A stretch of 64,000 nt of DNA. Source: Myxococcota bacterium (GTDB lineage Bacteria > Myxococcota_A > UBA9042 > PHBI01 > JAWLBL01). Under the pieces are notes generated by a model that ran no database searches, was not told the origin of the DNA, and was given only the letters and a program-made list of their open reading frames with translations. Position 1 is the stretch's first letter. Each line of letters starts with the position of its first letter. Location: NCBI GenBank assembly GCA_041687695.1, contig JAWLBL010000011.1, positions 32,001 through 96,000 of the forward strand, written 5' to 3'. The position numbers and the translations under genes were made by a program. Below are positions 1 to 64,000 of this stretch, piece after piece.

Positions 1-464
1 TAGTTGAGGATCTCGAAGGTCTCGGCGACGGCGCCGAGGCCGCCGTAGTGGTCCTCGTGCGCGTGGGTGACGATGACCGTGTCGATCGACTCGCCGGGGG
101 CGAGGCCGTGCGAGAGCAAGTAGTCGACGACGACCTCGCCGCCGGGCGAGGTGCCCGGGATCGTGCCCGAGGGGCCGGCGTCGATGAGGATGTCGAGGCT
201 CTCGACCTCCTCGTTATTGACCCAGGGGGTCTGGATCCAGACGGCGTCCCCCTGGCCGACGTCGATGAGCGTGATCTTCAGGGTCTCGGGGGCGAGGCCT
301 TCGATCTCGTCGATGGTGCACAAGGGGCCGTCGGTGCGCCCGTTGCCCAGCTGCTGCGACAGGTCGGGCAGCGTCGTGTCCACGCAGCCGCCCAGCAAAG
401 GGGCGAGGGCCAGGGCGAGGGCCCAGGCGACGGAGAGCTCGAGGCGGGCGGATCGGGCGCGCAT
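1..464 (-). CDS. ComEC/Rec2-type metallo-beta-lactamase-fold hydrolase, probable lipoprotein (3' end runs off the window)
   Basis: Manual translation from ATG 464: MRARSARLELSVAWALALALAPLLGGC (lipobox) ... LIDVGQGDAVWI ... ILIDAG ... VIVTHAHEDHYGG (HxHxDH). Not in the ORF track because it is truncated. Confidence 0.85.
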   Translation of the reverse strand, partial: MRARSARLELSVAWALALALAPLLGGCVDTTLPDLSQQLGNGRTDGPLCTIDEIEGLAPETLKITLIDVGQGDAVWIQTPWVNNEEVESLDILIDAGPSGTIPGTSPGGEVVVDYLLSHGLAPGESIDTVIVTHAHEDHYGGLGAVAETFEILN

Positions 465-574
465 GGGCGCTGTGTAGCACACCGGGAGCCGTCGAGTCTG
501 CCCCGGCGCGGGCGGCGGGCGCCGCCGGCTGAAATAGTGGACAGGAGGTGGCCGTTACGGCACCCGTCTTGGCT

Positions 575-604
575 TTGACAAAGCCTGCCGCGGTCCGCTA
601 CCAA
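575..604 (+). promoter_or_regulatory. Possible sigma70 promoter for the lipoprotein/TPR-peptidase pair
   Basis: TTGACA (575-580), 18-bp spacer, TACCAA (599-604), ~45 bp upstream of GTG 647. Confidence 0.4.
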
Positions 605-646
605 GCCTGCCCAAGCCGCCCTCGCCCCTCCCCGGAGCACACCGCC

Positions 647-1138
647 GTGAAGCGACTCGCCCGCGCCCTCGTCGTCGCCGCCCTCCTCACCCCGCTCGGG
701 CTCGCCCCGGCCTGCACCCGGGACACCATCGCCGACACGACCATCCCGGCGACCGAGAACAACCGGGCCATCTACGACCTGGTGATGACGTACCGCCGCG
801 CGATCGAGACGCGCGATCTCGAGAGCCTGCTGCCGCTCATCAGCCGGAGGTACTACGAGAACGCCGGCACGACCGACCGTCAGACCGACGACTACGGCTA
901 CGAGCGGCTCGTGACCGAGGTCCTTCCGATGCTGAAGGATAACGTCAAGGCGGTTCAGTACCGTATCCTCATGCGCGACATCCAGGTGGACGGAGACCGC
1001 GCGTGGGCCGACTACGAGTACTTCTACAACTTCCAGTTCGTCGAGCAGGGCAACGAGGGCTTCGCCCAGAAGAACGACTTCAACCGCATGACCTTCGTCC
1101 GCGAGGACGACATGTGGCGGATCGCCGGCGGGCTCTGA
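647..1138 (+). CDS. Lipoprotein with NTF2/SnoaL-like domain
   Basis: GTG start after GGAG; VKRLARALVVAALLTPLGLAPAC lipobox; helix followed by beta strands ending FVREDDMWRIAGGL, typical of the NTF2-like fold. Confidence 0.65.
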   Translation: MKRLARALVVAALLTPLGLAPACTRDTIADTTIPATENNRAIYDLVMTYRRAIETRDLESLLPLISRRYYENAGTTDRQTDDYGYERLVTEVLPMLKDNVKAVQYRILMRDIQVDGDRAWADYEYFYNFQFVEQGNEGFAQKNDFNRMTFVREDDMWRIAGGL

Positions 1139-3726
1139 CCCGCGCCCTGCTGGCCGCCTGCGCGCTGGCCCTGGCCGTCGCCGCGGCGCCGGCGGCGGTG
1201 GCGGCGCCCAAGGGGCCGCTGAGCCAGGCGCGCGACGCGCTGCACCACTGGAAGCTCGGGCAGGCCGAGCAGCTGCTGTCGAAGGCGGGCGCCCCGGCGG
1301 TCGAGGTCGAGCGCCAGACGCTGCTGGCGCGGCTGGATCTGCAACGCAGCCGCTTCAAGGCGGTCGTCGAGCGGCTCACCCCGCTGGTCGCCAAGCACCC
1401 CGGCGCGTACGAGGCGCGGGTCGTGCTGGGGCGCGCCCTGAAGGCGACCGGCGACAAGGCGCGCGCGTTCGCGGTGCTGGACCCGATGGCCAACGACTAC
1501 AACGACGGGCGCATCGCGACGGCCGCCGACAAGATGTGGCTCGCCGTCGGCCTGCACCTGACCGGCTACCACAAGGACGCCTCGTCCACGTTCGCCGAGG
1601 CGCTCGCCGACGACGCCTCGCTGCACACGGCGCGCCTGAGGTGGGCCGACCTCTTCATCGACAAGTACAACTTCAAGGACTCGGACGCCCTGTTCAAGGA
1701 GGTCCTCGCGCGGCGGGCCAACGACCCCGAGGCGCGGCTGGGGCTGGCGCGCCTCGACGTCGAGAGCGACCGCGAGTACGCGAAGGCGGCCGAGACCGCC
1801 GAGGCCCTGGTGCGCGAGTCGCCGACCCATGTGCCGGCGCACAACCTGCTGGCCCGCATCGCCCTCGACAACGAGCGCCCCGAGGAGGCCATCGCGCGCC
1901 TGCAGGCGCACAGCCTCAAGGTCGCGCCCGACGACCCGGAGGCCATCGCGCTGCTGGGCGCCGCCCACTACATCGCCGACGACGAGGCCGCCTACCGGAA
2001 GACGGAGCGGCGGGCGCTCGCGGTCAACCCGAAGTTCGCGCGCTTCTACACGGTCGTCGCCGACCACGCGACGCGCATGCACCGCTACAAGGAGTCGCTG
2101 GCGCTGGCCGACAAGGCGCTGAGCCTGGACCGCGAGCACTGGCCGGCCTACGCGGCCCTGGGCATCGGCTACAGCCGCGTGGGCGACGACGCCAAGGCCA
2201 AGGAGTTCCTGGACAAGGCCTACGACGGCGACCCGTACGACGTGCGGACCTACAACCTGCTCGAGTTCTTCTACGACCGGGTCATCAAGCAGTTCGAGTG
2301 GATGGACGCCGGCAAGATGCGCGTGCGCGTCCACAAGCCCGAGCGCCCGGTCCTCGAGCGCTACGTCCCGGCGCTGCTGAAGGAGGCCTACGGGGCCCTG
2401 TCGAAGAAGTACGGCTTCGAGCCCGAGGCGCCGCTGCACATCGAGATCTTCCCGGACCCGCAGCTCTTCGCCGTGCGCTCCATCGGCCTGCCGAACCTGG
2501 GCGCCCACGGCATCTGCTTCGGCCACGTCATCACGAGCCGCTCGCCCTCGGACGGCAACTTCAACTGGGCCGAGGTCCTGTGGCACGAGCTGAGCCACGT
2601 GTTCCACATCCAGCTGTCCAACAGCCGCGTCCCGCGCTGGTTCACCGAGGGCATGGCCGTCTACGAGTCGACCGAGGGCCGCCCCGAGTGGCGCCGCGAG
2701 ATGGATCGCGAGCTGCTGACCTACTTCGACAAGCAGCGGCTGCGGGGCGTCGCCGAGTTCAACCTGTCGTTCACGCAGGCGCGCAGCTTCGACGACATCC
2801 TGGTCGCCTACTACCACGCCTTCGTGATGGCCGAGTTCATCGCGCAGGAGTTCGGCTTCCCCAAGATGCGGGGGATGCTGGTCGCCTGGGGCCAGCGCAA
2901 GGCCACGCCGCAGGTGTTCCGCGAGGTGCTGGGCGTCAAGGACCTCGCCGACTTCGACCGGCGCTTCTTCGCCTGGCTCGACCAGCGCCTGTCGCCGCTG
3001 CGCAAGAGCTACCACCTGGACGTCGAGCAGTACGCGAGCGACCCGGCGAAGTACCTGCAGCAGGCGCTGAAGGAGCCCACGAACGCGGCGGCGCAGGCCG
3101 CGGCCGCCGTGGCGTCGCTGGCGACCGGCGACATCCCGGGGGCGACGCGCTACGCCGAGGCGGCCCTGGCCATCGAGCCGGCGCGCCCGGACGCGCTGAT
3201 GCTGCGGGCCATCGTGCGGCTGCGGACCGCGCGGCGCGACGACGCCAAGCGGGACCTCGAGCGGCTGGTCGAGCTGGGCCACGACGGGGCCGACGTGCGC
3301 AAGTACCTTGCCGAGCTGGCGCGCGAGGCGGGCGACGTCGCGGGCACGGTGCCGCACCTCGAAAAGGCCGTGCAGTTCCACCCGCAGGACGCCTCGCTGC
3401 ACTACGAGCTCATCCGCGCCCTCGACCAGACGCAGCGCCCGGCCGACGCCTTCGTCTGGCGCAAGCGCGTCCTGGCGCTCGACCAGATGAACGCCCAGCT
3501 GGTCGCCGAGCTGCTGGCCGGCGCCGAGGCGCACGGCGCGACGCGCGAGGAGATCCTCAGGTGGGGCGAGCTGGGCAACCACATCGCGCCCTTTTCGGTC
3601 GAGCACCACGTCGCCTACGCCAAGGCCCTCGCGCGGCTGGGCCTGACCGAGCAGGCGCGCTTCGAGGCCAGCTCGGCCCTGCTCATCGACCCGACCCACG
3701 CCGAGGCCAAGGCCCTGGCCAAGTAG
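1114..3726 (+). CDS. Exported TPR-repeat protein with central peptidase MA-like (gluzincin) domain
   Basis: Signal-like N-terminus, many TPR-like helices, VLWHELSHVF (HExxH) followed by VPRWFTEGMAVY. GTG 1114 start inferred from a GAGG RBS. Confidence 0.8.
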   Translation: MADRRRALTRALLAACALALAVAAAPAAVAAPKGPLSQARDALHHWKLGQAEQLLSKAGAPAVEVERQTLLARLDLQRSRFKAVVERLTPLVAKHPGAYEARVVLGRALKATGDKARAFAVLDPMANDYNDGRIATAADKMWLAVGLHLTGYHKDASSTFAEALADDASLHTARLRWADLFIDKYNFKDSDALFKEVLARRANDPEARLGLARLDVESDREYAKAAETAEALVRESPTHVPAHNLLARIALDNERPEEAIARLQAHSLKVAPDDPEAIALLGAAHYIADDEAAYRKTERRALAVNPKFARFYTVVADHATRMHRYKESLALADKALSLDREHWPAYAALGIGYSRVGDDAKAKEFLDKAYDGDPYDVRTYNLLEFFYDRVIKQFEWMDAGKMRVRVHKPERPVLERYVPALLKEAYGALSKKYGFEPEAPLHIEIFPDPQLFAVRSIGLPNLGAHGICFGHVITSRSPSDGNFNWAEVLWHELSHVFHIQLSNSRVPRWFTEGMAVYESTEGRPEWRREMDRELLTYFDKQRLRGVAEFNLSFTQARSFDDILVAYYHAFVMAEFIAQEFGFPKMRGMLVAWGQRKATPQVFREVLGVKDLADFDRRFFAWLDQRLSPLRKSYHLDVEQYASDPAKYLQQALKEPTNAAAQAAAAVASLATGDIPGATRYAEAALAIEPARPDALMLRAIVRLRTARRDDAKRDLERLVELGHDGADVRKYLAELAREAGDVAGTVPHLEKAVQFHPQDASLHYELIRALDQTQRPADAFVWRKRVLALDQMNAQLVAELLAGAEAHGATREEILRWGELGNHIAPFSVEHHVAYAKALARLGLTEQARFEASSALLIDPTHAEAKALAK

Positions 3727-3773
3727 CGACGGCGCGGGGCGGGGGCTCGGAGCGGTCGAGCCCCCGCCGTCCG

Positions 3774-5555
3774 TCACTTCTCGAGCGGCGCGGCCTCGCT
3801 GTCGTCGAGCGGCCCCAGGACCGCCGGGGTCTCGCCGGCGAGGGGCGGCGTCTCGTAGACGCGCAGCTGCCCGCGCACGGTGACGACCGGCCCCATCGGC
3901 ACGGGCGGCAGCAGCGTGCGGTCGAGCCGCCGCATGCGGAGGTCGAGCGAGGCGACCAGCGTCACCTCGTCGGCCTGGGCGCGGGCCGGCGCGCGGCGCT
4001 CGAAGCGGTGCACCCGGACGTCGCCGCCCACGGCGGCGTAGTTGGCCTCGGCTCCCAGGCGCGCCAGATCGGCCTCGTCGCGGTTGTCGTCGAGGAAGAC
4101 CTTGGCCTGACCGCGGGCAGGCAGGAAGCCGTCGGGTGAGCTGGGGTCGGCGACGACGTCGAGCGAGGCGCCGCCGCGGAGATCCGCCAGGGGCAGGTCG
4201 ACCTGGAAGATGAAGGGTGGGCTGCGGTCGCGGTCGGCGAGATCGTAGGTGACGGGGCCGGCGAGCTGCAGCGACCAGTGGTCGGCGCTGCGGACCGAGC
4301 CGACGATCTCGAAGCAGGCGCCGTCGAGCGGCAGGTCGCCGCCGCCGGTGACCGACACGCGCGCGAAGCGGCTGGGGACGCCCTCGGCGTCGAGCCAGCC
4401 GCAGTCCCCCAGGGCCCAGGCGTCCTGGGCGGGGGCGGCCGGTGGGACGGGCGGGGCCGCGGCGGGCGGGGTCGTGGGCAGCACCGGGATGCCCGGCCAG
4501 ACGGTCGGGACCTCGTCGCGGGCCGCCGCGGGGCGGGGGGCGTACAGGGAGCCGCCGGCGGTCAGGGGGCCGGCCGGCGTGCCGTGCGGGAACAGGGGCC
4601 CGGCCGCGGTGAGCGGGCCCGGCGGGACCTGGACGCCCTCCTCGGGGCTCTCGAAGGGGATCGCGGCGGCGTTGGGGTCGAGCATCCAGGGCGCCAGGCC
4701 GGCGGCCCACTGGGCGGCGGCGGCCGGGGCGAAGGGCTGCGCGACCGTGCCGGCGCCGAAGGCCTGGGTGACGACGCCCGGGCCGAACGGCTGGGCGAGC
4801 GGCGGCCGCGCGACGTAGTCGCCCTGGGTGATGAGCCCGGCGCCGCGGCGCACGGCCTCGGACTGCGGGTCGGGGACGGCGCCGATGGGCGGGGGGGCGG
4901 CGCCGTAGCGGGCGGTCGTGCCGGCGGTGGCGCCCGGCAGGGTGGTGGCGGGGGCGCTGGGGGCGGTGCGGAGGGCGCCGCCCGAGGTGACGGCCGCCTC
5001 GTAGACCGGCTGCGTGGCGGCGCCGGAGCCGGCGGGCTGCACGAAGACCTGGACGACGGTGACGGGCGCGCCGGGCGCCGCGGCGGCAGCGGTCGCGGCG
5101 GCGACGCCTGGGCCTGGAGTGCCGGCCTGGACGGCCTCGGGAGACGGCGTGGGCAGCGCGGGGGCGGCGGGCGCGGCGAGGGCCGGGGGGACGGGCGGCG
5201 GGGTGACGACCTCGATGGTCGGCAGCTGGCGCGGGGCCGCGGCGGCGGGAGCCGGGTCGGCCTGCGGGGAGAGCGCGGCGGGCGTGCCGGGCGACCCGAA
5301 GGGCTCGAGCGTGGACAGCTCGCCGGGCGGCTCGTCGGCCGGGGCGAGGTCGACGGCCGGCGTGTCGGTCGCGCGCTCGGCGAGCGGGTCGGGCGCGCCC
5401 TCGGCCAGCTGAATGCCGGGGGGCGTGGCCGAAGCGGGGCTCGGGGGCTCGGGGCTCGCGGGCGGCGCGGCGTCGGCCGGCTCGCGCTGCTGCATCAGGG
5501 CGAGGCCGGTGGCGAACGTCGCCCCGGCCGCGAGGGCGACGAGGAGGCGCTTCAT
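3774..5555 (-). CDS. Hypothetical exported Pro/Ala-rich protein with globular C-terminal domain
   Basis: GAGG RBS, MKRLLVALAAGATFATGLAL signal/TM segment, long PA-rich linker, beta-rich C-terminus. Confidence 0.6.
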   Translation of the reverse strand: MKRLLVALAAGATFATGLALMQQREPADAAPPASPEPPSPASATPPGIQLAEGAPDPLAERATDTPAVDLAPADEPPGELSTLEPFGSPGTPAALSPQADPAPAAAAPRQLPTIEVVTPPPVPPALAAPAAPALPTPSPEAVQAGTPGPGVAAATAAAAAPGAPVTVVQVFVQPAGSGAATQPVYEAAVTSGGALRTAPSAPATTLPGATAGTTARYGAAPPPIGAVPDPQSEAVRRGAGLITQGDYVARPPLAQPFGPGVVTQAFGAGTVAQPFAPAAAAQWAAGLAPWMLDPNAAAIPFESPEEGVQVPPGPLTAAGPLFPHGTPAGPLTAGGSLYAPRPAAARDEVPTVWPGIPVLPTTPPAAAPPVPPAAPAQDAWALGDCGWLDAEGVPSRFARVSVTGGGDLPLDGACFEIVGSVRSADHWSLQLAGPVTYDLADRDRSPPFIFQVDLPLADLRGGASLDVVADPSSPDGFLPARGQAKVFLDDNRDEADLARLGAEANYAAVGGDVRVHRFERRAPARAQADEVTLVASLDLRMRRLDRTLLPPVPMGPVVTVRGQLRVYETPPLAGETPAVLGPLDDSEAAPLEK

Positions 5556-5793
5556 GTCGGGTTCCTCTCGGCGGCGGCGGCGCGGGGAGCGCCCGGGTCG
5601 ACCCTGACGTCGGGTGGGTCGGCGGGGGCTCCGCCCGCGCGGGGCGCACGGTCCGGGGCGGGGGAATAGGGGCGGGCGACAGGCCCGAGGCGGGCCCATC
5701 CGTGGGCTTCAACCCGGCTGCCCGGCGGAGGCTTCCCTTCGAAACGCGAACGGGGCCCCCGAGGGGACCCCGCCGCGGTGAGCCAGGCCGGGC

Positions 5794-6957
5794 CTACAGG
5801 CCGTGCAGCTTCGTCAGGATCTCGCGCATGATCTCGCTGGTGCCGCCGCCGATGGTGATGAGGCGCGTGTCGCGCCAGGCGCGGCTGATCTCGTACTCGG
5901 CCATGTAGCCCCAGCCGCCGTGCAGCTGCAGGCAGCGGTCGGCGACCCGGCAGGCCAGCTCGCCGCCGATGAGCTTGGCCATCGTGATCTCGCGCGTCGC
6001 GTTCTGCTTGCGGTTGACGAGATCGACCGCGCGGTAGCAGAGCTGGCGCGCCGCCTCGAGCTCGGCCTCGAGCTGCACGATGAGGTGGCGCACGGTCTGA
6101 AAGCCCGTCAGCGGGCGGTTGAAGGCCTTGCGGTCCTTGCAGTACTCGACCGTCATGTCGAGGATGCGCTGCGCGCCCGACACGGCCGACAGCGCGCCGA
6201 CGAGCCGCTCGCCCTGGAAGTTCTGCATGATGTAGTAGAACCCGGCGTTCTCGGCGCCCAGCAGGTTCTTGCGCGGGATGCGGCAGTCCTCGAAGAACAG
6301 CTCGGCCGTGTCCGAGCAGTGGTTGCCGATCTTCTCGAGCTTCTTGGCGACCTTGAAGCCCTTGGTGTCGGTCGGGAACAGGACCAGGCTGATGCCGCCG
6401 TAGCCTTCGGGGCCGGTGCGGACGGCGAGCGTGATGAAGTCGGCCCGGGTGCCGTTGGTGATGAAGGTCTTGGCGCCGTTGATGACGTAGTCGTCGCCAT
6501 CCTTGCGGGCGGTCGTGCGGATGTTGGCGACGTCCGAGCCGGCGTCGGGCTCGGAGACGCCGAGGGCGGCGATGGCCTGGCCGCGGACGGCCGGCGCCCA
6601 GAAGTTCTCCTTGTGGTAGTCGTTGCCGATCTCACCGATGACCGGCGTGGCCATGTCGCTCTGGACCAGCAGCGCCATGGTGAGCCCGGCCATGCCGCAG
6701 TGCACCATCTCCTCGGCGTAGGCGGCCGTGTACCACCAGTCGAGCCCCTGGCCGCCGAAGGCCTCCGGGACGCGGATGCCCAGCAGGCCCAGCTCGGCGG
6801 CCTGGTCGAAGACCTCGCGCGGGAACAGGCGCGCCGCCTCCCACGCCTCGGCGTTGGGCCGGAGCTCGCTCAGGCACCAGTCGCGGACGGTCTTGCGGAG
6901 CAGCTTGTGCTCTTCGCCAAACTGCGGGTAGCTGCGGCTGCGGACGGCCTCGGACAT
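5794..6957 (-). CDS. Acyl-CoA dehydrogenase
   Basis: ALGVSEPDAGSD, YVINGAKTFITNG, GNHCSDTAELFFED, QLHGGWGYMAEY, TIGGGTSEIM motifs. Confidence 0.95.
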   Translation of the reverse strand: MSEAVRSRSYPQFGEEHKLLRKTVRDWCLSELRPNAEAWEAARLFPREVFDQAAELGLLGIRVPEAFGGQGLDWWYTAAYAEEMVHCGMAGLTMALLVQSDMATPVIGEIGNDYHKENFWAPAVRGQAIAALGVSEPDAGSDVANIRTTARKDGDDYVINGAKTFITNGTRADFITLAVRTGPEGYGGISLVLFPTDTKGFKVAKKLEKIGNHCSDTAELFFEDCRIPRKNLLGAENAGFYYIMQNFQGERLVGALSAVSGAQRILDMTVEYCKDRKAFNRPLTGFQTVRHLIVQLEAELEAARQLCYRAVDLVNRKQNATREITMAKLIGGELACRVADRCLQLHGGWGYMAEYEISRAWRDTRLITIGGGTSEIMREILTKLHGL

Positions 6958-7459
6958 GGGGACCTCTTCGGGCAGGGGGGAAGCGTCGGACGCGGAGCAT
7001 AGCCAACGTCCGAGCCGCCCCGCAACGCCAGGCCCCGGTGGGTTCGTCCCAAGCGCGATCCGGCGATCGCCGTCGCCGCCCTGTCGGGGCCGGCGGCGCG
7101 AGCCCCGGATTCATCGGCGCGACACCAAGGAGGCATGCGGTCGACCGGCGCCTGGGCCGACCTTGTGCACAGGTTTTCCACAGCCTGTCCGGCCAAGGTT
7201 CGATCGCGGCCCCGCCGCGCGGGGTGCGGGGGAGGCGAGGGTCGAAAGGCCGTTTCGGCGAGCCGTCGCGCGGCCCATGTGGAAAACCTGGGACGCTGGC
7301 CTCGGCCGGGGGTGCGCCTTGTAGACGACCGCGCGCTCGGGGTCAAGGGCTCCTGACGGGTCTCGTCACGCTTCTGTCAAATTTGTCGCGACGAGATTAC
7401 GCAAGGGGGCGAAACGACAGGAGGAGCGCCAAGGCGGCGGGCGGCGGGCCGGCGCGAGG

Positions 7460-8236
7460 TCAGACCGGGAGCCCGAACAGGCGCGCGGTGTTGGCCGTCG
7501 TGGCCGCCGCGACCTCGGCGGAGGTGACCCCGCGCAGGGCGGCGATGCGGTCGACGACGTGCACCACGAAGGCCGGCTCGTTGCGGCGCCCGCGGAAGGG
7601 GATGGGGGCGAGATAGGGGCTGTCGGTCTCGACCATCAGCCGATCGATCGGCGCCTCCCGCACGACCTCGGGCAGCTCGCCGGCGTTCTTGAAGGTCACG
7701 ATGCCCGTGATGCCCAGGTGGAAGCCCAGCTCGAGCCACTGGCGCGCCTCGGCCGCGGTCCCGGTGAAGCAGTGGACGACGCCGCCGACCGCGTCCGCGC
7801 CCTCTTCGCGGGCGATGGCCAGCGCCTCGGCGTGGGCGTCGCGGATGTGCAGGACCAGGGGCTTTCCGACCGCGCGCGCCAGGCGGATGAACCGGCGGAA
7901 CGCCTCGCGCTGCGCGTCGGGCGTGCTGTGATCGTAGTAGTAGTCGAGGCCCGTCTCGCCGATGGCCACGACGCGATCCTGGCGCCCCCAGGCCTCGATG
8001 GCCGCGTAGACCGCCTCGTCGCAGTGGCGGGCGTCGTGCGGGTGGATGCCCACGGTGGCCCAGACGTCCGGCTCGGCGTCGGCCATCGCCAGGGCCGAGC
8101 GGCAGTTGTCGAGGTCGGACCCGCTGCCGATGACGACCATGCGCGCGACGCCGGCCGCCCGGGCGCGCTCGAGCACCTGGGCGCGATCGTCGTCGAAGCG
8201 GCTGGTGTCGATGTGGCAGTGGCTGTCGATGATCAA
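7460..8236 (-). CDS. tatD: TatD family DNase/hydrolase
   Basis: IIDSHCHID, VGIHPH, AIGETGLDYY, LHIRDA, GVVHCFTG, VETDSPYLAP, RGRRNEP; TTG start overlaps the holB stop (TTGA). Confidence 0.95.
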   Translation of the reverse strand: MIIDSHCHIDTSRFDDDRAQVLERARAAGVARMVVIGSGSDLDNCRSALAMADAEPDVWATVGIHPHDARHCDEAVYAAIEAWGRQDRVVAIGETGLDYYYDHSTPDAQREAFRRFIRLARAVGKPLVLHIRDAHAEALAIAREEGADAVGGVVHCFTGTAAEARQWLELGFHLGITGIVTFKNAGELPEVVREAPIDRLMVETDSPYLAPIPFRGRRNEPAFVVHVVDRIAALRGVTSAEVAAATTANTARLFGLPV

Positions 8237-9297
8237 AGGGGGGCTCCCGGGGCGGTGCCCTCCTCGCCGGGCGGCGCGGTCAGCGCGACGAGGAGCCGCT
8301 CGAAGGCGAGGCGCGGGTTGAGGTTGCGGACCAGCAGGCCGCGCTCGGTCTGTGCGATGAGTTCGAGGCGGTGGAGGACGGCGCTGGTGCCCTGGCGGTG
8401 GGCGAGCGCCTCGGTGACGTCCTGGAGGTGGGGCAGGGCGAGGCCGACGCGCGCGGCGCCGCCGGTCCGAAGGAGCAGCACGTCGCGGTACAGGCGCCGC
8501 AGGATGTCGAGGATGGTCCCGTAGGAGCCCTTTTGATCGGCCAGCTCGCTCGCGAGGGCGAAGGCGTCGAGCACGTCGCCGGGCGGGATGGCGGCGAAGC
8601 GACGGACCAGCGCGTCGCGGCCGGCCATGACGGGATCGTCGCGCAGGGCGAGCGCTGCGCCCAGGCTGCCGTCGCCCAGGGCGGCCAGGGCCGCGGCCTC
8701 GTCGGCGGCGACGCCGTGGCGCTCGGCGAGCGCGCGCGCGATGCCGTCGACGGGGAGCCGGCCGAACAGCATGCGCTGGCAGCGCGAGCGGATGGTCGTC
8801 AGCAGGGCGTCGGGCCGGCTCGTGACCAGCACGAAGCGGGTGCGGCTCGACGGCTCCTCGAGCGTCTTGAGCAGCGCGTTGGCGGCCGCCTCGTTCATCG
8901 CGTCGGCCGGGTCGACGACGACGACGCGGTAGGCGGCCTCGAGCGGCGGGAAGGGCACGAGGCGAATGATCTCGCGGACCTGCTCGATCTTGATCTGGCG
9001 GCTGCCCTGCAGCGTCAGCGTCAGCACGTCGGGGTGCGACTCGGGCACGCGCAGGATGCGGTCGCAGTGTCGGCACGCGCCGCAGGCGTCCACGCGGCGG
9101 CCCTGGGCGTCGGTCGGGGCCTCGCCGGTGCAGTTGACCAGGGCGGCGAAGGCGCGGGCCACGCCGCGCTTTCCCACGCCGTCGGGGCCGGCGAACAGGT
9201 AGGCGTGGTGGACGGTGCCGGACGCGTGGGCCTGCACGAGCGCGTCGACGACGCGCGCGTGGCCCATGAGCTCGCTCAGCCGGGGGTGACGCTCCAC
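8233..9297 (-). CDS. holB: DNA polymerase III delta-prime subunit
   Basis: HAYLFAGPDGVGK, Zn finger CGACRHC, HPDV, IKIEQVRE, AANALLKTLEEP, TIRSRCQ. Start uncertain (9297 or 9267). Confidence 0.93.
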   Translation of the reverse strand: MERHPRLSELMGHARVVDALVQAHASGTVHHAYLFAGPDGVGKRGVARAFAALVNCTGEAPTDAQGRRVDACGACRHCDRILRVPESHPDVLTLTLQGSRQIKIEQVREIIRLVPFPPLEAAYRVVVVDPADAMNEAAANALLKTLEEPSSRTRFVLVTSRPDALLTTIRSRCQRMLFGRLPVDGIARALAERHGVAADEAAALAALGDGSLGAALALRDDPVMAGRDALVRRFAAIPPGDVLDAFALASELADQKGSYGTILDILRRLYRDVLLLRTGGAARVGLALPHLQDVTEALAHRQGTSAVLHRLELIAQTERGLLVRNLNPRLAFERLLVALTAPPGEEGTAPGAPL

Positions 9298-9547
9298 GCG
9301 GCGCACTGTAGCCCCGATGTTCCGCCAGGGTCCAGACGCGAGGACGCCCCCCCGACCTCCTCCGACCGGCTCAACCCACCTGTCGCTCACAGGTTCCCGC
9401 GCCGCTGGGTTAGGCTCGTCGCACGAGCTTCGAAGACATCCGCCGCCCTGCCCGCGGTGGCTTCCCGCCGGCTCGCCCCGCCTGTGCCACGCGTCTCGTC
9501 ACGCGCGTCTCCCCCGTACGCCTCCCGGTGCCCTCCGAGGAGCCCGC

Positions 9548-10312
9548 ATGCGTGTCTTCTATCATCCCCTCTCGCCCTACTGCCGCAAGGTCCTGCTCGC
9601 CCTGTACGAGAAGGCCGTCCCCTTCGAGGCCGAGATCGTCAACCTGGTCGATCCGGACGCCCGCGAGGCCTTCGTCCGCGAGGTCAACCCGCTCGGCCGC
9701 GTCCCCTTCGTCGTCACCGAGCGCGGCGATCGCCTGCAGGAGTCGACCATCCTCATCGAGCTGCTCGAGGAGCGCTTCCCCGTCCCCCCTCGGCTCCTCA
9801 ACGTCCAGCCCGACGCCGCCCGCGCCGCGCGCCTCGCCGACCGCCTCGGCGACCAGTACCTCATCGACCCCGCGGCCGTTCTGCTCGACGAGCAGTCGCG
9901 CCCCGCCGCCACGCGCGATCGCGAGGCCGTCCAGGCCAACGCCGAGCTGGTCCGCCGCGGCCTGGCCTGGCTCGACGAGCGCCTGTCCATGCACCGGTTC
10001 TGCGCCGGCCCCGCCTTCACCCTGGGCGACCTCGCCCCCTCCGTGGGCCTGTACGACCTCCAGATGGCCGGCTGGTCCTTCGCCGCCTGGCCGCGCGTGT
10101 CCCGCTGGCTCGCCGAGGTGCTCGACCGCCCCGCCTGGCAGCGCGTGCTCGCCGAGTCCGAGCCGTTCCTGACCGCCTGGTGCGATCCCGCGCGCGACCT
10201 ACCCCTTGCGTCGACGCGACGGACCGACGCTGCTAGGCTCTGCCGCGATGAGCCCACTACGCACGCCGCGAGCGATTCTCTTCGTCCTCCTCTGCACTTG
10301 CGCATCGTCTGA
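9548..10312 (+). CDS. Glutathione S-transferase family protein
   Basis: HPLSPYCRKVLLALYEK, VNPLGRVP, LQESTILIELL, FTLGDLA, WPRVSRW. Confidence 0.9.
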   Translation: MRVFYHPLSPYCRKVLLALYEKAVPFEAEIVNLVDPDAREAFVREVNPLGRVPFVVTERGDRLQESTILIELLEERFPVPPRLLNVQPDAARAARLADRLGDQYLIDPAAVLLDEQSRPAATRDREAVQANAELVRRGLAWLDERLSMHRFCAGPAFTLGDLAPSVGLYDLQMAGWSFAAWPRVSRWLAEVLDRPAWQRVLAESEPFLTAWCDPARDLPLASTRRTDAARLCRDEPTTHAASDSLRPPLHLRIV

Positions 10313-12005
10313 GGTCTTCGCCCAGCCGTCCGGCGCCACCGTCTGGGTGCCCGAGGCGTGGCGCGATCGGGCCCGGCGCCTGATGGACCCCGGCGACGGC
10401 GGCCTGCCCGGCGGCCTGCGGCTCGACAAGGTCGAGCTCGGCGATCGCGTCACGGCGCACTACGCCGGCGCCGGCGGCCGCCTGACGGTCGAGGCGCTCC
10501 CGCCCGCCCAGGCGGGCCCCGACGCGGCCTGGCGCGGCGACCGGCTGGCGCTCGTCGTGCGGTCGGCCACGGTCGCGGACGCCCAGCGTGATGCCGCGGT
10601 CGAGGCCCTGTCCCGCATGCTCCAGCAGCGCGAGTCCGCCTGGGGATGGCTCAAGCAGTCCCCCGAGCAGGGCCCGGCCGGCGACGCCGAGCGCCAGCGC
10701 CTCGCCGAGCTCCTCGAGCGGGCCGAGCGACTCGCGGCCCTCGGGCAGCACGCAGCCGCGACCCAGGCGCTCGAGCAGCTCCGCGCCACGCCCCCCGGCG
10801 ACCTGCCCAGCTTGCTGCGCCTCGCGCGCCTGAGCCATCGGGTGCCCATCGCGCCCGAGCTGCGCGGCGCCCTGACCGAGCCGGCCGTCCAGACCGCCGC
10901 CCGCGGGCAGGCCAGCCTCTCCGAGGAGGGCGAGGCGCTCGATCGGCTCCGGCTCGCCCTGGGCAGCGCCCTGGCCCTCGCGGGCAAACCCGAAGAGGCG
11001 CGCCGCCTGGTCGGCCCGATCGTCAAGGCCGGGCGCGTGCCGTGCGACGCCTGGCGTGTCGCCGCGGACCTGGGCCTGGCCGGCGCCGTCGACCATGGCC
11101 GCGCCGTGGCCGACCTCGTCGTGCGGGCCGAGCCGCGCTGCGACGCCGCGCATGCGGTCCGCGTCCGGCTGGCGCGCCAGGCGGGCGACCTCGCCGCGGC
11201 CCGCCTGGCCGGCGGGGAAGCGCTGGCCGCCCGCCCTGACGCCGCCCTGGCCCGCTCGGCGATGGTGCCGGTCGCGATGGCCGATGGCGACCCGGGCCAG
11301 GCCATCACCTACGCGCGCGTGGGCCTGCGCGAGCAGCCGACCGACGCCGACGCCCTGGCCGCCGTGACGGCGCTGGTCGGCGGCGGCGCCCTCGACCCCA
11401 TCACCGCCGACCGCTGGAAGGGCTCGATGCGCCGCCACGTCGCGCAGGGGCCGCTGCAGCTGCAGGGCCTCGTAGCCTGCCTGGCGCTCGAGGAGCCGGC
11501 CTGCGCCCTGGACGCCGCGCGGCAAGCGCGGGCGGCGGTCGGTGATCAGCCGCTGCTGGCGGCGCTCGAGGCGATCGCCCACGCGCGCGCCGGCCAGCTG
11601 CCCGAGGCGAAGACCGCGCTGGCCCTGGCCTGGGCGCGGACGCCGTTCGCGACCGCCACGCTGGTGGCCGAGGCCGAGGTCGCCATGGCCGAGGGAGACG
11701 CCGCGCACGCGCGTCAGGCCTGGAGCGCCTACGTCGCCGCCGCCGAGCGCCCCGAGGCCGTCGTCGGCCCGGTCTCGCTGGCGGACGCGCGCGCCCTGGC
11801 CAGCGGCGCTGCCCGTCCCGGGCTCAAGGCGGACCCGCCGCTGAGCGCGCAGGTCGCGCCCGAGCCTGCGCAGCTGCCGCCGGCCCCCAGCGATGCAGCG
11901 GCCCGCGAGGCGCAGGACAAGCGCTGGCTGGTCTACGGCCTGGCGATGTTCCTCACGCTGGCTCTGGCGATCGCCCTAGCGATGCGGCGACGGCGGAAGG
12001 GCTGA
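10248..12005 (+). CDS. Hypothetical exported Ala-rich TPR-like protein with C-terminal membrane anchor
   Basis: Signal-like N-terminus, helical repeats, C-terminal WLVYGLAMFLTLALAIALAM followed by RRRRK. Confidence 0.55.
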   Translation: MSPLRTPRAILFVLLCTCASSEVFAQPSGATVWVPEAWRDRARRLMDPGDGGLPGGLRLDKVELGDRVTAHYAGAGGRLTVEALPPAQAGPDAAWRGDRLALVVRSATVADAQRDAAVEALSRMLQQRESAWGWLKQSPEQGPAGDAERQRLAELLERAERLAALGQHAAATQALEQLRATPPGDLPSLLRLARLSHRVPIAPELRGALTEPAVQTAARGQASLSEEGEALDRLRLALGSALALAGKPEEARRLVGPIVKAGRVPCDAWRVAADLGLAGAVDHGRAVADLVVRAEPRCDAAHAVRVRLARQAGDLAAARLAGGEALAARPDAALARSAMVPVAMADGDPGQAITYARVGLREQPTDADALAAVTALVGGGALDPITADRWKGSMRRHVAQGPLQLQGLVACLALEEPACALDAARQARAAVGDQPLLAALEAIAHARAGQLPEAKTALALAWARTPFATATLVAEAEVAMAEGDAAHARQAWSAYVAAAERPEAVVGPVSLADARALASGAARPGLKADPPLSAQVAPEPAQLPPAPSDAAAREAQDKRWLVYGLAMFLTLALAIALAMRRRRKG

Positions 12006-13098
12006 GGGCGCCGGCCGCGTCCGGATCGCTCGCCGCGCCATCGCCGCTCGCGTCCAGGCGCGGGCGCTCGGCGCGCTCGGGCTCGGCGCCGACCGGCTGC
12101 TCGTCCCAGGCGCGCGCCATGAAGCGGGTGACGTCCGCGAGCCCCGCGAAGAAGCCGATCTGGCGATAAGGCAGGCCCCGGGCCTCGCAGAAGTCGCGCA
12201 CGATGGGCTCGGCCACGTGCATGCGGCCGTGCGGGATGCGCGGGAACAGGTGATGCTCGAGCTGGTGGTCGAGGCCGACGAACAGCCACGACGCCCAGCG
12301 GGGGACGGCGAAGTTGCGCGTGGTCTCGATCTGCAGCGTCCAGGTGTCGGGGTGCGAGGCGTATAGCGGCAGGCCGAGGTGCGCCGGCGTGAAGATGGCG
12401 GACAGGTAGACGCCCACCAGGGCCCAGACCGCGACGTAGAAGCCGACGGCGGGCCAGAAGCCGACGATCAGCGCCGGGACGAGCAGCCAGGCCACGTGGT
12501 GGGCGATCATGCAGCCCACATCGGCCCAGAAGGCGCCGTCGCGGCCCCGGCGCGTGCGGCCGCGGCGGATGAGGTAGCCGAAGCTCGAGGCCGTCATCGA
12601 GAAGGCGAGGAAGCTCGTCAGCGGCCAGAAGAGGTAGCCCTGCAGGTGGCGCTGGAACCAGCGCCGCACGGGGCCCGAGCGCTCGTGCGCGACGCGGCTC
12701 GAGGCCATGGGCCACAGCTCGAGGTCCTCGTCGTGGTCCACCACGTTCGGCTGGCCGTGGTGCTTCACGTTGTGCTTGTCCTTCCAGTACAGCGCGCTGA
12801 GGCCGCCGACGAGCGGGAAGGCGATATGCAGCAGCAGCTCGTTGCGCCAGCGGCTGCGCGACAGGCTGCGGTGGCCGCCCTCGTGGCCGAGCATGGCGGC
12901 GACGGTGACGGTCAGGGCCGTCACGGGGAGCAGCAGCAGGGACGCCCACAGGGGCAGGGTCAGGTGCAGGGCCACCAACCCGGCGAACACGGCGAGCAGC
13001 AGGGCGAGCTCGACCCAGGTGCGCGCCTCGTGGCGCTCGAAGGCGCCGGCCTCGGTGAGCGCGCGGCGCAGGTCTCGGATGTCGGTCGGGCTGAGCAA
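11953..13098 (-). CDS. Membrane fatty acid (acyl-CoA/lipid) desaturase
   Basis: Three His boxes HEGGH, HNVKHH and QLEHH (front-end-type Q substitution), plus TM segments. Confidence 0.9.
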   Translation of the reverse strand: MLSPTDIRDLRRALTEAGAFERHEARTWVELALLLAVFAGLVALHLTLPLWASLLLLPVTALTVTVAAMLGHEGGHRSLSRSRWRNELLLHIAFPLVGGLSALYWKDKHNVKHHGQPNVVDHDEDLELWPMASSRVAHERSGPVRRWFQRHLQGYLFWPLTSFLAFSMTASSFGYLIRRGRTRRGRDGAFWADVGCMIAHHVAWLLVPALIVGFWPAVGFYVAVWALVGVYLSAIFTPAHLGLPLYASHPDTWTLQIETTRNFAVPRWASWLFVGLDHQLEHHLFPRIPHGRMHVAEPIVRDFCEARGLPYRQIGFFAGLADVTRFMARAWDEQPVGAEPERAERPRLDASGDGAASDPDAAGALSPSAVAASLGRSPEPA

Positions 13099-13225
13099 AG
13101 CTGGGCTCCTCGGGGCATGGGATGCGACCCAACCATAACCTCCCCGAGGCCGCGACGACCGCTCTGGCTGGGCCTTTTACCAACGTTTGACACAGAGGCG
13201 GGGCGCCCCTCAGCATCCTCCCAGC

Positions 13226-14242
13226 ATGACCTCGACGCCTCCCCGGTCCGCCCCCCCGAGCCGCGCCATGTCGCGCCTGCGCCGCCGCCTCGCGGCGCCG
13301 GACAGCCGGCTGCTGCAGGGCGTGACGGTGCGCAAGCGCGGCTTCTGGGCCGGCTGGGGCGGCGTCGTCACCGCCGTCGTGCTCGGCGCCGTGTTGGTCG
13401 CCCTGCTCGTGGGCTGGGTCCTGCTCTGGGTCTATCGCCCCGGCGGCCCCAGCATCACCCTGTTGACCCTCGGCTCCATCGCCTTCGCCGCCGTGCTGGT
13501 CGTCCTCACGACCCTGGTCGTGCAGCTGCGCGGCCAGACGCGCCTGCGCAACGCCGAGGCCGTCTTCCTGGCCGCCGCCAGCCACAACCTCCGCACGCCG
13601 CTCGCCGGCATCCGCGCCGCCGCCCAGACCCTGCAGCGCCCCGAGCTGCCCCCGGACCGCCGCGACGCCCTCCTCGAGCGCATCGTCCACGAGACCGGCC
13701 GCCTCGGCCGCCTCGTCGACAACATCCTCGAGAGCGGCCGCCTCGAGGTCGAGGGCGTGGCCTTCGAGAACGCGCTCATCGCCATGACCGACCTCGTGCA
13801 GGTCGCCGTCGCCGACCTCGCGCCCATCGCCGAGCTGCAGGGCGGCTCCGTCCACTTCACCGCGTCGGACGCCTGTCTCGTGCACGGCGATCGCACCGCG
13901 CTGCGCCTGCTCATCGACAACCTGCTCGACAACGCCCTCAAGTACAGCGAGGGCGCCCCCGACATCCGCGTTGGCGTCGAGCCGGTGCAGGGCTTCGCCC
14001 TGGTCCGCGTCACCGATGCCGGCCTCGGCTTCTCGACGGGCCACTCCGAGAGCCTGTTCCGCCGCTTCGCCCGCGGCTCCGACACCGGCCGCCCCGGCAC
14101 CGGCCTGGGCCTCGCCCTCGCCCGCGCCATCGCCCGCGGCCACGGCGGCGACGTCCACCTGTCCAGCGAGGGCCTCGGCCGCGGCGCCACGGCCGAGCTG
14201 TGGCTGCCGCTGGCCGGCGCGCGCCCCGAGGAGCGCCCATGA
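13226..14242 (+). CDS. Sensor histidine kinase (two TM helices, very short extracytoplasmic loop)
   Basis: ASHNLRTPL H-box, NLLDNALKYS N-box, DAGLG, GTGLGLAL. Confidence 0.92.
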   Translation: MTSTPPRSAPPSRAMSRLRRRLAAPDSRLLQGVTVRKRGFWAGWGGVVTAVVLGAVLVALLVGWVLLWVYRPGGPSITLLTLGSIAFAAVLVVLTTLVVQLRGQTRLRNAEAVFLAAASHNLRTPLAGIRAAAQTLQRPELPPDRRDALLERIVHETGRLGRLVDNILESGRLEVEGVAFENALIAMTDLVQVAVADLAPIAELQGGSVHFTASDACLVHGDRTALRLLIDNLLDNALKYSEGAPDIRVGVEPVQGFALVRVTDAGLGFSTGHSESLFRRFARGSDTGRPGTGLGLALARAIARGHGGDVHLSSEGLGRGATAELWLPLAGARPEERP

Positions 14243-14976
14243 CCCCGCCGCGCGCGCGTCTGCTCGTCGTCGAGGACGACGTCACCCTGGGGCTGACCCT
14301 CGAGACCAACCTCGGCCTGTCCGGCTACGAGACGGTCCTGGCCACCACTCTGGCCGCCGCCCGCGCCGAGTTGGCCGACGAGGCCACCCCGCCGCCCGAC
14401 CTCATCGTCCTCGACCTGGGGCTGCCCGACGGCGACGGGCTGACGCTGTGCCGCGAGCTGCGCCAGGCCGGCTGGACGCTGCCCATCCTCATCCTCACCG
14501 CGCGCGGCCAACTCGACGCCCGGATCCGCGGCCTGCGCGAGGGCGCCGACGACTATGTCGCCAAGCCGTTCGACGTGCCCGAGCTCGAGGCCCGCGTCGA
14601 GGCCCTCCTGCGGCGCGTCCGCTGGTCCAGCGAGGCCGTCGAGCGCGCGGGCGAGGGCCCGTCGCCGTGGCTGCGGGTCGGCCAGCTCGAGGTCCACTTC
14701 CCCAGCTACCGCGCCACCGCCTCCGGCGCCCCCGTCGAGCTGACGGCGCTCGAGTTCGAGCTGCTCGCCTACTTCACCGAGCGCCTGGGCGAGGTCGTCA
14801 CGCGTGAGGATCTCCTCGCGGACGTCTGGGGCGTGCCGCGGACTCTCAAGACGCGCACCGTGGACGTCTTCGTCAGCCGGCTGCGCAAGCTCATCGAGCC
14901 CGAGCCCACCCAGCCCCGTCACCTGCTCAGCGTGCGGGGCGTGGGCTACCGGCTCGTCGTCGATCCCAGCGGCTGA
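14239..14976 (+). CDS. OmpR/PhoB-family response regulator
   Basis: LLVVEDD, DLIVLDLGLPDGDG, GADDYVAKPF, RTVDVFVSRLRKLIE, VRGVGY; ATGA overlap with the kinase. Confidence 0.95.
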   Translation: MTPPRARLLVVEDDVTLGLTLETNLGLSGYETVLATTLAAARAELADEATPPPDLIVLDLGLPDGDGLTLCRELRQAGWTLPILILTARGQLDARIRGLREGADDYVAKPFDVPELEARVEALLRRVRWSSEAVERAGEGPSPWLRVGQLEVHFPSYRATASGAPVELTALEFELLAYFTERLGEVVTREDLLADVWGVPRTLKTRTVDVFVSRLRKLIEPEPTQPRHLLSVRGVGYRLVVDPSG

Positions 14977-14986
14977 CCGCCGCGCC

Positions 14987-15769
14987 TCAGGCCTGCGGCG
15001 TGGGGCCGGACCAGAGCGGGTCGAGCCCGGGGAGGCCGGCGCACACTTCGCGCAGCAGCGCCCGGTCGATGGCGGTGTCCAGGGCCGTGAGCACCGCGCG
15101 CACGTGGATCTCGGCCGTCCGCTGCGACACGCCGCCCTCGCGCTCCGCGACGCGGCCGAGGAAGTCGTCGGTCGACACGACCGCGCGGGTGGGGGCATGC
15201 GACGGCTGGCTGCCCATGGGACCGGGCTCCTCCTCCATGATCGCGCGCTGGTAATGGTCCCGATTGCGGATCTGCTCCTCGCGCCGTCCGTCGCCCCGGA
15301 ACCCCGACTCGGAGGGCAGCGGGCCGCCCCCGGCGGGGCCGCGCTGCGACGCGACGCGCTCGCCGCGATCGTGCGACGTCCAGCGCTCCGGATCGGTCCG
15401 AGCCGTGCCGGCGCCGCCCTGCGCGCCTTGATCCTCCGTGTCGAGGCGGTGCGAGCCCTGGCTCGCGAGCCGCCGCTCGGCCTCGTTCATCTCGCGGCGT
15501 CGCTCGCCGTGTTCGCGCCCCGGCGTGCGCCCCTGCGTCTGCTGACGGCGCGGCGCGACGGGCCTCGGTCCGCCCGACGGCGCGCCCCCTGCCCACCCGC
15601 CTTGCAGGTAGCCCGACACCTCGGGCGGCAACGTCTGCGCCAGCCGGTCGACCGGCGCGCCGCACTCGCCCAGGGTGATGAGCGTCGCACGCAGCGCGCG
15701 CTCGGCCTCCTCGTCGCGGCGCAGCTGCCCGGCCGCCTTCACCTCGTCGATGAGCTCACGGTATTGCAT
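14987..15769 (-). CDS. DUF2267-domain protein with long low-complexity insertion
   Basis: EAERALRATLITLGE...LAQTLPPE and DDFLGRVAEREG...HVRAVLTAL...LPG halves separated by ~130 aa of R/G/E/P-rich sequence. Confidence 0.7.
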   Translation of the reverse strand: MQYRELIDEVKAAGQLRRDEEAERALRATLITLGECGAPVDRLAQTLPPEVSGYLQGGWAGGAPSGGPRPVAPRRQQTQGRTPGREHGERRREMNEAERRLASQGSHRLDTEDQGAQGGAGTARTDPERWTSHDRGERVASQRGPAGGGPLPSESGFRGDGRREEQIRNRDHYQRAIMEEEPGPMGSQPSHAPTRAVVSTDDFLGRVAEREGGVSQRTAEIHVRAVLTALDTAIDRALLREVCAGLPGLDPLWSGPTPQA

Positions 15770-15807
15770 GGTCTGCTCCAGCTGCTGGTCCGTTCCCCGG
15801 CCGCTCT

Positions 15808-16245
15808 CTACGCCTGCGGAGGCTCCGGCCACATCACCTGGATGCGCTGAGGCAGGCTGTCGCGCACGTCCTCGACCTCGCCGCGCGTGATGTGGCGGTT
15901 CAAGACCTTGAAGACGGCCCGCACGATGCGCTCCGGGTCGATCTCGTGGTGCGCGTTGAACTTCTCGCGCACCATGTCCAGGAACTCCTCGCGCGTGCGC
16001 ACCTTCACGGGCTTGCCCGTCGGGTGCCAGCCCTCGTAGTAGATGCCGCGCACCATCATCGGCAGCTGCGCGCCGAGCTCCGCGGCCTCGGCGGGCGTCA
16101 GGCGATCGCGCAGCGAGATGAGGCCCGCGCGGAGCGCGAGGTAGGCCGCGCGCCGGTCGCAGCCCAGCTCGCCCATGATCTCCTTGAGCCAGATGTGTGT
16201 CTTCTGGATGGTGCTGTCGAAGACCTCGAGCCCCGTCGTGCTCAT
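15808..16245 (-). CDS. DUF2267-domain protein
   Basis: MSTTGLEVFDSTIQKTHIWLKEI, LRDRLTPAEAAELGAQLPMMVRGIYYEGW. Confidence 0.9.
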   Translation of the reverse strand: MSTTGLEVFDSTIQKTHIWLKEIMGELGCDRRAAYLALRAGLISLRDRLTPAEAAELGAQLPMMVRGIYYEGWHPTGKPVKVRTREEFLDMVREKFNAHHEIDPERIVRAVFKVLNRHITRGEVEDVRDSLPQRIQVMWPEPPQA

Positions 16246-16429
16246 GTGTCCCTCCTCGTCGGCGGTCCCCCGGACGCTCCGGATGTGGCGACGCCCCGGC
16301 GCCAGCACGCGCCGCGCCCACGCCACGGTCAACCGTATGGACCAGGGAACCGACGACCAGCCGCCCAGGCGTCCGACCTGGCGTCCGGCCTCACGGAGCG
16401 CCAGCCGTCGCAGGCGCGCGCGAGGGGGG

Positions 16430-16457
16430 CTTGACCGCCCCGCCGCGGGTTCCTAGA
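16430..16457 (+). promoter_or_regulatory. Possible RpoH(sigma32)-like promoter for the Hsp20 pair
   Basis: CTTGAC-N16-CCTAGA ~140 bp upstream of the first Hsp20 gene. Confidence 0.3.
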
Positions 16458-16596
16458 GGTCCCGTCGCCGACACATGTTCCCGCCCCTCACCGGTGGAGT
16501 CAGGGGGGCGGACGACCCGGCGGGCGGCCGCGCAGGCGGCCCGGACGGGTGCGTGCGACCAACGACGCGGGCCGTGGACCCGCAAGGAGGACGTGT

Positions 16597-17040
16597 ATGC
16601 TCTGGAGGCACGACGACGTTTGGAGCGAGCTCGACCGCATGATGGGGCTGATGGACTACGTCCGTCGGCGCGCCGAGGGCGGCGGCCGGGCCGAGGGCCT
16701 CGACCCCGAGATCGGCGGCGGGCCGCGCATGACGCTCGACGACGAGGGCGGGCGCCTCGTGCTGCGGGCCGAGCTGCCGGGCTTCGCCGAGGACGACGTC
16801 CACATCACCCTCAACGAGGAGGTCCTGACGGTCCGCGGCGAGCGCGCCGTCGACGTCCCCGAGGGCTTCGTCGCCCATCGGCGCGAGCGCCGGCCCGTGA
16901 GGTTCTCGAGGACCCTGGCGCTGCCGACCAAGGTGGACCCCGAGCGCACGGTGGCGCGCCTGCGCCACGGCATCCTGACGCTCGAGATCCCCAAGACGCC
17001 CGAGTCGCGGCCCCGCAGCATCAAGGTCCAGGGCGCCTGA
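16597..17040 (+). CDS. Hsp20/alpha-crystallin small heat-shock protein
   Basis: AELPGF, VLTVRGER, RRERR...FSRTLALP, ARLRHGILTLEIPK, PRSIKV. Confidence 0.92.
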   Translation: MLWRHDDVWSELDRMMGLMDYVRRRAEGGGRAEGLDPEIGGGPRMTLDDEGGRLVLRAELPGFAEDDVHITLNEEVLTVRGERAVDVPEGFVAHRRERRPVRFSRTLALPTKVDPERTVARLRHGILTLEIPKTPESRPRSIKVQGA

Positions 17041-17086
17041 GCGGCGCCGCCCCCGGCCACCCCTGTCGCGAAGAGGAGGACACGAC

Positions 17087-17470
17087 ATGAGCACGACCGA
17101 CAAGCCGCTGATCGAGGCCGCCGGCGCCGCGCACGCCGAGCGCATGGAGACGGGCCGCGTGGTCGCCCCCGCGGTCGACATCTTCGAGAGCGAGCGCGAG
17201 CTCCTGCTCCGCGTCGACCTGCCGGGCGTCGCCCGCGAGGATCTGTCCCTGCAGCTCGACCGCGAGCAGCTGACCCTCGAGGCGCGCCGCAAGGTCCTCG
17301 ACGACGACCCGAGCGGCGCGTGGAACTTCACCTATCGCCGCGCCTTCCGCATCCCCCCGGTCGTCGAGCCCGACGGCGTCGACGCCGAGCTGAAGGAGGG
17401 CGTCCTGCACCTGCACCTGCCCAAGCGGGCCGCGCTCCAGCCGCGGCAGATCCAGGTGAAGGCGGGCTGA
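17087..17470 (+). CDS. Hsp20/alpha-crystallin small heat-shock protein
   Basis: PAVDIFE, VDLPGV, AELKEGVLHLHLPK, PRQIQV. Confidence 0.92.
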   Translation: MSTTDKPLIEAAGAAHAERMETGRVVAPAVDIFESERELLLRVDLPGVAREDLSLQLDREQLTLEARRKVLDDDPSGAWNFTYRRAFRIPPVVEPDGVDAELKEGVLHLHLPKRAALQPRQIQVKAG

Positions 17471-17557
17471 GGCGCGCGCCATCCGGGGCTGCGCTCGGGG
17501 GGCGCCTGGTCCGCCCCCCGGCGAGCCCGGTTGCGTCAGCGCCTCGTCCCCTTCGAC

Positions 17558-18955
17558 TCAGCGGCCGCTGGTGAACTGGAGCCCGCGCACGAGGACCCAG
17601 GGGGCGACGTGGCACGACTCGGTGCCGAAGCCGCCCGCGTGGCTCTCGACCGCGCGGCTCAGGCCCGCGCGGCCGGGGATGCGCGCGAAGGCCTCGAGGA
17701 TCGAGTCGGTGAAGCGCATCGGCTCGATGGCCCGCCCGAGGCGGCCGCCCTCGACCAGGAAGGCGCCGTCGCGGGTCAGCCCGGTCATGACGGCGCGCCG
17801 CGGCTCGATGAGGCCGTTGACGTAGTGCAGCCGCGTGATGAACAGGCCGCGGTCGACCTGGCCGAGCAGCCCCTCGAGGTCGGAGTCGCCGCCCGCCATG
17901 TGCAGGTGGCAGGCCTTGGACCCCGGCGCCGGGAACAGCGCGTCCGCGTGGGCGTGCCCGGTGGCGGCGCAGCCGGCGCGTCGCGCCGAGCGCGAGTCGT
18001 GGACCGAGCCGCGCGCGACGCCGTCCTCGACCAGGACCACGCGCTGCTTGGGCTGGCCCTCGGCGTCGAAGGGCAGCGGGAGGCCGATGGCGTGGGGCAT
18101 GGCGCCGTCGTCGTGGAGCGAGACGGCGGCCCCGGTCACGGCGCTCCCGACGTTGCCCGTGAGGAAGCTGCTGCCGTCCTCGACGGCCCGCGACGAGAAG
18201 CCGATCTCGCCCAACCACTCGAGGAGCTCGGCGACGGCGGCCGGCGACAGCACCACGTCCCAGGCGCCCGGCCGGACCGCGACCGGGTCGCGCCCGCGGC
18301 GGCACTCGGCGCGCACCTCGGCCTCGAGCGCGGCCACGCGCTCGGCGTCGACGCGGGCGTCGAAGTGGGCGCGCCAGGCGCTGGCCCGGTGGCCGACCGG
18401 GCGCTCGAGCGCGCTGAGGGCCAGATCGGCGTAGCTGCCCTGGTGCCAGGTGGCGACGCCCTCGGTCGATCGCACGGCCAGGCTGAAGCGCCCCGAATGG
18501 AACCGGCCGGCCAACGCCAGGTCGTCGGCCTCGGCAGCGCGCAGCGCCGGCTCGAGCCAGCGCGTCTTGGTGGCCGTGTCCAGCGTGGCCGTCACCGGGT
18601 CCATGGACCACGCGGGCGCGGCCGGGACGGCGGCGGCCGAGGGGAGGGTGATGGGCTCACGGCCCTGCGGGGTGACGCGGGCGTTCCGGATGGCCTGCGC
18701 GACCGCCCCTGCGAGGCCCTCGGCCGACAGATCGCTCGTCGTCCAGACCGCCGCGGCCCCGTCCACGACGGCGCGCACCGTCACCTGCCCCTGCACGACG
18801 TCCGAGGCCTGCACGACGCGCGCCTCGGCCAGCCGCATCAGGTTGGCCTCGCGCCCGCGGAACAGCAGCTCGACCCCGTCGGCCTGGCCACGGGCGGCCG
18901 CGAGGGCCTCGTCGAGGCGCTCCTCGACCCGATGGCGCGCGAACTCCGTCGTCAT
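17558..18955 (-). CDS. pmbA: TldE/PmbA family protein (non-catalytic partner of TldD)
   Basis: PGAWDVVLSPAAV, PFDAEGQP, ATGHA, TGLTRDGAFLVEGG; no HExxxH; ATGA-coupled to tldD. Confidence 0.85.
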   Translation of the reverse strand: MTTEFARHRVEERLDEALAAARGQADGVELLFRGREANLMRLAEARVVQASDVVQGQVTVRAVVDGAAAVWTTSDLSAEGLAGAVAQAIRNARVTPQGREPITLPSAAAVPAAPAWSMDPVTATLDTATKTRWLEPALRAAEADDLALAGRFHSGRFSLAVRSTEGVATWHQGSYADLALSALERPVGHRASAWRAHFDARVDAERVAALEAEVRAECRRGRDPVAVRPGAWDVVLSPAAVAELLEWLGEIGFSSRAVEDGSSFLTGNVGSAVTGAAVSLHDDGAMPHAIGLPLPFDAEGQPKQRVVLVEDGVARGSVHDSRSARRAGCAATGHAHADALFPAPGSKACHLHMAGGDSDLEGLLGQVDRGLFITRLHYVNGLIEPRRAVMTGLTRDGAFLVEGGRLGRAIEPMRFTDSILEAFARIPGRAGLSRAVESHAGGFGTESCHVAPWVLVRGLQFTSGR

Positions 18956-20424
18956 CGCGAGCTCCGGACCGGCACGCCCTCGAACCGCGCCGGCGCGCAC
19001 CCGTGGCCCACCGACATGATCTGCATGGGGTCACCCTTGCCGCAGTACATCCAGCCCCACATCCGCCAGGCCTCGGGGCCCGCGACGCCCGAGCACGCCT
19101 TCCAGAAGCGCGGCGTCACGTCCGCGTAGACCGGGTTCTTGTACAGCTTGCCCGTCAGCCGGCCGCCCTTGACCTCGTAGGCGGCCTCGCAGCTGAACTG
19201 GAAGTTCAAGCGTAGGTCGTCGATGGACCAGCTCTTGTTGACGCTCAGCATCAGGCCGTCGTCGACGCCGCCCAGCAGCTCGTCCAGCGAGCCGGTCCCA
19301 GGCTCGAGGTTGACGTTGATCATCCGGACGACCGGCTGGCTCCACCAGCTCTCGGCGCGCAAGCAGCCCGCCGACGGGCGGTCCACCGCGGCCGCCGAGT
19401 CGCGTCCCGACAGGAACCCCACGAAGCGCCCGCGATCGACCAGCGGCGTGCGCGTCGCCGGCGTGCCTTCGTCGTCGAAACCGAACGTCCCCGGACCCAG
19501 GGGCGAGGTCGCGTCGGCGGTCAGCGAGACGTGCTCGGAGCCGTACGTGAGCCGGTCCATCGCCTCGGGCAACAGGAAGCTGGCCCCCGCCAGGCTGATC
19601 TCCTCGCCCAGCACCCGGTCCAGCTCGGTCGGGTGGCCGACCGACTCGTGGATCTGCAGCGACAGCTGCGCCCCGTCGAGCACCACCGTCGTCGCGCCCG
19701 CGGGCGTCGGCTCGGCGCGCGTCAGCGCCACCGCCTCGGCGGCCAGCCGCCCCGCCTCACCCGGCAGATCCATCGCGCGCACCTGCTCGAAGCCGCCCTG
19801 CAGGACGTTGCCCTCGTGGCTCTTGGGCGCCGAGCGCACCTGCACGTCGCCGTCGTCGCCCACCGCCAGCGCCGCGAGCCCCGCGCCGCTCAAGGTCACG
19901 CGCTGGTCGACGGCGCTGCCGTTGGACGCCCGGAACAGCGTCCCCGTCCGCTGCGCGACGAGGCTCCCCTTGGCCGCCTTGACCCCGGCGGTCGCCAGGA
20001 TGCGGGCGTGCGCGTCGCCCATGAGCGCGACCTTCTCGGCGAGGGCCACCTCGAACGGATCCTCGGTCAGCGGCGTCTCGTAGCGCCCCATGACCGGCGC
20101 CGGTAGCTCGACCCGCTGCCGCGCCGACCGGGCGGTAGCGCGCGCAGCCTCGACGGCGGCTCGCGCCGCACGCGTCACCCCGTCCGGATCGAGCAGGTTC
20201 GTCGCGCCGTAACCCCAGCCGTCTCCGACCAGCGCCCGCACGCCCAGGCCCACGTCGTCCGTCGTCGCCGCCAGCTCGAGCCGCGCGTCGCGCAGCTCCA
20301 GGCTCTCGCGGCGCCGCTCGACCAGCCGCACCTCGGCATAGCGGGCCCCCGCCGCCAGCGCCGCCTCGATGGCCCGCGCGCACAGCGCCTCGAAGCGGTC
20401 GGCCGAACCCGGCGCCCCGCTCAG
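18952..20424 (-). CDS. tldD: TldD family metalloprotease
   Basis: HESVGHPTELD, FDDEGTP, CGKGDP...VGHG. The frame stays open upstream of GTG 20331 through GARYAEVR to a CTG at 20424 preceded by AAGGA; start inferred. Confidence 0.9.
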   Translation of the reverse strand: MSGAPGSADRFEALCARAIEAALAAGARYAEVRLVERRRESLELRDARLELAATTDDVGLGVRALVGDGWGYGATNLLDPDGVTRAARAAVEAARATARSARQRVELPAPVMGRYETPLTEDPFEVALAEKVALMGDAHARILATAGVKAAKGSLVAQRTGTLFRASNGSAVDQRVTLSGAGLAALAVGDDGDVQVRSAPKSHEGNVLQGGFEQVRAMDLPGEAGRLAAEAVALTRAEPTPAGATTVVLDGAQLSLQIHESVGHPTELDRVLGEEISLAGASFLLPEAMDRLTYGSEHVSLTADATSPLGPGTFGFDDEGTPATRTPLVDRGRFVGFLSGRDSAAAVDRPSAGCLRAESWWSQPVVRMINVNLEPGTGSLDELLGGVDDGLMLSVNKSWSIDDLRLNFQFSCEAAYEVKGGRLTGKLYKNPVYADVTPRFWKACSGVAGPEAWRMWGWMYCGKGDPMQIMSVGHGCAPARFEGVPVRSSR

Positions 20425-21500
20425 GGGGTGTCCTTGGGCTTGACCAGGCTGCGGAACAGGCCCGGCAGGTCGATGTTCAACATCACCTTCACCGGCTCCT
20501 CGCCGGCCGGCTGCGCGCCGGGCTCGGCGCCCTCGGCCTTGGCCTCGCCTCCAGCCGCGGCCGCGCCCTCCGCCGGCGTCTCGCCCTCGCTCCGCGCCTC
20601 GGCCTCACCGGAGGCCGCGGTCGGGACGTCGACCTCCTTGGGGATGAAGGCGCTCGCCAGCGCGCCGAACATCGACGCAAGCAGCTTGGGGCCGTGCTCC
20701 TTGATGAACTCGTTGTCGAGCTGCACCGTCGCCTGGCCCTTCTGACCCGGCTCGACCACGTTGCGCAGCAGGTACTCGTTCACGGCGCCCTTCAGGTTCG
20801 TCTTCAGCCGCGACTCGAGCTCGCCCACCTTGGCCCGCGCCTGCTCCTTCTTCTGACGCACCGCGCCCAGGTCGACCACGTTGTCCGAGTCGTCGCCGCC
20901 CGCCTCACCGGCGGCCGTCGTCGGCACCTTGAGCCCCTCGGGGAAGCGCGAGGCCACGGCCGAGAACAGGTTGGTCACCAGATCCTTGGCGCCGGACTGG
21001 ATGCGGTCGATCTGCACCGACTTCAGGTCCACCTGCCCGTCGGGCCCCAGCTCGACCCCGAGCTTCTCGTTGAGCACCTTGGACGCCGAGGCCCGGATGG
21101 CCGCCGCGATGTCCTCCGGCGAGTGCGCCTGAGCCTCGGCCTCGGCCTCGGGTCCCGGTTTGGGCTTCGCCTCGGCCTTGGGCTTCGCACCCGCTTCGGC
21201 CTTCGCCTCGGCCTTGGGCTTCGCACCCGCTTCGGCCTTCGCCTCGGCCTTGGGCTTCGCCTCGGCCTTGGGCTTCGCACCCGCTTCGGCCTTCGCCGCG
21301 GCCTTGGGCTTCGCCTCCGCCTTGGGCTTTGCCTCGGCCTTGGGCTTCGCCGCTGCCTTGGGGGTGCCCTTGGCCGGCGCGTCGCCCGACTTGGCCCCAC
21401 CGCCAGCCGCCTTCGCCTTCGAGCCGGCCGCCGCCTTCGTGGTCTTCTTCGCGTCGCCCGCCGACCGGGTGGTCGGGGTCTTCTGATCGTCCTTCGCCAT
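20421..21500 (-). CDS. Hypothetical protein with histone-H1-like (AKPKAE)n N-terminus and a duplicated C-terminal domain
   Basis: GGAG RBS, ATG 21500; about nine AKPKA(E/A) units; acidic Gly/Ala linkers; two similar helical segments each ending in VPT. Confidence 0.75.
   Translation of the reverse strand: MAKDDQKTPTTRSAGDAKKTTKAAAGSKAKAAGGGAKSGDAPAKGTPKAAAKPKAEAKPKAEAKPKAAAKAEAGAKPKAEAKPKAEAKAEAGAKPKAEAKAEAGAKPKAEAKPKPGPEAEAEAQAHSPEDIAAAIRASASKVLNEKLGVELGPDGQVDLKSVQIDRIQSGAKDLVTNLFSAVASRFPEGLKVPTTAAGEAGGDDSDNVVDLGAVRQKKEQARAKVGELESRLKTNLKGAVNEYLLRNVVEPGQKGQATVQLDNEFIKEHGPKLLASMFGALASAFIPKEVDVPTAASGEAEARSEGETPAEGAAAAGGEAKAEGAEPGAQPAGEEPVKVMLNIDLPGLFRSLVKPKDTP
21140..21362 (-). repeat. Coding tandem repeats (18-bp GCCAAGCCCAAGGCCGAG-like units) encoding AKPKAE
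   Basis: Repeated ggcttcgcctcggccttg / ggcttcgcacccgcttcggccttc on the + strand. Confidence 0.9.
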
Positions 21501-21649
21501 GGTCTGCTCCCGCTCGAAAGGTGCCGGGACACTAACCGAAGCGGCGCGGGCTTGCATCCCGCGGGCGCTCGGTCCCGGATGGTGTGCGTAGGGGAGGGCG
21601 GCGCGAGCCCTCACAGGGAGGGCCGCGCCGCGCGGCTCGTCGTCAGGCC

Positions 21650-24600
21650 CTACCAGCTGATGCCGTTGTTCCGGAACAGCTGGCGCGCCCGGTCGTCCTC
21701 GCGGCCGTCGACGGCGCGCAGGATGCGGTTGGGCCCGCCCGCGTGGGTGACGACCCGTCCGATGTCACCGGCGCGCGCCGAGTGCTCCAGTACGGTGATG
21801 ATGCACTCCTGGTCGGCCTCGCCGCACCAGCCCTTGATCATCTCGTCGATCATCTTGCCGCGCATCTCGGGGACGGCGTGGCGGTGGTCACCGCGCCGCA
21901 CGGCCGCGCGCATCTGGTCGTCGGCGCCGAAGAAGGCGCTGAGCAGACCCGGGCGCGGGCCGCTGAAGAAGCCCTTGATGCTGCTCCACCAGTCCGGCAT
22001 GTACGGCTCGATGAGCTCGAGGATCGTCGCCGCGGCCCGCAGGAACGCCTGGATGTCGCGCTTGATGCCGTCGAAGCTGATGTCGCCGCAGATCACCTTC
22101 CAGATGATGTAGATGAGGACGCCCGCCGGGCCGTAGGTCAGGCCGACCCGGACGATGTCGGTCAGCAGCCGGATGAGGCGGAAGGCCGCGCCCACGCCCT
22201 CGGCGATGATCTTGATGCGGTCGATGTGCTGCTGCAGCTGCCCCAGCGGGTTCTCGCGGTTGCCACCCTGCTGGGCCTGCTGCGACATCTGCTGGCCGCT
22301 CTCGAGCTGCGGTCCGTCCTGCACGTTGTTCGCCGCGCTCGAGGCCTCGGGCACGATGTTGCGCGCCGACGACTCGCTCGTGCGGGCCTCGGCGTTGCGC
22401 GTCGCCGGCGGGAAGGCCGGGCGCTGAGCGGCCGCGCGCGGCTCGGCCGAGGCCGGGTCGTCGCCGAACTTGTAGGTCTTGCCCCACTCGAAGCGGAACA
22501 GCTCGCCCAGCGGCTTGTGCCACTCCGTCAGGTTGTGGCGGAACTCGCGGCCGAGCGTGGCCTGCAGGTACGGCCGCGCGTACAGATCCAGCGTCGGGGC
22601 CAGCGTCACGCCGACGCCCAGCTCGCCGGAGTACTTGCCGGCGCGGCCGCGCAGGACGCCGTAGGGCTGCACCCGCACCGGCGCGTTCAGCCGGACCTCA
22701 CCTTCGATGCCGACGCCGGCGTTCAGCCCCGGCACGCCGACCGACAGGCCCGCGTACGCCATGACCGCGGCCTGCGCGTTCAGCCCCCAGTTGAGCTGCA
22801 GCAGCGCCTCGAAGTCCGGGATGTTGCCGCGCAGCGGCCGGAAGTTCGACACGCCGATGGTGGTCGAGAACGTCAGCGCCTCCATCCCGAGGCCCATGCC
22901 CGCGGCGATGCCGAGGTCGAGGTTGACGCCCGGGAACAGGACGATCGACTGCTTGGGCAGCAGATCGAACTTGGTGCTGAACAGATCCCGCGCCTGGACC
23001 AGCGGGACCTGCGAGACCGAGAGCGAGCCGCTGAGCACCGGGTCCAGGGTCTGATCGACCTCGACGCCCAGGGTGCCGCTGATCATGCGGTTGATCGCGT
23101 AGTCGACCGTGCCCGCGATGCGGAAGGTGTTGTCCTCGTTGTAGGTCGCCGAGACCCGGCCGCCGATCCGGCGCCCGGTGCGCGGGTCGTTGAGCAGCGT
23201 GAAGTCCAGCGTGCCGCTGCCCGAGTAGATGTCGCGCGTCCCGTCGTTGCGCCAGTTCAGGTTGAACGTGCCGCGCATGTTGTTGAGCGGCGGGATGACG
23301 ATGGCGCCCGACCCGCCGGCCGAGACCAGGCGGTTGTTCTCGACGCGCGCGCGGCCCGACAGGCGCTCGACCCGGACGTTGCCGCCCAGCAGCTCGAACG
23401 GCCGCATCATGGTCGCCGAGCCGTCGACGTACTCGAGCGTGTTGGTGACGGCGTTGTACATGCCGTCCGCGTTCAGCGAGATCAGCGGGCGGCCGTCGGT
23501 CCACAGCTCGCAGTTGAGCGTGCCGCCGAGGCGGCGCAGCTCGCTCTGGACCACCTCGCCGTTGCCGCCCGAGCCGCGCTTCAACTTGAGGACCGTGTTC
23601 GAGCCCAGCGTGTACTCGATGTCGCGGCCGAGGCGGATGTTGCCGTTGCCGTCGAACTTCTTGGTCTCGGCGTCGTAGGTGCCGTTGGCGGAGCCCGTCA
23701 GCAGCGGCTCGGCCTCGCCGTCCATGATCTTGAAGGGCACCGACCCGTCGACGCGGGTCAGCGCGTTGTTCTCGATGTGCGCCGTGGCGCCGGCGCCGAC
23801 CGCCAGCCAGAACTCGTAGCTGCCGATCTGCGCCAGGCGCTTGTCGCGCGTGATGCGCGCCTCGCCCGACCCGGTGAACCCGGTCCCGCCGGCCGCGTCG
23901 AAAGAGCCGCCCAGGCGCACGGTCAGGTACGCCCCCTGCTCGTCCTCGAGCCGCAGGTTGATCTGCCCGCCGACCGTCTGGAGGCTGTTGTTCAGCACCG
24001 ACGCGGTCGCGCCCGTGCCGCGGCAAAGGAACAGGTTCTGGCCGCCCAGGCTGGCCAGCTGCTTGTCACGCAGCACCTCGGCCGAGCCGTTGCCCGTGAA
24101 GTTGGCGCCCGGGAAGTCGTAGGTGGCCGTGGCCTCGATCTGCACGAAGGGGCCGGTCGCGTCGTCGATGCGCGCGTTGACCGTCCCGCCGATGGTCGTG
24201 ATGTCGCTGCTGACGAGGGTGATGTTCGCGCCCGTGCCCGGCAGGGCCTTGAGCGTGTACTCGCCGACCGTGGCGACCTGGTACTCCTGCAGCAGCGAGG
24301 CCGTGCCGGAGCCGTTGAAGCCTTCGGCCTCGGTGTAGCGGCCCTCGAGCGCGACGCGCGCGAACGGCCCCTGGGCGTTGTCGACCCGGACGTTCAACGT
24401 GCCGCTGAGCTCGTCGACGTTGTTGTTCGTGACCTCGATGTGGGCGCCGCTGGTCACCTCGAGCCAGGCGACGTAGCCGGCCGCGGTGGTCAGCATCTGC
24501 TTTTCGCGCGTGACCTGCAGCGTGGCGCTGGCGCGCGTGATCTGCCCGCCCTCCTGGTTCGAGTAGGTCGCGTCGCCGCTGGCCCGCAGGAACTCGCCCT

Positions 24601-27600
24601 GCGCGTCGTGGATGCCGACGTTGAGGGTGCCCGTCGCCTGGGTCAGCACGTTCTGCTCGACGGTGGCCGTCAGGCCCGTGCCCGGCTCGAGGTAGAACGA
24701 GTAGCCCTGCGCCCCGACGTTGTCGGCCACCAGGAACTGCCGCAGCAGCGTCGCCGAGCCCGAGCCCGAGAACATCTGGTCGGCGTGGGTGTAGGTGCCC
24801 TGCAGCTGGATGTCGATGAGGTCGAGGGCCTCGGGCGTCTTGATGAGCAGCGGGATGTTCGCGCTCAGCGAGTGCAGCTGCATGTCCTGGACGCTGATCT
24901 GGGCCCCGGCGCCCTCGTTCAGCCACAGCTGGTAGCCCTCGTAGCGCACGCCGAGGTCGATGGGCCGCACGGCCCGCGCCTCGCCCGTCACGTCGAGATC
25001 CGGCGTCGGGCCCGCCGTGTAGCGCCCGTTGACCGTGCACTCGATGGCCGGGCTCGTGCCCTCGTCGACGCGCACGTTGACCGTGCCCTCGACCCAGTCC
25101 AGCGCGCTCTGCGTGATCTTGAGCGACACGCCCGTGCCGCCTGTCAGCCAGAAGTGCCAGTTGCGGTCGCCGACCCCCTCGGGGGACATGTCGATGGCGC
25201 CCAGCAGCGTCACCGTGCCCTCGGCGTCGATGATGGCGTTCTGACCGTCCGCGACGTTGTACTCGGCCGAGAAGTCGCCCGTCGCGAACGCCTGCGCGTC
25301 CTTGTCGACCCGCAGCTTCAGCGTGCCGCCGAGGTGGACCAGCTGGCTCTCCTCGACCCGCGCGGTGCCGCCCGACCCGGTCGCCAGCCAGATGCTGTAG
25401 CCCTCGCCGGCCTCGGAGATCAGGATGTCGCCGACGACCTCGATCTGACCGGACGCGTTCAGGCCGCCGCCCGCGACGTAGCTGGTCTGCAGCGTGACGC
25501 GGACCTTCGGCTCCGTCGCCTCCTTGGCGATGAGGATGAAGGTGCCGTTGACCTCGGTGATGCGGCTCTGCGCCGCCGAGCCCGAGAAGTTCGTCCCCTC
25601 GCCGATGAAGGTGTGGAACCGGCCCGACTCCTCCCAGGCGATCTCGCGGATGACGTTGAACGTCACGTTGCCCGAGAAGCCCTCGGCGTCGCCGACCTTG
25701 TAGCGGCCGTTGACCGACCCGTTGGCGACCTCGTCGGCGTTGTGCAGGAGCTTGGCGCCGATGTCGATCTGCGCGTAATCGAACGCGTTCTCGGCCACCG
25801 AGACCCGCAGGCTCGCCCCCTGGCAGAAGACCAGGCTGTAGGACTCGAAGCGCCCGTTGGCCGCGTCGACGCCGCTCGCGGTCAGGACGTAGTCGCGGAC
25901 CAGGCTGAAGTCGCCCTCGCCGCTGAAGATGTTGTTGGTCGCCTCCCAGCGGCCCTCGACGGTGCCGGTCGCCAGCGGCTCGGCGCCCTGATCGAGGCGC
26001 AGGTTGATCTGCCCGGCGATCCACTGCAGCTCGTTGGCGCGGATCTCGCCCTGCGCGCCGGTGCCGCGGCAGATGAACGCCGTGTAGTCCTGCCCGAGGG
26101 CGGTCAGCCGGCGGTCGTTCAAGATCTCGGCGCTGCCCGTGCCGCTGAAGAGCTGGCCCGGGTAGTCGTAGCTGGCCTCGGCCTCGATCTTGAGGAAGTC
26201 GCCCTCTTCGTCGACCAGGCGCGCGTTGAGGGTCCCGCCGAAGCTCTGGATCTCGCTGCCGACCACGCCGACGCGCGCCGACGTGCTGGGGTCGACCCAG
26301 AGCGTGTAGCCCGCGAAGGTGCCGACCTCGATGGCCACGAGCAGCTCGGCCTCGCCCTCGCCCGTGAAGCCCTCGGCCGGGGTGTACGACCCGACGAGCT
26401 CGGCCGTGGCGAACGGCGCGCCGCCCTTGTCGACGCGGAGGTCGATGGTCCCGCCGACCCGGTCGAGCTGGTTGTTCGTGACGTGGAACAGCGAGTTCGA
26501 GCCCTGCGTGATGGTGAAGGCGTACTCGCCGGCCGTCGCCATCTGCTTGTCGCGCGTGAACTCGGCCGATCCCGTGATCGTCAGGTTGGCGGCCTCGCCC
26601 TCGCGGGCGTAGACGACCTCTCCGCGGGCCTCCACGAACTGCCCCTCGGCGTCGTGGACGCTGGCGATGAGGTTGCCGCGCAGCTCACGCAGGTCGTTGT
26701 CGGTGACGACCGCCGTGATGCCCGTCGACGGCTCGACGTAGTAGCTCCAGTTCAGCGGCGCGACGTTCTCGGCCACCGGCACGCGGCGCAGCAGGCTGGC
26801 CGTCCCCTGGCCGTTGAAGCGCTGGTCCGCGTGGGTGTAGGTGCCCTGCAGCTCGACCGCGACCAGGCCCCCCTGCGCGTCGTCGATGCGCATCGGGATG
26901 GTGGCGCCCAGCGAGTGCAGCGCCGACTGGCGCACGTCGATCTCGGCGCCCGCCCCCTCGACCACCTTCAGGCTGTAGCCGTTCCAGGCGACCAGCTCTT
27001 TTTCGCGCGTGACGGTGACCGTCCCGGTCCCCGTGAAGTCCCGCTGCGCGTGCGTGTAGCGGCCGTTCGCGTTGGCCGACAGGAACTCGCCGCTGGCGTC
27101 CTCGACCGACAGGTTCACGTTGCCGTCGATCCACTCGAGGTCGCTCTGCAGGACCGAGATGCCCACCTGCGTGCCGGGCAGCACGATGAAGCGGTACTCG
27201 GGGCTGCCCTCGGGCGTCACGTCCAGGCGGCCGAGCAGATCGACCTGGCCCGTGGCGTCGACGCGCGCGCTCTCGCCCTCGGAGACCTCGTAGGTCGCCG
27301 TGAAGTCGCCCGTCGCGAAGGTCTCCTCGTCCTTGTCCATCCGCAGCTTGATGGTGCCGCCCACCCGCTGCAGGGCGTTGGCCGCGATGACCGCCTCGCC
27401 CCCGGACGTCGCCGCCAGGAAGAGCTTGTACCCGGTCCCCACGTCCGAGATCAGGACGTCGTCGACCACCTCGACCACGCCGGTGCCGTTGACCCCGGCC
27501 TCGGGCGTGTAGTCGCAGGTGACGGTGACCTTGATCTTGTCGGTCTCCTGCTCCTTGAACAGCAGGATGAAGGTCCCGTTGGCCGAGGTGACCCGGCTCT

Positions 27601-30600
27601 GCTCCATCACGCCGGTGAAGGTCGTGCCCTGGTCGATGAAGGTCGCGAAGCGCCCCGACTCGTCCCAGGCGACCGGCGCGATGCAGGTCATCTGCACGGT
27701 GCCGCTGAAGCCCTCGGCGTCGCCCAAGCGGTAGTCGCCGTTGACCGACCCGTTGGCGACCTCCTCGTACTGGTGCAGCAGCTTGCCCTGCACGTTCACG
27801 TTGGCCGTGTCGAGGTTGTTGTCGGTCACCCGCACGGTGATGCCCGACCCCGCGGCGAAGACCAGGTGCCACGCCTCGATGCGCGTGCCGCCGCCCTCGG
27901 CCGTGTTGGCCTCGCCGCCGAAGACGAGATCCTGGGTCAGCGTGAAGGTCCCCTCGCCCGAGAAGCGGTCCTGGGTCATGTCCCAGGTGCCGTTCAGCAC
28001 GCCCCGCGCCTGCTCCTGTCCGTGCAGGTTCACGACCATGTTCAGGTCGGCGCCGACCTCGCTGAAGGCGTTGTTGGTCAGCGTCCCGTGGACGCCCGAG
28101 CCCTGCAGGACCTTGAGCTGCAGCGCCGGATCCTGCGGCTCGCCGTCCTGGGTCTGCGTCGCGCGCGGGTGGTCGAAGTCGCGCGCCGTCACGACGTTGA
28201 AGCTGCCCGAGAAGTCCCAGGTCGTCAGATCCAGGTTGGCGTCGGTGAGATCGCCCTCGAGCAGCGGCCCATCCACGTCGTGGATCTGGAAGCGGAGGTT
28301 GCCGCCGATGCGCGTCAGCGCGTTGTCGCTGACCGTGCAGCCGATGGTCGTGTCCGGCTGGACGACGAACTTCCAGCGGCCGTCCTCGGTCTGCCGCTCG
28401 ATGGCCTGCTTGAGGGTCAGCTCGCCCTCGAAGCTCACCGACCGGTTCTGCACGTCGTAGGTGCCGCCCTCGATGCTGCCCTCGAGGAACAGCGCGCCGG
28501 CGCGGTGGTACTCGGCGTGGACGGTCGTCGTCAGCGTGGTCAGCTGGCTGCCCGCCATGTCGCCGCGGACAGAGCTGTCCTCGAGCAGGATCAGCTGGTC
28601 GGCGCCGCCGTTGACGGGGATGGTCACGGCCTCTCGCAGGGTGCCCGACAGCGACCCGCCGAAAGCGCCCGTCTCGCCCGAGTACTGGCCGTTCAGCTCG
28701 CCCTGCAGCTTGACCGGGATCTCGCCGTCGATGTCGGCGTGGTACGGGATGGTCCCGTTCAGCGACGTCAGGCGGCTCTGCGTGATGGTCGCCTCGATGC
28801 TGCCGCCTTCCTTGAAGACGACGGTCCCCCACTCGGCCGTGATGGGCCACTCGGCCGCGACCTGCGCCGTCCCGGTCGCGTCCAGCATCCCGGTCTGGAA
28901 GTCCAGCGTCCCGCCGAGCGTCCCCTCGACCCGGCCCATGGTGACGTCCGCGCCTTCGCCCTGGGCCGACGCCGGGTTGATGACCGTGAACTCGCAGTTG
29001 GTCAGCGTCGCCGTCTGCAGCGCGCTCTCGGCGATGGTGACCGTGATGGTCGCGCCTTCCTTGACGAACACCGGCCCGGCCGCCCGGTCGGGGTAGCCGT
29101 ACTCGGCCGTCAGCGTGAACGAGCCCTCGCCCGAGACCTGTCCCGTCTCGCCGTCGAAGTTGAACCCGACCGTGCCGGTGCCCACCTCGCCCGCCGGCTC
29201 GGCCACGGTGAAGGCCAGGCCGCTGTTGATGGCCGACACGCGGTTGTCGGTCAGCTGCGCCTCGGCCGACGCGCCCTCGGCCACCACCATGTGCAGCCCG
29301 GCCGCGTCGCCGAAGGTCAGCTGACGGGTCGTCGTGACGTTGCCCGTGCCGCTGATGAGGTTCTCGGGCACCCGCCAGACGCAGTCGGTGACCGTCACGT
29401 CGAAGGTCGGCTGGCCCTCGTAGGGCACCTCGGCCCGCGCGTGGGTCAGGGCGACCTGCGTCAGGACGTTCGCCTCGAGGACCGCCTCGCCGCGCGCCTC
29501 CTTCAAGACGGCGCCGCTGTCGCCCAGCGGCAGCTCCTGCCGCAGGGTGGCCTCGCCGCGGGCGCTCAGCAGCTGCTGCTGCACGTCGTAGGTCCCGCTG
29601 ACGGTCCCCTCGACCAGCGGGTGGGTGAGCCGCGCGCTGGCCCCGACCTCGGTCAGCTCGCCGTTTTCGATGGCCAGCGTCAGCTGCCCCTCGGTCAGCG
29701 TCACGTCCTCGTAGGTCAGCGGCGCGATCTGGTTCAGGGTCCCGCGCGCGCTCCACGTGCCCGTCCGGTGCGTGTAGCTGGCGTCGATGGTGGCCGACGC
29801 CCAGTCGCGCACGGTCACGGTCAGGCTGCCGGTCGTCGTGAAACCGTCCTCGGCGCTGTACTCGCCCGTCAACGTCCCCGACGACAGGGTCACGCCCTCG
29901 AACAGGGTGACCGGCTCGGCCATGGCGACCGTCACCGTCCCGCCGAACGCCCCGTCCGCGAACCGCGCCGAGAAGGTGACCGTCCCCAGGTGCTCGACCG
30001 CGCCCACCAGCTCGCCCGACGCGCTGATCGCGCCGTCTTGCGCCAGCGCGACCGTCAGCGACCCGCTGGTCAGCGTCAGGCCCGGCATCAGCGTGACCTG
30101 ATCGTGCGTCAGCGTCGCCGTGCCGGTGACACCCTCGCTGCCCAGGGTCAGGTCGATGGTCCCGCTCAGCGCCGAGCCCAGCTGCAGCTGCGCGCCGGTG
30201 ATGGTCGTCGTGATCTCGGCGTCGGCGTTCACCTCGAGCTGGACGTCGTCCATCCGGATGTGCTCGCCGATGGCCACCGCCCCCTTGAGCGTGCCGGTCT
30301 GCAGCGCCCACTGCTCGTCGAACGTGACCTCGGCCTCGGTGATGGTCACGCCCGTCAGCAACGTCAGGTTCAGCTCGCGGACCGTGATGCGTCCGTTGGT
30401 CTCTTCGGCGTCGCTCGGCAGCCGCAGCTCGATCCGGCGCCCGGCCAGCGTCAGATCCAGCTTGGTCGGCCGCGCCGCCCCCGGCTCGGTCCCCTCCGCC
30501 GGCGCCTGCTCCTGCGCGGTGGCGGCGTCCGTGTCGGCGGCGATGTTCATCGCCGGCAGGACCTGCGTCGGGCGCGAGATGCCGTGGCCCGCGGCGAAGT

Positions 30601-31303
30601 CGGCGCCCAGGCGCGCGGCCTCGAGCTCGGCGCCGGCCTTCGACGGCGCGGCGGCGCCGGGGCTGACCTGGGCCTCCTGGCGCTGCGCCAGGTGGACGAC
30701 CTCGTGGCCCAGCAGGGCGCGGCCCTCGCGCGTGTCGGGGTCGTAGGCGGTCGGGTGCAGGTAGACCGTGCCGTCGTCCATCAGGCCGTGGGCGCCACGC
30801 GCCTCGGTGCGGCGGGCGGCCTCGGCGTCGGCGCGGACGCGGACGGCGCCCACGTCCAAGCCCAGCGCAGCGGCCAGTCGCTCGAGCAGCTGCGCCGTGC
30901 GCTCGGCGCGGCGGGCGTCCAGATCGATGACGTTGGAGGCGCGCTCGGCCGACTCGCGCTCGGCCACCATGCGGTAGAAGTCGGCGGTCAGCTCGGCGGC
31001 GATCTCGGCCGCCGACGGGCCGCGCAGCGACGGCGCGAACGCCTCGTCGGCGAACTCCTGGCCGGCGACCTCCACGACCGCGCGGTAGATCGCCTCCTTG
31101 TCCGCCCCGGTCACCAGCCCGTGGGCCTCGAGATCGGCCACCCAGAAGCCGATCTGCTCGGGCGCGTGCGCGAAGTCGTGGACCATCTCCGCGAGCTGCG
31201 CCATCAGGAGCTCGCGGCGCTGCTCGCGCTCCGTCTCGAGGGCGAGCTGGCGCTCGCGTTCGGCGTGGAGCAGGTCCAGGCGATCTCTGAGCTCGGTCTT
31301 CAT
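21650..31303 (-). CDS. Giant (3217 aa) DUF4157 / eCIS-core-domain protein with long beta-rich repeat region and hydrophobic C-terminal domain
   Basis: AVRVRADAEAARRTEARGAHGL...VYLHPTAYDPDTREGRALLGHEVVHLAQ...ELEA is a DUF4157 signature; coding-type codon bias; no signal peptide seen. Confidence 0.85.
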   Translation of the reverse strand: MKTELRDRLDLLHAERERQLALETEREQRRELLMAQLAEMVHDFAHAPEQIGFWVADLEAHGLVTGADKEAIYRAVVEVAGQEFADEAFAPSLRGPSAAEIAAELTADFYRMVAERESAERASNVIDLDARRAERTAQLLERLAAALGLDVGAVRVRADAEAARRTEARGAHGLMDDGTVYLHPTAYDPDTREGRALLGHEVVHLAQRQEAQVSPGAAAPSKAGAELEAARLGADFAAGHGISRPTQVLPAMNIAADTDAATAQEQAPAEGTEPGAARPTKLDLTLAGRRIELRLPSDAEETNGRITVRELNLTLLTGVTITEAEVTFDEQWALQTGTLKGAVAIGEHIRMDDVQLEVNADAEITTTITGAQLQLGSALSGTIDLTLGSEGVTGTATLTHDQVTLMPGLTLTSGSLTVALAQDGAISASGELVGAVEHLGTVTFSARFADGAFGGTVTVAMAEPVTLFEGVTLSSGTLTGEYSAEDGFTTTGSLTVTVRDWASATIDASYTHRTGTWSARGTLNQIAPLTYEDVTLTEGQLTLAIENGELTEVGASARLTHPLVEGTVSGTYDVQQQLLSARGEATLRQELPLGDSGAVLKEARGEAVLEANVLTQVALTHARAEVPYEGQPTFDVTVTDCVWRVPENLISGTGNVTTTRQLTFGDAAGLHMVVAEGASAEAQLTDNRVSAINSGLAFTVAEPAGEVGTGTVGFNFDGETGQVSGEGSFTLTAEYGYPDRAAGPVFVKEGATITVTIAESALQTATLTNCEFTVINPASAQGEGADVTMGRVEGTLGGTLDFQTGMLDATGTAQVAAEWPITAEWGTVVFKEGGSIEATITQSRLTSLNGTIPYHADIDGEIPVKLQGELNGQYSGETGAFGGSLSGTLREAVTIPVNGGADQLILLEDSSVRGDMAGSQLTTLTTTVHAEYHRAGALFLEGSIEGGTYDVQNRSVSFEGELTLKQAIERQTEDGRWKFVVQPDTTIGCTVSDNALTRIGGNLRFQIHDVDGPLLEGDLTDANLDLTTWDFSGSFNVVTARDFDHPRATQTQDGEPQDPALQLKVLQGSGVHGTLTNNAFSEVGADLNMVVNLHGQEQARGVLNGTWDMTQDRFSGEGTFTLTQDLVFGGEANTAEGGGTRIEAWHLVFAAGSGITVRVTDNNLDTANVNVQGKLLHQYEEVANGSVNGDYRLGDAEGFSGTVQMTCIAPVAWDESGRFATFIDQGTTFTGVMEQSRVTSANGTFILLFKEQETDKIKVTVTCDYTPEAGVNGTGVVEVVDDVLISDVGTGYKLFLAATSGGEAVIAANALQRVGGTIKLRMDKDEETFATGDFTATYEVSEGESARVDATGQVDLLGRLDVTPEGSPEYRFIVLPGTQVGISVLQSDLEWIDGNVNLSVEDASGEFLSANANGRYTHAQRDFTGTGTVTVTREKELVAWNGYSLKVVEGAGAEIDVRQSALHSLGATIPMRIDDAQGGLVAVELQGTYTHADQRFNGQGTASLLRRVPVAENVAPLNWSYYVEPSTGITAVVTDNDLRELRGNLIASVHDAEGQFVEARGEVVYAREGEAANLTITGSAEFTRDKQMATAGEYAFTITQGSNSLFHVTNNQLDRVGGTIDLRVDKGGAPFATAELVGSYTPAEGFTGEGEAELLVAIEVGTFAGYTLWVDPSTSARVGVVGSEIQSFGGTLNARLVDEEGDFLKIEAEASYDYPGQLFSGTGSAEILNDRRLTALGQDYTAFICRGTGAQGEIRANELQWIAGQINLRLDQGAEPLATGTVEGRWEATNNIFSGEGDFSLVRDYVLTASGVDAANGRFESYSLVFCQGASLRVSVAENAFDYAQIDIGAKLLHNADEVANGSVNGRYKVGDAEGFSGNVTFNVIREIAWEESGRFHTFIGEGTNFSGSAAQSRITEVNGTFILIAKEATEPKVRVTLQTSYVAGGGLNASGQIEVVGDILISEAGEGYSIWLATGSGGTARVEESQLVHLGGTLKLRVDKDAQAFATGDFSAEYNVADGQNAIIDAEGTVTLLGAIDMSPEGVGDRNWHFWLTGGTGVSLKITQSALDWVEGTVNVRVDEGTSPAIECTVNGRYTAGPTPDLDVTGEARAVRPIDLGVRYEGYQLWLNEGAGAQISVQDMQLHSLSANIPLLIKTPEALDLIDIQLQGTYTHADQMFSGSGSATLLRQFLVADNVGAQGYSFYLEPGTGLTATVEQNVLTQATGTLNVGIHDAQGEFLRASGDATYSNQEGGQITRASATLQVTREKQMLTTAAGYVAWLEVTSGAHIEVTNNNVDELSGTLNVRVDNAQGPFARVALEGRYTEAEGFNGSGTASLLQEYQVATVGEYTLKALPGTGANITLVSSDITTIGGTVNARIDDATGPFVQIEATATYDFPGANFTGNGSAEVLRDKQLASLGGQNLFLCRGTGATASVLNNSLQTVGGQINLRLEDEQGAYLTVRLGGSFDAAGGTGFTGSGEARITRDKRLAQIGSYEFWLAVGAGATAHIENNALTRVDGSVPFKIMDGEAEPLLTGSANGTYDAETKKFDGNGNIRLGRDIEYTLGSNTVLKLKRGSGGNGEVVQSELRRLGGTLNCELWTDGRPLISLNADGMYNAVTNTLEYVDGSATMMRPFELLGGNVRVERLSGRARVENNRLVSAGGSGAIVIPPLNNMRGTFNLNWRNDGTRDIYSGSGTLDFTLLNDPRTGRRIGGRVSATYNEDNTFRIAGTVDYAINRMISGTLGVEVDQTLDPVLSGSLSVSQVPLVQARDLFSTKFDLLPKQSIVLFPGVNLDLGIAAGMGLGMEALTFSTTIGVSNFRPLRGNIPDFEALLQLNWGLNAQAAVMAYAGLSVGVPGLNAGVGIEGEVRLNAPVRVQPYGVLRGRAGKYSGELGVGVTLAPTLDLYARPYLQATLGREFRHNLTEWHKPLGELFRFEWGKTYKFGDDPASAEPRAAAQRPAFPPATRNAEARTSESSARNIVPEASSAANNVQDGPQLESGQQMSQQAQQGGNRENPLGQLQQHIDRIKIIAEGVGAAFRLIRLLTDIVRVGLTYGPAGVLIYIIWKVICGDISFDGIKRDIQAFLRAAATILELIEPYMPDWWSSIKGFFSGPRPGLLSAFFGADDQMRAAVRRGDHRHAVPEMRGKMIDEMIKGWCGEADQECIITVLEHSARAGDIGRVVTHAGGPNRILRAVDGREDDRARQLFRNNGISW

Positions 31304-31531
31304 GGCAACCTCGCGCTCGGTGCGGGCTCTCCGCGGGACGACCGGCGACCCAAGTGGGGACGGCCGACCCCACCTGAGACTCCAGTCTCCAGTTGTCCTC
31401 GGCCCGGCGCTGGGTTCGCCGGGCCGCGTCGCGTCGGGCTGATCCCCCGATCACGACCCTGGCGCCGCCGGCCCGCTGGGGTCTGGCGACGCTCGCGCCG
31501 GCCTCTGGGAGCCGGCGCGGGAGGGAACGAG

Positions 31532-31546
31532 GCAAGCTTCGTTCCA
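31532..31546 (-). promoter_or_regulatory. sigma54 (-24/-12) promoter candidate upstream of the giant DUF4157 gene
   Basis: Minus strand TGGAACGAAGCTTGC = GG-N10-GC, one mismatch to TGGCACG-N4-TTGC, correctly oriented. Confidence 0.6.
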
Positions 31547-31629
31547 GATCGTTTTCCGGGCCGGATGGTCACCCGAGATCGGGCCGGAACACAAGGCGAC
31601 CGGGACGCGAAGGGGTAGGGCGGTGTTCG

Positions 31630-31835
31630 AGGCCGTGGCCGGATCCGTGGCCGAGGCCGGGTCCGTGGCCGTGGCCGGGTCCGTCGCCGTGGCCGTGGCC
31701 GTGGTCGTGGCCGTGGCCGTGGCCGGGTCCGTGGCCGGGTCCGTCGCCGTGGCCGTGGCCGGATCCGTGGCCGGATCCGTGGCCGAGGCCGTGGCCGGAT
31801 CCGTGGCCGTGGTCCGTGGCGGAGGCCGTGGCCGC
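31630..31835. repeat. Intergenic degenerate hexamer tract (CCGTGG/CCGGAT/CCGAGG/CCGGGT)
   Basis: More than 30 phased hexamers immediately downstream of the AAA gene stop. Confidence 0.9.
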
Positions 31836-31850
31836 GTTGAGGGCCGAGCC

Positions 31851-33992
31851 TCAGCCCACCCCAGGCCGGGCGTTCGAGCGGTCCTCGCCCTCCTCGAAGT
31901 GGACCTCGGTGCCGGCCATGGTGTTGGTGACGGGCGGCTTGTAGTTGGGGTCGCGGGTGACCTTGCCGGCGGCCTTGTACTCGTCGCGGCAGGCGTCGAG
32001 GAGGATGGCCTGGGTGATCTCGTCGCCGTCCTCGCAGGCCCAGTAGGCCGCGCGCAGCAGGGCGTTCTTGATCATGCCGCCCGTCATCTCGAAGCGCTTG
32101 GCGATGGCGCCGAAGTCGACGTCGCCCGCGAGGGGCGCCTCGGGCGGGCACAGGGTCTCCCAGATGAGGCGGCGCTGGTCGACGTCGGGCTCCTCGAAGG
32201 TGACGCGGAACTGGATGCGGCGGATGAGGGCGCGGTCGAGGGAGCCATAGAAGTTTGTGGTCAGGATGACGATGCCGGGGAAGCGCTCGATCTCCTGCAG
32301 CAGCAGGTTCACTTCCATGTTGGCGTAGCGGTCGGTCGCGCTCTTCGTCTCGGCCGAGCGGGCGGCGAAGAGCGAGTCGGCCTCGTCGAACAGCAGCATC
32401 GCGTGGCTGATGCGCGCCTGCTGAAAGATCTGCTTGATGTGCTTTTCCGTCTCGCCCACCCACTTCGAGACGACCTCGGGCAGGTTCACGCGGTACAGCG
32501 GGCGGTCGAACTCGCCGGCGATGATCTCGGCGCAGAAGGTCTTGCCGGTACCCGGCGGGCCGTCGAACAGGCAGGTGATGCCCTTGCCGGTCACGAGTTT
32601 TTTGCCGAAGCCCCACTTGTTGAGGACCGTCGCCTGGTTGCGGATGGCGGCGATGATCTCGCCGACCTTCTTCTGCGCGTCGTCGGGCAGCACGATGTCG
32701 CGCAGCCGCATGTGCGTCGTCGTGCGGACCGTCAGGTCCTCGAGCGCGTAGCGCAGCTGCGAGCGGCAGCCCTCGTCGAGCAGCGCCATCGTGAGTTGGG
32801 GCTTCTTGGGGTTGCGCGCCAGCGCTCGGTTGACCGCCACCAGGATGGCGTTCTTGATGGTGCCGCCCGGGAAGTCGTAGATGTTGGCCAGCACGTCCAG
32901 ATCGATGTCGGTCGACAGCGGCACCTCGGGCGGCAGGTGCACCTCCCAGATCTGCCGGCGCAGCGCCGCGTCGGGCAGCTCGAACGGCAGGTGGTAGATG
33001 ATGCGCCGCTCGAGCGCGTCGTCGAGCAGATCCGGGTGGTTGGTCGTCAGGACGCAGATGCCCTGGAAGTCCTCGATGGCCTTGAACGCCGCCGCCTTGC
33101 GCTTGTCGTGCTTGGCCACCAGGGCCTCGCACTCGTCGATGAGCACGACCGCGTCGCGCATGGACGCCTCGTTGAAGACGTCGCGCAAGGTCCCGTCGAC
33201 GTTGTCCTTTTCGGGCAGGTCGGCGGCCGAAAGGAAGAGCAGCGGCCGCTTGAGGTGCGCCGCCAGCGCCTGCGCCAGCAGGGTCTTGCCCGTGCCGCTC
33301 GGCCCGGAGAACAGGAACGTCAGCCCGCGCCCGTAGGGCAGCACCTGGTCGAACCCCCAGTCGCTGATGACCTCGCGATACCGGGTGTGCTGCTCGACCA
33401 GCTCGCGCACCTGCCGCAGCTGCTCGGCCGGCAGGATGACGTTCAGCAGCGACACGCCGGGCCGCTCGAGCCGCGCCAGCTTGCTGACGGTCTCGCCCAG
33501 CTCGTCCTCGCCCAGCACGAAGCGCAGGGTGGGGGGCGTAATCTCGAGATAGCGCGCCAGCAAGGCGTCCGGCGCTCCCAGCTCGGTCCGCGACAGGCTG
33601 ATGAGCTGGTTCTTCACCAGCCGCGACGACGGCAAGAACGCCTTGCGCGCGTTCATCCGCTCGGCCGCGGTCCGGCAGAACTGGTCGACGACCACGCGGA
33701 CCGTGACGCTGCGCGAGAACATCTCGCGCCCGAGCCGCGCCAGGATCTGCGACATCTTCGGCTCGGTGTGGCACGCCGTGGCGAGCATCAGGCACTTGAG
33801 CTCGAACCCGTCCAGCCGGAAGCGCTTCGCCAGCTGCGCCAGCGGGATCTCGCTCGCGCGCAGCCGCGCCTCGAACGCCTCCCAGCGCGCGCGCGCGCCC
33901 TCCACCGGGGCGTCACCGTTCGCGCTCAACCACTCGCCCATGGCCGAGACCCCCTCGCAGAGGATCTCCTGGTTCAAGCTGCTCGCGTCCAT
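31851..33992 (-). CDS. Afp15/Pvc15-like AAA+ ATPase with two ATPase domains
   Basis: N-terminal LAKRFRLDGFELKCLMLA; D1 GPSGTGKT / VLIDECE; D2 GPPGTGKT / VVSKWVGETEK / LLFDEADSLF / DRYANMEVNLLLQEIE / ILTTN. Confidence 0.85.
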   Translation of the reverse strand: MDASSLNQEILCEGVSAMGEWLSANGDAPVEGARARWEAFEARLRASEIPLAQLAKRFRLDGFELKCLMLATACHTEPKMSQILARLGREMFSRSVTVRVVVDQFCRTAAERMNARKAFLPSSRLVKNQLISLSRTELGAPDALLARYLEITPPTLRFVLGEDELGETVSKLARLERPGVSLLNVILPAEQLRQVRELVEQHTRYREVISDWGFDQVLPYGRGLTFLFSGPSGTGKTLLAQALAAHLKRPLLFLSAADLPEKDNVDGTLRDVFNEASMRDAVVLIDECEALVAKHDKRKAAAFKAIEDFQGICVLTTNHPDLLDDALERRIIYHLPFELPDAALRRQIWEVHLPPEVPLSTDIDLDVLANIYDFPGGTIKNAILVAVNRALARNPKKPQLTMALLDEGCRSQLRYALEDLTVRTTTHMRLRDIVLPDDAQKKVGEIIAAIRNQATVLNKWGFGKKLVTGKGITCLFDGPPGTGKTFCAEIIAGEFDRPLYRVNLPEVVSKWVGETEKHIKQIFQQARISHAMLLFDEADSLFAARSAETKSATDRYANMEVNLLLQEIERFPGIVILTTNFYGSLDRALIRRIQFRVTFEEPDVDQRRLIWETLCPPEAPLAGDVDFGAIAKRFEMTGGMIKNALLRAAYWACEDGDEITQAILLDACRDEYKAAGKVTRDPNYKPPVTNTMAGTEVHFEEGEDRSNARPGVG

Positions 33993-34122
33993 GCCACCGC
34001 CCGAAGCCACCCGCACGTCGTCCCACGCCAGTCGCGCGCCCCCTCGGACCCGCCCGGCGCCGCGTATCCTCTCCCGGCCGCCGACCCGGCGCAAGGTGGG
34101 CGCCGACGCGGCCCTCGCCGCG

Positions 34123-35451
34123 CTATCTCAGCGGAATCGAACGGATCCAGCGGATCGCCGTCGGGTCCTTGGTCAGCCCGCGCGCCTCGGCGACCAGGCC
34201 CTCGCACTGCTCGGCCGTCAGCCTCGCGTCCAGCGCCGACAGGTCGTAGGCGATGCCGTACTTGGGGAAGTCGATGTGCGCCGAGCGCAGGTTGCTGAGG
34301 CCCGCGTTGTAGATGGCGTCGTCGACCGCCTTCTTGGTCCCGCGCTTGTCGACGTGCACGACCGCCAGGATGCTGCCGGCGTCCTCGGGATCGAAGTTGA
34401 TCTCGGCCCGCGGGTTGAACACGCAGTTGCGGAACATCCCGAACTCGCTGAACAGCCGCGTCGTCTTGGCCATGTAGCGCGCGATGCGGGGCTGCGCCTC
34501 CTGGGTGGCGGCGCCGATGTGCGGGGTCGCGAACACGCGCGGCTCGCCCTCGTAGGGGTTGACCCACTTGCTGGTCGCCGCCTCGCCCGGCTCCTCGGGG
34601 AAGACGTCGGTCATGGCATAGGACACCAGCCCCTCGGACACCGCCCGCCGCAGCACCTCGGGGTCGACCACCACGCCGCGCGCCAGGTTGATGAACAGGC
34701 GCGGGCTCAGCTCGGGCTTGTCCGCGAAGGCGCGGAAGTGCTCGTAGGTCACCAGGTTCCGGTTGACCTGCCCGTGGAGATCCTCGGCCGAGACGTGCAC
34801 GCTGACGAAGTCGGACATGCGGAAGAGCTCGTCGATGCTCTTGCACGCGCGGTAGCCCATCGCGCGGCCCACCTCGCGCGGCACGTCGGCCGTGTCGTGG
34901 AAGTAGATCTCCATGCCGAGCGCCTGCCCGAGCTGCGCCACCTGCCGGCCGATGTTGCCCATCCCCAAAAGGCCCAGGCGCTTGCCCGCGACCTCGTAGC
35001 GCGCCTTGTTGTCCTTCTTCCAGACCGAGTGGCTCATCTCGGAGACCGAGTCGAACAGGCGCCGCGACATCACGACCAGCAGCCCCATGACCATCTCGGC
35101 CACCGAGCGCCCGTTCGAGATGGGGTCGTTCATGACGAGCACGCCCTGGCGCGCGCAGGCCTCCTTGTCGACCGAGTCGTCGCCGATGCAGCACAGCATC
35201 ACGGCGGCGAGGCGCTCGCTGGCCTGCACCACCCGCTCGGTGATGAGCACCTTGCTGCGCTTGAAGACGAGATCGTGCTGGCCCTCGCTGAGCAGGCGGA
35301 CCAGCTCGTCCTCGCTGGGCGCGTCGGCCACGCGGTGGGGCTCGATGCCCATCTCGCGCAGCTCGGCGTCGAGCAGCGGGTCCGGGTTCTCGATGATGAG
35401 AGCGCGTTTGAACGGGCCTTCGTGACGACGCGGCAGGTTGGGTTGCGACAA
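34123..35451 (-). CDS. serA: D-3-phosphoglycerate dehydrogenase (2-hydroxyacid dehydrogenase with ACT-like tail)
   Basis: KRSK, CCIGDDSVD, SNGRSVAE, GLLGMGNIG, INLARG, DVFPEEP, TPHIGAATQEAQ. Confidence 0.82.
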   Translation of the reverse strand: MSQPNLPRRHEGPFKRALIIENPDPLLDAELREMGIEPHRVADAPSEDELVRLLSEGQHDLVFKRSKVLITERVVQASERLAAVMLCCIGDDSVDKEACARQGVLVMNDPISNGRSVAEMVMGLLVVMSRRLFDSVSEMSHSVWKKDNKARYEVAGKRLGLLGMGNIGRQVAQLGQALGMEIYFHDTADVPREVGRAMGYRACKSIDELFRMSDFVSVHVSAEDLHGQVNRNLVTYEHFRAFADKPELSPRLFINLARGVVVDPEVLRRAVSEGLVSYAMTDVFPEEPGEAATSKWVNPYEGEPRVFATPHIGAATQEAQPRIARYMAKTTRLFSEFGMFRNCVFNPRAEINFDPEDAGSILAVVHVDKRGTKKAVDDAIYNAGLSNLRSAHIDFPKYGIAYDLSALDARLTAEQCEGLVAEARGLTKDPTAIRWIRSIPLR

Positions 35452-35588
35452 CGCAGGGCTCCTTGGGCCGTGAGGCGGCGCATCCTAGCGCCCGCGGCGC
35501 GGGCTGTCAGCCTTGACGCGCTGTCGCGCCGGCCCGTGGCAGGGGGCGTTATTGGCACCCGCGGCGGAGCCGTGCTTAGGTCTGCGGC

Positions 35589-36977
35589 GTGAGCGCCTCC
35601 GAACTCTGGTCCGCCACCTGGCCCTGGCTCTGGCCCACGGCCCTGCTCGCCGCCTGGATCGCCGTCAGCCTCGTTGGCGTGCGCCGGCTGCTGCGGTGGC
35701 TCGAGCGCCGCTCGACGGGTAGCTCCACCCTGAGCGAGCGGTTCGTCCGACGGGCGCGCCAGGTGCTGGTCGGCGCGGCCGTCGCCGTGGGCGTCGTGCT
35801 GTGGGGCATCGTCGTCCCGACGTCCGACGCCGTCACGCGCTTCCTGGTCCGCGACGTCCAGCCGTGGCTGTGGCCCACCGTCGCGCTGGCCGTCTGGCTG
35901 GTCGGGATGCACGCCGCGACCCGCCGCGCCATCGCCTGGCTCGAGCAGCGCACACAACGCACCACCAACCAACTCGACGACGCCTTCACCACCGCCCTCG
36001 CGCGCCCGCTGTCGTGGCTGGTCGCCCTGGTCGGCGTCGCCGTCTGGGCCGATCTCGTGCCGCTCCCTGCCGGCGCGACGAGCTACGTCGAGCTGGGCAG
36101 CAAGGCCGTCGCCGTCCTGGTCCTCATCATCTTCGCCGACGGGTTCGTCCAGGCCTGGATGACCCGCCGCGCGATGCACTCGAAGGTCCTCGCGACCAGC
36201 GGCGGCGTGCTCCGCTCGGGCGCCCGCCTGCTCATCTGGGTGCTCGGCCTGCTGATGATCATCTCGACGATGGGCATCGACATCACGCCCATCCTCGCCT
36301 CGCTGGGCCTGGGCTCGCTGGCCATCGGCCTCGCCCTCAAGAACACCCTCGAGGACTTCTTCGCGGGCCTGCTGCTCGCCGCCGACCAGGCCATCCGCGT
36401 GGGCGACTTCGTCGACATCGAGTCCGGCCAGGGCGGCTGGGTCCTGTCCATCGGCTGGCGCACGACGCGCCTGCGCACGCGCGACGACATCCACGTCATC
36501 GTCCCCAACTCCAAGCTCTCCCAGTCCACCCTGTTCAACCGCAGCCTGCCGCAGAGCGAGGTCAGCTTCACGGTCGACGTCGGCGTCCACTACGCGAGCG
36601 ATCTCGACCACGTGGCCCGCGTCGCCCGCGAGGTCGCCAAGGACGTGATCACGACCAGCCCCAAGGCCGTGGCGCAGTTCGAGCCGCGGGTCGTCTACGG
36701 CGAGTTCGGCGACTCGAGCATCAACTTCCGCGTCTGGCTGCGGGCCCGCTCGTGGGACGATCACTTCGGCCTGCGCGACGCCTTCATCCGCGCCCTGCAC
36801 CCCCGGTTCCAGGCCGAGGGCATCGTCATCCCGTTCCCGATCCGCACCCTGGACGTCCCGGCGGGCACGCGCGTGCAGATCGAGCGCGTCGAGACCCGGC
36901 CAGAAGGCGCGTCGTCGTCCGATCGGCCGCGGGCCGAGGCCTCGGCCCCGCCAACTAACGGTGGCGGTGTCGGGTGA
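35589..36977 (+). CDS. mscS: Small-conductance mechanosensitive channel (MscS family) with extra N-terminal TM segments
   Basis: ASLGLGSLAIGLAL, IRVGDFV, IGWRTTRLRT, IVPNSKL, FGDSSINF, GIVIPFP. Confidence 0.92.
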   Translation: MSASELWSATWPWLWPTALLAAWIAVSLVGVRRLLRWLERRSTGSSTLSERFVRRARQVLVGAAVAVGVVLWGIVVPTSDAVTRFLVRDVQPWLWPTVALAVWLVGMHAATRRAIAWLEQRTQRTTNQLDDAFTTALARPLSWLVALVGVAVWADLVPLPAGATSYVELGSKAVAVLVLIIFADGFVQAWMTRRAMHSKVLATSGGVLRSGARLLIWVLGLLMIISTMGIDITPILASLGLGSLAIGLALKNTLEDFFAGLLLAADQAIRVGDFVDIESGQGGWVLSIGWRTTRLRTRDDIHVIVPNSKLSQSTLFNRSLPQSEVSFTVDVGVHYASDLDHVARVAREVAKDVITTSPKAVAQFEPRVVYGEFGDSSINFRVWLRARSWDDHFGLRDAFIRALHPRFQAEGIVIPFPIRTLDVPAGTRVQIERVETRPEGASSSDRPRAEASAPPTNGGGVG

Positions 36978-37422
36978 CCAGCTCCTCGGGCAGCTCGCTC
37001 GCGACCAGGAAGATGAGCGTGAACAGGCGCCGCGCCAGCCGGTGCTCGAGCTGCACGAAGCCCGACAGCGCCCGCTGGAGCATCTCGCCGGCCTCGTCGT
37101 GGACGAGCTTCTTGGCGTAGTCGAGCGTCTCGAGCTGCCGCATGCCATAGGCGTTGTCGCCGTAGCGGACCAGCTGCTCGATGACGTGGCGGTACTCGCG
37201 GAAGTGTGGCCGCAGCGCCTCGTGGCGCACCGCCAGGCGCAGCGGCTCGCAGACTTCCTCGGGGTGGATGGCGATCTCGACCCCGGCCTCGTGACGGAAC
37301 ACCGTCAGCGTCGGCGGCTGCCCGTCGCAGTCGCCGTTGAGGTCCATCAGGGCCATGCGCCACTCGCGCTCGCGCTCGGGCGTCGCGGCGGCGTACAGGG
37401 TGGGGTCGAGCCGAAACTTCAC
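36955..37422 (-). CDS. UPF0262 family protein
   Basis: REREWRMALMDL, LRPHFREY, KLVHDEAGEML, ARRLFTLI. Confidence 0.75.
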   Translation of the reverse strand: MKFRLDPTLYAAATPEREREWRMALMDLNGDCDGQPPTLTVFRHEAGVEIAIHPEEVCEPLRLAVRHEALRPHFREYRHVIEQLVRYGDNAYGMRQLETLDYAKKLVHDEAGEMLQRALSGFVQLEHRLARRLFTLIFLVASELPEELVTRHRHR

Positions 37423-37459
37423 GCCGGAACCTCTTCGGTGGCGTCTGTGGCGTCGTCGC

Positions 37460-38383
37460 CTAGGGCGTCGTCGTCGCGATGGGGCGCGCCTTGGCGGGGG
37501 GCGCGTCGGCCTTGCGCGGCTTGGCGGCCGGCCGAGCCAGCAGCGCGGTCACGTGCTGGCGCATCTCTTCGAAGGGGACGGCGCCGATCGTGACCGACCG
37601 GGCGACGCCCTCACGGTCGACGTAGACGATGGTCGGCAGGGAGCGCAAGCCCAGTCGGTCGCGCATGATGAACGACGGGTCGAGCACGATGTCGGAGTCG
37701 TCGAAGTCCTTGCGGACGTCGAGGAAGGCGTCGACGTCCTCGCGCTCCTCGGCGGTGACGCTGAGGATGGTCAGCCCGTCGGCGCGGTGGCGGCGCTTGA
37801 GCTCGGTCAGCCAGGGGACGATCTTCTTGCAGGGCCCGCAGTAGGTGGCCCAGTACTCGAGCAGGACGGGCTTGCCGCGCAGGCTGCCCAGGGTGACCTT
37901 CTCGCCGGTCTCGAGGTCGACGAAGGTCAGGTCGGCCGGCAGCGGCTGGTCGATGAGCCGGTCCTTGGTGATCTGGTTGATGTCGGGGCGGGCGCCGAGG
38001 GTGACCGTGACGTCCTGGCGCGCCCGCTGACGCCACAGGGTCAGCTTCACCACGGCGCCGCGGGTGCGCGTCTCGAGCTGCGCGATGAGCTCCTTGGGCG
38101 TCGTGACCGGGACGTCGTCGATGGCGAGGATGATCTCGCCCAGCTCGAGGCCCGCGATCGCGGCCCCGCTGCCCGGGTAGACGTCGTTGACCTCGACGTG
38201 GGCGGCGCCTTCGGGGAGGCCGACCGCGGTCGGCGCGGCCAGATCCCGGACGCCGACACCCAGCCAGCCGCGCTCGGGCGCGGGCGGTGACTGGGCCGCG
38301 GCGCTGGCCGTCAGGCCTAGCGCGACCATGACCGCGAGGGGAACGAGGACCGAGGACTTGATCAGCAAAGAACGAAAGGGCAT
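37460..38383 (-). CDS. Exported PDZ + TlpA/thioredoxin-like protein
   Basis: Signal peptide; RGWLGV...VYPGSGAAIAGL (PDZ); LRGKPVLLEYWATYCGPCKK (CxxC); LPTIVYVDREG. Confidence 0.88.
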   Translation of the reverse strand: MPFRSLLIKSSVLVPLAVMVALGLTASAAAQSPPAPERGWLGVGVRDLAAPTAVGLPEGAAHVEVNDVYPGSGAAIAGLELGEIILAIDDVPVTTPKELIAQLETRTRGAVVKLTLWRQRARQDVTVTLGARPDINQITKDRLIDQPLPADLTFVDLETGEKVTLGSLRGKPVLLEYWATYCGPCKKIVPWLTELKRRHRADGLTILSVTAEEREDVDAFLDVRKDFDDSDIVLDPSFIMRDRLGLRSLPTIVYVDREGVARSVTIGAVPFEEMRQHVTALLARPAAKPRKADAPPAKARPIATTTP

Positions 38384-38512
38384 GGGGTCTCCATCGCGGT
38401 CGCTCCGCGGGCTCGAGCGGGCATCGTAGGGGGCGACTTGAATAGGACAAGGTTGGGACCAGTCGGACGGCCACCCCGAACCCCGGAGAATCCTTTGATC
38501 CCCAAGCTCGCG

Positions 38513-39439
38513 ATGCCGCTTCTGACCGTGGCGCTCACCGTCGTCCTCACCGCCGGCGCCTCCGCGCGCGCCGCTGGTCACGATGATCTGATCTCGGCCG
38601 TCCCGGCGCAAGCCGCGCTCGTCGTCGCGGTCGATCACGCCAAGCTCTCGGCGCACCCCCACTACGGCGACATCGTCAAGCTGCTCGAGGACCAGGGCTG
38701 GGCGGCGGGGCTCTCGGCCGACCCGACGTCCCCGCTGGCGCCCGGCAAGGCCGTGCTGCGGACGGTCACCTTCCGCATGGCCAACGACGCCGAGGGGGCC
38801 ATCCTCGCCGGCAAGTTCGAGCTGGCGGCCGTCGAGGCCCACTACAAGGGGGCGCTCGGGGCGGGCTTCGAGACGGGCGAGGTCGAGGGGCGGCGCTGGT
38901 TCTCCATCGGCAAGGGCATGCGCGCCGTCGACGTCGGGGGCGGGCGGCTGGCGCTGGTCGACAAGAGCGTGGCCACCAAGGTGGCCGAGCTGGCCGCCGG
39001 CAAGGGCAAGGCGATGTCGACCCGTGGCGACTACAAGACGCTGGCCAAGCAGGCCTCCAAGGGCGCGCCCCCGGTCTGGGGCGTGGTCTTCGTGCCCTCG
39101 CGGACCAAGAAGCAGCTCGAGGCCAAGGGCTCTGACGACATCGCGCAGGCCGACAAGCTGACCTTCCAGGTGGTGGGCTCCGGCGACATGACCGTCGGGC
39201 TGGTCGCGCACACCAAGGACGAGGCGGCGGCCCAGAAGCTGGCCGACGGCGTCAACGGCAAGATCGAGCGAAAGATCCTGGGCTCCAACGCGCTGCGGCT
39301 GCTGGGCGTCACCGCGCTCGCCGAGCAGGCGAAGATGATCGTCAAGGGCAAGACGGCCGTGGGCTCGGTCAAGCTGACGACCGCGCAGGTGGGCCTGCTG
39401 TCCCGCGTGCTGGGCAAGGTCCTGGTGGCCCTGAAGTAG
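38513..39439 (+). CDS. Hypothetical exported protein
   Basis: Signal peptide (LLTVALTVVLTAGASARA), strong coding bias; start could be TTG 38495. Confidence 0.65.
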   Translation: MPLLTVALTVVLTAGASARAAGHDDLISAVPAQAALVVAVDHAKLSAHPHYGDIVKLLEDQGWAAGLSADPTSPLAPGKAVLRTVTFRMANDAEGAILAGKFELAAVEAHYKGALGAGFETGEVEGRRWFSIGKGMRAVDVGGGRLALVDKSVATKVAELAAGKGKAMSTRGDYKTLAKQASKGAPPVWGVVFVPSRTKKQLEAKGSDDIAQADKLTFQVVGSGDMTVGLVAHTKDEAAAQKLADGVNGKIERKILGSNALRLLGVTALAEQAKMIVKGKTAVGSVKLTTAQVGLLSRVLGKVLVALK

Positions 39440-39500
39440 TCGGTCGGGACCGTTCAGCCAGCCTCTTTACGGTGCCCGACGCCGGCGCTAGCGTGCGCTC

Positions 39501-40673
39501 ATGTTGAGCCCCGAGCAGCACGTCGCGTCCTGGTGCGAGGTCTCGCACAGCGCCCTCCGGCACAACGTCAGGCTGTTCCGGCAGCGGGTCGGGGCCGACG
39601 GGCGGCTGGGGGTCGTGGTCAAGGCCGACGCCTACGGGCACGGGCTCGTCGCCTGCGCCCGCGCCTTCGTCGAGGCCGGCGCCGACTGGTTGATCGTGAA
39701 CTTCGTGCACGAGGCCGTCGCGCTCCGGCAGGCGGGGGTGGACGCGCCGGTGTACGTCTGCGGCAACGTCTCGGCCGCGCAGGCGCCGGCGGCGGCCCAG
39801 GCCGACGCGCGCGTGGTCTGCTACGACGCCGAGACCGTGCGCGCGCTGGCGGACGCCGGCCGGGCCCGCGGGCGGCCGGTGCCCATCCACCTCAAGATCG
39901 AGACGGGCAACCACCGCCAGGGCCTGCCCATCGGCGAGGCCGTGCAGCTCGGGCAGCTGGCCGCCGGCCTCGACGGCGTCGTGCTCGAGGGGCTGACGAC
40001 GCACTACGCGGACATCGAGGACACGACCGACCACCAGTTCGCGCACGGGCAGCTGCGGACCTTCCTCGAGGCGCGGCAGGCCTTCGAGGCGGCCGGCCTG
40101 CGCGTGCCGATGGTGCACTCGGCCAACTCGGCGGCGACCATCCTGTGGCCCGAGACCCACGGGACCCTGGTCCGGGTCGGCATCGCCGGCTACGGGCTGT
40201 GGCCGTCGGCCGAGACCTACGCCACCGCGCTGACGCTGCACGCCGCGGGCGAGCGCGGCTTCATCCCCGATCTCGAGCCGGCCCTGTCGTGGCGCGCGCG
40301 CATCGCGCAGGTCAAGGGCGTTCCGGTCGGCGGCTACGTCGGCTACGGGCGCACCTTCCGCGCCACCTACCCCATGCGCATCGCCATCGTGCCGGTCGGC
40401 TACCACGAGGGCTACGACCGGCGCCTGTCGAACCTGGCGCACGTCATCGTCGACGGCGTGAGGGCGCCGGTGCGCGGCCGCGTGTGCATGAACATGATGA
40501 TGGTGGACGTCACCCACATCCCGACGGCGCGCGTCGGGTCGGTGGCGACCCTGCTCGGGCGCGACGGGGACGAGCACGTCTCGGCGGACCGGCTGGCGGG
40601 CTGGATGGGCACGATCAACTACGAGGTCGTCTCGCGGATCCACCCCGGTCAGCCGCGGCTCCTCGCCCCCTGA
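39501..40673 (+). CDS. alr: Alanine racemase
   Basis: VVKADAYGHG (PLP Lys), HLKIETGNHRQG, HSANSAA, VGYGRTF, GYHEGY, GRVCMN, GTINYEV. Confidence 0.96.
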   Translation: MLSPEQHVASWCEVSHSALRHNVRLFRQRVGADGRLGVVVKADAYGHGLVACARAFVEAGADWLIVNFVHEAVALRQAGVDAPVYVCGNVSAAQAPAAAQADARVVCYDAETVRALADAGRARGRPVPIHLKIETGNHRQGLPIGEAVQLGQLAAGLDGVVLEGLTTHYADIEDTTDHQFAHGQLRTFLEARQAFEAAGLRVPMVHSANSAATILWPETHGTLVRVGIAGYGLWPSAETYATALTLHAAGERGFIPDLEPALSWRARIAQVKGVPVGGYVGYGRTFRATYPMRIAIVPVGYHEGYDRRLSNLAHVIVDGVRAPVRGRVCMNMMMVDVTHIPTARVGSVATLLGRDGDEHVSADRLAGWMGTINYEVVSRIHPGQPRLLAP

Positions 40674-40737
40674 CGGACCTCGTCTGGACCGCGCGTTTGG
40701 CCGCTCGGAGGGCCTTTCGGGGCCCCGGACAAACGTG

Positions 40738-40766
40738 TTGACGGTGGGGGGGCCGCGTGCTAGTCA
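40738..40766 (+). promoter_or_regulatory. sigma70 promoter of the atp F0 operon
   Basis: TTGACG-17 bp-TAGTCA with an extended TG, ~65 bp upstream of the first atp gene. Confidence 0.6.
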
Positions 40767-40831
40767 CGCGCCGCCCAAGGCGGCCGCCGAGGGCGTCCCG
40801 AATCGTCTCCCAAGCCCCTGATTTGCAACGC

Positions 40832-41110
40832 GTGAAGCCCCTCAAGCTCAAGTTCGACGCCGCCTCGGTCGGCCTGGAGATGGCCATCGCCATCGTGCTG
40901 GGCTGGCTCGTGGGCTCGTGGGTGGACGGCGAGCTCGGGTCCGCGCCGTGGGGCATGGTGTTCTTCCTCCTGTGCGGCGTCGCGGCGGGCTTCAAGGGGC
41001 TCATCCGCGTGCACCGGCAGGTCCAGGCCGACGCCCGCCGCCGCGAGCGCGCCCAGATGCGAGACGACCGTTCGGACGCGCGGTGGTCGGAAGCGCGGTG
41101 GCCGTCGTGA
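40832..41110 (+). CDS. atpZ: AtpZ/AtpQ family ATP synthase accessory protein
   Basis: SVGLEMAIAIVLGWLVGSWVD...PWGMVFFLLCGVAAGFKGL; first gene of the atp operon. Confidence 0.85.
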   Translation: MKPLKLKFDAASVGLEMAIAIVLGWLVGSWVDGELGSAPWGMVFFLLCGVAAGFKGLIRVHRQVQADARRRERAQMRDDRSDARWSEARWPS

Positions 41111-41529
41111 CCGCCGCCAGCCCGAACACCGGGGCGCTGGTCACGCGCCTATTGCGCACGGCCGAGAAGCTCAACGTGGGCCTCGCCCTCATGGCCGTGG
41201 TCGCCGTCCACCTGGGCGCCGGCTTCGGCGCGATGTGGCTCGGCACCCTGCTGGGTGCCCTGGTCAACATCGCCAACTTCCGCGTCATCGTCTGGGTCGG
41301 CACGGGCCTCGTCCGCGCCGGGCAGAAGCGCCTCGGCTTCTACGGCGCCGTCTTCTTCGTGAAGATGGCCGCCCTGATGGCCATCGTCTGGCTCATCCTG
41401 AGCCGCCTCGACGTGACCCCCCTCGGCTTCATCATCGGGCTGGCGACCTTCCTGCCGGCCGTCCTGCTCACCACCCTGGGCGTCGCGCTCAAGCCGGCCG
41501 CCGCCCGCAGCACCAGCGGGAGCCTATGA
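41107..41529 (+). CDS. atpI: ATP synthase protein I
   Basis: Four TM segments, GALVNIANF, FFVKMAAL, GFIIG; lies between atpZ and atpB with overlapping start/stop. Confidence 0.8.
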   Translation: MTAASPNTGALVTRLLRTAEKLNVGLALMAVVAVHLGAGFGAMWLGTLLGALVNIANFRVIVWVGTGLVRAGQKRLGFYGAVFFVKMAALMAIVWLILSRLDVTPLGFIIGLATFLPAVLLTTLGVALKPAAARSTSGSL

Positions 41530-42548
41530 GAACCGCCCTCACCGCCGCGACCCTGCTCGCGATGGTCGGTCTGGCCGCCTTCGGCGCGCCCGAGGCGCTC
41601 GCCCAGCCGGGCGGGGACGTCCCCGAGCGCGTCGAGCGAGGCGTCGAGTCGACCGAGCAGCATCTGCAGTACGAGACCGGCGACCCGGTCGCGACCGAGG
41701 CGCCCGCCGAAGGCGAGCACTGGTCGATCTTCCTGTCGATCCTGCCGCCGGCCGCCTTCGAGAACCTCTCCCACATGATGGGGCCGAGCTGGCTCGAGAA
41801 GAACCCGCACGTCCACGTCAGCCACATCTTCATGGCGCTCGTGGTCTTCGTCCTCATGCTGCTGCTCGCCCTCGCGGCCAGCAAGCGCCTGCAGCGCGAG
41901 GAGGACTACCTCGTCCCCGCCAAGAAGTGGGGCGCCTTCGCCTTCTTCGACGTGGCCGTCGGGGTCCTGCTCGGGATGATGGAGCGCATGATGCCGCGCG
42001 ACAAGGCGCTCGCGGCGCTCCCGCTGGTGACGGCCTTCGCCATCTTCATCCTGTTCTCGAACCTGCTGGGCCTCGTCCCCGGGTTCCTGCCGCCGACCGA
42101 CTCGCTCAACACCACGCTGGCCCTCGGCCTGACCGCCTTCGTCGCCTACAACTACTGGGGCATCAAGACCCACGGGTTCGGCGCCTACTTCAAGCACTTC
42201 CTCGGGCCGATGCCGGCCCTCGCTCCGCTGATGCTGCCCATCGAGCTCATCAGCCACTTCGCCCGGCCGCTCAGCCTCGCGCTGCGCCTGATGGGCAACA
42301 TGTTCGGCGACCACATGGTGCTGGGCATCTTCCTCGGGTTCAACCTGCTCTTCGTCCCCCTGCCGGTGATGGTCCTGGGTGTGCTGGTCTGCGTCGTCCA
42401 GACGCTCGTCTTCACGCTGCTGACCATCGTCTACATCTCCATGGCCGTAGAGGTGCACGAGCACCACGACCACGAGGACCACGCACTTCACCATAAGGAG
42501 CTGCATACCCCGGGTGACGTCCACCCGCCGGTGCAGCACACCGCCTGA
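41526..42548 (+). CDS. atpB: ATP synthase F0 subunit a
   Basis: FILFSNLLGLVPG, PPTDSLNTT, PIELISHFARPLSLALRLMGNM, VQTLVFTLLTIVYI. Confidence 0.96.
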   Translation: MRTALTAATLLAMVGLAAFGAPEALAQPGGDVPERVERGVESTEQHLQYETGDPVATEAPAEGEHWSIFLSILPPAAFENLSHMMGPSWLEKNPHVHVSHIFMALVVFVLMLLLALAASKRLQREEDYLVPAKKWGAFAFFDVAVGVLLGMMERMMPRDKALAALPLVTAFAIFILFSNLLGLVPGFLPPTDSLNTTLALGLTAFVAYNYWGIKTHGFGAYFKHFLGPMPALAPLMLPIELISHFARPLSLALRLMGNMFGDHMVLGIFLGFNLLFVPLPVMVLGVLVCVVQTLVFTLLTIVYISMAVEVHEHHDHEDHALHHKELHTPGDVHPPVQHTA

Positions 42549-42629
42549 GCTGTGTCTTTCTGCGGCCGTCGCCGCGCTGAGTTGTCCCACGACCGGGTCC
42601 CGGACCCATCTTCCAAGGAGTGAGTTGAG

Positions 42630-42962
42630 ATGAAGAAGGTGTTTGCCACCGCGTTCCTGACGGTGTTGACCCTCTGCCTCATGGCCCCGATGGCGTTCGC
42701 GCAGGACGTGGCCGGTGCGGCGGACAACGAGTTCACGATGAAGGGCTGGATCGCCATCGCGGCGGGCCTCGGCCTCGCCATCGCGGCGTTCGGCGGCGCG
42801 CTCGCTCAGGGCCGCGCGGCCGCGGCCGCCCTCGAGGGCATCGCCCGTAACCCGGGCGCCGCCGACAAGCTCTTCACCCCGATGATCCTCGGCCTCGCCC
42901 TCATCGAGTCGCTGGTCATCTACTCGCTGGTCATCGCGTTCGTCCTCTCCGGCAAGATCTGA
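42630..42962 (+). CDS. atpE: ATP synthase F0 subunit c
   Basis: [27 protein letters not shown]. Confidence 0.97.
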
Positions 42963-43107
42963 TCTCGCCCGAGCGGAACACGAAAAAGGGCGGCCTCCCT
43001 CGGGAGCGCCGCCCTTCTCGTTTCGAAGCGTGGCCCATGATCTCGCCCGAGCGGAACACGAAAAAGGGCGGCCTCCCTCGGGAGCGCCGCCCTCTTCGTT
43101 TCGAAGC
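42960..43107. terminator. Tandemly duplicated (78-bp period) bidirectional terminator-like hairpin
   Basis: Two near-identical copies of tgatctcgcccgagcggaacacgaaaaagggcggcctccctcgggagcgccgccct...cgtttcgaagc between convergent genes. Confidence 0.8.
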
Positions 43108-43149
43108 CCCGCACCGAGCCCGCCGAAGCGGGCCCGTGGGCGTCCGAGG

Positions 43150-44871
43150 TCAGCGCCGGACCAGCAGCAGCTCGGCGACGTAGTTCGGGTCCAGGTCGTG
43201 GGCGGCCACGCGGCCGAAGGCGCTGACGAGGTCCGCCATGGCGGCCTCCATCCAGGCGACCAGCGCCGGGTCCAGGTCCCCGGCCAGGCGGTCCAGCGCG
43301 CCGCGGACCAGCGGCGTCAACGTGCCGTCCTCGGCGAAGGCCAGCTTCACGAAGGCGGCGACGTCCTCGCGCGACAGCGGGGCGAAGCTGAACGCCTCGG
43401 TCAGCAGCGCCTGCGCGATGCCCGTCCGCAGCAGCGTCTCGAGGCGCACCTGCCGGCGCTCGTCGGTGGTCAGCTCGCCCAGCGCGGCGCCCATGAGCGC
43501 CTCGGGCGAAAAGCCCAGGCGAGTCTCGAAGAAGGTCAGGACGGCGTCGGCCTCGTGGATGACGGCCTCGACGTGTGAGACGTCGGCCAGCGTGGCGAAC
43601 GGCCGCCACCCGACGCGGGCCCGCTCGTCGAGGCCCTCGAAGAAGACGGGGCGGGGCAGGGCGGCGCCCTCGAGCGTCTCCTCGGTCGGCGTGCCGAAGA
43701 CGTGCAGATCCAGCGAGGCGCCGGCGCGGCGGCGCAGCTTGCGCGCCTTCAGGCCGAGCTCGGCGGTCAGGCCGTAGCCCAGACGGAAGAGCTGCTCCGG
43801 CCACGTGAAGCGCACCAGGTCGCTCGCCTGGTCGACGTCCTCGCGCGCCGCGTAGGCCAGCCCCAGGTTCACCAGCGCGGCCGCCTCGCCGGCTGCGACC
43901 GGCAGGTCGTCGGTCTGGCCCAGGTCGCCCGAGCGGGCCATGAAGACCTTGTTCACGAGATACGTGAAGCCCTGCGCGAACTGGGCGCGCTCGTCGCTCG
44001 ACAGCTGGCGCAAGGCGGCGCCCAGCAGATCCGGCGGGCGCACGCCCGACAGCGCCAGGTCCTGGGCGACGGCGCCCTGGGTCGGCGGCGGGACGATCTG
44101 GCGCTCGGCCACCATCTGAAGCAGGGCCTCGCGCGTGCCCCGGGGCTCGACGCGCTCGTACAGCTCGGCGGCCTCGTCGGGGCTGGGGAAGCCCATGTCC
44201 TCGAGGCGCCCGCCGCGGAAGCGGATGAGCGTCTCCTCGAGCTGCGAGGCCAGCTCGAAGCGGCTCGCCTGGAAGATGTCGCGCATCCGGTCCATGTCGG
44301 CGGCCCACAAGAGCTTCATGAGGCCGGGCAGCCGCTCGGCCAGCTCGTGCTCGTGCGGGACGGTCACCCAGAAGGTGCCGTCGGGGGTCTGGAACAGCGC
44401 CAGCTCGTCGGGGACCGTGTCCGGGTCGAGGTCGGCGGCGTGGACCTGGATGTCCTTGCAGAACAGCAGCTCGATGAGCTCGGGCTCGGTCGACTGCACG
44501 TACTTGATGGCCGTGTCGAGGTCGACGGCCTGGGCCAGGTCCAACCACTTGATCCAGCGATCGAGCTGGACCTCGTTGCGGGTCCACAGCGCCAGATCGT
44601 GGATGCCCTGGATCTGCTCGGGCGTCGCGTACTCGAGCAGCGGATAGGCGTCGTGCTCGCCGATGTCGCGCATCAGCAGGAAGAGCTCCTCGGTGGCGAG
44701 GGACTCCACGTAGCCCGCCGGGTCCGGCAGGCCGAGGACCCAGTCGAGCCGCTTCATGCCGTTCGCGCGCCACAGCGCCGGCGGCAACGTGCTGCGGCCG
44801 GTCAGGGACGCGAGGTCGTGGAGCGGCGTCGGGGGCGTACGCGGGACGAGGCGGAGGTCTGGGTTCGACAT
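43150..44871 (-). CDS. DUF6178-like conserved protein
   Basis: YVESLATEELFLLMRDIGEHDAYPLLEYATPEQIQGIHDLALW, RGGRLEDMGFPSPDEAAELY, LFRLGY resemble the deltaproteobacterial DUF6178 family. Confidence 0.7.
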   Translation of the reverse strand: MSNPDLRLVPRTPPTPLHDLASLTGRSTLPPALWRANGMKRLDWVLGLPDPAGYVESLATEELFLLMRDIGEHDAYPLLEYATPEQIQGIHDLALWTRNEVQLDRWIKWLDLAQAVDLDTAIKYVQSTEPELIELLFCKDIQVHAADLDPDTVPDELALFQTPDGTFWVTVPHEHELAERLPGLMKLLWAADMDRMRDIFQASRFELASQLEETLIRFRGGRLEDMGFPSPDEAAELYERVEPRGTREALLQMVAERQIVPPPTQGAVAQDLALSGVRPPDLLGAALRQLSSDERAQFAQGFTYLVNKVFMARSGDLGQTDDLPVAAGEAAALVNLGLAYAAREDVDQASDLVRFTWPEQLFRLGYGLTAELGLKARKLRRRAGASLDLHVFGTPTEETLEGAALPRPVFFEGLDERARVGWRPFATLADVSHVEAVIHEADAVLTFFETRLGFSPEALMGAALGELTTDERRQVRLETLLRTGIAQALLTEAFSFAPLSREDVAAFVKLAFAEDGTLTPLVRGALDRLAGDLDPALVAWMEAAMADLVSAFGRVAAHDLDPNYVAELLLVRR

Positions 44872-45085
44872 GGGCGGCAGCATAGACACGCGCGGGACAG
44901 GGGCAAGCGCCACGAGCGGGCCGCCCTGCACGATCCGAGCGTTCTCGGTACTTGCGGTCACCCCGCCCAGGGCCTAAAACCTGCCGGTTCAAGCGCCCGC
45001 GGGTCTGGCGGGCGCGGGACCCGACCGGCGCGCGCCCCGGCACCCAGCCAGGAATCCCGAACGTCCGCGCGCGCTTGAGAGCGCC

Positions 45086-48000
45086 ATGACCGCACCTGAC
45101 ACCCAGCCTCCCCGGTCCCCCTGGTCGCAGCGTCTGGGCGAGCTCGCCCACCGCTGGGGGGCGCCCGCGACGCTCGCCCTCGGCGCGGCCCTGCTCCTGT
45201 TCAAGCTCGGGGCCACGGGCCTGTGGGAGCCGTGGGAGATGGACCGGGCCGACCTCGCCCGCACCCTGGTCGAGCGGCCCCAGGTCGCCGCGGCCGTCGC
45301 GCCGGGCGAGGGTGAGACCGATCTCGCCAAGCGCCTCGGCGCCGCGGCCGAGCAGGCCGACGTCACCCTGCGCCTGGCCGACCCGCCGGCCGCGGGCGCG
45401 CGCGGGGTGGCCGCCGGCGGCCGCACGGTCAACGAGGCGCTCGAGCTGGCCCGCACCGAGGTGGTCGCCGCGGTCGTGCTCGATCTGGCGCTGGTCGCCC
45501 CCGAGCCCTGGAACGACGCGACCTGGACGCGCCTCGCCGGCCACGTCGATCAGGCCCTGAGCCACCTCGGCCGCGCCCCCGTCCTGCTGGTCGCCCCGGC
45601 CGGCATGGACACCGCCGCCCTCGGCCAGCAGCTGAACCAGGCCCGCGCCAAGCTGGCGCAGCAGCGCGCCTTCAAGGCGCTGGGCCAGACCCCGCCGCCG
45701 AACGCGCCCGAGCCCTCGGACGCCTGGGCCCAGTCCCTGGGTGACGGCGAGCGCCTGCAGCTGATGACCAACCCCAGCGACGCCGAGCTGGCCGCCGCCC
45801 TGTCGGCCGCCGCCGCCCTCGACGGCTGGACGGTCCGCTTCAAGGCCGACGGCGTCACCCACACGGTCGCCCCGCTCGAGACCTGGGCCACCGCCGTCAT
45901 CTACCAGCTCTTCGGCGCCTCCGAGGCGACGACCCGCCTCGCCGGCGTCCTGTTCGCGCTGCTCGCCCTGTTCGTCCTGATGCGCGTCGGCCGCGACGCC
46001 TTCGGCCCCGGCGTCGGCGTCCTGTCCGGCCTGGTCCTGCTGACGACGCCCCTGTTCTACGCCCAGGCCCGCTCGGCCGCCGGCGAGGCCGGCGCCATCC
46101 TCGGCCTCACCCTCTTCGCAGCCGGCCTCCTCTACCAGGCCCGCGGCGCCTCGCCCCGCACCGTCTGGACGCACCTCGCGACGGGCCTCGTCGTCGGCTT
46201 CCTCTCCAAGGGCCTGTTCGCCCTGATGATCTACGCCCTGATGGCCGGCGGCGCCGCCCTCGTCGTCGGCACCCGCGACCGCCGCGAGTGGCTCCCGGCC
46301 GTGGCCGCCGTCGGCTCGCTGGCGCTGGCCTCGCTGTGGGTCCTGTCCAGCGACCCCTACGGCTTCGCCGGCCAGTTCCGCTTCACCCACGAGCTGTTCA
46401 GCCAGGGCCCCAGCGAGTACCTGCGCAACTTCGACTACGTCATCCACCAGATCGGCTTCGGCGCCTTCCCCTGGTCGCCGCTGTACATCATCGCCATGGC
46501 GGGCCTGCTGTGGCAGGCCGCCGACGAGCAGGACAAGAAGTCCCTGCTGGTCATCCTGTGGTTCGGCATCCCCGTCGTGGCCACCATGGCCATGCTCAAG
46601 AGCTTCAACCACCTCGTCTGGCCGGCCGCCCCCGCGGGCGCCCTGGCCGTGGGCCTCGTGCTCAAGCAGATCGCCACCCGCGGCCTGCGCAGCAACCTCG
46701 TGGCGCTGCTCTTCCTCATCATGTTCTACATCCTGTTCCGCGAGCTGCGGGACAGCCCGCGGCCCCTGTCGGCCTTCCTGGCCTTCGACCCGCCGTTCAC
46801 CACCGACGCGGGCGGCCTGCGCTTCCCCGAGAGCGTCAAGGTCAGCTCGCTGTTCGCCTACGCGCTGCTGGCCGCCGCCCTCATCGCGGCCACCCACTTC
46901 GGCGGCGTCTTCGCCTTCATCCGAAAGGCCGCCTCGCTCTTCGCGCGCCCGCTCCCCTTCGCCATCGCCCTCGGCGCCTCGCTGTCGCTGATGACCCTGG
47001 TGTGGTTCATCCGCGTGCTGGCCAAGTTCCACGAGGGCATGCGCCTGCCGACCGCGGGCGAGCTCGACCCGGTCCAGCGCGGCTTCGCCTCGAGCTTCCT
47101 CGCCTCGGCCGATCCCGTCGTGCTGGTGTCCTGGCTCACCATCGCCGGCGTCCTGGGCGTCATCGTCGTCCGCCGCATCTTCGGCCGGCCGCTGGCCCGC
47201 CCCATCGCGGCCGTCGAGCGCCTCGCCGCCAGGCTGCCCATGCCCGGCGACGCCCGGCTGCTCATGGCCGGCGGCGGCGCCTGGTTCGCGCTCGGCCTCG
47301 CCACGCTCTTCAGCGTCTCGTGGCCCGAAGGCTACTGGGGCGAGGTCTTCGGCGACCCCTCGCTGCTGCTCGTCGCCCTCGCGACCGCCGGCGCCGCCTA
47401 CGCCGTCTGGCGCTCGGGCGTCGGCGTCGTCCCGGTCGTGGCGACCGCGCTCGGCGCCGTGGGCCTGTGGCTGGGCACCCGCCTCGGCCGCGACGCCGAT
47501 CTCCGCAACTGGTACACCGTCGGCCTCACCCTCGCCGGCGCGCTGGCCTACGCCATGGCCCTGCTGCCCCGCTTGTGGCGCAGCGGCTACAACCTGGCTC
47601 TGCTCGGCGGCGCCCTGGTCGCGGTCGCGCTCGTGGGGCTGACCTTCCCGCTGCTCGACCGCTGGGAGCAGCTGCGCTTCGTCCTGTACCCCGAGGCGAG
47701 CGAGAGCTTCACGCGCTATCTGCTGGTCGGCTCCCGCGCCAGCTTCGCCCTGTACGTCGGCATTCTCGCCCTGGTCTTCAACCGGTTCCTGCCCTCGCTG
47801 GTCTCCACGCTCGTCGACGCGCTGTCGCACGTCGGCCGCGGCCGCGTCGTCGTCGCCGGCCTGACCTTCGCCGGCGTCCTGTTCACGGTCGGCACCGTCA
47901 CGGGCCTGTACGCGGATCTGGCCTACAACGTCAGCCAGAAGCACATCATGGACACCTACCGCGAGGCCGAGGGCCTCGGGCCGCGCGAGCTGGGCGACCG

Positions 48001-48892
48001 CATCTTCAAGCACGGCGCCTTCGGCACCGCCGGGCGCAAGGACTCGAACTTCTACACGGCGGCCATCCCCGAGATCCGCGACCGCAACACCGCCCTGACG
48101 GCGCTGTTCGCCGCCAAGGACGTCACCGCGAACCTCGAGACCTCGGAAGGCACCAAGACGCTGACCCTGCCGGGCCGCTCGGGCGACGGGCTCAGCGGCA
48201 CCGGGCCCAAGGACCTGCGCTACTACGCCCTGGTCCCGGCCGAGCAGTTCTCGGCCCTCAACCACGCCTACCGCAAGATCTCGGGCGGCGCCCACATGCC
48301 CATCCTGGACGGCCGCAGCTACCGCGTCCTGCTGGCCACCAGCACCCTGCGCGAGGGCGAAGAGCAACAGAACCGCTTCGCCCAGCACACGCTGACCCGC
48401 GCCCAGTTCGACGCCCTGAAGGACCCCGACCTCCACCGGGTCTGGGCCAACTGGGGCGACAAGATCCGGGTCGTCGGCTACAAGATCGAGCCCGCCGTGG
48501 TCGGCCGCGGCAAGAAGTTCAAGCTGACCACCTACTTCGAGGCGCTCGAGGACATCCCGACCTCCTACAAGATCTTCATGCACATCGACCGGCCGGGCAC
48601 CTCGAACCGCATCCACGGCGACCACTGGCCGCTCGATCTGACGCCCGACGGCGACGAGGGCAAGGTCTGCACCGGCTGCTACCGGACCGACCACTGGATG
48701 AAGGGCGACATCGTCCTCGACGTGTTCGAGACCGAGGTCCCCATCGGCACCCCGTCGGGCCCGCAGGAGATCTGGATGGGCTTCTACCAGCCGTCCGGCG
48801 GCTCGCGCCTCGAGGTCAAGGACTGGGAGCGCGACAAGGCCCGCCACGACGGCCAGAACCGGGTCCGCATCGGCTCGTTCCAGGTGCCCTGA
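45086..48892 (+). CDS. Large GT-C (ArnT/PMT-like) membrane glycosyltransferase with extracytoplasmic domains
   Basis: GLWEPWE, APLETW...LFGASEATTRLAG, GFLSKG, GAFPWS, many TM helices, C-terminal YKIFMHID...HGDHWP...TDHWMKGDIVLD domain. Confidence 0.78.
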   Translation: MTAPDTQPPRSPWSQRLGELAHRWGAPATLALGAALLLFKLGATGLWEPWEMDRADLARTLVERPQVAAAVAPGEGETDLAKRLGAAAEQADVTLRLADPPAAGARGVAAGGRTVNEALELARTEVVAAVVLDLALVAPEPWNDATWTRLAGHVDQALSHLGRAPVLLVAPAGMDTAALGQQLNQARAKLAQQRAFKALGQTPPPNAPEPSDAWAQSLGDGERLQLMTNPSDAELAAALSAAAALDGWTVRFKADGVTHTVAPLETWATAVIYQLFGASEATTRLAGVLFALLALFVLMRVGRDAFGPGVGVLSGLVLLTTPLFYAQARSAAGEAGAILGLTLFAAGLLYQARGASPRTVWTHLATGLVVGFLSKGLFALMIYALMAGGAALVVGTRDRREWLPAVAAVGSLALASLWVLSSDPYGFAGQFRFTHELFSQGPSEYLRNFDYVIHQIGFGAFPWSPLYIIAMAGLLWQAADEQDKKSLLVILWFGIPVVATMAMLKSFNHLVWPAAPAGALAVGLVLKQIATRGLRSNLVALLFLIMFYILFRELRDSPRPLSAFLAFDPPFTTDAGGLRFPESVKVSSLFAYALLAAALIAATHFGGVFAFIRKAASLFARPLPFAIALGASLSLMTLVWFIRVLAKFHEGMRLPTAGELDPVQRGFASSFLASADPVVLVSWLTIAGVLGVIVVRRIFGRPLARPIAAVERLAARLPMPGDARLLMAGGGAWFALGLATLFSVSWPEGYWGEVFGDPSLLLVALATAGAAYAVWRSGVGVVPVVATALGAVGLWLGTRLGRDADLRNWYTVGLTLAGALAYAMALLPRLWRSGYNLALLGGALVAVALVGLTFPLLDRWEQLRFVLYPEASESFTRYLLVGSRASFALYVGILALVFNRFLPSLVSTLVDALSHVGRGRVVVAGLTFAGVLFTVGTVTGLYADLAYNVSQKHIMDTYREAEGLGPRELGDRIFKHGAFGTAGRKDSNFYTAAIPEIRDRNTALTALFAAKDVTANLETSEGTKTLTLPGRSGDGLSGTGPKDLRYYALVPAEQFSALNHAYRKISGGAHMPILDGRSYRVLLATSTLREGEEQQNRFAQHTLTRAQFDALKDPDLHRVWANWGDKIRVVGYKIEPAVVGRGKKFKLTTYFEALEDIPTSYKIFMHIDRPGTSNRIHGDHWPLDLTPDGDEGKVCTGCYRTDHWMKGDIVLDVFETEVPIGTPSGPQEIWMGFYQPSGGSRLEVKDWERDKARHDGQNRVRIGSFQVP

Positions 48893-48895
48893 CCG

Positions 48896-49858
48896 ATGGA
48901 CGCCGCTAGCGCCACGGGCATCGGCGTCGCCTTCGCCGCCCTGGTCGCCCTGCTCGGGGCGGCCATCGGCAGCTTCCTGAACGTCGTCATCTACCGGCTG
49001 CCGCACGGCCTGTCGCTGGTCCGCCCGGCCAGCCGCTGCCCCAGCTGCGAGACCCCCATCAAGCTGCGGCACAACGTCCCGGTCTTCGGCTGGCTGCTCA
49101 TCGGCGGCAAGTGCGCCGCCTGCCGCGCCCCCGTCTCGGCGCGCTACCCGCTGGTCGAGCTGGCCATGGGCCTGGTCGCGCTCGCCCTGTTCCACGATCT
49201 GGCCGGCGGCCTGCTCACCCCCGACGCGCTGGCCGGCCGCGACTTCCTGGTCGACGTCCTGGGCCCCTTCTCCCTGTACCTGGTCTTCGCCGCCGCGCTG
49301 GTGGCCGTGACCTTCATCGATCTGGACTGGTTCCTCATCCCCGACGCCATCAGCCTGCCCGGCATCCCGCTGGGCGTCGCCGCCACCTACGTCGCCGGCC
49401 ACACCATCGGCCTGACGTGGCAGGACAGCATCATCGGCGCCGCCGCCGGCGCCGGCGTCATCGTCGCGGTCATCCTGATCTACGGCTGGGCCACCGGCCG
49501 CCAGGGCATGGGCGGCGGCGACTGGAAGCTGCTCGGCCTCATCGGCGCCTGGCTCGGCTGGCAGGCGCTGCCCTTCGTCCTGTTCGCCGGCTCGATGCAG
49601 GGCCTGCTCATCGCCCTGGTCTTCCGCCGCTCCTTCGCCGTCGAGGAGCTGCCGGACCTCCCGAACGAGCCCGGCGCCGACGGGACGATGGCGGTCTCGG
49701 GGGGCGCCGGCGACGGCCCCGACCCGGGCGGCAAGTCCTTCGGCCAGCTGGCCATCCCCTTCGGGCCCTTCCTGTCGCTCGCCGCCCTCGAGTACCTGCT
49801 CTTCCGCGACGAGATCCGCCACCTGCTCGCCTGGCTGGCCGGCGACACGGGGCTCTGA
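48896..49858 (+). CDS. pilD: Prepilin peptidase / N-methyltransferase
   Basis: GSFLNVVIYRLP, SRCPSC, GKCAAC, SARYPLVE, FIDLD, GMGGGDWKL, IPFGPFL. Confidence 0.96.
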   Translation: MDAASATGIGVAFAALVALLGAAIGSFLNVVIYRLPHGLSLVRPASRCPSCETPIKLRHNVPVFGWLLIGGKCAACRAPVSARYPLVELAMGLVALALFHDLAGGLLTPDALAGRDFLVDVLGPFSLYLVFAAALVAVTFIDLDWFLIPDAISLPGIPLGVAATYVAGHTIGLTWQDSIIGAAAGAGVIVAVILIYGWATGRQGMGGGDWKLLGLIGAWLGWQALPFVLFAGSMQGLLIALVFRRSFAVEELPDLPNEPGADGTMAVSGGAGDGPDPGGKSFGQLAIPFGPFLSLAALEYLLFRDEIRHLLAWLAGDTGL

Positions 49859-49859
49859 G

Positions 49860-51359
49860 GTGCGCTGGGGGCTGCGGGCGCACGTCCTGGTCGCCCTCGC
49901 GCTGGTCCTCGCCCTCGGGCTGACGGTCACCTACGTCGTCACCACCGATCTGCTGCGCTCGGCCGTGCTCGAGGGCCGCATCGCCCGCGTCCGCCAGGCC
50001 ACCAGCCTGACCGCCGCGCGCCTGGCCGAGGTCGACCCCGCGGCCATGCCGGCGGCCCTCGACGCGGTCCGGCCCCTCATCGAGCCCGACGCCGCCTTCG
50101 TGGTCGGCCGCGACCTCACCCCGCGCCTCGCCCCGCCCGACCTGCGCGCCCGCTTCCGCCTCAGCCCGGTGGATCTGCAGCCCTACGCCGGCGACGGCGT
50201 CGCCTGGGCCACGCTGACGGATCTGGACGGCCAGCCCGTGCTCGCCGTGCTGGCCCCCATCGCCACCGCGCCCGAGCTGGCCACCGTCGCCGACGCTGCG
50301 CCGCGGCAGTGGGTGGTCCTGCTCTCGCCCCTCGGCCCGGCCGTGCAGCGCATCGAGGCGCTCGAGGGGATGCTGCTGCTCATCACCCTGGTCATCCTGG
50401 GCCTCGCCGTCATCCCGGGCTACGTTCTGCTGGGTCGCCTGGTGGTCCGGCCCCTGCAGCGGCTGGTCCGGTCGCTGGACCGGGTCGGCGGCGGCGAGTT
50501 CGTCGAGGCCGGGCGGGCCGAGTCGACCACGGGCGAGCTCGAGGCCCTCTTCGGGTCGTTCGACCGCATGACTGGCCAGCTCGAGGCCGACCGCCAGCGC
50601 ATCCAGCTGCAGCTCAGCGAGCTGAAGCTGGCCAACCGCGAGCTCGAGGCCGCCCAGCACCAGCTGGTCGTCAGCGAGAAGCTGGCCACCGTGGGCACCC
50701 TGGCGGCCGGCGTCGCCCACGAGATCGGCAACCCCATCGCGGTCCTCACCGGCTACCTCGAGATCCTGCGCGCCGGCGACCTGCCCCCCGAGCAGCAGGC
50801 CGAGTTCCTGGCCATCATGCAGGGCTCGGTCGAGCGCATCTCGACCATCATCCGGGATCTGTTGGACTTCGCGCGCCCCGTCGACGCCGGCGACGACACC
50901 TGCGACGCCGTCGCGGTCGCCCAGGCCACCGCCAACCTGGTCCGCCCGCAAAAGCGCATGAGGTCGGTCGACCTGGTCCTGGACCTGCCCGACCAGCCCG
51001 TCCCCACCGCCTGCCCGGCCGGGCGCCTCGAGCAGGTCCTGCTGAACCTGCTCTTCAACGCCGCCGACGCCAGCCCCGACGGCGGCCGGGTCACCCTGCA
51101 CGTCGCCGCGCGTGGCCCGCAGGTCGTCGTCACCGTGCGCGACCAGGGCACGGGCATCGACAAGGCGGATCTGGTCCGCATCTTCGACCCGTTCTTCACG
51201 ACCAAGCCGCCCGGCGCCGGCACGGGCCTGGGCCTGAGCATCTGCCACAACATCGCGCAGACCTACGGCGGCCAGATCTCGGCCGAGAGCGAGCGCGGCC
51301 ACGGCGCCAGCTTCACCGTCACCCTGCCCGCCGCCGGCGCCGCCGAGGCGGCGGCCTGA
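49860..51359 (+). CDS. NtrB/PilS-type sensor histidine kinase with HAMP domain
   Basis: [51 protein letters not shown]. Confidence 0.95.
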
Positions 51360-51365
51360 CCGGGC

Positions 51366-51785
51366 TCAGAGCAAGACGATCGACGCCAGCACCGCGACCG
51401 AGAGCCCGACCCTCATCCCAACGACGTCGGGCTTGTGCTCGCTCGACGCGCGCTCGCGTCCGCTGACCCGGGCGTGGATGGCGATGGCGACCATGAGCAG
51501 CGGCGCGAAGAGGTTGCCGAAGGCGAACTCGAAGCTCGCCTGGGTTTCGGTCACGATCGCCCCCAGCATCGGCACCCCGACGAAGAGCAGCCCCAGCAGG
51601 ACCAACGCCGCGGTGGCGGCGGCGGAGCTCGGCTCGCTCGCGTACAGCACGCCCACCGCGCCGCCCAGGGCGACGGTCCAGCCGATGGCGTGCCGTTTGA
51701 ACCGGGTCATCCAGGCGTCCGCCTCCTCGGGCGTGAGCGGGCGTCGTTCCTCGCGCTGGGGCTGGTGCAGGTTGAAACTGAACAT
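51366..51785 (-). CDS. Small membrane protein (paralog of 51800..52228)
   Basis: Three to four TM segments; shares FSF, LTxEExxxW and FGNLFAP with its neighbour. Confidence 0.65.
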   Translation of the reverse strand: MFSFNLHQPQREERRPLTPEEADAWMTRFKRHAIGWTVALGGAVGVLYASEPSSAAATAALVLLGLLFVGVPMLGAIVTETQASFEFAFGNLFAPLLMVAIAIHARVSGRERASSEHKPDVVGMRVGLSVAVLASIVLL

Positions 51786-51799
51786 GGGCGACACCTATG

Positions 51800-52228
51800 T
51801 CAGGTCAGCCAGGCGAAGCCGAGGACGTCCACCCACAGCCCGCAGCAGATGCCGACCCAGGTGGGCGAGTGCCGTGCGTAGGCCTTGTGCGGCCCGATGC
51901 GGCTGGCCTTGTGAGCGACCCACAGGGGGAGGACGGGCGCGAAGAGGTTGCCGAAGGCGTCGAAGAAGGTGTCCTCGAGGGTGCCGAAGACGACGCTGAT
52001 CGCCGTGGGCAGCGCCACGACCGCCACCGCCAACGTCCAGAGCAGGAACTTCAGGCTGAACGGGTAGATCTGGTAGGCGAACCAGAGGCCGATCCCCACG
52101 AAGAGGGCCGTGAGGGTGGCCGCGCCGATGAGCCAGCTCTTCCACGAGGCGACCTCCTCGTCGGTCAGCACTTCCTTGGGCTCGGGCCAGGGGCTCTCGC
52201 CCGGCTCGGACTTGAAGCTGAAGCCCAT
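51800..52228 (-). CDS. Small membrane protein (paralog of 51366..51785)
   Basis: AGGAG RBS, MGFSFK..., VLTDEEVASW, FGNLFAP, TM segments. Confidence 0.7.
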   Translation of the reverse strand: MGFSFKSEPGESPWPEPKEVLTDEEVASWKSWLIGAATLTALFVGIGLWFAYQIYPFSLKFLLWTLAVAVVALPTAISVVFGTLEDTFFDAFGNLFAPVLPLWVAHKASRIGPHKAYARHSPTWVGICCGLWVDVLGFAWLT

Positions 52229-52510
52229 GACATCGCTCCTTGTCGCGTTTCGTCGCGCCGCGGTGGGGCAGGGGTGGTTGTCGAGCCTGGCATGATGACC
52301 CGGCCCGCTGAGATGCGCAACCCGTCCCCTGCCGCGGATCAGGCAGATCGAGCGGTAGTTCGGGCCACCGGACTGCACGAGCTCGCTCGTGCTCCGGCAT
52401 GGCGCAGCTCGCTGCGCCCGCGAGGCGACAGTCCCATGCCTTCCCGGGCAGCTAGCTGCCCGGACCGGGACTTTGTCGTCCGCCGCCGCTGGCGGCCTCG
52501 CGCCGGCCAT

Positions 52511-53160
52511 GCGCGGGTGCGGGGGAGTTGCGGAGATCGCACAGCGCAGGCATGGCCTGCGCGGTCCACAGCCGCCTGCGGCGGCGGAACGACACCTCAG
52601 CCCCGCGCGTGGTCGCTGGGGCGTTCGCGCCGGCCATGCCGGCGCTATGGACCGCGCCGGCCATGCCGGCGCTATGGACCGCGCCGGCCATGCCGGCGCT
52701 ATGGACCGCGCCGACCGACCCCGCCACAGCTGCGGAAGGTACTTCAGTGAGCGCGCGGGTGCAGGGGAGTCGCGGAGACGCACAGCGCAGGCATGGCCTG
52801 CGCGGTCCACAGCCGCCTGCGGCGGCGGAACGACACCTCAGCCCCGCGCGTGGTCGCTGGGGCGTTCGCGCCGGCATGGCCGGCGCCATGGACCGCGCGG
52901 GTGCAGGGGAGTCGCGGAGACGCACCGCGCAGGCATGGCCTGCGCGGTCCACAGCCGCCTGCGGCGGCGGAACGACACCTCGGCCCCGAGCGTGGTCGCT
53001 GGGTCGTTCGCGCCGGCCGTGCCGGCGTCAGCGAGCGCGCGGTTGCAGAGGAGCCGCGGAGATCGGACCGCGCAGGCATGGCCTGCGCGGTCCACAGCCG
53101 CCTGCGGCGGCGGAACGACACCTGGGCCCCGAGCGTGGTCGCTGGGTCGTTCACGCGCCG
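52511..53160. repeat. Array of four ~120-140-bp palindromic REP/BIME-like units plus three 27-bp tandem repeats
   Basis: Core gcgcaggcatggcctgcgcggtccacagccgcctgcggcggcggaacgacacct at 52544, 52785, 52927 and 53070; cgcgccggccatgccggcgctatggac x3 at 52626-52706. Confidence 0.9.
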
Positions 53161-53273
53161 TGGCCGTGGCCTCCGCTCCGGCCCCCGGCCCCCGCCGCGC
53201 ACGCCCCCATTGCCTCGCCCGCCGGGGCCGTGCACCATCCGGCCCGGACCCCCAACCCGCGGAGATCCCTGGG

Positions 53274-53927
53274 ATGACCCTCGCGCGCGCGCAGCTCGGC
53301 AGCAGCTTCATCGGCATCGCCGGCCTCATCGGCGTCGGCAAGAGCACCCTGGCCCGCTCGCTGGGCGAGCACCTGGGCCTCGACGTCCACTACGAGCCGG
53401 TCGCCGACAACGCCTATCTCGAGGACTTCTACGCCGAGACGGCCCGCTACAGCTTCGCGATGCAGGTCTACCTGCTCAACCGACGCTTCCAGCAGCACCA
53501 GGAGATCATCTGGCGCGGCCGCGGCGCGGTGCAGGACCGCACCATCTACGAGGACTCCATCTTCGCCAAGGTGCTGACGGACATGGATCTGATGCACCCG
53601 CGCGACTACGAGACCTACGTGGGCCTGTTCCGCAACCTGTCGAACTTCATGTGCCGCCCGAGCGCCATCGTCTACCTCGACGTCGCGCCCGAGACCTGCC
53701 TCGACCGCATCCAGCAGCGCTCGCGCTCGTGCGAGACGGGCATCACCCTCGAGTACCTGACGCGCCTGCGCGACGAGTACGAGCAGTTCGTCGTCGAGAT
53801 CAGCCGCATCATCCCGGTCATCCGGGTCGGCTGGGAGCAGTTCGCCGACGTCGAGGCCATCGCCGACGCCATCAGCCGCGAGATGACCCGCGCCAGCTAC
53901 CTGCGCACGGTGACGCTCACCCCCTGA
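53274..53927 (+). CDS. Deoxynucleoside kinase (dAK/dCK/dGK family)
   Basis: GLIGVGKST P-loop, YEPV, YSFAMQVYLL, QDRTIYEDS, IVYLD, RIQQRSR. Confidence 0.92.
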   Translation: MTLARAQLGSSFIGIAGLIGVGKSTLARSLGEHLGLDVHYEPVADNAYLEDFYAETARYSFAMQVYLLNRRFQQHQEIIWRGRGAVQDRTIYEDSIFAKVLTDMDLMHPRDYETYVGLFRNLSNFMCRPSAIVYLDVAPETCLDRIQQRSRSCETGITLEYLTRLRDEYEQFVVEISRIIPVIRVGWEQFADVEAIADAISREMTRASYLRTVTLTP

Positions 53928-54917
53928 ACGGGGACGGCCGATGCCTCGGTGACGCGGCGGGGCCGACGTGCGGGGCGCATGCGGCGGGGCCATTCACCTG
54001 AATGATGCGACCTCGAGCGCGTCGACGTGGCTTCACATCGCCATGGACGCAGTGGGTTACATCACCGCCGCCGAGCCCCTTTCCAGAGTTGCCTTCCCGT
54101 GGGATGCACGGCGATCGGGGCTTCGTGTCCCGCACTTCATGGCCCGAAACCTACGGAGCATTTCGTGATCATCAAGCCTATCGCCGTCTCGACCCTCGCC
54201 CTGTCGCTCGGCCTGTCGCCGATGGCCTTCGCCCAGGAGGAGGCCGCGCCCGCCGTCGAGACGGTCGTCAAGGACGCCCGAGAGCACTCGGTCAACCTCA
54301 ACCCGCTGGGCGTCATCAGCAACAACTACACGCTCAACTACGAGCGCCTGTTCGGAGGGACCCACGGCCTCCTGGTCGAGCCGTCCTTCGGCTATGCGAG
54401 CGACTCGGACTCCTCGTCCACGGCCTTCGGACTCGACCTGGGATACCGCTGGCACTGGTCGGGCGAGCAGGACTCCGGATTCCTCGGCGTCAACGTCGGC
54501 TACTCGGTCGGCTCGGGCGAGGCCACGGTCACGGTGAACGACATCTCCGAGACGTTCGACGTCGACGTCTCGCAGTTCCGCGTGCTGGCCAACATCGGCC
54601 GCCGCTGGGCCTTCGACTTCGGCCTGAACATCACGGCGCGCATCGGCGCCGGCTACGGCGACTGGAGCGTGTCGACCGACAGCACGAACGAGTCCGCCCA
54701 GCAGGCCGTGAAGATGGTCGACACGGTCCTCGAGTTCCTGCCCTTCGCCTTCGACGGCGAGCTCTCCCTCGGCTGGATCTTCTGAGCCCGATCAAGGCGT
54801 CGGGGCGCCGGGCTCGACCCGGCGCGCCCGTCCTCGCCCAGCCGGTCTCGGCACACGACGACGGCGGCACGACCCGCGCCAGCTACCTGCGCACGGTGAC
54901 GCTCACCCCCTGAACGG
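53885..54917. mobile_element. Putative integrated single-gene islet bounded by 47-bp perfect direct repeats (att-like)
   Basis: gacccgcgccagctacctgcgcacggtgacgctcaccccctgaacgg at 53885-53931 (kinase 3' end) and 54871-54917; no integrase in the window. Confidence 0.6.
54165..54785 (+). CDS. Outer-membrane beta-barrel protein (DUF3575-like)
   Basis: Signal peptide ending PMAFA; SVNLNPLG...TLNYER; amphipathic strands; C-terminal LSLGWIF with terminal Phe. Confidence 0.78.
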   Translation: MIIKPIAVSTLALSLGLSPMAFAQEEAAPAVETVVKDAREHSVNLNPLGVISNNYTLNYERLFGGTHGLLVEPSFGYASDSDSSSTAFGLDLGYRWHWSGEQDSGFLGVNVGYSVGSGEATVTVNDISETFDVDVSQFRVLANIGRRWAFDFGLNITARIGAGYGDWSVSTDSTNESAQQAVKMVDTVLEFLPFAFDGELSLGWIF

Positions 54918-54957
54918 CGCGCGGCCCGATCCCCTCGCTCGGGGACCGGGCCGCGCG
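54918..54957. terminator. GC-rich hairpin, probable bidirectional terminator
   Basis: cgcgcggcccgatcccc-tcgctc-ggggaccgggccgcgcg between convergent genes, directly after the second 47-bp repeat. Confidence 0.6.
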
Positions 54958-54978
54958 TCGATGCGTCAAAGGAATGGG

Positions 54979-55362
54979 TCAGTAGCCTCCGCCCCCGTAG
55001 GGTTTGCAGGCGCTCTTGTCCTTGCCGATGTCCGACTGGCCGGCCGCGGCGACGATGCCCTTGGCCTGCTCGACGGTCAGCACGCCGGCCTTGCGCAGGT
55101 CGTTCACCGCGTGGGCCACGCAGCTGACGTACTCACCGTGGTTCTTCCAGCAGGCCTTGGGGGGACAGAGCTTGTCGATCTTCGGCGGACGCGGAGGGTA
55201 GTAGCCGTCGTTGACGGTGTAGTCGTCCTTGTCGGCGCTCAGCGCCGCCTGATGGGTCGAGGTGGCCGGATCGGGGGCCATGGTGGAGTCGCATCCGCCC
55301 AGCGACAGGGCGAGGAAGGACGCCAACACGACCGCCCGGGCCAACGTGGCCAGGGTGTTCAT
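54979..55362 (-). CDS. Small Cys-rich lipoprotein (WKNHGEYVSCVA domain)
   Basis: Lipobox LSLGGC; CPPKACWKNHGEYVSCVAHAVNDLRKAG...IVAAAGQSDIGKD. Confidence 0.8.
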   Translation of the reverse strand: MNTLATLARAVVLASFLALSLGGCDSTMAPDPATSTHQAALSADKDDYTVNDGYYPPRPPKIDKLCPPKACWKNHGEYVSCVAHAVNDLRKAGVLTVEQAKGIVAAAGQSDIGKDKSACKPYGGGGY

Positions 55363-55586
55363 GGGAACCTCGTGGAGGGGGGAGGGGGGAGCACCCTGCG
55401 GGACGGTGGGTCCCAGCGAAGGGAGTCCCCCTCAGACTAAGGCGTCGTCACGGAGCGTGAAGAGCCAGTGCCGTTTTGGCTCCTCCAGCTCGCTTGCGCC
55501 AGCCGCGGCGCCGTCCCTCGCGCGTCCGGTCGGCGACCCGCTGCCCCGGGCGGGCAGGCGAGCCGCCGTGAGTCGTACCGGCGGGC

Positions 55587-55991
55587 TCAGTAGACGTAGT
55601 CCCCGCCGCCGTCGTCGTAGCCGTCGTCGTAGCCGTCGTCGCAGTAGGCGCCGTCCTTGCCGATGTCCGACTGGCCGGCCGCAGCGACGATGGCGCCGCC
55701 CTCGCGGCCCGAGATGTAGCCCGCCTTGCGCAGATCGTTCACGGCGTGGGCGACGCAGCTGACGTACTCGCCGTGGTTTTCCCAGCAGGCGTCCGGCGGG
55801 CAGGCGCAGTCGACGGTCGGCGGGTAGTAGCAGTCGTTGCCGTCGACGACGGCGTAGTCGCTCTCGGCGGCGAGGGCGGCCTTGTGGGTGTTGGTCGAGT
55901 CGGGGGTCAGCGTCGAGTCGCAGCCGCTCAGGCCGAAGGCGAGGAGCGCCGCGCACACGACCGCGCGGACCGTGGAGGTCATCACGTTCAT
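55587..55991 (-). CDS. Small Cys-rich lipoprotein, paralog of 54979..55362
   Basis: Lipobox FGLSGC; CPPDACWENHGEYVSCVAHAVNDLRKAG...IVAAAGQSDIGKD; DDGY-repeat tail. Confidence 0.8.
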   Translation of the reverse strand: MNVMTSTVRAVVCAALLAFGLSGCDSTLTPDSTNTHKAALAAESDYAVVDGNDCYYPPTVDCACPPDACWENHGEYVSCVAHAVNDLRKAGYISGREGGAIVAAAGQSDIGKDGAYCDDGYDDGYDDGGGDYVY

Positions 55992-56197
55992 GGGTACCTC
56001 TGGTTGTCTGGAGGGAAGTGGGATGCTTGCAGACTTCGAGGCGGGTGGTGGAACCCGCCGGAGAGCACCTCGAGGCTACCGCCCATCGCGACGCTGTGAA
56101 GGTCGCGGGCCCAAACCTGTGCACAGCTGGAATACACCAACGAGGACGCCAGCGTAGGCCGCTTCGGGGTCGGTCGAGCCAGCTCGGCGGCGCCGGC

Positions 56198-57583
<1,386 letters not shown>

Positions 57584-57796
57584 CGTACCTCGGGGCGGGA
57601 CGGGGGCGCGGCGCGCGGGGGCCGGGCCCGGGGTGCGGGTCCCGCGCATCATGCCGCGAGCCCGGCGGCGGGCCAAGGGGCCCGGGGGCGCCGGCCGAAA
57701 CCGAGCCCGGCCTGAACGTTCTGAGTTCCTGGCGTGTTACGGCTGCGCTCGGGCCCCGTCTCCTAGGGGCGAACCGCTGGAGGAGCTCAGTCGCCC

Positions 57797-58855
57797 ATGG
57801 CCTCTAAACACGCGATCGGACTGGACATCGGATCCAGCTCCATCAAAATCATCCAGCTCTCGTCCGACCGAAAGGGCGTGTATCTCAACGCCTTCGACAT
57901 GGCGATGCTGCCGCCCGAGACGGTCGTCGACGGCGCGCTCATGAACTTCACGGCCATCGTCGAGAAGGTCAAAGAGCTGGTGAGCGCCTCGAAGCTGCGC
58001 AATCGGGAGGTCGCCTTCTCGATCAGCGGCAACGCGGTCATCATCAAGAAGATCAGCCTGCCGGAGATGACCCCGGACGAGCTCGACGAGTCCATCCAGT
58101 GGGAGGCCGAGCAGTACATCCCGTTCGACATCAAGGATGTGAACGTGGACGTGCAGATCCTCAACCCCCGCGCCGGGCAGGGGCAGATGGACGTGCTGCT
58201 GGTCGCCGCCAAGAAGGACGTCATCCAGGACTACATGTCCGTCATCGCCGAGGCGGGCCTCAAGCCCGTCGTCGCCGACGTCGACACCTTCACCATCCAG
58301 AACAGCTTCGAGCTCAACTACGGCTTCCCGCCCAACGAGACCATCGCCCTCGTCAACGTCGGCGCCTCGGTCATCAACATCAACGTCGTCAACAACGGCA
58401 TCACGACGTTCACCCGCGACATCTCGATGGGCGGCGGGCTGCTCACGAGCGAGATCCAAAAGCACCTCAACGTCTCGTACGAAGAGGCCGAGCACTACAA
58501 GACGGCGGGTGAGGGCAACATCACCAACAACACCATCGCCCGCGAGGTGCAGCGCCTGAGCGAGCGCGTCTCGCAGTCGCTGGTCCTCGAGGTGCAGCGC
58601 TCGCTCGACTTCTTCGCCGCGACCACGGTCAACGCCGACGTCTCGAAGATCTACCTGTCGGGCGGCTCGGCGCAGATCCCGCCGCTCGTCCGCACGCTCG
58701 AGCGCAGCCTCGAGGTGCCGGTCGAGGTGGTCAACCCCTTCAAGAACATCATCATCGACCCGAAGAAGTTCGACGTGGATCTGCTGCACCGGATGGCGCC
58801 CGTCGCGGCGGTCGCGGTCGGGCTCGGGCTGCGCAAGATGGGGGACAAGCAGTGA
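57797..58855 (+). CDS. pilM: Type IV pilus assembly protein PilM
   Basis: IGLDIGSSSIK, WEAEQYIPFDIKDV, VLLVAAKKD, EVQRSLDFF, IYLSGGSA, VAVGLGLR. Confidence 0.96.
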   Translation: MASKHAIGLDIGSSSIKIIQLSSDRKGVYLNAFDMAMLPPETVVDGALMNFTAIVEKVKELVSASKLRNREVAFSISGNAVIIKKISLPEMTPDELDESIQWEAEQYIPFDIKDVNVDVQILNPRAGQGQMDVLLVAAKKDVIQDYMSVIAEAGLKPVVADVDTFTIQNSFELNYGFPPNETIALVNVGASVININVVNNGITTFTRDISMGGGLLTSEIQKHLNVSYEEAEHYKTAGEGNITNNTIAREVQRLSERVSQSLVLEVQRSLDFFAATTVNADVSKIYLSGGSAQIPPLVRTLERSLEVPVEVVNPFKNIIIDPKKFDVDLLHRMAPVAAVAVGLGLRKMGDKQ

Positions 58856-59667
58856 TACGCATCAACCTGTTGCCCCAGGACAAGGGGCGGCGCAGCGCCA
58901 AGGGCGCGGGCAAGGGCGGGGCCAACGCGCTGCTGGTCTTCGCCATGCTGCTGGCCGTCGTCGAGGTCGCGGCCCTGATGATGTGGAAGGGCGACCTCGA
59001 GGAGCAGCTGTCGAAGGCGACCAGCCAGGCCCAGATGGCCGAGCAGCGCCAGCAGAAGCTGCAGAAGGCCAAGCGCATGCTCGAGGAGCGTGAGCAGGCC
59101 AAGCTCGAGCTGAGCAAGCAGAACCTCATCTTCGAGCGCCTCAAGGCCGACAAGACCGGCCCCTCGGAGATGCTGCAGTTCATCAGCTACGTCCTGACGA
59201 AGAAGGACGACAACCTCTACACGCGCAGCGAGATCAACGAGCAGGAGGCGGCCGGCTGGCTGCCGAACTGGAACCCGGACAACCTGTGGCTGGGCCAGAT
59301 CGAGCAGAAGGACAGCGACGTCACCCTCGAGGGCTACGCGCGCAGCCACGAGGACGTCGCCGAGTTCTCGCGCCGCCTCGACACCGGGCCGTACCTGTAC
59401 TGCATCGACGTCAAGCTCCTCGTGCGCGTCAAGAACGAGGACTTCCCCGACATCGAGCTCATCAAGTTCGAGATCTCCGCGCAGTTCAACCCGAGCCAGG
59501 ACGCCACCGTGAAGATGGCGCGCGGCGACATGCCCGAGTGCCTCGACGCCCTGGTCGAGGCGCACCTGGCGGCGCAGCCCAAGCCGGCCGCCGGCCCCAA
59601 GGGTGACGGCGCCAAGGACGGCAAGGACGGCGCCCAGGACGACAAGAAGAAGGGAGGCAAGGGCTGA
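58852..59667 (+). CDS. pilN: Type IV pilus assembly protein PilN
   Basis: MIRINLLP motif, TM segment, coiled coil, LWL...VTLEGYARS. Confidence 0.92.
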   Translation: MIRINLLPQDKGRRSAKGAGKGGANALLVFAMLLAVVEVAALMMWKGDLEEQLSKATSQAQMAEQRQQKLQKAKRMLEEREQAKLELSKQNLIFERLKADKTGPSEMLQFISYVLTKKDDNLYTRSEINEQEAAGWLPNWNPDNLWLGQIEQKDSDVTLEGYARSHEDVAEFSRRLDTGPYLYCIDVKLLVRVKNEDFPDIELIKFEISAQFNPSQDATVKMARGDMPECLDALVEAHLAAQPKPAAGPKGDGAKDGKDGAQDDKKKGGKG

Positions 59668-60440
59668 TGGACAAGTTCAACGCCCAGCCGATCCACGTCA
59701 GGATCGCGGTCATCCTGGTGGCCCTCGCCGCCCTCGGGGCGGGCACCTACTTCAGCCTGGTCGAGGAGATCGAGCAGGGCATCACCGCCCAGACCTCCAA
59801 GGCCAAGAAGGCTCAGGACGAGGCCGAGAAGCTCGAGAAGCAGTACGGCGACACGGCGCTGCTCGAGGCGCTCGAGAAGGAGGAGGCGGATCTGCGCGCC
59901 CAGCTCGAGGCCAACAAAGAGCTGCTGCCGACCGAGGGCCGCATCCCCTCGCTCATCAGCGCCCTGCAGCGCGAGGCGAACGACCGCGGGCTGAAGATCA
60001 ACAAGTTCAAGCCGGGCTCGCGCGAGGTCGACGACTACCTGGCGCGCATCCCGGTCGAGATGACGGTCGAGACGACCTACCCGGTCCTCATCAGCTTCTT
60101 CACGGCCCTGGCGCAGCCCGGCATGCGCATGATGACCGTCAAGGATCTGAAGCTCAAGGCGCTGCCGATGAAGGACTTCATCGACAAGACCAAGCTCCGG
60201 GACTCGGCCAAGGTCAGCCAGCCGCTGACCGCGTCGAACGCGGATCCGACGGCCCGCGCCCGCGAGAACTACGCGGCGGTGGCGGCGCTGCTGGCCATGC
60301 TCGACGCCTATGACGAGGCGGTGAAGCGCTCGCGCATCGAGGCGAGCTTCGTCGTCAACGCCTACAGCTACACCGGGCGGCCGCTGAGCCCCGAGGAGCT
60401 GCTGGCGCGCAACAAGAAGAAAGCGAAGCGGCGGCGGTAG
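59667..60440 (+). CDS. pilO: Type IV pilus assembly protein PilO
   Basis: TM segment, coiled coil, LLPTEGRIPSLI, YLARIPVEM; position after pilN. Confidence 0.9.
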   Translation: MDKFNAQPIHVRIAVILVALAALGAGTYFSLVEEIEQGITAQTSKAKKAQDEAEKLEKQYGDTALLEALEKEEADLRAQLEANKELLPTEGRIPSLISALQREANDRGLKINKFKPGSREVDDYLARIPVEMTVETTYPVLISFFTALAQPGMRMMTVKDLKLKALPMKDFIDKTKLRDSAKVSQPLTASNADPTARARENYAAVAALLAMLDAYDEAVKRSRIEASFVVNAYSYTGRPLSPEELLARNKKKAKRRR

Positions 60441-60449
60441 GAGCCCATC

Positions 60450-61235
60450 ATGACCCACCAGCGCATCCCCAAGATCGTCCGTGTCGTCGCGTTCGGGCTG
60501 GCCGTGTCCCTCGGGACCGCGGCCTGCGGCGGCGGCGACGAGCCCAACAGCCGGGGCAAGACCGCCGACGAGCTGCGCGCCGAGCGCGACGCCCAGCTGG
60601 CGAAGATGGGCAAGGGCAAGGCCGCCCAGACCGCCCAGGGCGACATGGCCGAGGTGATCTCGCTGCCGCTGCCCAAGCCCGGCTGGAAGCAGTCCATCCA
60701 GCCGTACTTCTCGCAGTATCTGACGCAGCGCTCCGCGACGCCGAAGAACGTCTTCGAGACGCAGGTCCTCGCCATCGTCCCGCGGCCCAAGCTCGAGGAG
60801 CCCGAGACCGAGGAGCGGCCCACCGAGATCGTCGAGGTGGCCGAGGAGGAGCGCGGGCCGCTGCAGCAGTATCCGCTCAAGGACTACAAGCTGCTGCTGG
60901 TCATGAGCGGCACGGCCATCCCCAAGGCGGTCGTCGTCGACCCCAAGGGGCAGGCGTTCATCCTCCAGCAGGACACGCGCATCGGCAACCGCGGCGGCAT
61001 CGTCGAGTCGGTGACGCAGTACATGGTCGTCGTGCGCGAGCCCGACAGCGACAAGCCCATCAAGATGACCATCAAGCCGCCCTACATCGATCTCGCCTCG
61101 CAGCCCGAGATCGCCGAGGAGTCCGTGCCCGCGGGCGGCTTCGTCGTCCCGAGCGCCATCCTGGGCGGCGAGCGCCCCGCCGGCGCGGGCGTGGCTCCGG
61201 CCTCGCCGGGCTTCCGGCCGGTGACGCCAGAGTAG
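60450..61235 (+). CDS. pilP: Type IV pilus assembly lipoprotein PilP
   Basis: Lipobox GTAAC; PLQQYPLKDYKL...KAVVVDPKG...IGNRGGIV. Confidence 0.88.
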   Translation: MTHQRIPKIVRVVAFGLAVSLGTAACGGGDEPNSRGKTADELRAERDAQLAKMGKGKAAQTAQGDMAEVISLPLPKPGWKQSIQPYFSQYLTQRSATPKNVFETQVLAIVPRPKLEEPETEERPTEIVEVAEEERGPLQQYPLKDYKLLLVMSGTAIPKAVVVDPKGQAFILQQDTRIGNRGGIVESVTQYMVVVREPDSDKPIKMTIKPPYIDLASQPEIAEESVPAGGFVVPSAILGGERPAGAGVAPASPGFRPVTPE

Positions 61236-61260
61236 GCCGAGAGCGCGGCCTGCCGATCCG

Positions 61261-61295
61261 AACGCCGGGGTCCCGAACGGGGCTCCGGCGTTTTT
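61261..61295 (+). terminator. Rho-independent terminator after pilP
   Basis: aacgccggggtcccgaacggggctccggcgttttt: stem-loop followed by a U tract. Confidence 0.75.
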
Positions 61296-61622
61296 GCGTC
61301 CAAGAGTGCCTCGGATCTCGCGAGATCGGCGCCCCGCCCGCCTGACATGTCGCATCGACGTCGGCGAAGGCAGGACCGTGGAGTGCTCCGGCTTGCCGGA
61401 GCCCGGAATCGGCGCAGCTCGCTGCGCCGGGACCGCGACGAAGTTCCGACGGCAAGCCGCCGGTGTCGGGGCGCGGACCCCGCTGGGCAAGCTCGCGCAC
61501 TCGGCCAGTTGCGACACCGGCCGCCGGTCGGCGGGCCGAGGCACACTCGGACGGCGCGCGTGCGGCTGGGGGGCGGGATGGGCGGCCTGAAGACGCCTCG
61601 CGCGCCGGATCGCGGTGCCCAG

Positions 61623-61930
61623 CTCCACCCGGAGACGACACGCGGGTCGTTCCGCGGTGGAAGAGGGGGCCGGAGAGCGGGTCATCGTCTCGTTCCGTGA
61701 CGCCCTCTTCCACCTGAGAGGCACACGCGTGTCGTTCGTTGGTGGAGGAGGGGGCCGAAAACGGGTCGTCGTCTCGTTCCGTGACGCCCTTTTCCACCTG
61801 AGAGGCACACGCGTGTCGTTCGTTGGTGGAGGAGGGGGCCGAAAACGGGTCGTCGTCTCGTTCCGAGACGCCCCTCTCCACCTGAGAGGCACACGCGTGT
61901 CGTTCGCCGGTGGAGGAGGGGGGGCCGGAA
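61623..61930. repeat. 84-bp tandem repeat (~3.6 copies) with internal hairpin
   Basis: tccacctgagaggcacacgcgtgtcgttcg..ggtggaggaggggg at 61709, 61793 and 61877, plus a degenerate copy at 61624. Confidence 0.9.
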
Positions 61931-62067
61931 ACCTCCGAGCGCCCACCCGAGATCGACTTTTTTGACCGCCCCGGAAACCCCTCCGAATAATCCGCCCGGA
62001 GTCGTGGCCGCAGGGGGGCATCAGGCCAGCGATTACGACTCGTACGAATCTACCCAGGAGTCGACCG

Positions 62068-64000
62068 ATGACCCGCGACATCCACCCCCTCTGGTCTCAG
62101 CCGATCGCGGCGGTGACCGCGCTGACCACCGCGTGGGGCCTGGTCGTGGCAGCCCCGCAAGAGGTCCGCGCCGCCGAGCCCGACGTGGCCAACGCGATCC
62201 GCGCCGTCGAGGTGGACGAGCAGTCCGACCGAACGGTGATCCGCGTCGAGGCGGCGAGCCGCCCGACCTTCACCGTGTTCAAGCTGAGCGATCCGATGCG
62301 GCTGTTCATCGACATCGTCGACGGCGACGTGTCGGCGATCGCGGCGGCGACGGACGTGCGCAACGGGGTCGTGGCGCGGATCACGGCGCAGCAGCAGACG
62401 GCCGGCGACGCGACCATCGGGCGGCTGGTCATCGGCTTCGATCAGGACGCCAGCTACGACATCCGCACCGAGGGGGCGACCCTGCTGGTGATCGTGGACG
62501 GGGCGGGGCGCACGCGGCCGGATCTGCGGCTCAAGGCGGCCGAGGCCGAGGCGCAGCGGATCGAGAAGGCCCTCGAGCGCGAGCGGCAGCTGCTGGCGCA
62601 GCTCAAGGCGGCGCGGCTCGAGGAGGAGCGGCTGCAGCGCCAGGCCGTAGCGGCGCGCGGGCAGGAGGAGAGCCTGACCCAGCAGGTGCAGTCGGCGCGG
62701 GCCGAGGCCGAGCGGCTGAGCGACATCGCGCGCATCGAGGCCGATCGGATGATGAAGGAGCTCGAGGCGCTCAAGAAGAAGCGCTCGCTCGAGCAGGAGA
62801 AGGCGGACGCGCTGGCGCGGGCCATCGAGGCCGACACGGCGCGCAAGGCGGCGCTGGTCGAGGAGCGCAAGGCGGCCGAGAAGCTGAAGGCGGCCACCGA
62901 GCGGGCGCTCGAGCAGGAGAAGGCGCGCCTGGCGGCGATCGGGGCGGCCCAGAAGCGGGCCGAGGCCGAGCGCGAGGCGGCGGTGGCGGCGGTCAAGGCG
63001 GCGCGCGAGCGCGAGGCGGCGGCCCAGCGGGTGAGCGAGGCCAAAGCGCGCGGCGAGTCGGCCCGGATCCGCGAGCTGAGCGTCGAGCTGCAAAAGCGCG
63101 AGGAGGCGCTGACCCGAGCGAACACCACGCTGACCAAGCACCAGAAGGCGCTGGAGGAGGCGCAGCTGGCGCAGGCGCAGGCCGAGGCGCGGCTGAAGAA
63201 GGCCAACGACGACAAGCTCGCGCGGGAGGCCGAGCGGCGCCAGGCGGCCGAGGAGGCGCTGGCGATGGAGCGGACGCGGGTCAAGGCGCTGCAGGAGGCG
63301 CTGGCGGCCAAGGACTCGGTCGAGGCCAGGCGGCGGGCGCAGATCACGGGCGCGAGCGACCGGGCGCAGCAGCAGCTGGCGGAGCTCGAGCGCAAGCTCG
63401 AGGCGCAGCGCAAGTCGGTGGCGGCGGCGCAGGAGCAGACCGAGGTCGAGCAGGCGCGCATCGCGCTGCTCAAGGACCAGCTCGAGAGCGAGCAGGCGAG
63501 CCTCGAGCGGCTCCGAAAGGAGCGGGCGGGCGAGGAGGCGCGGGTCGCGACCCTGAAGCAGGAGGTCGCCGGGCTCGAGAAGGCGCGGCAGGCGGCGATC
63601 GAGGCGCGGGTGCAGGCCGAGGCGATGCGCAAGGCCGAGGAGGCGCGCAACGCGGAGGCGGCGCGGCAGGCCGGGCAGGCGCTGAAGAAGGTGGCGGACG
63701 CCGAGCGGCAGGCGGCCGAGGCGGTCAAGAAGGCCGAGGCGGCGCGGCGTGAGGCGGCGAAGGCCGAGGCGCGCGGGGACGCGGCGGCGGCGGCGGCGGT
63801 GGCGCGGGCCAACGAGGCCGAGCGCAAGGCGAGCGAGGCCGAGGCGCGGGCGCGTGAGGCGGCGGCCGGCGAGCAGCGGGCGCGGCAGGCGGCGCAGCGC
63901 GAGGCGGCCGAGGCGGCGCGGCGGGCGGCGGAGGCCGAGCAGAAGCTGGCGGCGGCCGAGCGGCGGGCGCAGGAGCTGGCGGAGGCGGCCGGCAAGACGG
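62068..64000 (+). CDS. pilQ: AMIN-domain protein with very long coiled coil; probable PilQ secretin N-terminus (partial)
   Basis: AGGAG RBS, ATG 62068, signal peptide, PTFTVFKLSDPMRLFIDI (AMIN), then an open E/A/R/K/Q-rich frame to the window end; position after pilP. The secretin domain is not visible. Confidence 0.65.
   Translation, partial: MTRDIHPLWSQPIAAVTALTTAWGLVVAAPQEVRAAEPDVANAIRAVEVDEQSDRTVIRVEAASRPTFTVFKLSDPMRLFIDIVDGDVSAIAAATDVRNGVVARITAQQQTAGDATIGRLVIGFDQDASYDIRTEGATLLVIVDGAGRTRPDLRLKAAEAEAQRIEKALERERQLLAQLKAARLEEERLQRQAVAARGQEESLTQQVQSARAEAERLSDIARIEADRMMKELEALKKKRSLEQEKADALARAIEADTARKAALVEERKAAEKLKAATERALEQEKARLAAIGAAQKRAEAEREAAVAAVKAAREREAAAQRVSEAKARGESARIRELSVELQKREEALTRANTTLTKHQKALEEAQLAQAQAEARLKKANDDKLAREAERRQAAEEALAMERTRVKALQEALAAKDSVEARRRAQITGASDRAQQQLAELERKLEAQRKSVAAAQEQTEVEQARIALLKDQLESEQASLERLRKERAGEEARVATLKQEVAGLEKARQAAIEARVQAEAMRKAEEARNAEAARQAGQALKKVADAERQAAEAVKKAEAARREAAKAEARGDAAAAAAVARANEAERKASEAEARAREAAAGEQRARQAAQREAAEAARRAAEAEQKLAAAERRAQELAEAAGKT

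Follow-up and report, generated by a model that had tools for sequence, protein, structure and literature searches.

A giant DUF4157 protein and its CIS-type ATPase in a Myxococcota bacterium: a probable dispersed loader and cargo module for a distant extracellular contractile injection system

Cargo proteins of extracellular contractile injection systems (eCIS) show a layout of N-terminal domain, DUF4157 and C-terminal domain (NTD-DUF4157-CTD), and the ATPase Alg15 is reported to mediate their loading (bioRxiv 10.64898/2026.05.27.728243). The largest cargos reported as loaded, in the accessible portions of the literature, are 1228 aa (Cgo2) and approximately 1100 aa. Of the known DUF4157-type eCIS cargos and toxins, 88% are encoded within about ten genes of an eCIS operon (PMC11297309). 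In Halogeometricum borinquense, DUF4157 proteins are encoded off-cluster and secreted in a sheath-dependent manner, and those that are toxic are neutralised by a downstream gene (PMC11566945). A further group, the long-linker eCIS-associated toxins, displays DUF4157 near the N-terminus and, beyond it, a stretch of more than 1000 aa that precedes the C-terminal part (Geller, 2021; PMC8213781). N-terminal DUF4157 cargo, an AAA+ loader, cluster-distant cargo genes and protective downstream partners are thus already in print (PMC8213781, PMC11297309, PMC11566945, bioRxiv 10.64898/2026.05.27.728243), and the term "candidate undescribed system", used in the initial annotation of the locus reported here, is too strong.

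The window analysed is a 64,000-nt stretch of a Myxococcota bacterium contig. Five genes in a row on the minus strand, proposed initially and upheld by open reading frame calls and translations, encode a CIS-type ATPase (31851..34094), a 3217 aa giant cargo-type protein (21650..31303), a Lys-rich partner (open reading frame 20421..21614, or 20421-21500 from the likely ATG at 21500), a divergent TldD-like metalloprotease (18952..20424) and a divergent TldE/PmbA-like protein (17558..18955). These genes probably constitute a dispersed, or "orphan", loader and giant-cargo module that serves a distant eCIS, a known weapon in a dispersed arrangement and not an entirely new system. The absence of tail genes from the 64 kb and the housekeeping character of the flanks, both remarked on initially, are borne out: 34 flanking open reading frames scanned across the window yielded no tail or CIS family match, sheath and tube scans of the whole genome gave no match on the window's contig, and the flanking genes comprise two Hsp20 genes, DUF2267, a 2-hydroxyacid dehydrogenase and MscS. 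A long open reading frame at 31300-33795 is a wrong-frame artefact.

The overlapping stop and start codons that had been described are present at both junctions, with a qualification for one of them. The ATG of tldE overlaps the tldD stop codon (ATGA, 18952-18955). The junction of the Lys-rich gene with tldD reads CTGA (20421-20424), thus the sole in-frame start there, the probable tldD start overlapping the stop codon of the partner, is a non-canonical CTG; in two relatives the junction is GTGA. The gene content of the module as first pictured stands, but the ATPase and the giant are not tightly coupled, their genes being separated by a spacer of 547 bp.

The ATPase open reading frame is 747 aa from TTG 34094, or 713 aa from the ATG at 33992. 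It displays an N-terminal winged-helix domain (WHD, PF22977, aa 72–203, E-value = 2.6e-28) and two PF00004 AAA modules by Pfam, and its translation shows the Walker A sequences GPSGTGKT and GPPGTGKT with a Walker B DE in both modules. This WHD+AAA+AAA architecture at about 730 aa is shared with Alg15, Pvc15 and Afp15, the ATPases associated with AlgoCIS Cgo1/Cgo2 and PVC Pnf/Pdp1, and with the CIS-operon ATPases of Nostoc, Halogeometricum and Serratia (726–728 aa). The best full-length matches in the plasmid collection fall inside CIS loci. The Nostoc pn3 match (33% identity, 84% coverage, E-value = 2e-102) adjoins a 2074 aa DUF4157 gene and baseplate genes, and the Halogeometricum pHBOR03 match (30% identity, 86% coverage) is flanked by a DUF4157 gene on one side and by DUF4255, tube and sheath genes on the other; in both loci the ATPase adjoins a DUF4157 gene, as it does in the window. 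The Serratia match is the gene at position 15, with the tape measure on one side and Pvc16 on the other.

In a tree of the D2 module, 14 WHD-type ATPases split from four housekeeping AAA proteins of the same genome with support of 85/90, and three CIS-operon ATPases nest among the genome's own paralogs, a grouping that carries moderate weight because the outgroup branches are long. By architecture, best full-length matches and tree, the window ATPase belongs genuinely to the CIS ATPase family (Afp15/Pvc15 type), as initially proposed, and it groups with CIS-operon ATPases rather than with unrelated housekeeping AAA families. The module ATPase and its orthologs form a separate branch of that family and the C23 paralog lies nearest the canonical CIS-operon ATPases; thus the module ATPase may have taken on a diverged task.

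The giant protein contains a PF13699 eCIS_core domain (formerly DUF4157) at aa 138–211 (30671..30892, minus strand), the position anticipated being aa ~140–240. The E-value is 2.9e-13 with 50.2 bits against a Pfam cut-off of 22, and the score in the genome scan is 58.3 bits. The domain carries an HExxH motif (HEVVH, H200-E-x-x-H204) and aligns with the DUF4157 of the Nostoc eCIS-operon giant. The preceding NTD (aa 1–137), as read from the sequence, is charged, without a hydrophobic stretch of the signal type, and appears helical, not plainly disordered; the giant has no lipobox and, in agreement with the initial description, no signal peptide. DUF4157 is near the N-terminus and the variable part is C-terminal, which is the NTD-DUF4157-CTD layout of the cargos loaded with Alg15, Pvc15 and Afp15. 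The giant exceeds the largest loaded cargo reported in the accessible sources (1228 aa) by a factor of 2.6.

Much of the giant consists of tandem repeats. It shows self-similarity at offsets in multiples of ~75 aa, and a repeat HMM gives 34 matches, 28 of these with E < 1e-5 at aa 540–2635 (23399..29686, minus strand) and weaker units on both sides. The ~28 tandem all-beta units include a segmental duplication of ~680 aa, with aa 1065–1920 and 1744–2600 sharing 44–46% identity at an offset of ~680. An AF2 model of aa 1201–1650 displays six strands per unit (pLDDT 93.1, pTM 0.76). The giant shares with the long-linker toxins (PMC8213781) an N-proximal DUF4157 set apart from the C-terminal part by more than 1000 aa, but its "linker" is an ordered array of approximately 30 beta-meander repeats (pLDDT 93), and its C-terminal part belongs to a conserved family without known toxin domains; none was found in the giant by Pfam, NCBIfam, PADLOC or fold searches.

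The conserved C-terminal region (aa 2650–3217; 21653..23356, minus strand; AF2 pLDDT 75) consists of a long-stranded beta sheet, a disordered linker, a hydrophobic helical part and a terminal helical module of ~90 aa that recurs in other DUF4157 proteins. A fold search with the sheet (Z 10–11) yields merely a generic beta-sheet or barrel likeness. The family comprises 165 cluster representatives, nearly all situated C-terminally in proteins of 1700–5200 aa, and PF13699 is present in 12 of the 19 family proteins scanned. New in this locus are the ~30 x 75-aa beta-meander repeats of the giant, the conserved 570 aa at its C-terminus and a downstream partner family that is conserved as well.

A single eCIS structural locus is present in the genome, away from the contig of the module (C17:91-110 kb), with genes for Pvc16_N, two sheath, two tube, CIS_tube+LysM, gp25, Baseplate_J and Tail_P2_I proteins. 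Among its 23 scanned open reading frames there is no AAA+ or PF13699 match, and no ATPase homolog is found on contig C17. A third sheath match in the genome belongs to a Mu-like prophage. Type VI secretion was rejected as the delivery machine, the TssC/VipB sheath (PF05943) giving no match in this 99.3% complete genome. DUF4157 genes number 18 and are scattered away from the C17 locus, and at least nine ATPase loci, i.e. the window and at least eight further paralogs, are likewise scattered; DUF4157 giants adjoin three of the nine. Unlike the Alg15, Pvc15 and Afp15 pairs, the window pair and the structural operon are on separate contigs, that operon lacks an ATPase, the ATPase has many paralogs and a separate branch, and the cargo is 3217 aa where loaded cargo in the accessible reports reaches at most 1228 aa. 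The ATPase is not in the usual position between tape measure and tail terminator, nor does the giant DUF4157 gene lie among the ten or so genes next to the eCIS operon.

Orthologs of the ATPase are found in 19 relatives (64–71% identity), and 13 of these have a PF13699 match on the same strand no more than 3 kb downstream. The linkage of ATPase and DUF4157 genes is seen in other genomes, and the three refuting conditions set out initially were all checked without any of them overturning it. In a sample of 301 genomes from the phylum, 25 carry the C-terminal family of the giant (E <= 1e-20). A gp19-type tube gene is present in 24 of these 25 as against 122 of the 276 genomes without the family (Fisher p = 1.4e-7, although related genomes are not independent); counted by family, the figure is 10 of 11. 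Tube genes are found in 36 of 41 relatives of the same class and are so common there that the co-occurrence is weak evidence at class range. The initial annotation had left a choice between an orphan effector-plus-loader cassette for an eCIS encoded elsewhere and a tail-independent machine. The former is favoured by the eCIS on C17 without ATPase or DUF4157 gene, by the grouping of the ATPase with CIS-operon ATPases and by the co-occurrence of the giant family with tube genes.

As a dispersed loader and cargo pair, the module would work as follows. The ATPase, a double-ring unfoldase of the Afp15/Pvc15/Alg15 kind, would engage the N-terminal region of the giant, unfold the protein and feed it into the tube of a particle made from the C17 locus. 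After ejection, the C-terminal region would work on the target, plausibly a membrane. The gene after the giant, in the window the Lys-rich protein, may be an accessory such as an immunity protein, a chaperone or a regulator. TldD/E, where present, is coupled to the partner gene and would probably trim or degrade that largely low-complexity protein or another unfolded part. Points against this reading are the size of the giant, an NTD that does not appear plainly disordered, the separate ATPase branch, the more distant members of the giant family without an ATPase directly upstream, one relative (G031) discussed below, the lack of a known toxin domain, and the commonness of tube genes in the class. 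If the reading is correct, the eCIS of this lineage is "distributed", with one structural operon lacking a loader and many scattered loader-cargo pairs, and surveys centred on eCIS operons would miss most of the arsenal. It also raises the questions of whether a 340-kDa all-beta protein can be unfolded and packed into a tube, and whether cargo-specific ATPase paralogs decide what is loaded, both of which bear on eCIS engineering for protein delivery.

The Lys-rich partner carries the (AKPKAE)n sequence noted initially, a period-18 tandem repeat of 11.3 copies (21160-21362), followed at aa 166–397 by two copies of a "Kc" motif domain. It matches no Pfam family, and homologs are found in 16 of 40 relatives. 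The family alignment shows the Kc motif also as a C-terminal tail on the gene directly 3′ of the giant in at least eight loci without TldDE, which ties Kc to the giant on independent grounds. The window partner keeps, of the family's N-domain and Kc tail, the Kc part alone, fused to the Lys-rich repeat. A downstream partner gene is shared with H. borinquense (PMC11566945), being in the window a member of a conserved family directly 3′ of the giant; the partner family, however, has no Pfam family and no detected similarity to the H. borinquense partners.

Escherichia coli TldD/TldE (PmbA) function in microcin B17 maturation and in CcdA degradation. Both window proteins display PmbA_TldD domains (Pfam) and, like the E. 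coli pair, are encoded by overlapping genes. An HExxxH motif (HESVGH) is found in the TldD-like member and no such motif in the TldE-like translation, suggesting that an active and an inactive subunit form a heterodimer. The pair shows no equivalog-level match to TldD/PmbA of E. coli or archaea (NCBIfam 27–100 bits against cut-offs of 438–635). A canonical TldD/E pair is present elsewhere in the genome, on contig C49, so that the window pair is a second, divergent one and differs from the E. coli proteins in its coupling to a Kc-domain gene.

It is possible, though we lean against it, that TldD/E and the Kc protein are a separate unit, mere neighbours of loader and cargo without a functional tie to the giant. 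The TldE ortholog was not found in 11 of the 19 genomes with an ATPase ortholog, and the Kc-tldD-tldE trio of G015 is on a contig that carries no giant. Partner and TldDE are separated in genus g6 by a Metallophos gene plus two genes of the opposite strand, and G001 has the TldDE pair on the other strand at a distance of 9.5 kb from the partner. Against such a separation stand the Kc tail on the gene directly after the giant in loci without TldDE, and the presence of TldDE within 10 kb of the partner gene in all seven same-contig cases, across four families; in three of the seven, from three genomes, the Kc gene is start/stop-coupled to tldD-tldE. TldDE had been considered the weakest member of the module. 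Its absence from many genomes agrees with this, and the proximity and coupling to the partner refine the picture; TldDE is an accessory of some lineages and not part of the core. A testable lead on restraint or maturation of the cargo comes from the partner family, coupled as it is to a second TldD/E pair.

The alternative of a tail-independent machine, in which the diverged ATPase, giant, Kc protein and TldDE form a self-contained apparatus, is unlikely. The ATPase might then thread or assemble the giant into or across the envelope, and DUF4157 would be merely an inherited processing domain. The initial proposal of such a machine finds one weak point in its favour: searches of G031, which contains the ATPase ortholog (66% identity), a giant and a Kc homolog, gave neither a tube nor a sheath, but this genome is 91% complete and in 310 contigs. 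The separate branch of the module ATPases, the eight or more further ATPase loci as against a single eCIS locus, and the size of the giant relative to reported cargo also lean this way. So do the fold searches, in which the only topological likeness of the repeats (VIA Z 11–13, rmsd 20–30 Å) and of the C-terminal sheet is to large membrane beta-barrels and lipid-binding sheets; the fold matches, however, have very high rmsd values and demonstrate no membership. The tube genes of the giant-bearing genomes, the CIS hallmarks PF13699 and WHD-AAA, and the missing signal peptide and lipobox all argue the other way. Its most developed form, a tail-less AAA-powered export or assembly device of a new kind descended from a CIS loader, is quite improbable. 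Here the ATPase would thread a ~170-strand protein into a membrane or out of the cytoplasm, with TldDE removing the Kc escort, and the active structure would be formed by the curved sheets of the giant and its hydrophobic C-terminal helices.

It is similarly improbable that the effector leaves by lysis, vesicles or some other secretion path without eCIS involvement, the ATPase being a dedicated chaperone, disaggregase or quality-control unfoldase for a large aggregation-prone protein. The nearest solved structures are indeed the general unfoldases VAT and Cdc48/p97 D2 (E-values 1e-38 to 1e-32), and no ATPase is found directly upstream of the distant giant-family members L059, L063, L066, L069 and L076. 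The two Hsp20 genes just downstream of the module would also fit, but they are on the opposite strand and are not conserved beside the module in relatives; the co-occurrence of giant and tube and the family membership of the ATPase favour the eCIS. An anti-phage defence built on an IetA/IteA-like AAA+ ATPase is very improbable. The PADLOC IetA models match the D2 module (E-value = 5e-49) and NCBIfam IteA gives 162 bits, but the latter is far below the cut-off of 510 and a generic AAA module alone matches. The locus lacks a protease partner of the IetS type, and PADLOC gave no match to the five other sequences scanned.

The spacer between ATPase and giant contains two sequence elements. A period-12 tandem repeat of 16.8 copies (31633..31834, minus strand) is in frame with the ATPase past its TGA, reads as a His-Gly-rich peptide and has no start codon of its own; it is not present in the spacers of four relatives. 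A leader block of ~37–45 nt (31356..31392, minus strand), for which there is no Rfam match, lies 50–90 nt ahead of the ATG of the giant gene. It displays two small hairpins and is near-invariant in the window and four related loci, with almost no covariation.

The module consists of five consecutive genes on the minus strand, as the initial annotation had it, and the open reading frames and translations agree with that description. These are a 747 aa ATPase (31851–34094, ATG at 33992), a 3217 aa giant protein (21650–31303), a 397 aa Lys-rich partner (20421–21614, likely start ATG 21500), and the TldD-like (18952–20424) and TldE/PmbA-like (17558–18955) genes. By Pfam the ATPase shows a PF22977 WHD followed by two AAA modules, the giant carries PF13699 (eCIS_core/DUF4157), the Lys-rich protein matches no family, and the last two each carry a PmbA_TldD domain. 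None of the five reaches an equivalog cut-off in an NCBIfam scan. An open reading frame at 31300–33795 was dropped as a wrong-frame artefact. A 547 bp spacer separates the ATPase and giant genes; the last three genes overlap at their stop and start codons, as had been noted, with CTGA at the partner/tldD junction and ATGA at the tldD/tldE junction. At the former ATG, GTG and TTG are absent, and TldD homology extends 5′ of the first GTG. The same junction reads GTGA in two relatives, which makes a CTG start or coupled re-initiation likely for tldD.

The window has a G+C content of ~72%, and the module is flanked by housekeeping genes, with a type IV pilus cluster at the far end. No tail family is matched among the 34 flanking open reading frames scanned in the window, so the absence of tail genes around the module holds. 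Positions 43153–49855 and 56201–63999 contain a DUF6178 gene, a 1304 aa PMT_2-type glycosyltransferase-like protein, a prepilin peptidase, a sigma-54 response regulator and pilM/pilO/AMIN-domain genes. This is a type IV pilus neighbourhood with no tie to the module.

The ATPase has its best full-length matches in a plasmid collection among ATPases within contractile injection system (CIS) loci. The match on Nostoc pn3 (33% identity, 84% coverage, E-value = 2e-102) adjoins a 2074 aa DUF4157 gene and baseplate genes. That on Halogeometricum borinquense pHBOR03 (30% identity, 86% coverage) has a DUF4157 gene on one side and DUF4255, tube and sheath genes on the other. In a Serratia Afp/PVC-like cluster the matching ATPase is at position 15, with the tape measure and Pvc16 on either side. 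All three display the WHD+AAA arrangement and are 726–728 aa long. The nearest solved structures are the double-ring general unfoldases VAT and Cdc48/p97, which match over D2 only. Phylogeny of the D2 module sets the WHD-type ATPases apart from four housekeeping AAA proteins encoded by the same genome (support 85/90, with long outgroup branches). The trio from CIS operons falls among the paralogs of this genome, closest to the copy on contig C23, and a separate branch is made up of the module ATPase with its orthologs. The proposed Afp15/Pvc15 kinship is borne out by these comparisons, and from its sequence the ATPase is a predicted loader of the CIS type.

Linkage of the ATPase to DUF4157, which had been suggested from this locus, extends to other genomes. 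Orthologs of the ATPase (51–71% identity, E-value ≤ 1e-200) are found in 19 of 40 relatives, and 13 of these 19 have a same-strand PF13699 match no more than 3 kb downstream. The remaining six comprise a rearranged case (G004) and cases in which fragmented assemblies place the genes on separate contigs. The C-terminal 568 aa of the giant define a family with 165 cluster representatives among 1.8 billion proteins, nearly always at the end of proteins of 1700–5200 aa; PF13699 is present in 12 of 19 scanned members. The 23 loci of this family found in species genomes are all from MAGs, mostly labelled Myxococcota or Deltaproteobacteria. Five distant loci (L059, L063, L066, L069, L076) have housekeeping genes upstream and no ATPase.

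The genome carrying the module (99.3% complete, 63 contigs) contains 18 PF13699 matches, three sheath matches and four gp19-type tube matches. Contig C17 holds a full extracellular CIS (eCIS) locus consisting of Pvc16_N, sheath, tube, sheath, tube, a 1656 aa Pfam-less protein, CIS_tube+LysM, gp25, Baseplate_J, Tail_P2_I and FHA proteins. The 23 open reading frames scanned in this locus include no AAA+ or DUF4157 protein, and no ATPase homolog is found on C17. The third sheath match belongs to a Mu-like prophage, and no TssC is found in the genome. Two gp19-type tube genes stand alone amid housekeeping genes far from the eCIS locus, L078:9693–10139 on contig C27 and L079:10055–10753 on contig C8; both adjoin an AIR-synthase-related gene (PF00586/PF02769).

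Two readings of the module had been offered, an orphan effector and loader cassette for an eCIS encoded elsewhere, and a tail-independent machine powered by the ATPase. The first is favoured by the C17 locus, which is without an ATPase or DUF4157 gene of its own. In earlier reports, DUF4157 marks eCIS-associated toxins, with linkers of >1000 aa (PMC8213781; PMC11297309), and AlgoCIS cargo has the layout NTD-DUF4157-CTD with Alg15, an AAA+ protein, mediating the loading (bioRxiv 10.64898/2026.05.27.728243). PMC11566945 describes off-cluster DUF4157 proteins of H. borinquense that show sheath-dependent release and are neutralised by the downstream gene. The best-supported account, and one that we hold to be reasonably probable, is that the module is a dispersed cargo module of an eCIS. 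In the freely readable main texts of the literature searched, including part of PMC12210884, ATPase–giant pairs detached from the structural operon, the giant family and the Kc–TldDE coupling taken up below are all undescribed.

A tail-independent machine appears improbable, since in a phylum sample of 301 genomes 24 of the 25 with the giant family (E-value ≤ 1e-20) also carry a tube gene, as against 122 of the 276 that lack the family. The one exception, G031 (91% complete, 310 contigs), encodes the giant together with a Kc homolog and an ATPase ortholog (66% identity), and neither tube nor sheath is found in it. The tube family is present in 146 of the 301 genomes. Fisher's test gives p = 1.4e-7, a value that is overstated because kin genomes are not independent; counted by family, 10 of 11 show co-occurrence. 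Tube genes are near-universal within the class (36/41), and therefore the class sample says little on tail dependence.

ATPase homologs are found at ≥8 further loci of the same genome (C18, C5, C30, C3, C52, C23, C6, C9; L044–L053). Pfam was run on seven of these and shows WHD+AAA in six, the seventh (C52) being cut by a contig end. A giant DUF4157 gene directly follows the ATPase at three of nine loci (C18, C5 and C11, the last carrying the module). CIS-type WHD-AAA ATPases are expanded to at least nine loci, versus a single eCIS locus. Several paralogs are beside large Pfam-less proteins (676 aa on C23; 1027 and 1064 aa on C6). One adjoins a DUF2267 gene, and DUF2267 is also found just downstream of the module.

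The DUF4157 domain of the giant, predicted near aa 140–240, is found at aa 138–211 (E-value = 2.9e-13) with an HEVVH motif. Compared with itself, the sequence resolves into a unit of ~75 aa and also reveals a ~680 aa segmental duplication, and an HMM built from the repeat units gives 34 matches, 28 of them with an E-value < 1e-5 within aa 540–2635. An AF2 model of aa 1201–1650 (31-row alignment; pLDDT 93.1, pTM 0.76) has an all-beta fold in which each unit contributes six strands; the giant as a whole would amount to a sheet of roughly 170 strands. The C-terminal model (pLDDT 75) displays a long-strand sheet, a disordered linker, hydrophobic helices and a terminal helical module of ~90 aa, which is found in 6–9 copies in other DUF4157 proteins. 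Foldseek against pdb gives TM ≤ 0.26 for both models. VIA wide gives Z 10–13 with rmsd mostly 6–30 Å, to porins, VDAC/Tom40, ushers, LptD and lipovitellin. At such a high rmsd the modelled repeats would share only a topological likeness with large barrels, and no fold family is claimed; fold matches of the C-terminal model appear generic. The ESM Atlas gives no usable match to the C-terminal region, and the first 300 aa have no sequence relatives in PDB.

In the spacer 5′ of the giant, a block at 31356–31392 (minus strand) is near-invariant in five genomes (the window and spacers L055, L056, L057 and L070), 50–90 nt 5′ of the giant start. It forms two small hairpins, the second being GGGGTC...CCCC, and extended -10-like motifs (TGnTAGGAT) lie upstream. 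Because of this block and these motifs, the sequence suggests that the giant gene may have a conserved promoter or leader of its own. The block shows almost zero covariation and no Rfam match; Rfam gives zero matches over 17000–35000, and a promoter and terminator scan gives no signal higher than in shuffles. A sigma-54 promoter in the block, judged by eye, was rejected for its ill-fitting -12 element. A period-12 tandem repeat of 16.8 copies occupies 31633–31834 (minus strand). Read in the ATPase frame just past the TGA, it is His-Gly-rich with high third-position G+C and no start codon, and it is missing from the spacers of four relatives; candidate explanations are an extension made by read-through, a C-terminal tail that has decayed, or repeat DNA and nothing more. 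A perfect 9 bp inverted repeat (GGAACGAGG...CTTCGTTCC type) at 31524–31545 scores as a terminator on the plus strand only, where no gene ends.

The giant is immediately followed, at most loci, by a gene of a Pfam-less family that combines an N-domain of ~250 aa with a low-complexity linker and a C-terminal motif termed Kc. The partner in the window is reduced to a Lys-rich repeat, the (AKPKAE)n array, which is a period-18 tandem repeat at 21160–21362, and two Kc copies. An N-domain homolog is present on contig C7 of the same genome. Two related loci (L069:11763–13613 and L074:8147–10003) carry a ParA/CbiA-like P-loop insert between N-domain and Kc tail, and genus g6 has the partner as two separate genes. 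A word-based search for homologs of the Kc domain gives zero matches at E-value ≤ 1e-5. Complex prediction pairing the C-terminal 568 aa of the giant and the Kc domain, each supplied as an alignment, scores 0.00 and speaks neither way. In the relative G002 a 966 aa protein (L084:7950–10847, contig C178) lies between the giant and Kc genes and, judged by eye, resembles a flavin-dependent oxidoreductase or halogenase fusion.

TldDE had been considered the weakest member of the module. A TldE ortholog is found in 12 of 40 relatives, eight of which also have the ATPase ortholog, and is absent from 11 genomes that carry the ATPase; the pair is not core, yet it is tied to the Kc gene. In all seven same-contig cases TldDE lies within 10 kb of the partner: start and stop codons overlap in the window, G002 and G015, the distance is ~3.5 kb in G012 and G008 and ~8 kb in G005, and in G001 it is 9.5 kb on the opposite strand. 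The one-strand order in G002 is ATPase, giant, extra genes, Kc, tldD, tldE, and G015 has a Kc-tldD-tldE trio without a giant. This closeness to Kc, together with absence from many ATPase genomes, marks TldDE as a putative lineage-limited accessory linked to the Kc gene. A canonical TldD/PmbA pair is found on contig C49. A third type of this family, of 600 aa (L044:3001–4800, contig C18), is situated 2.3 kb upstream of the second ATPase–giant module with parA-parB between. It was rejected as evidence that TldDE belongs to the module; in G001, G005 and G008 its orthologs are away from ATPase paralogs, and its closeness to the second module is therefore probably chance.
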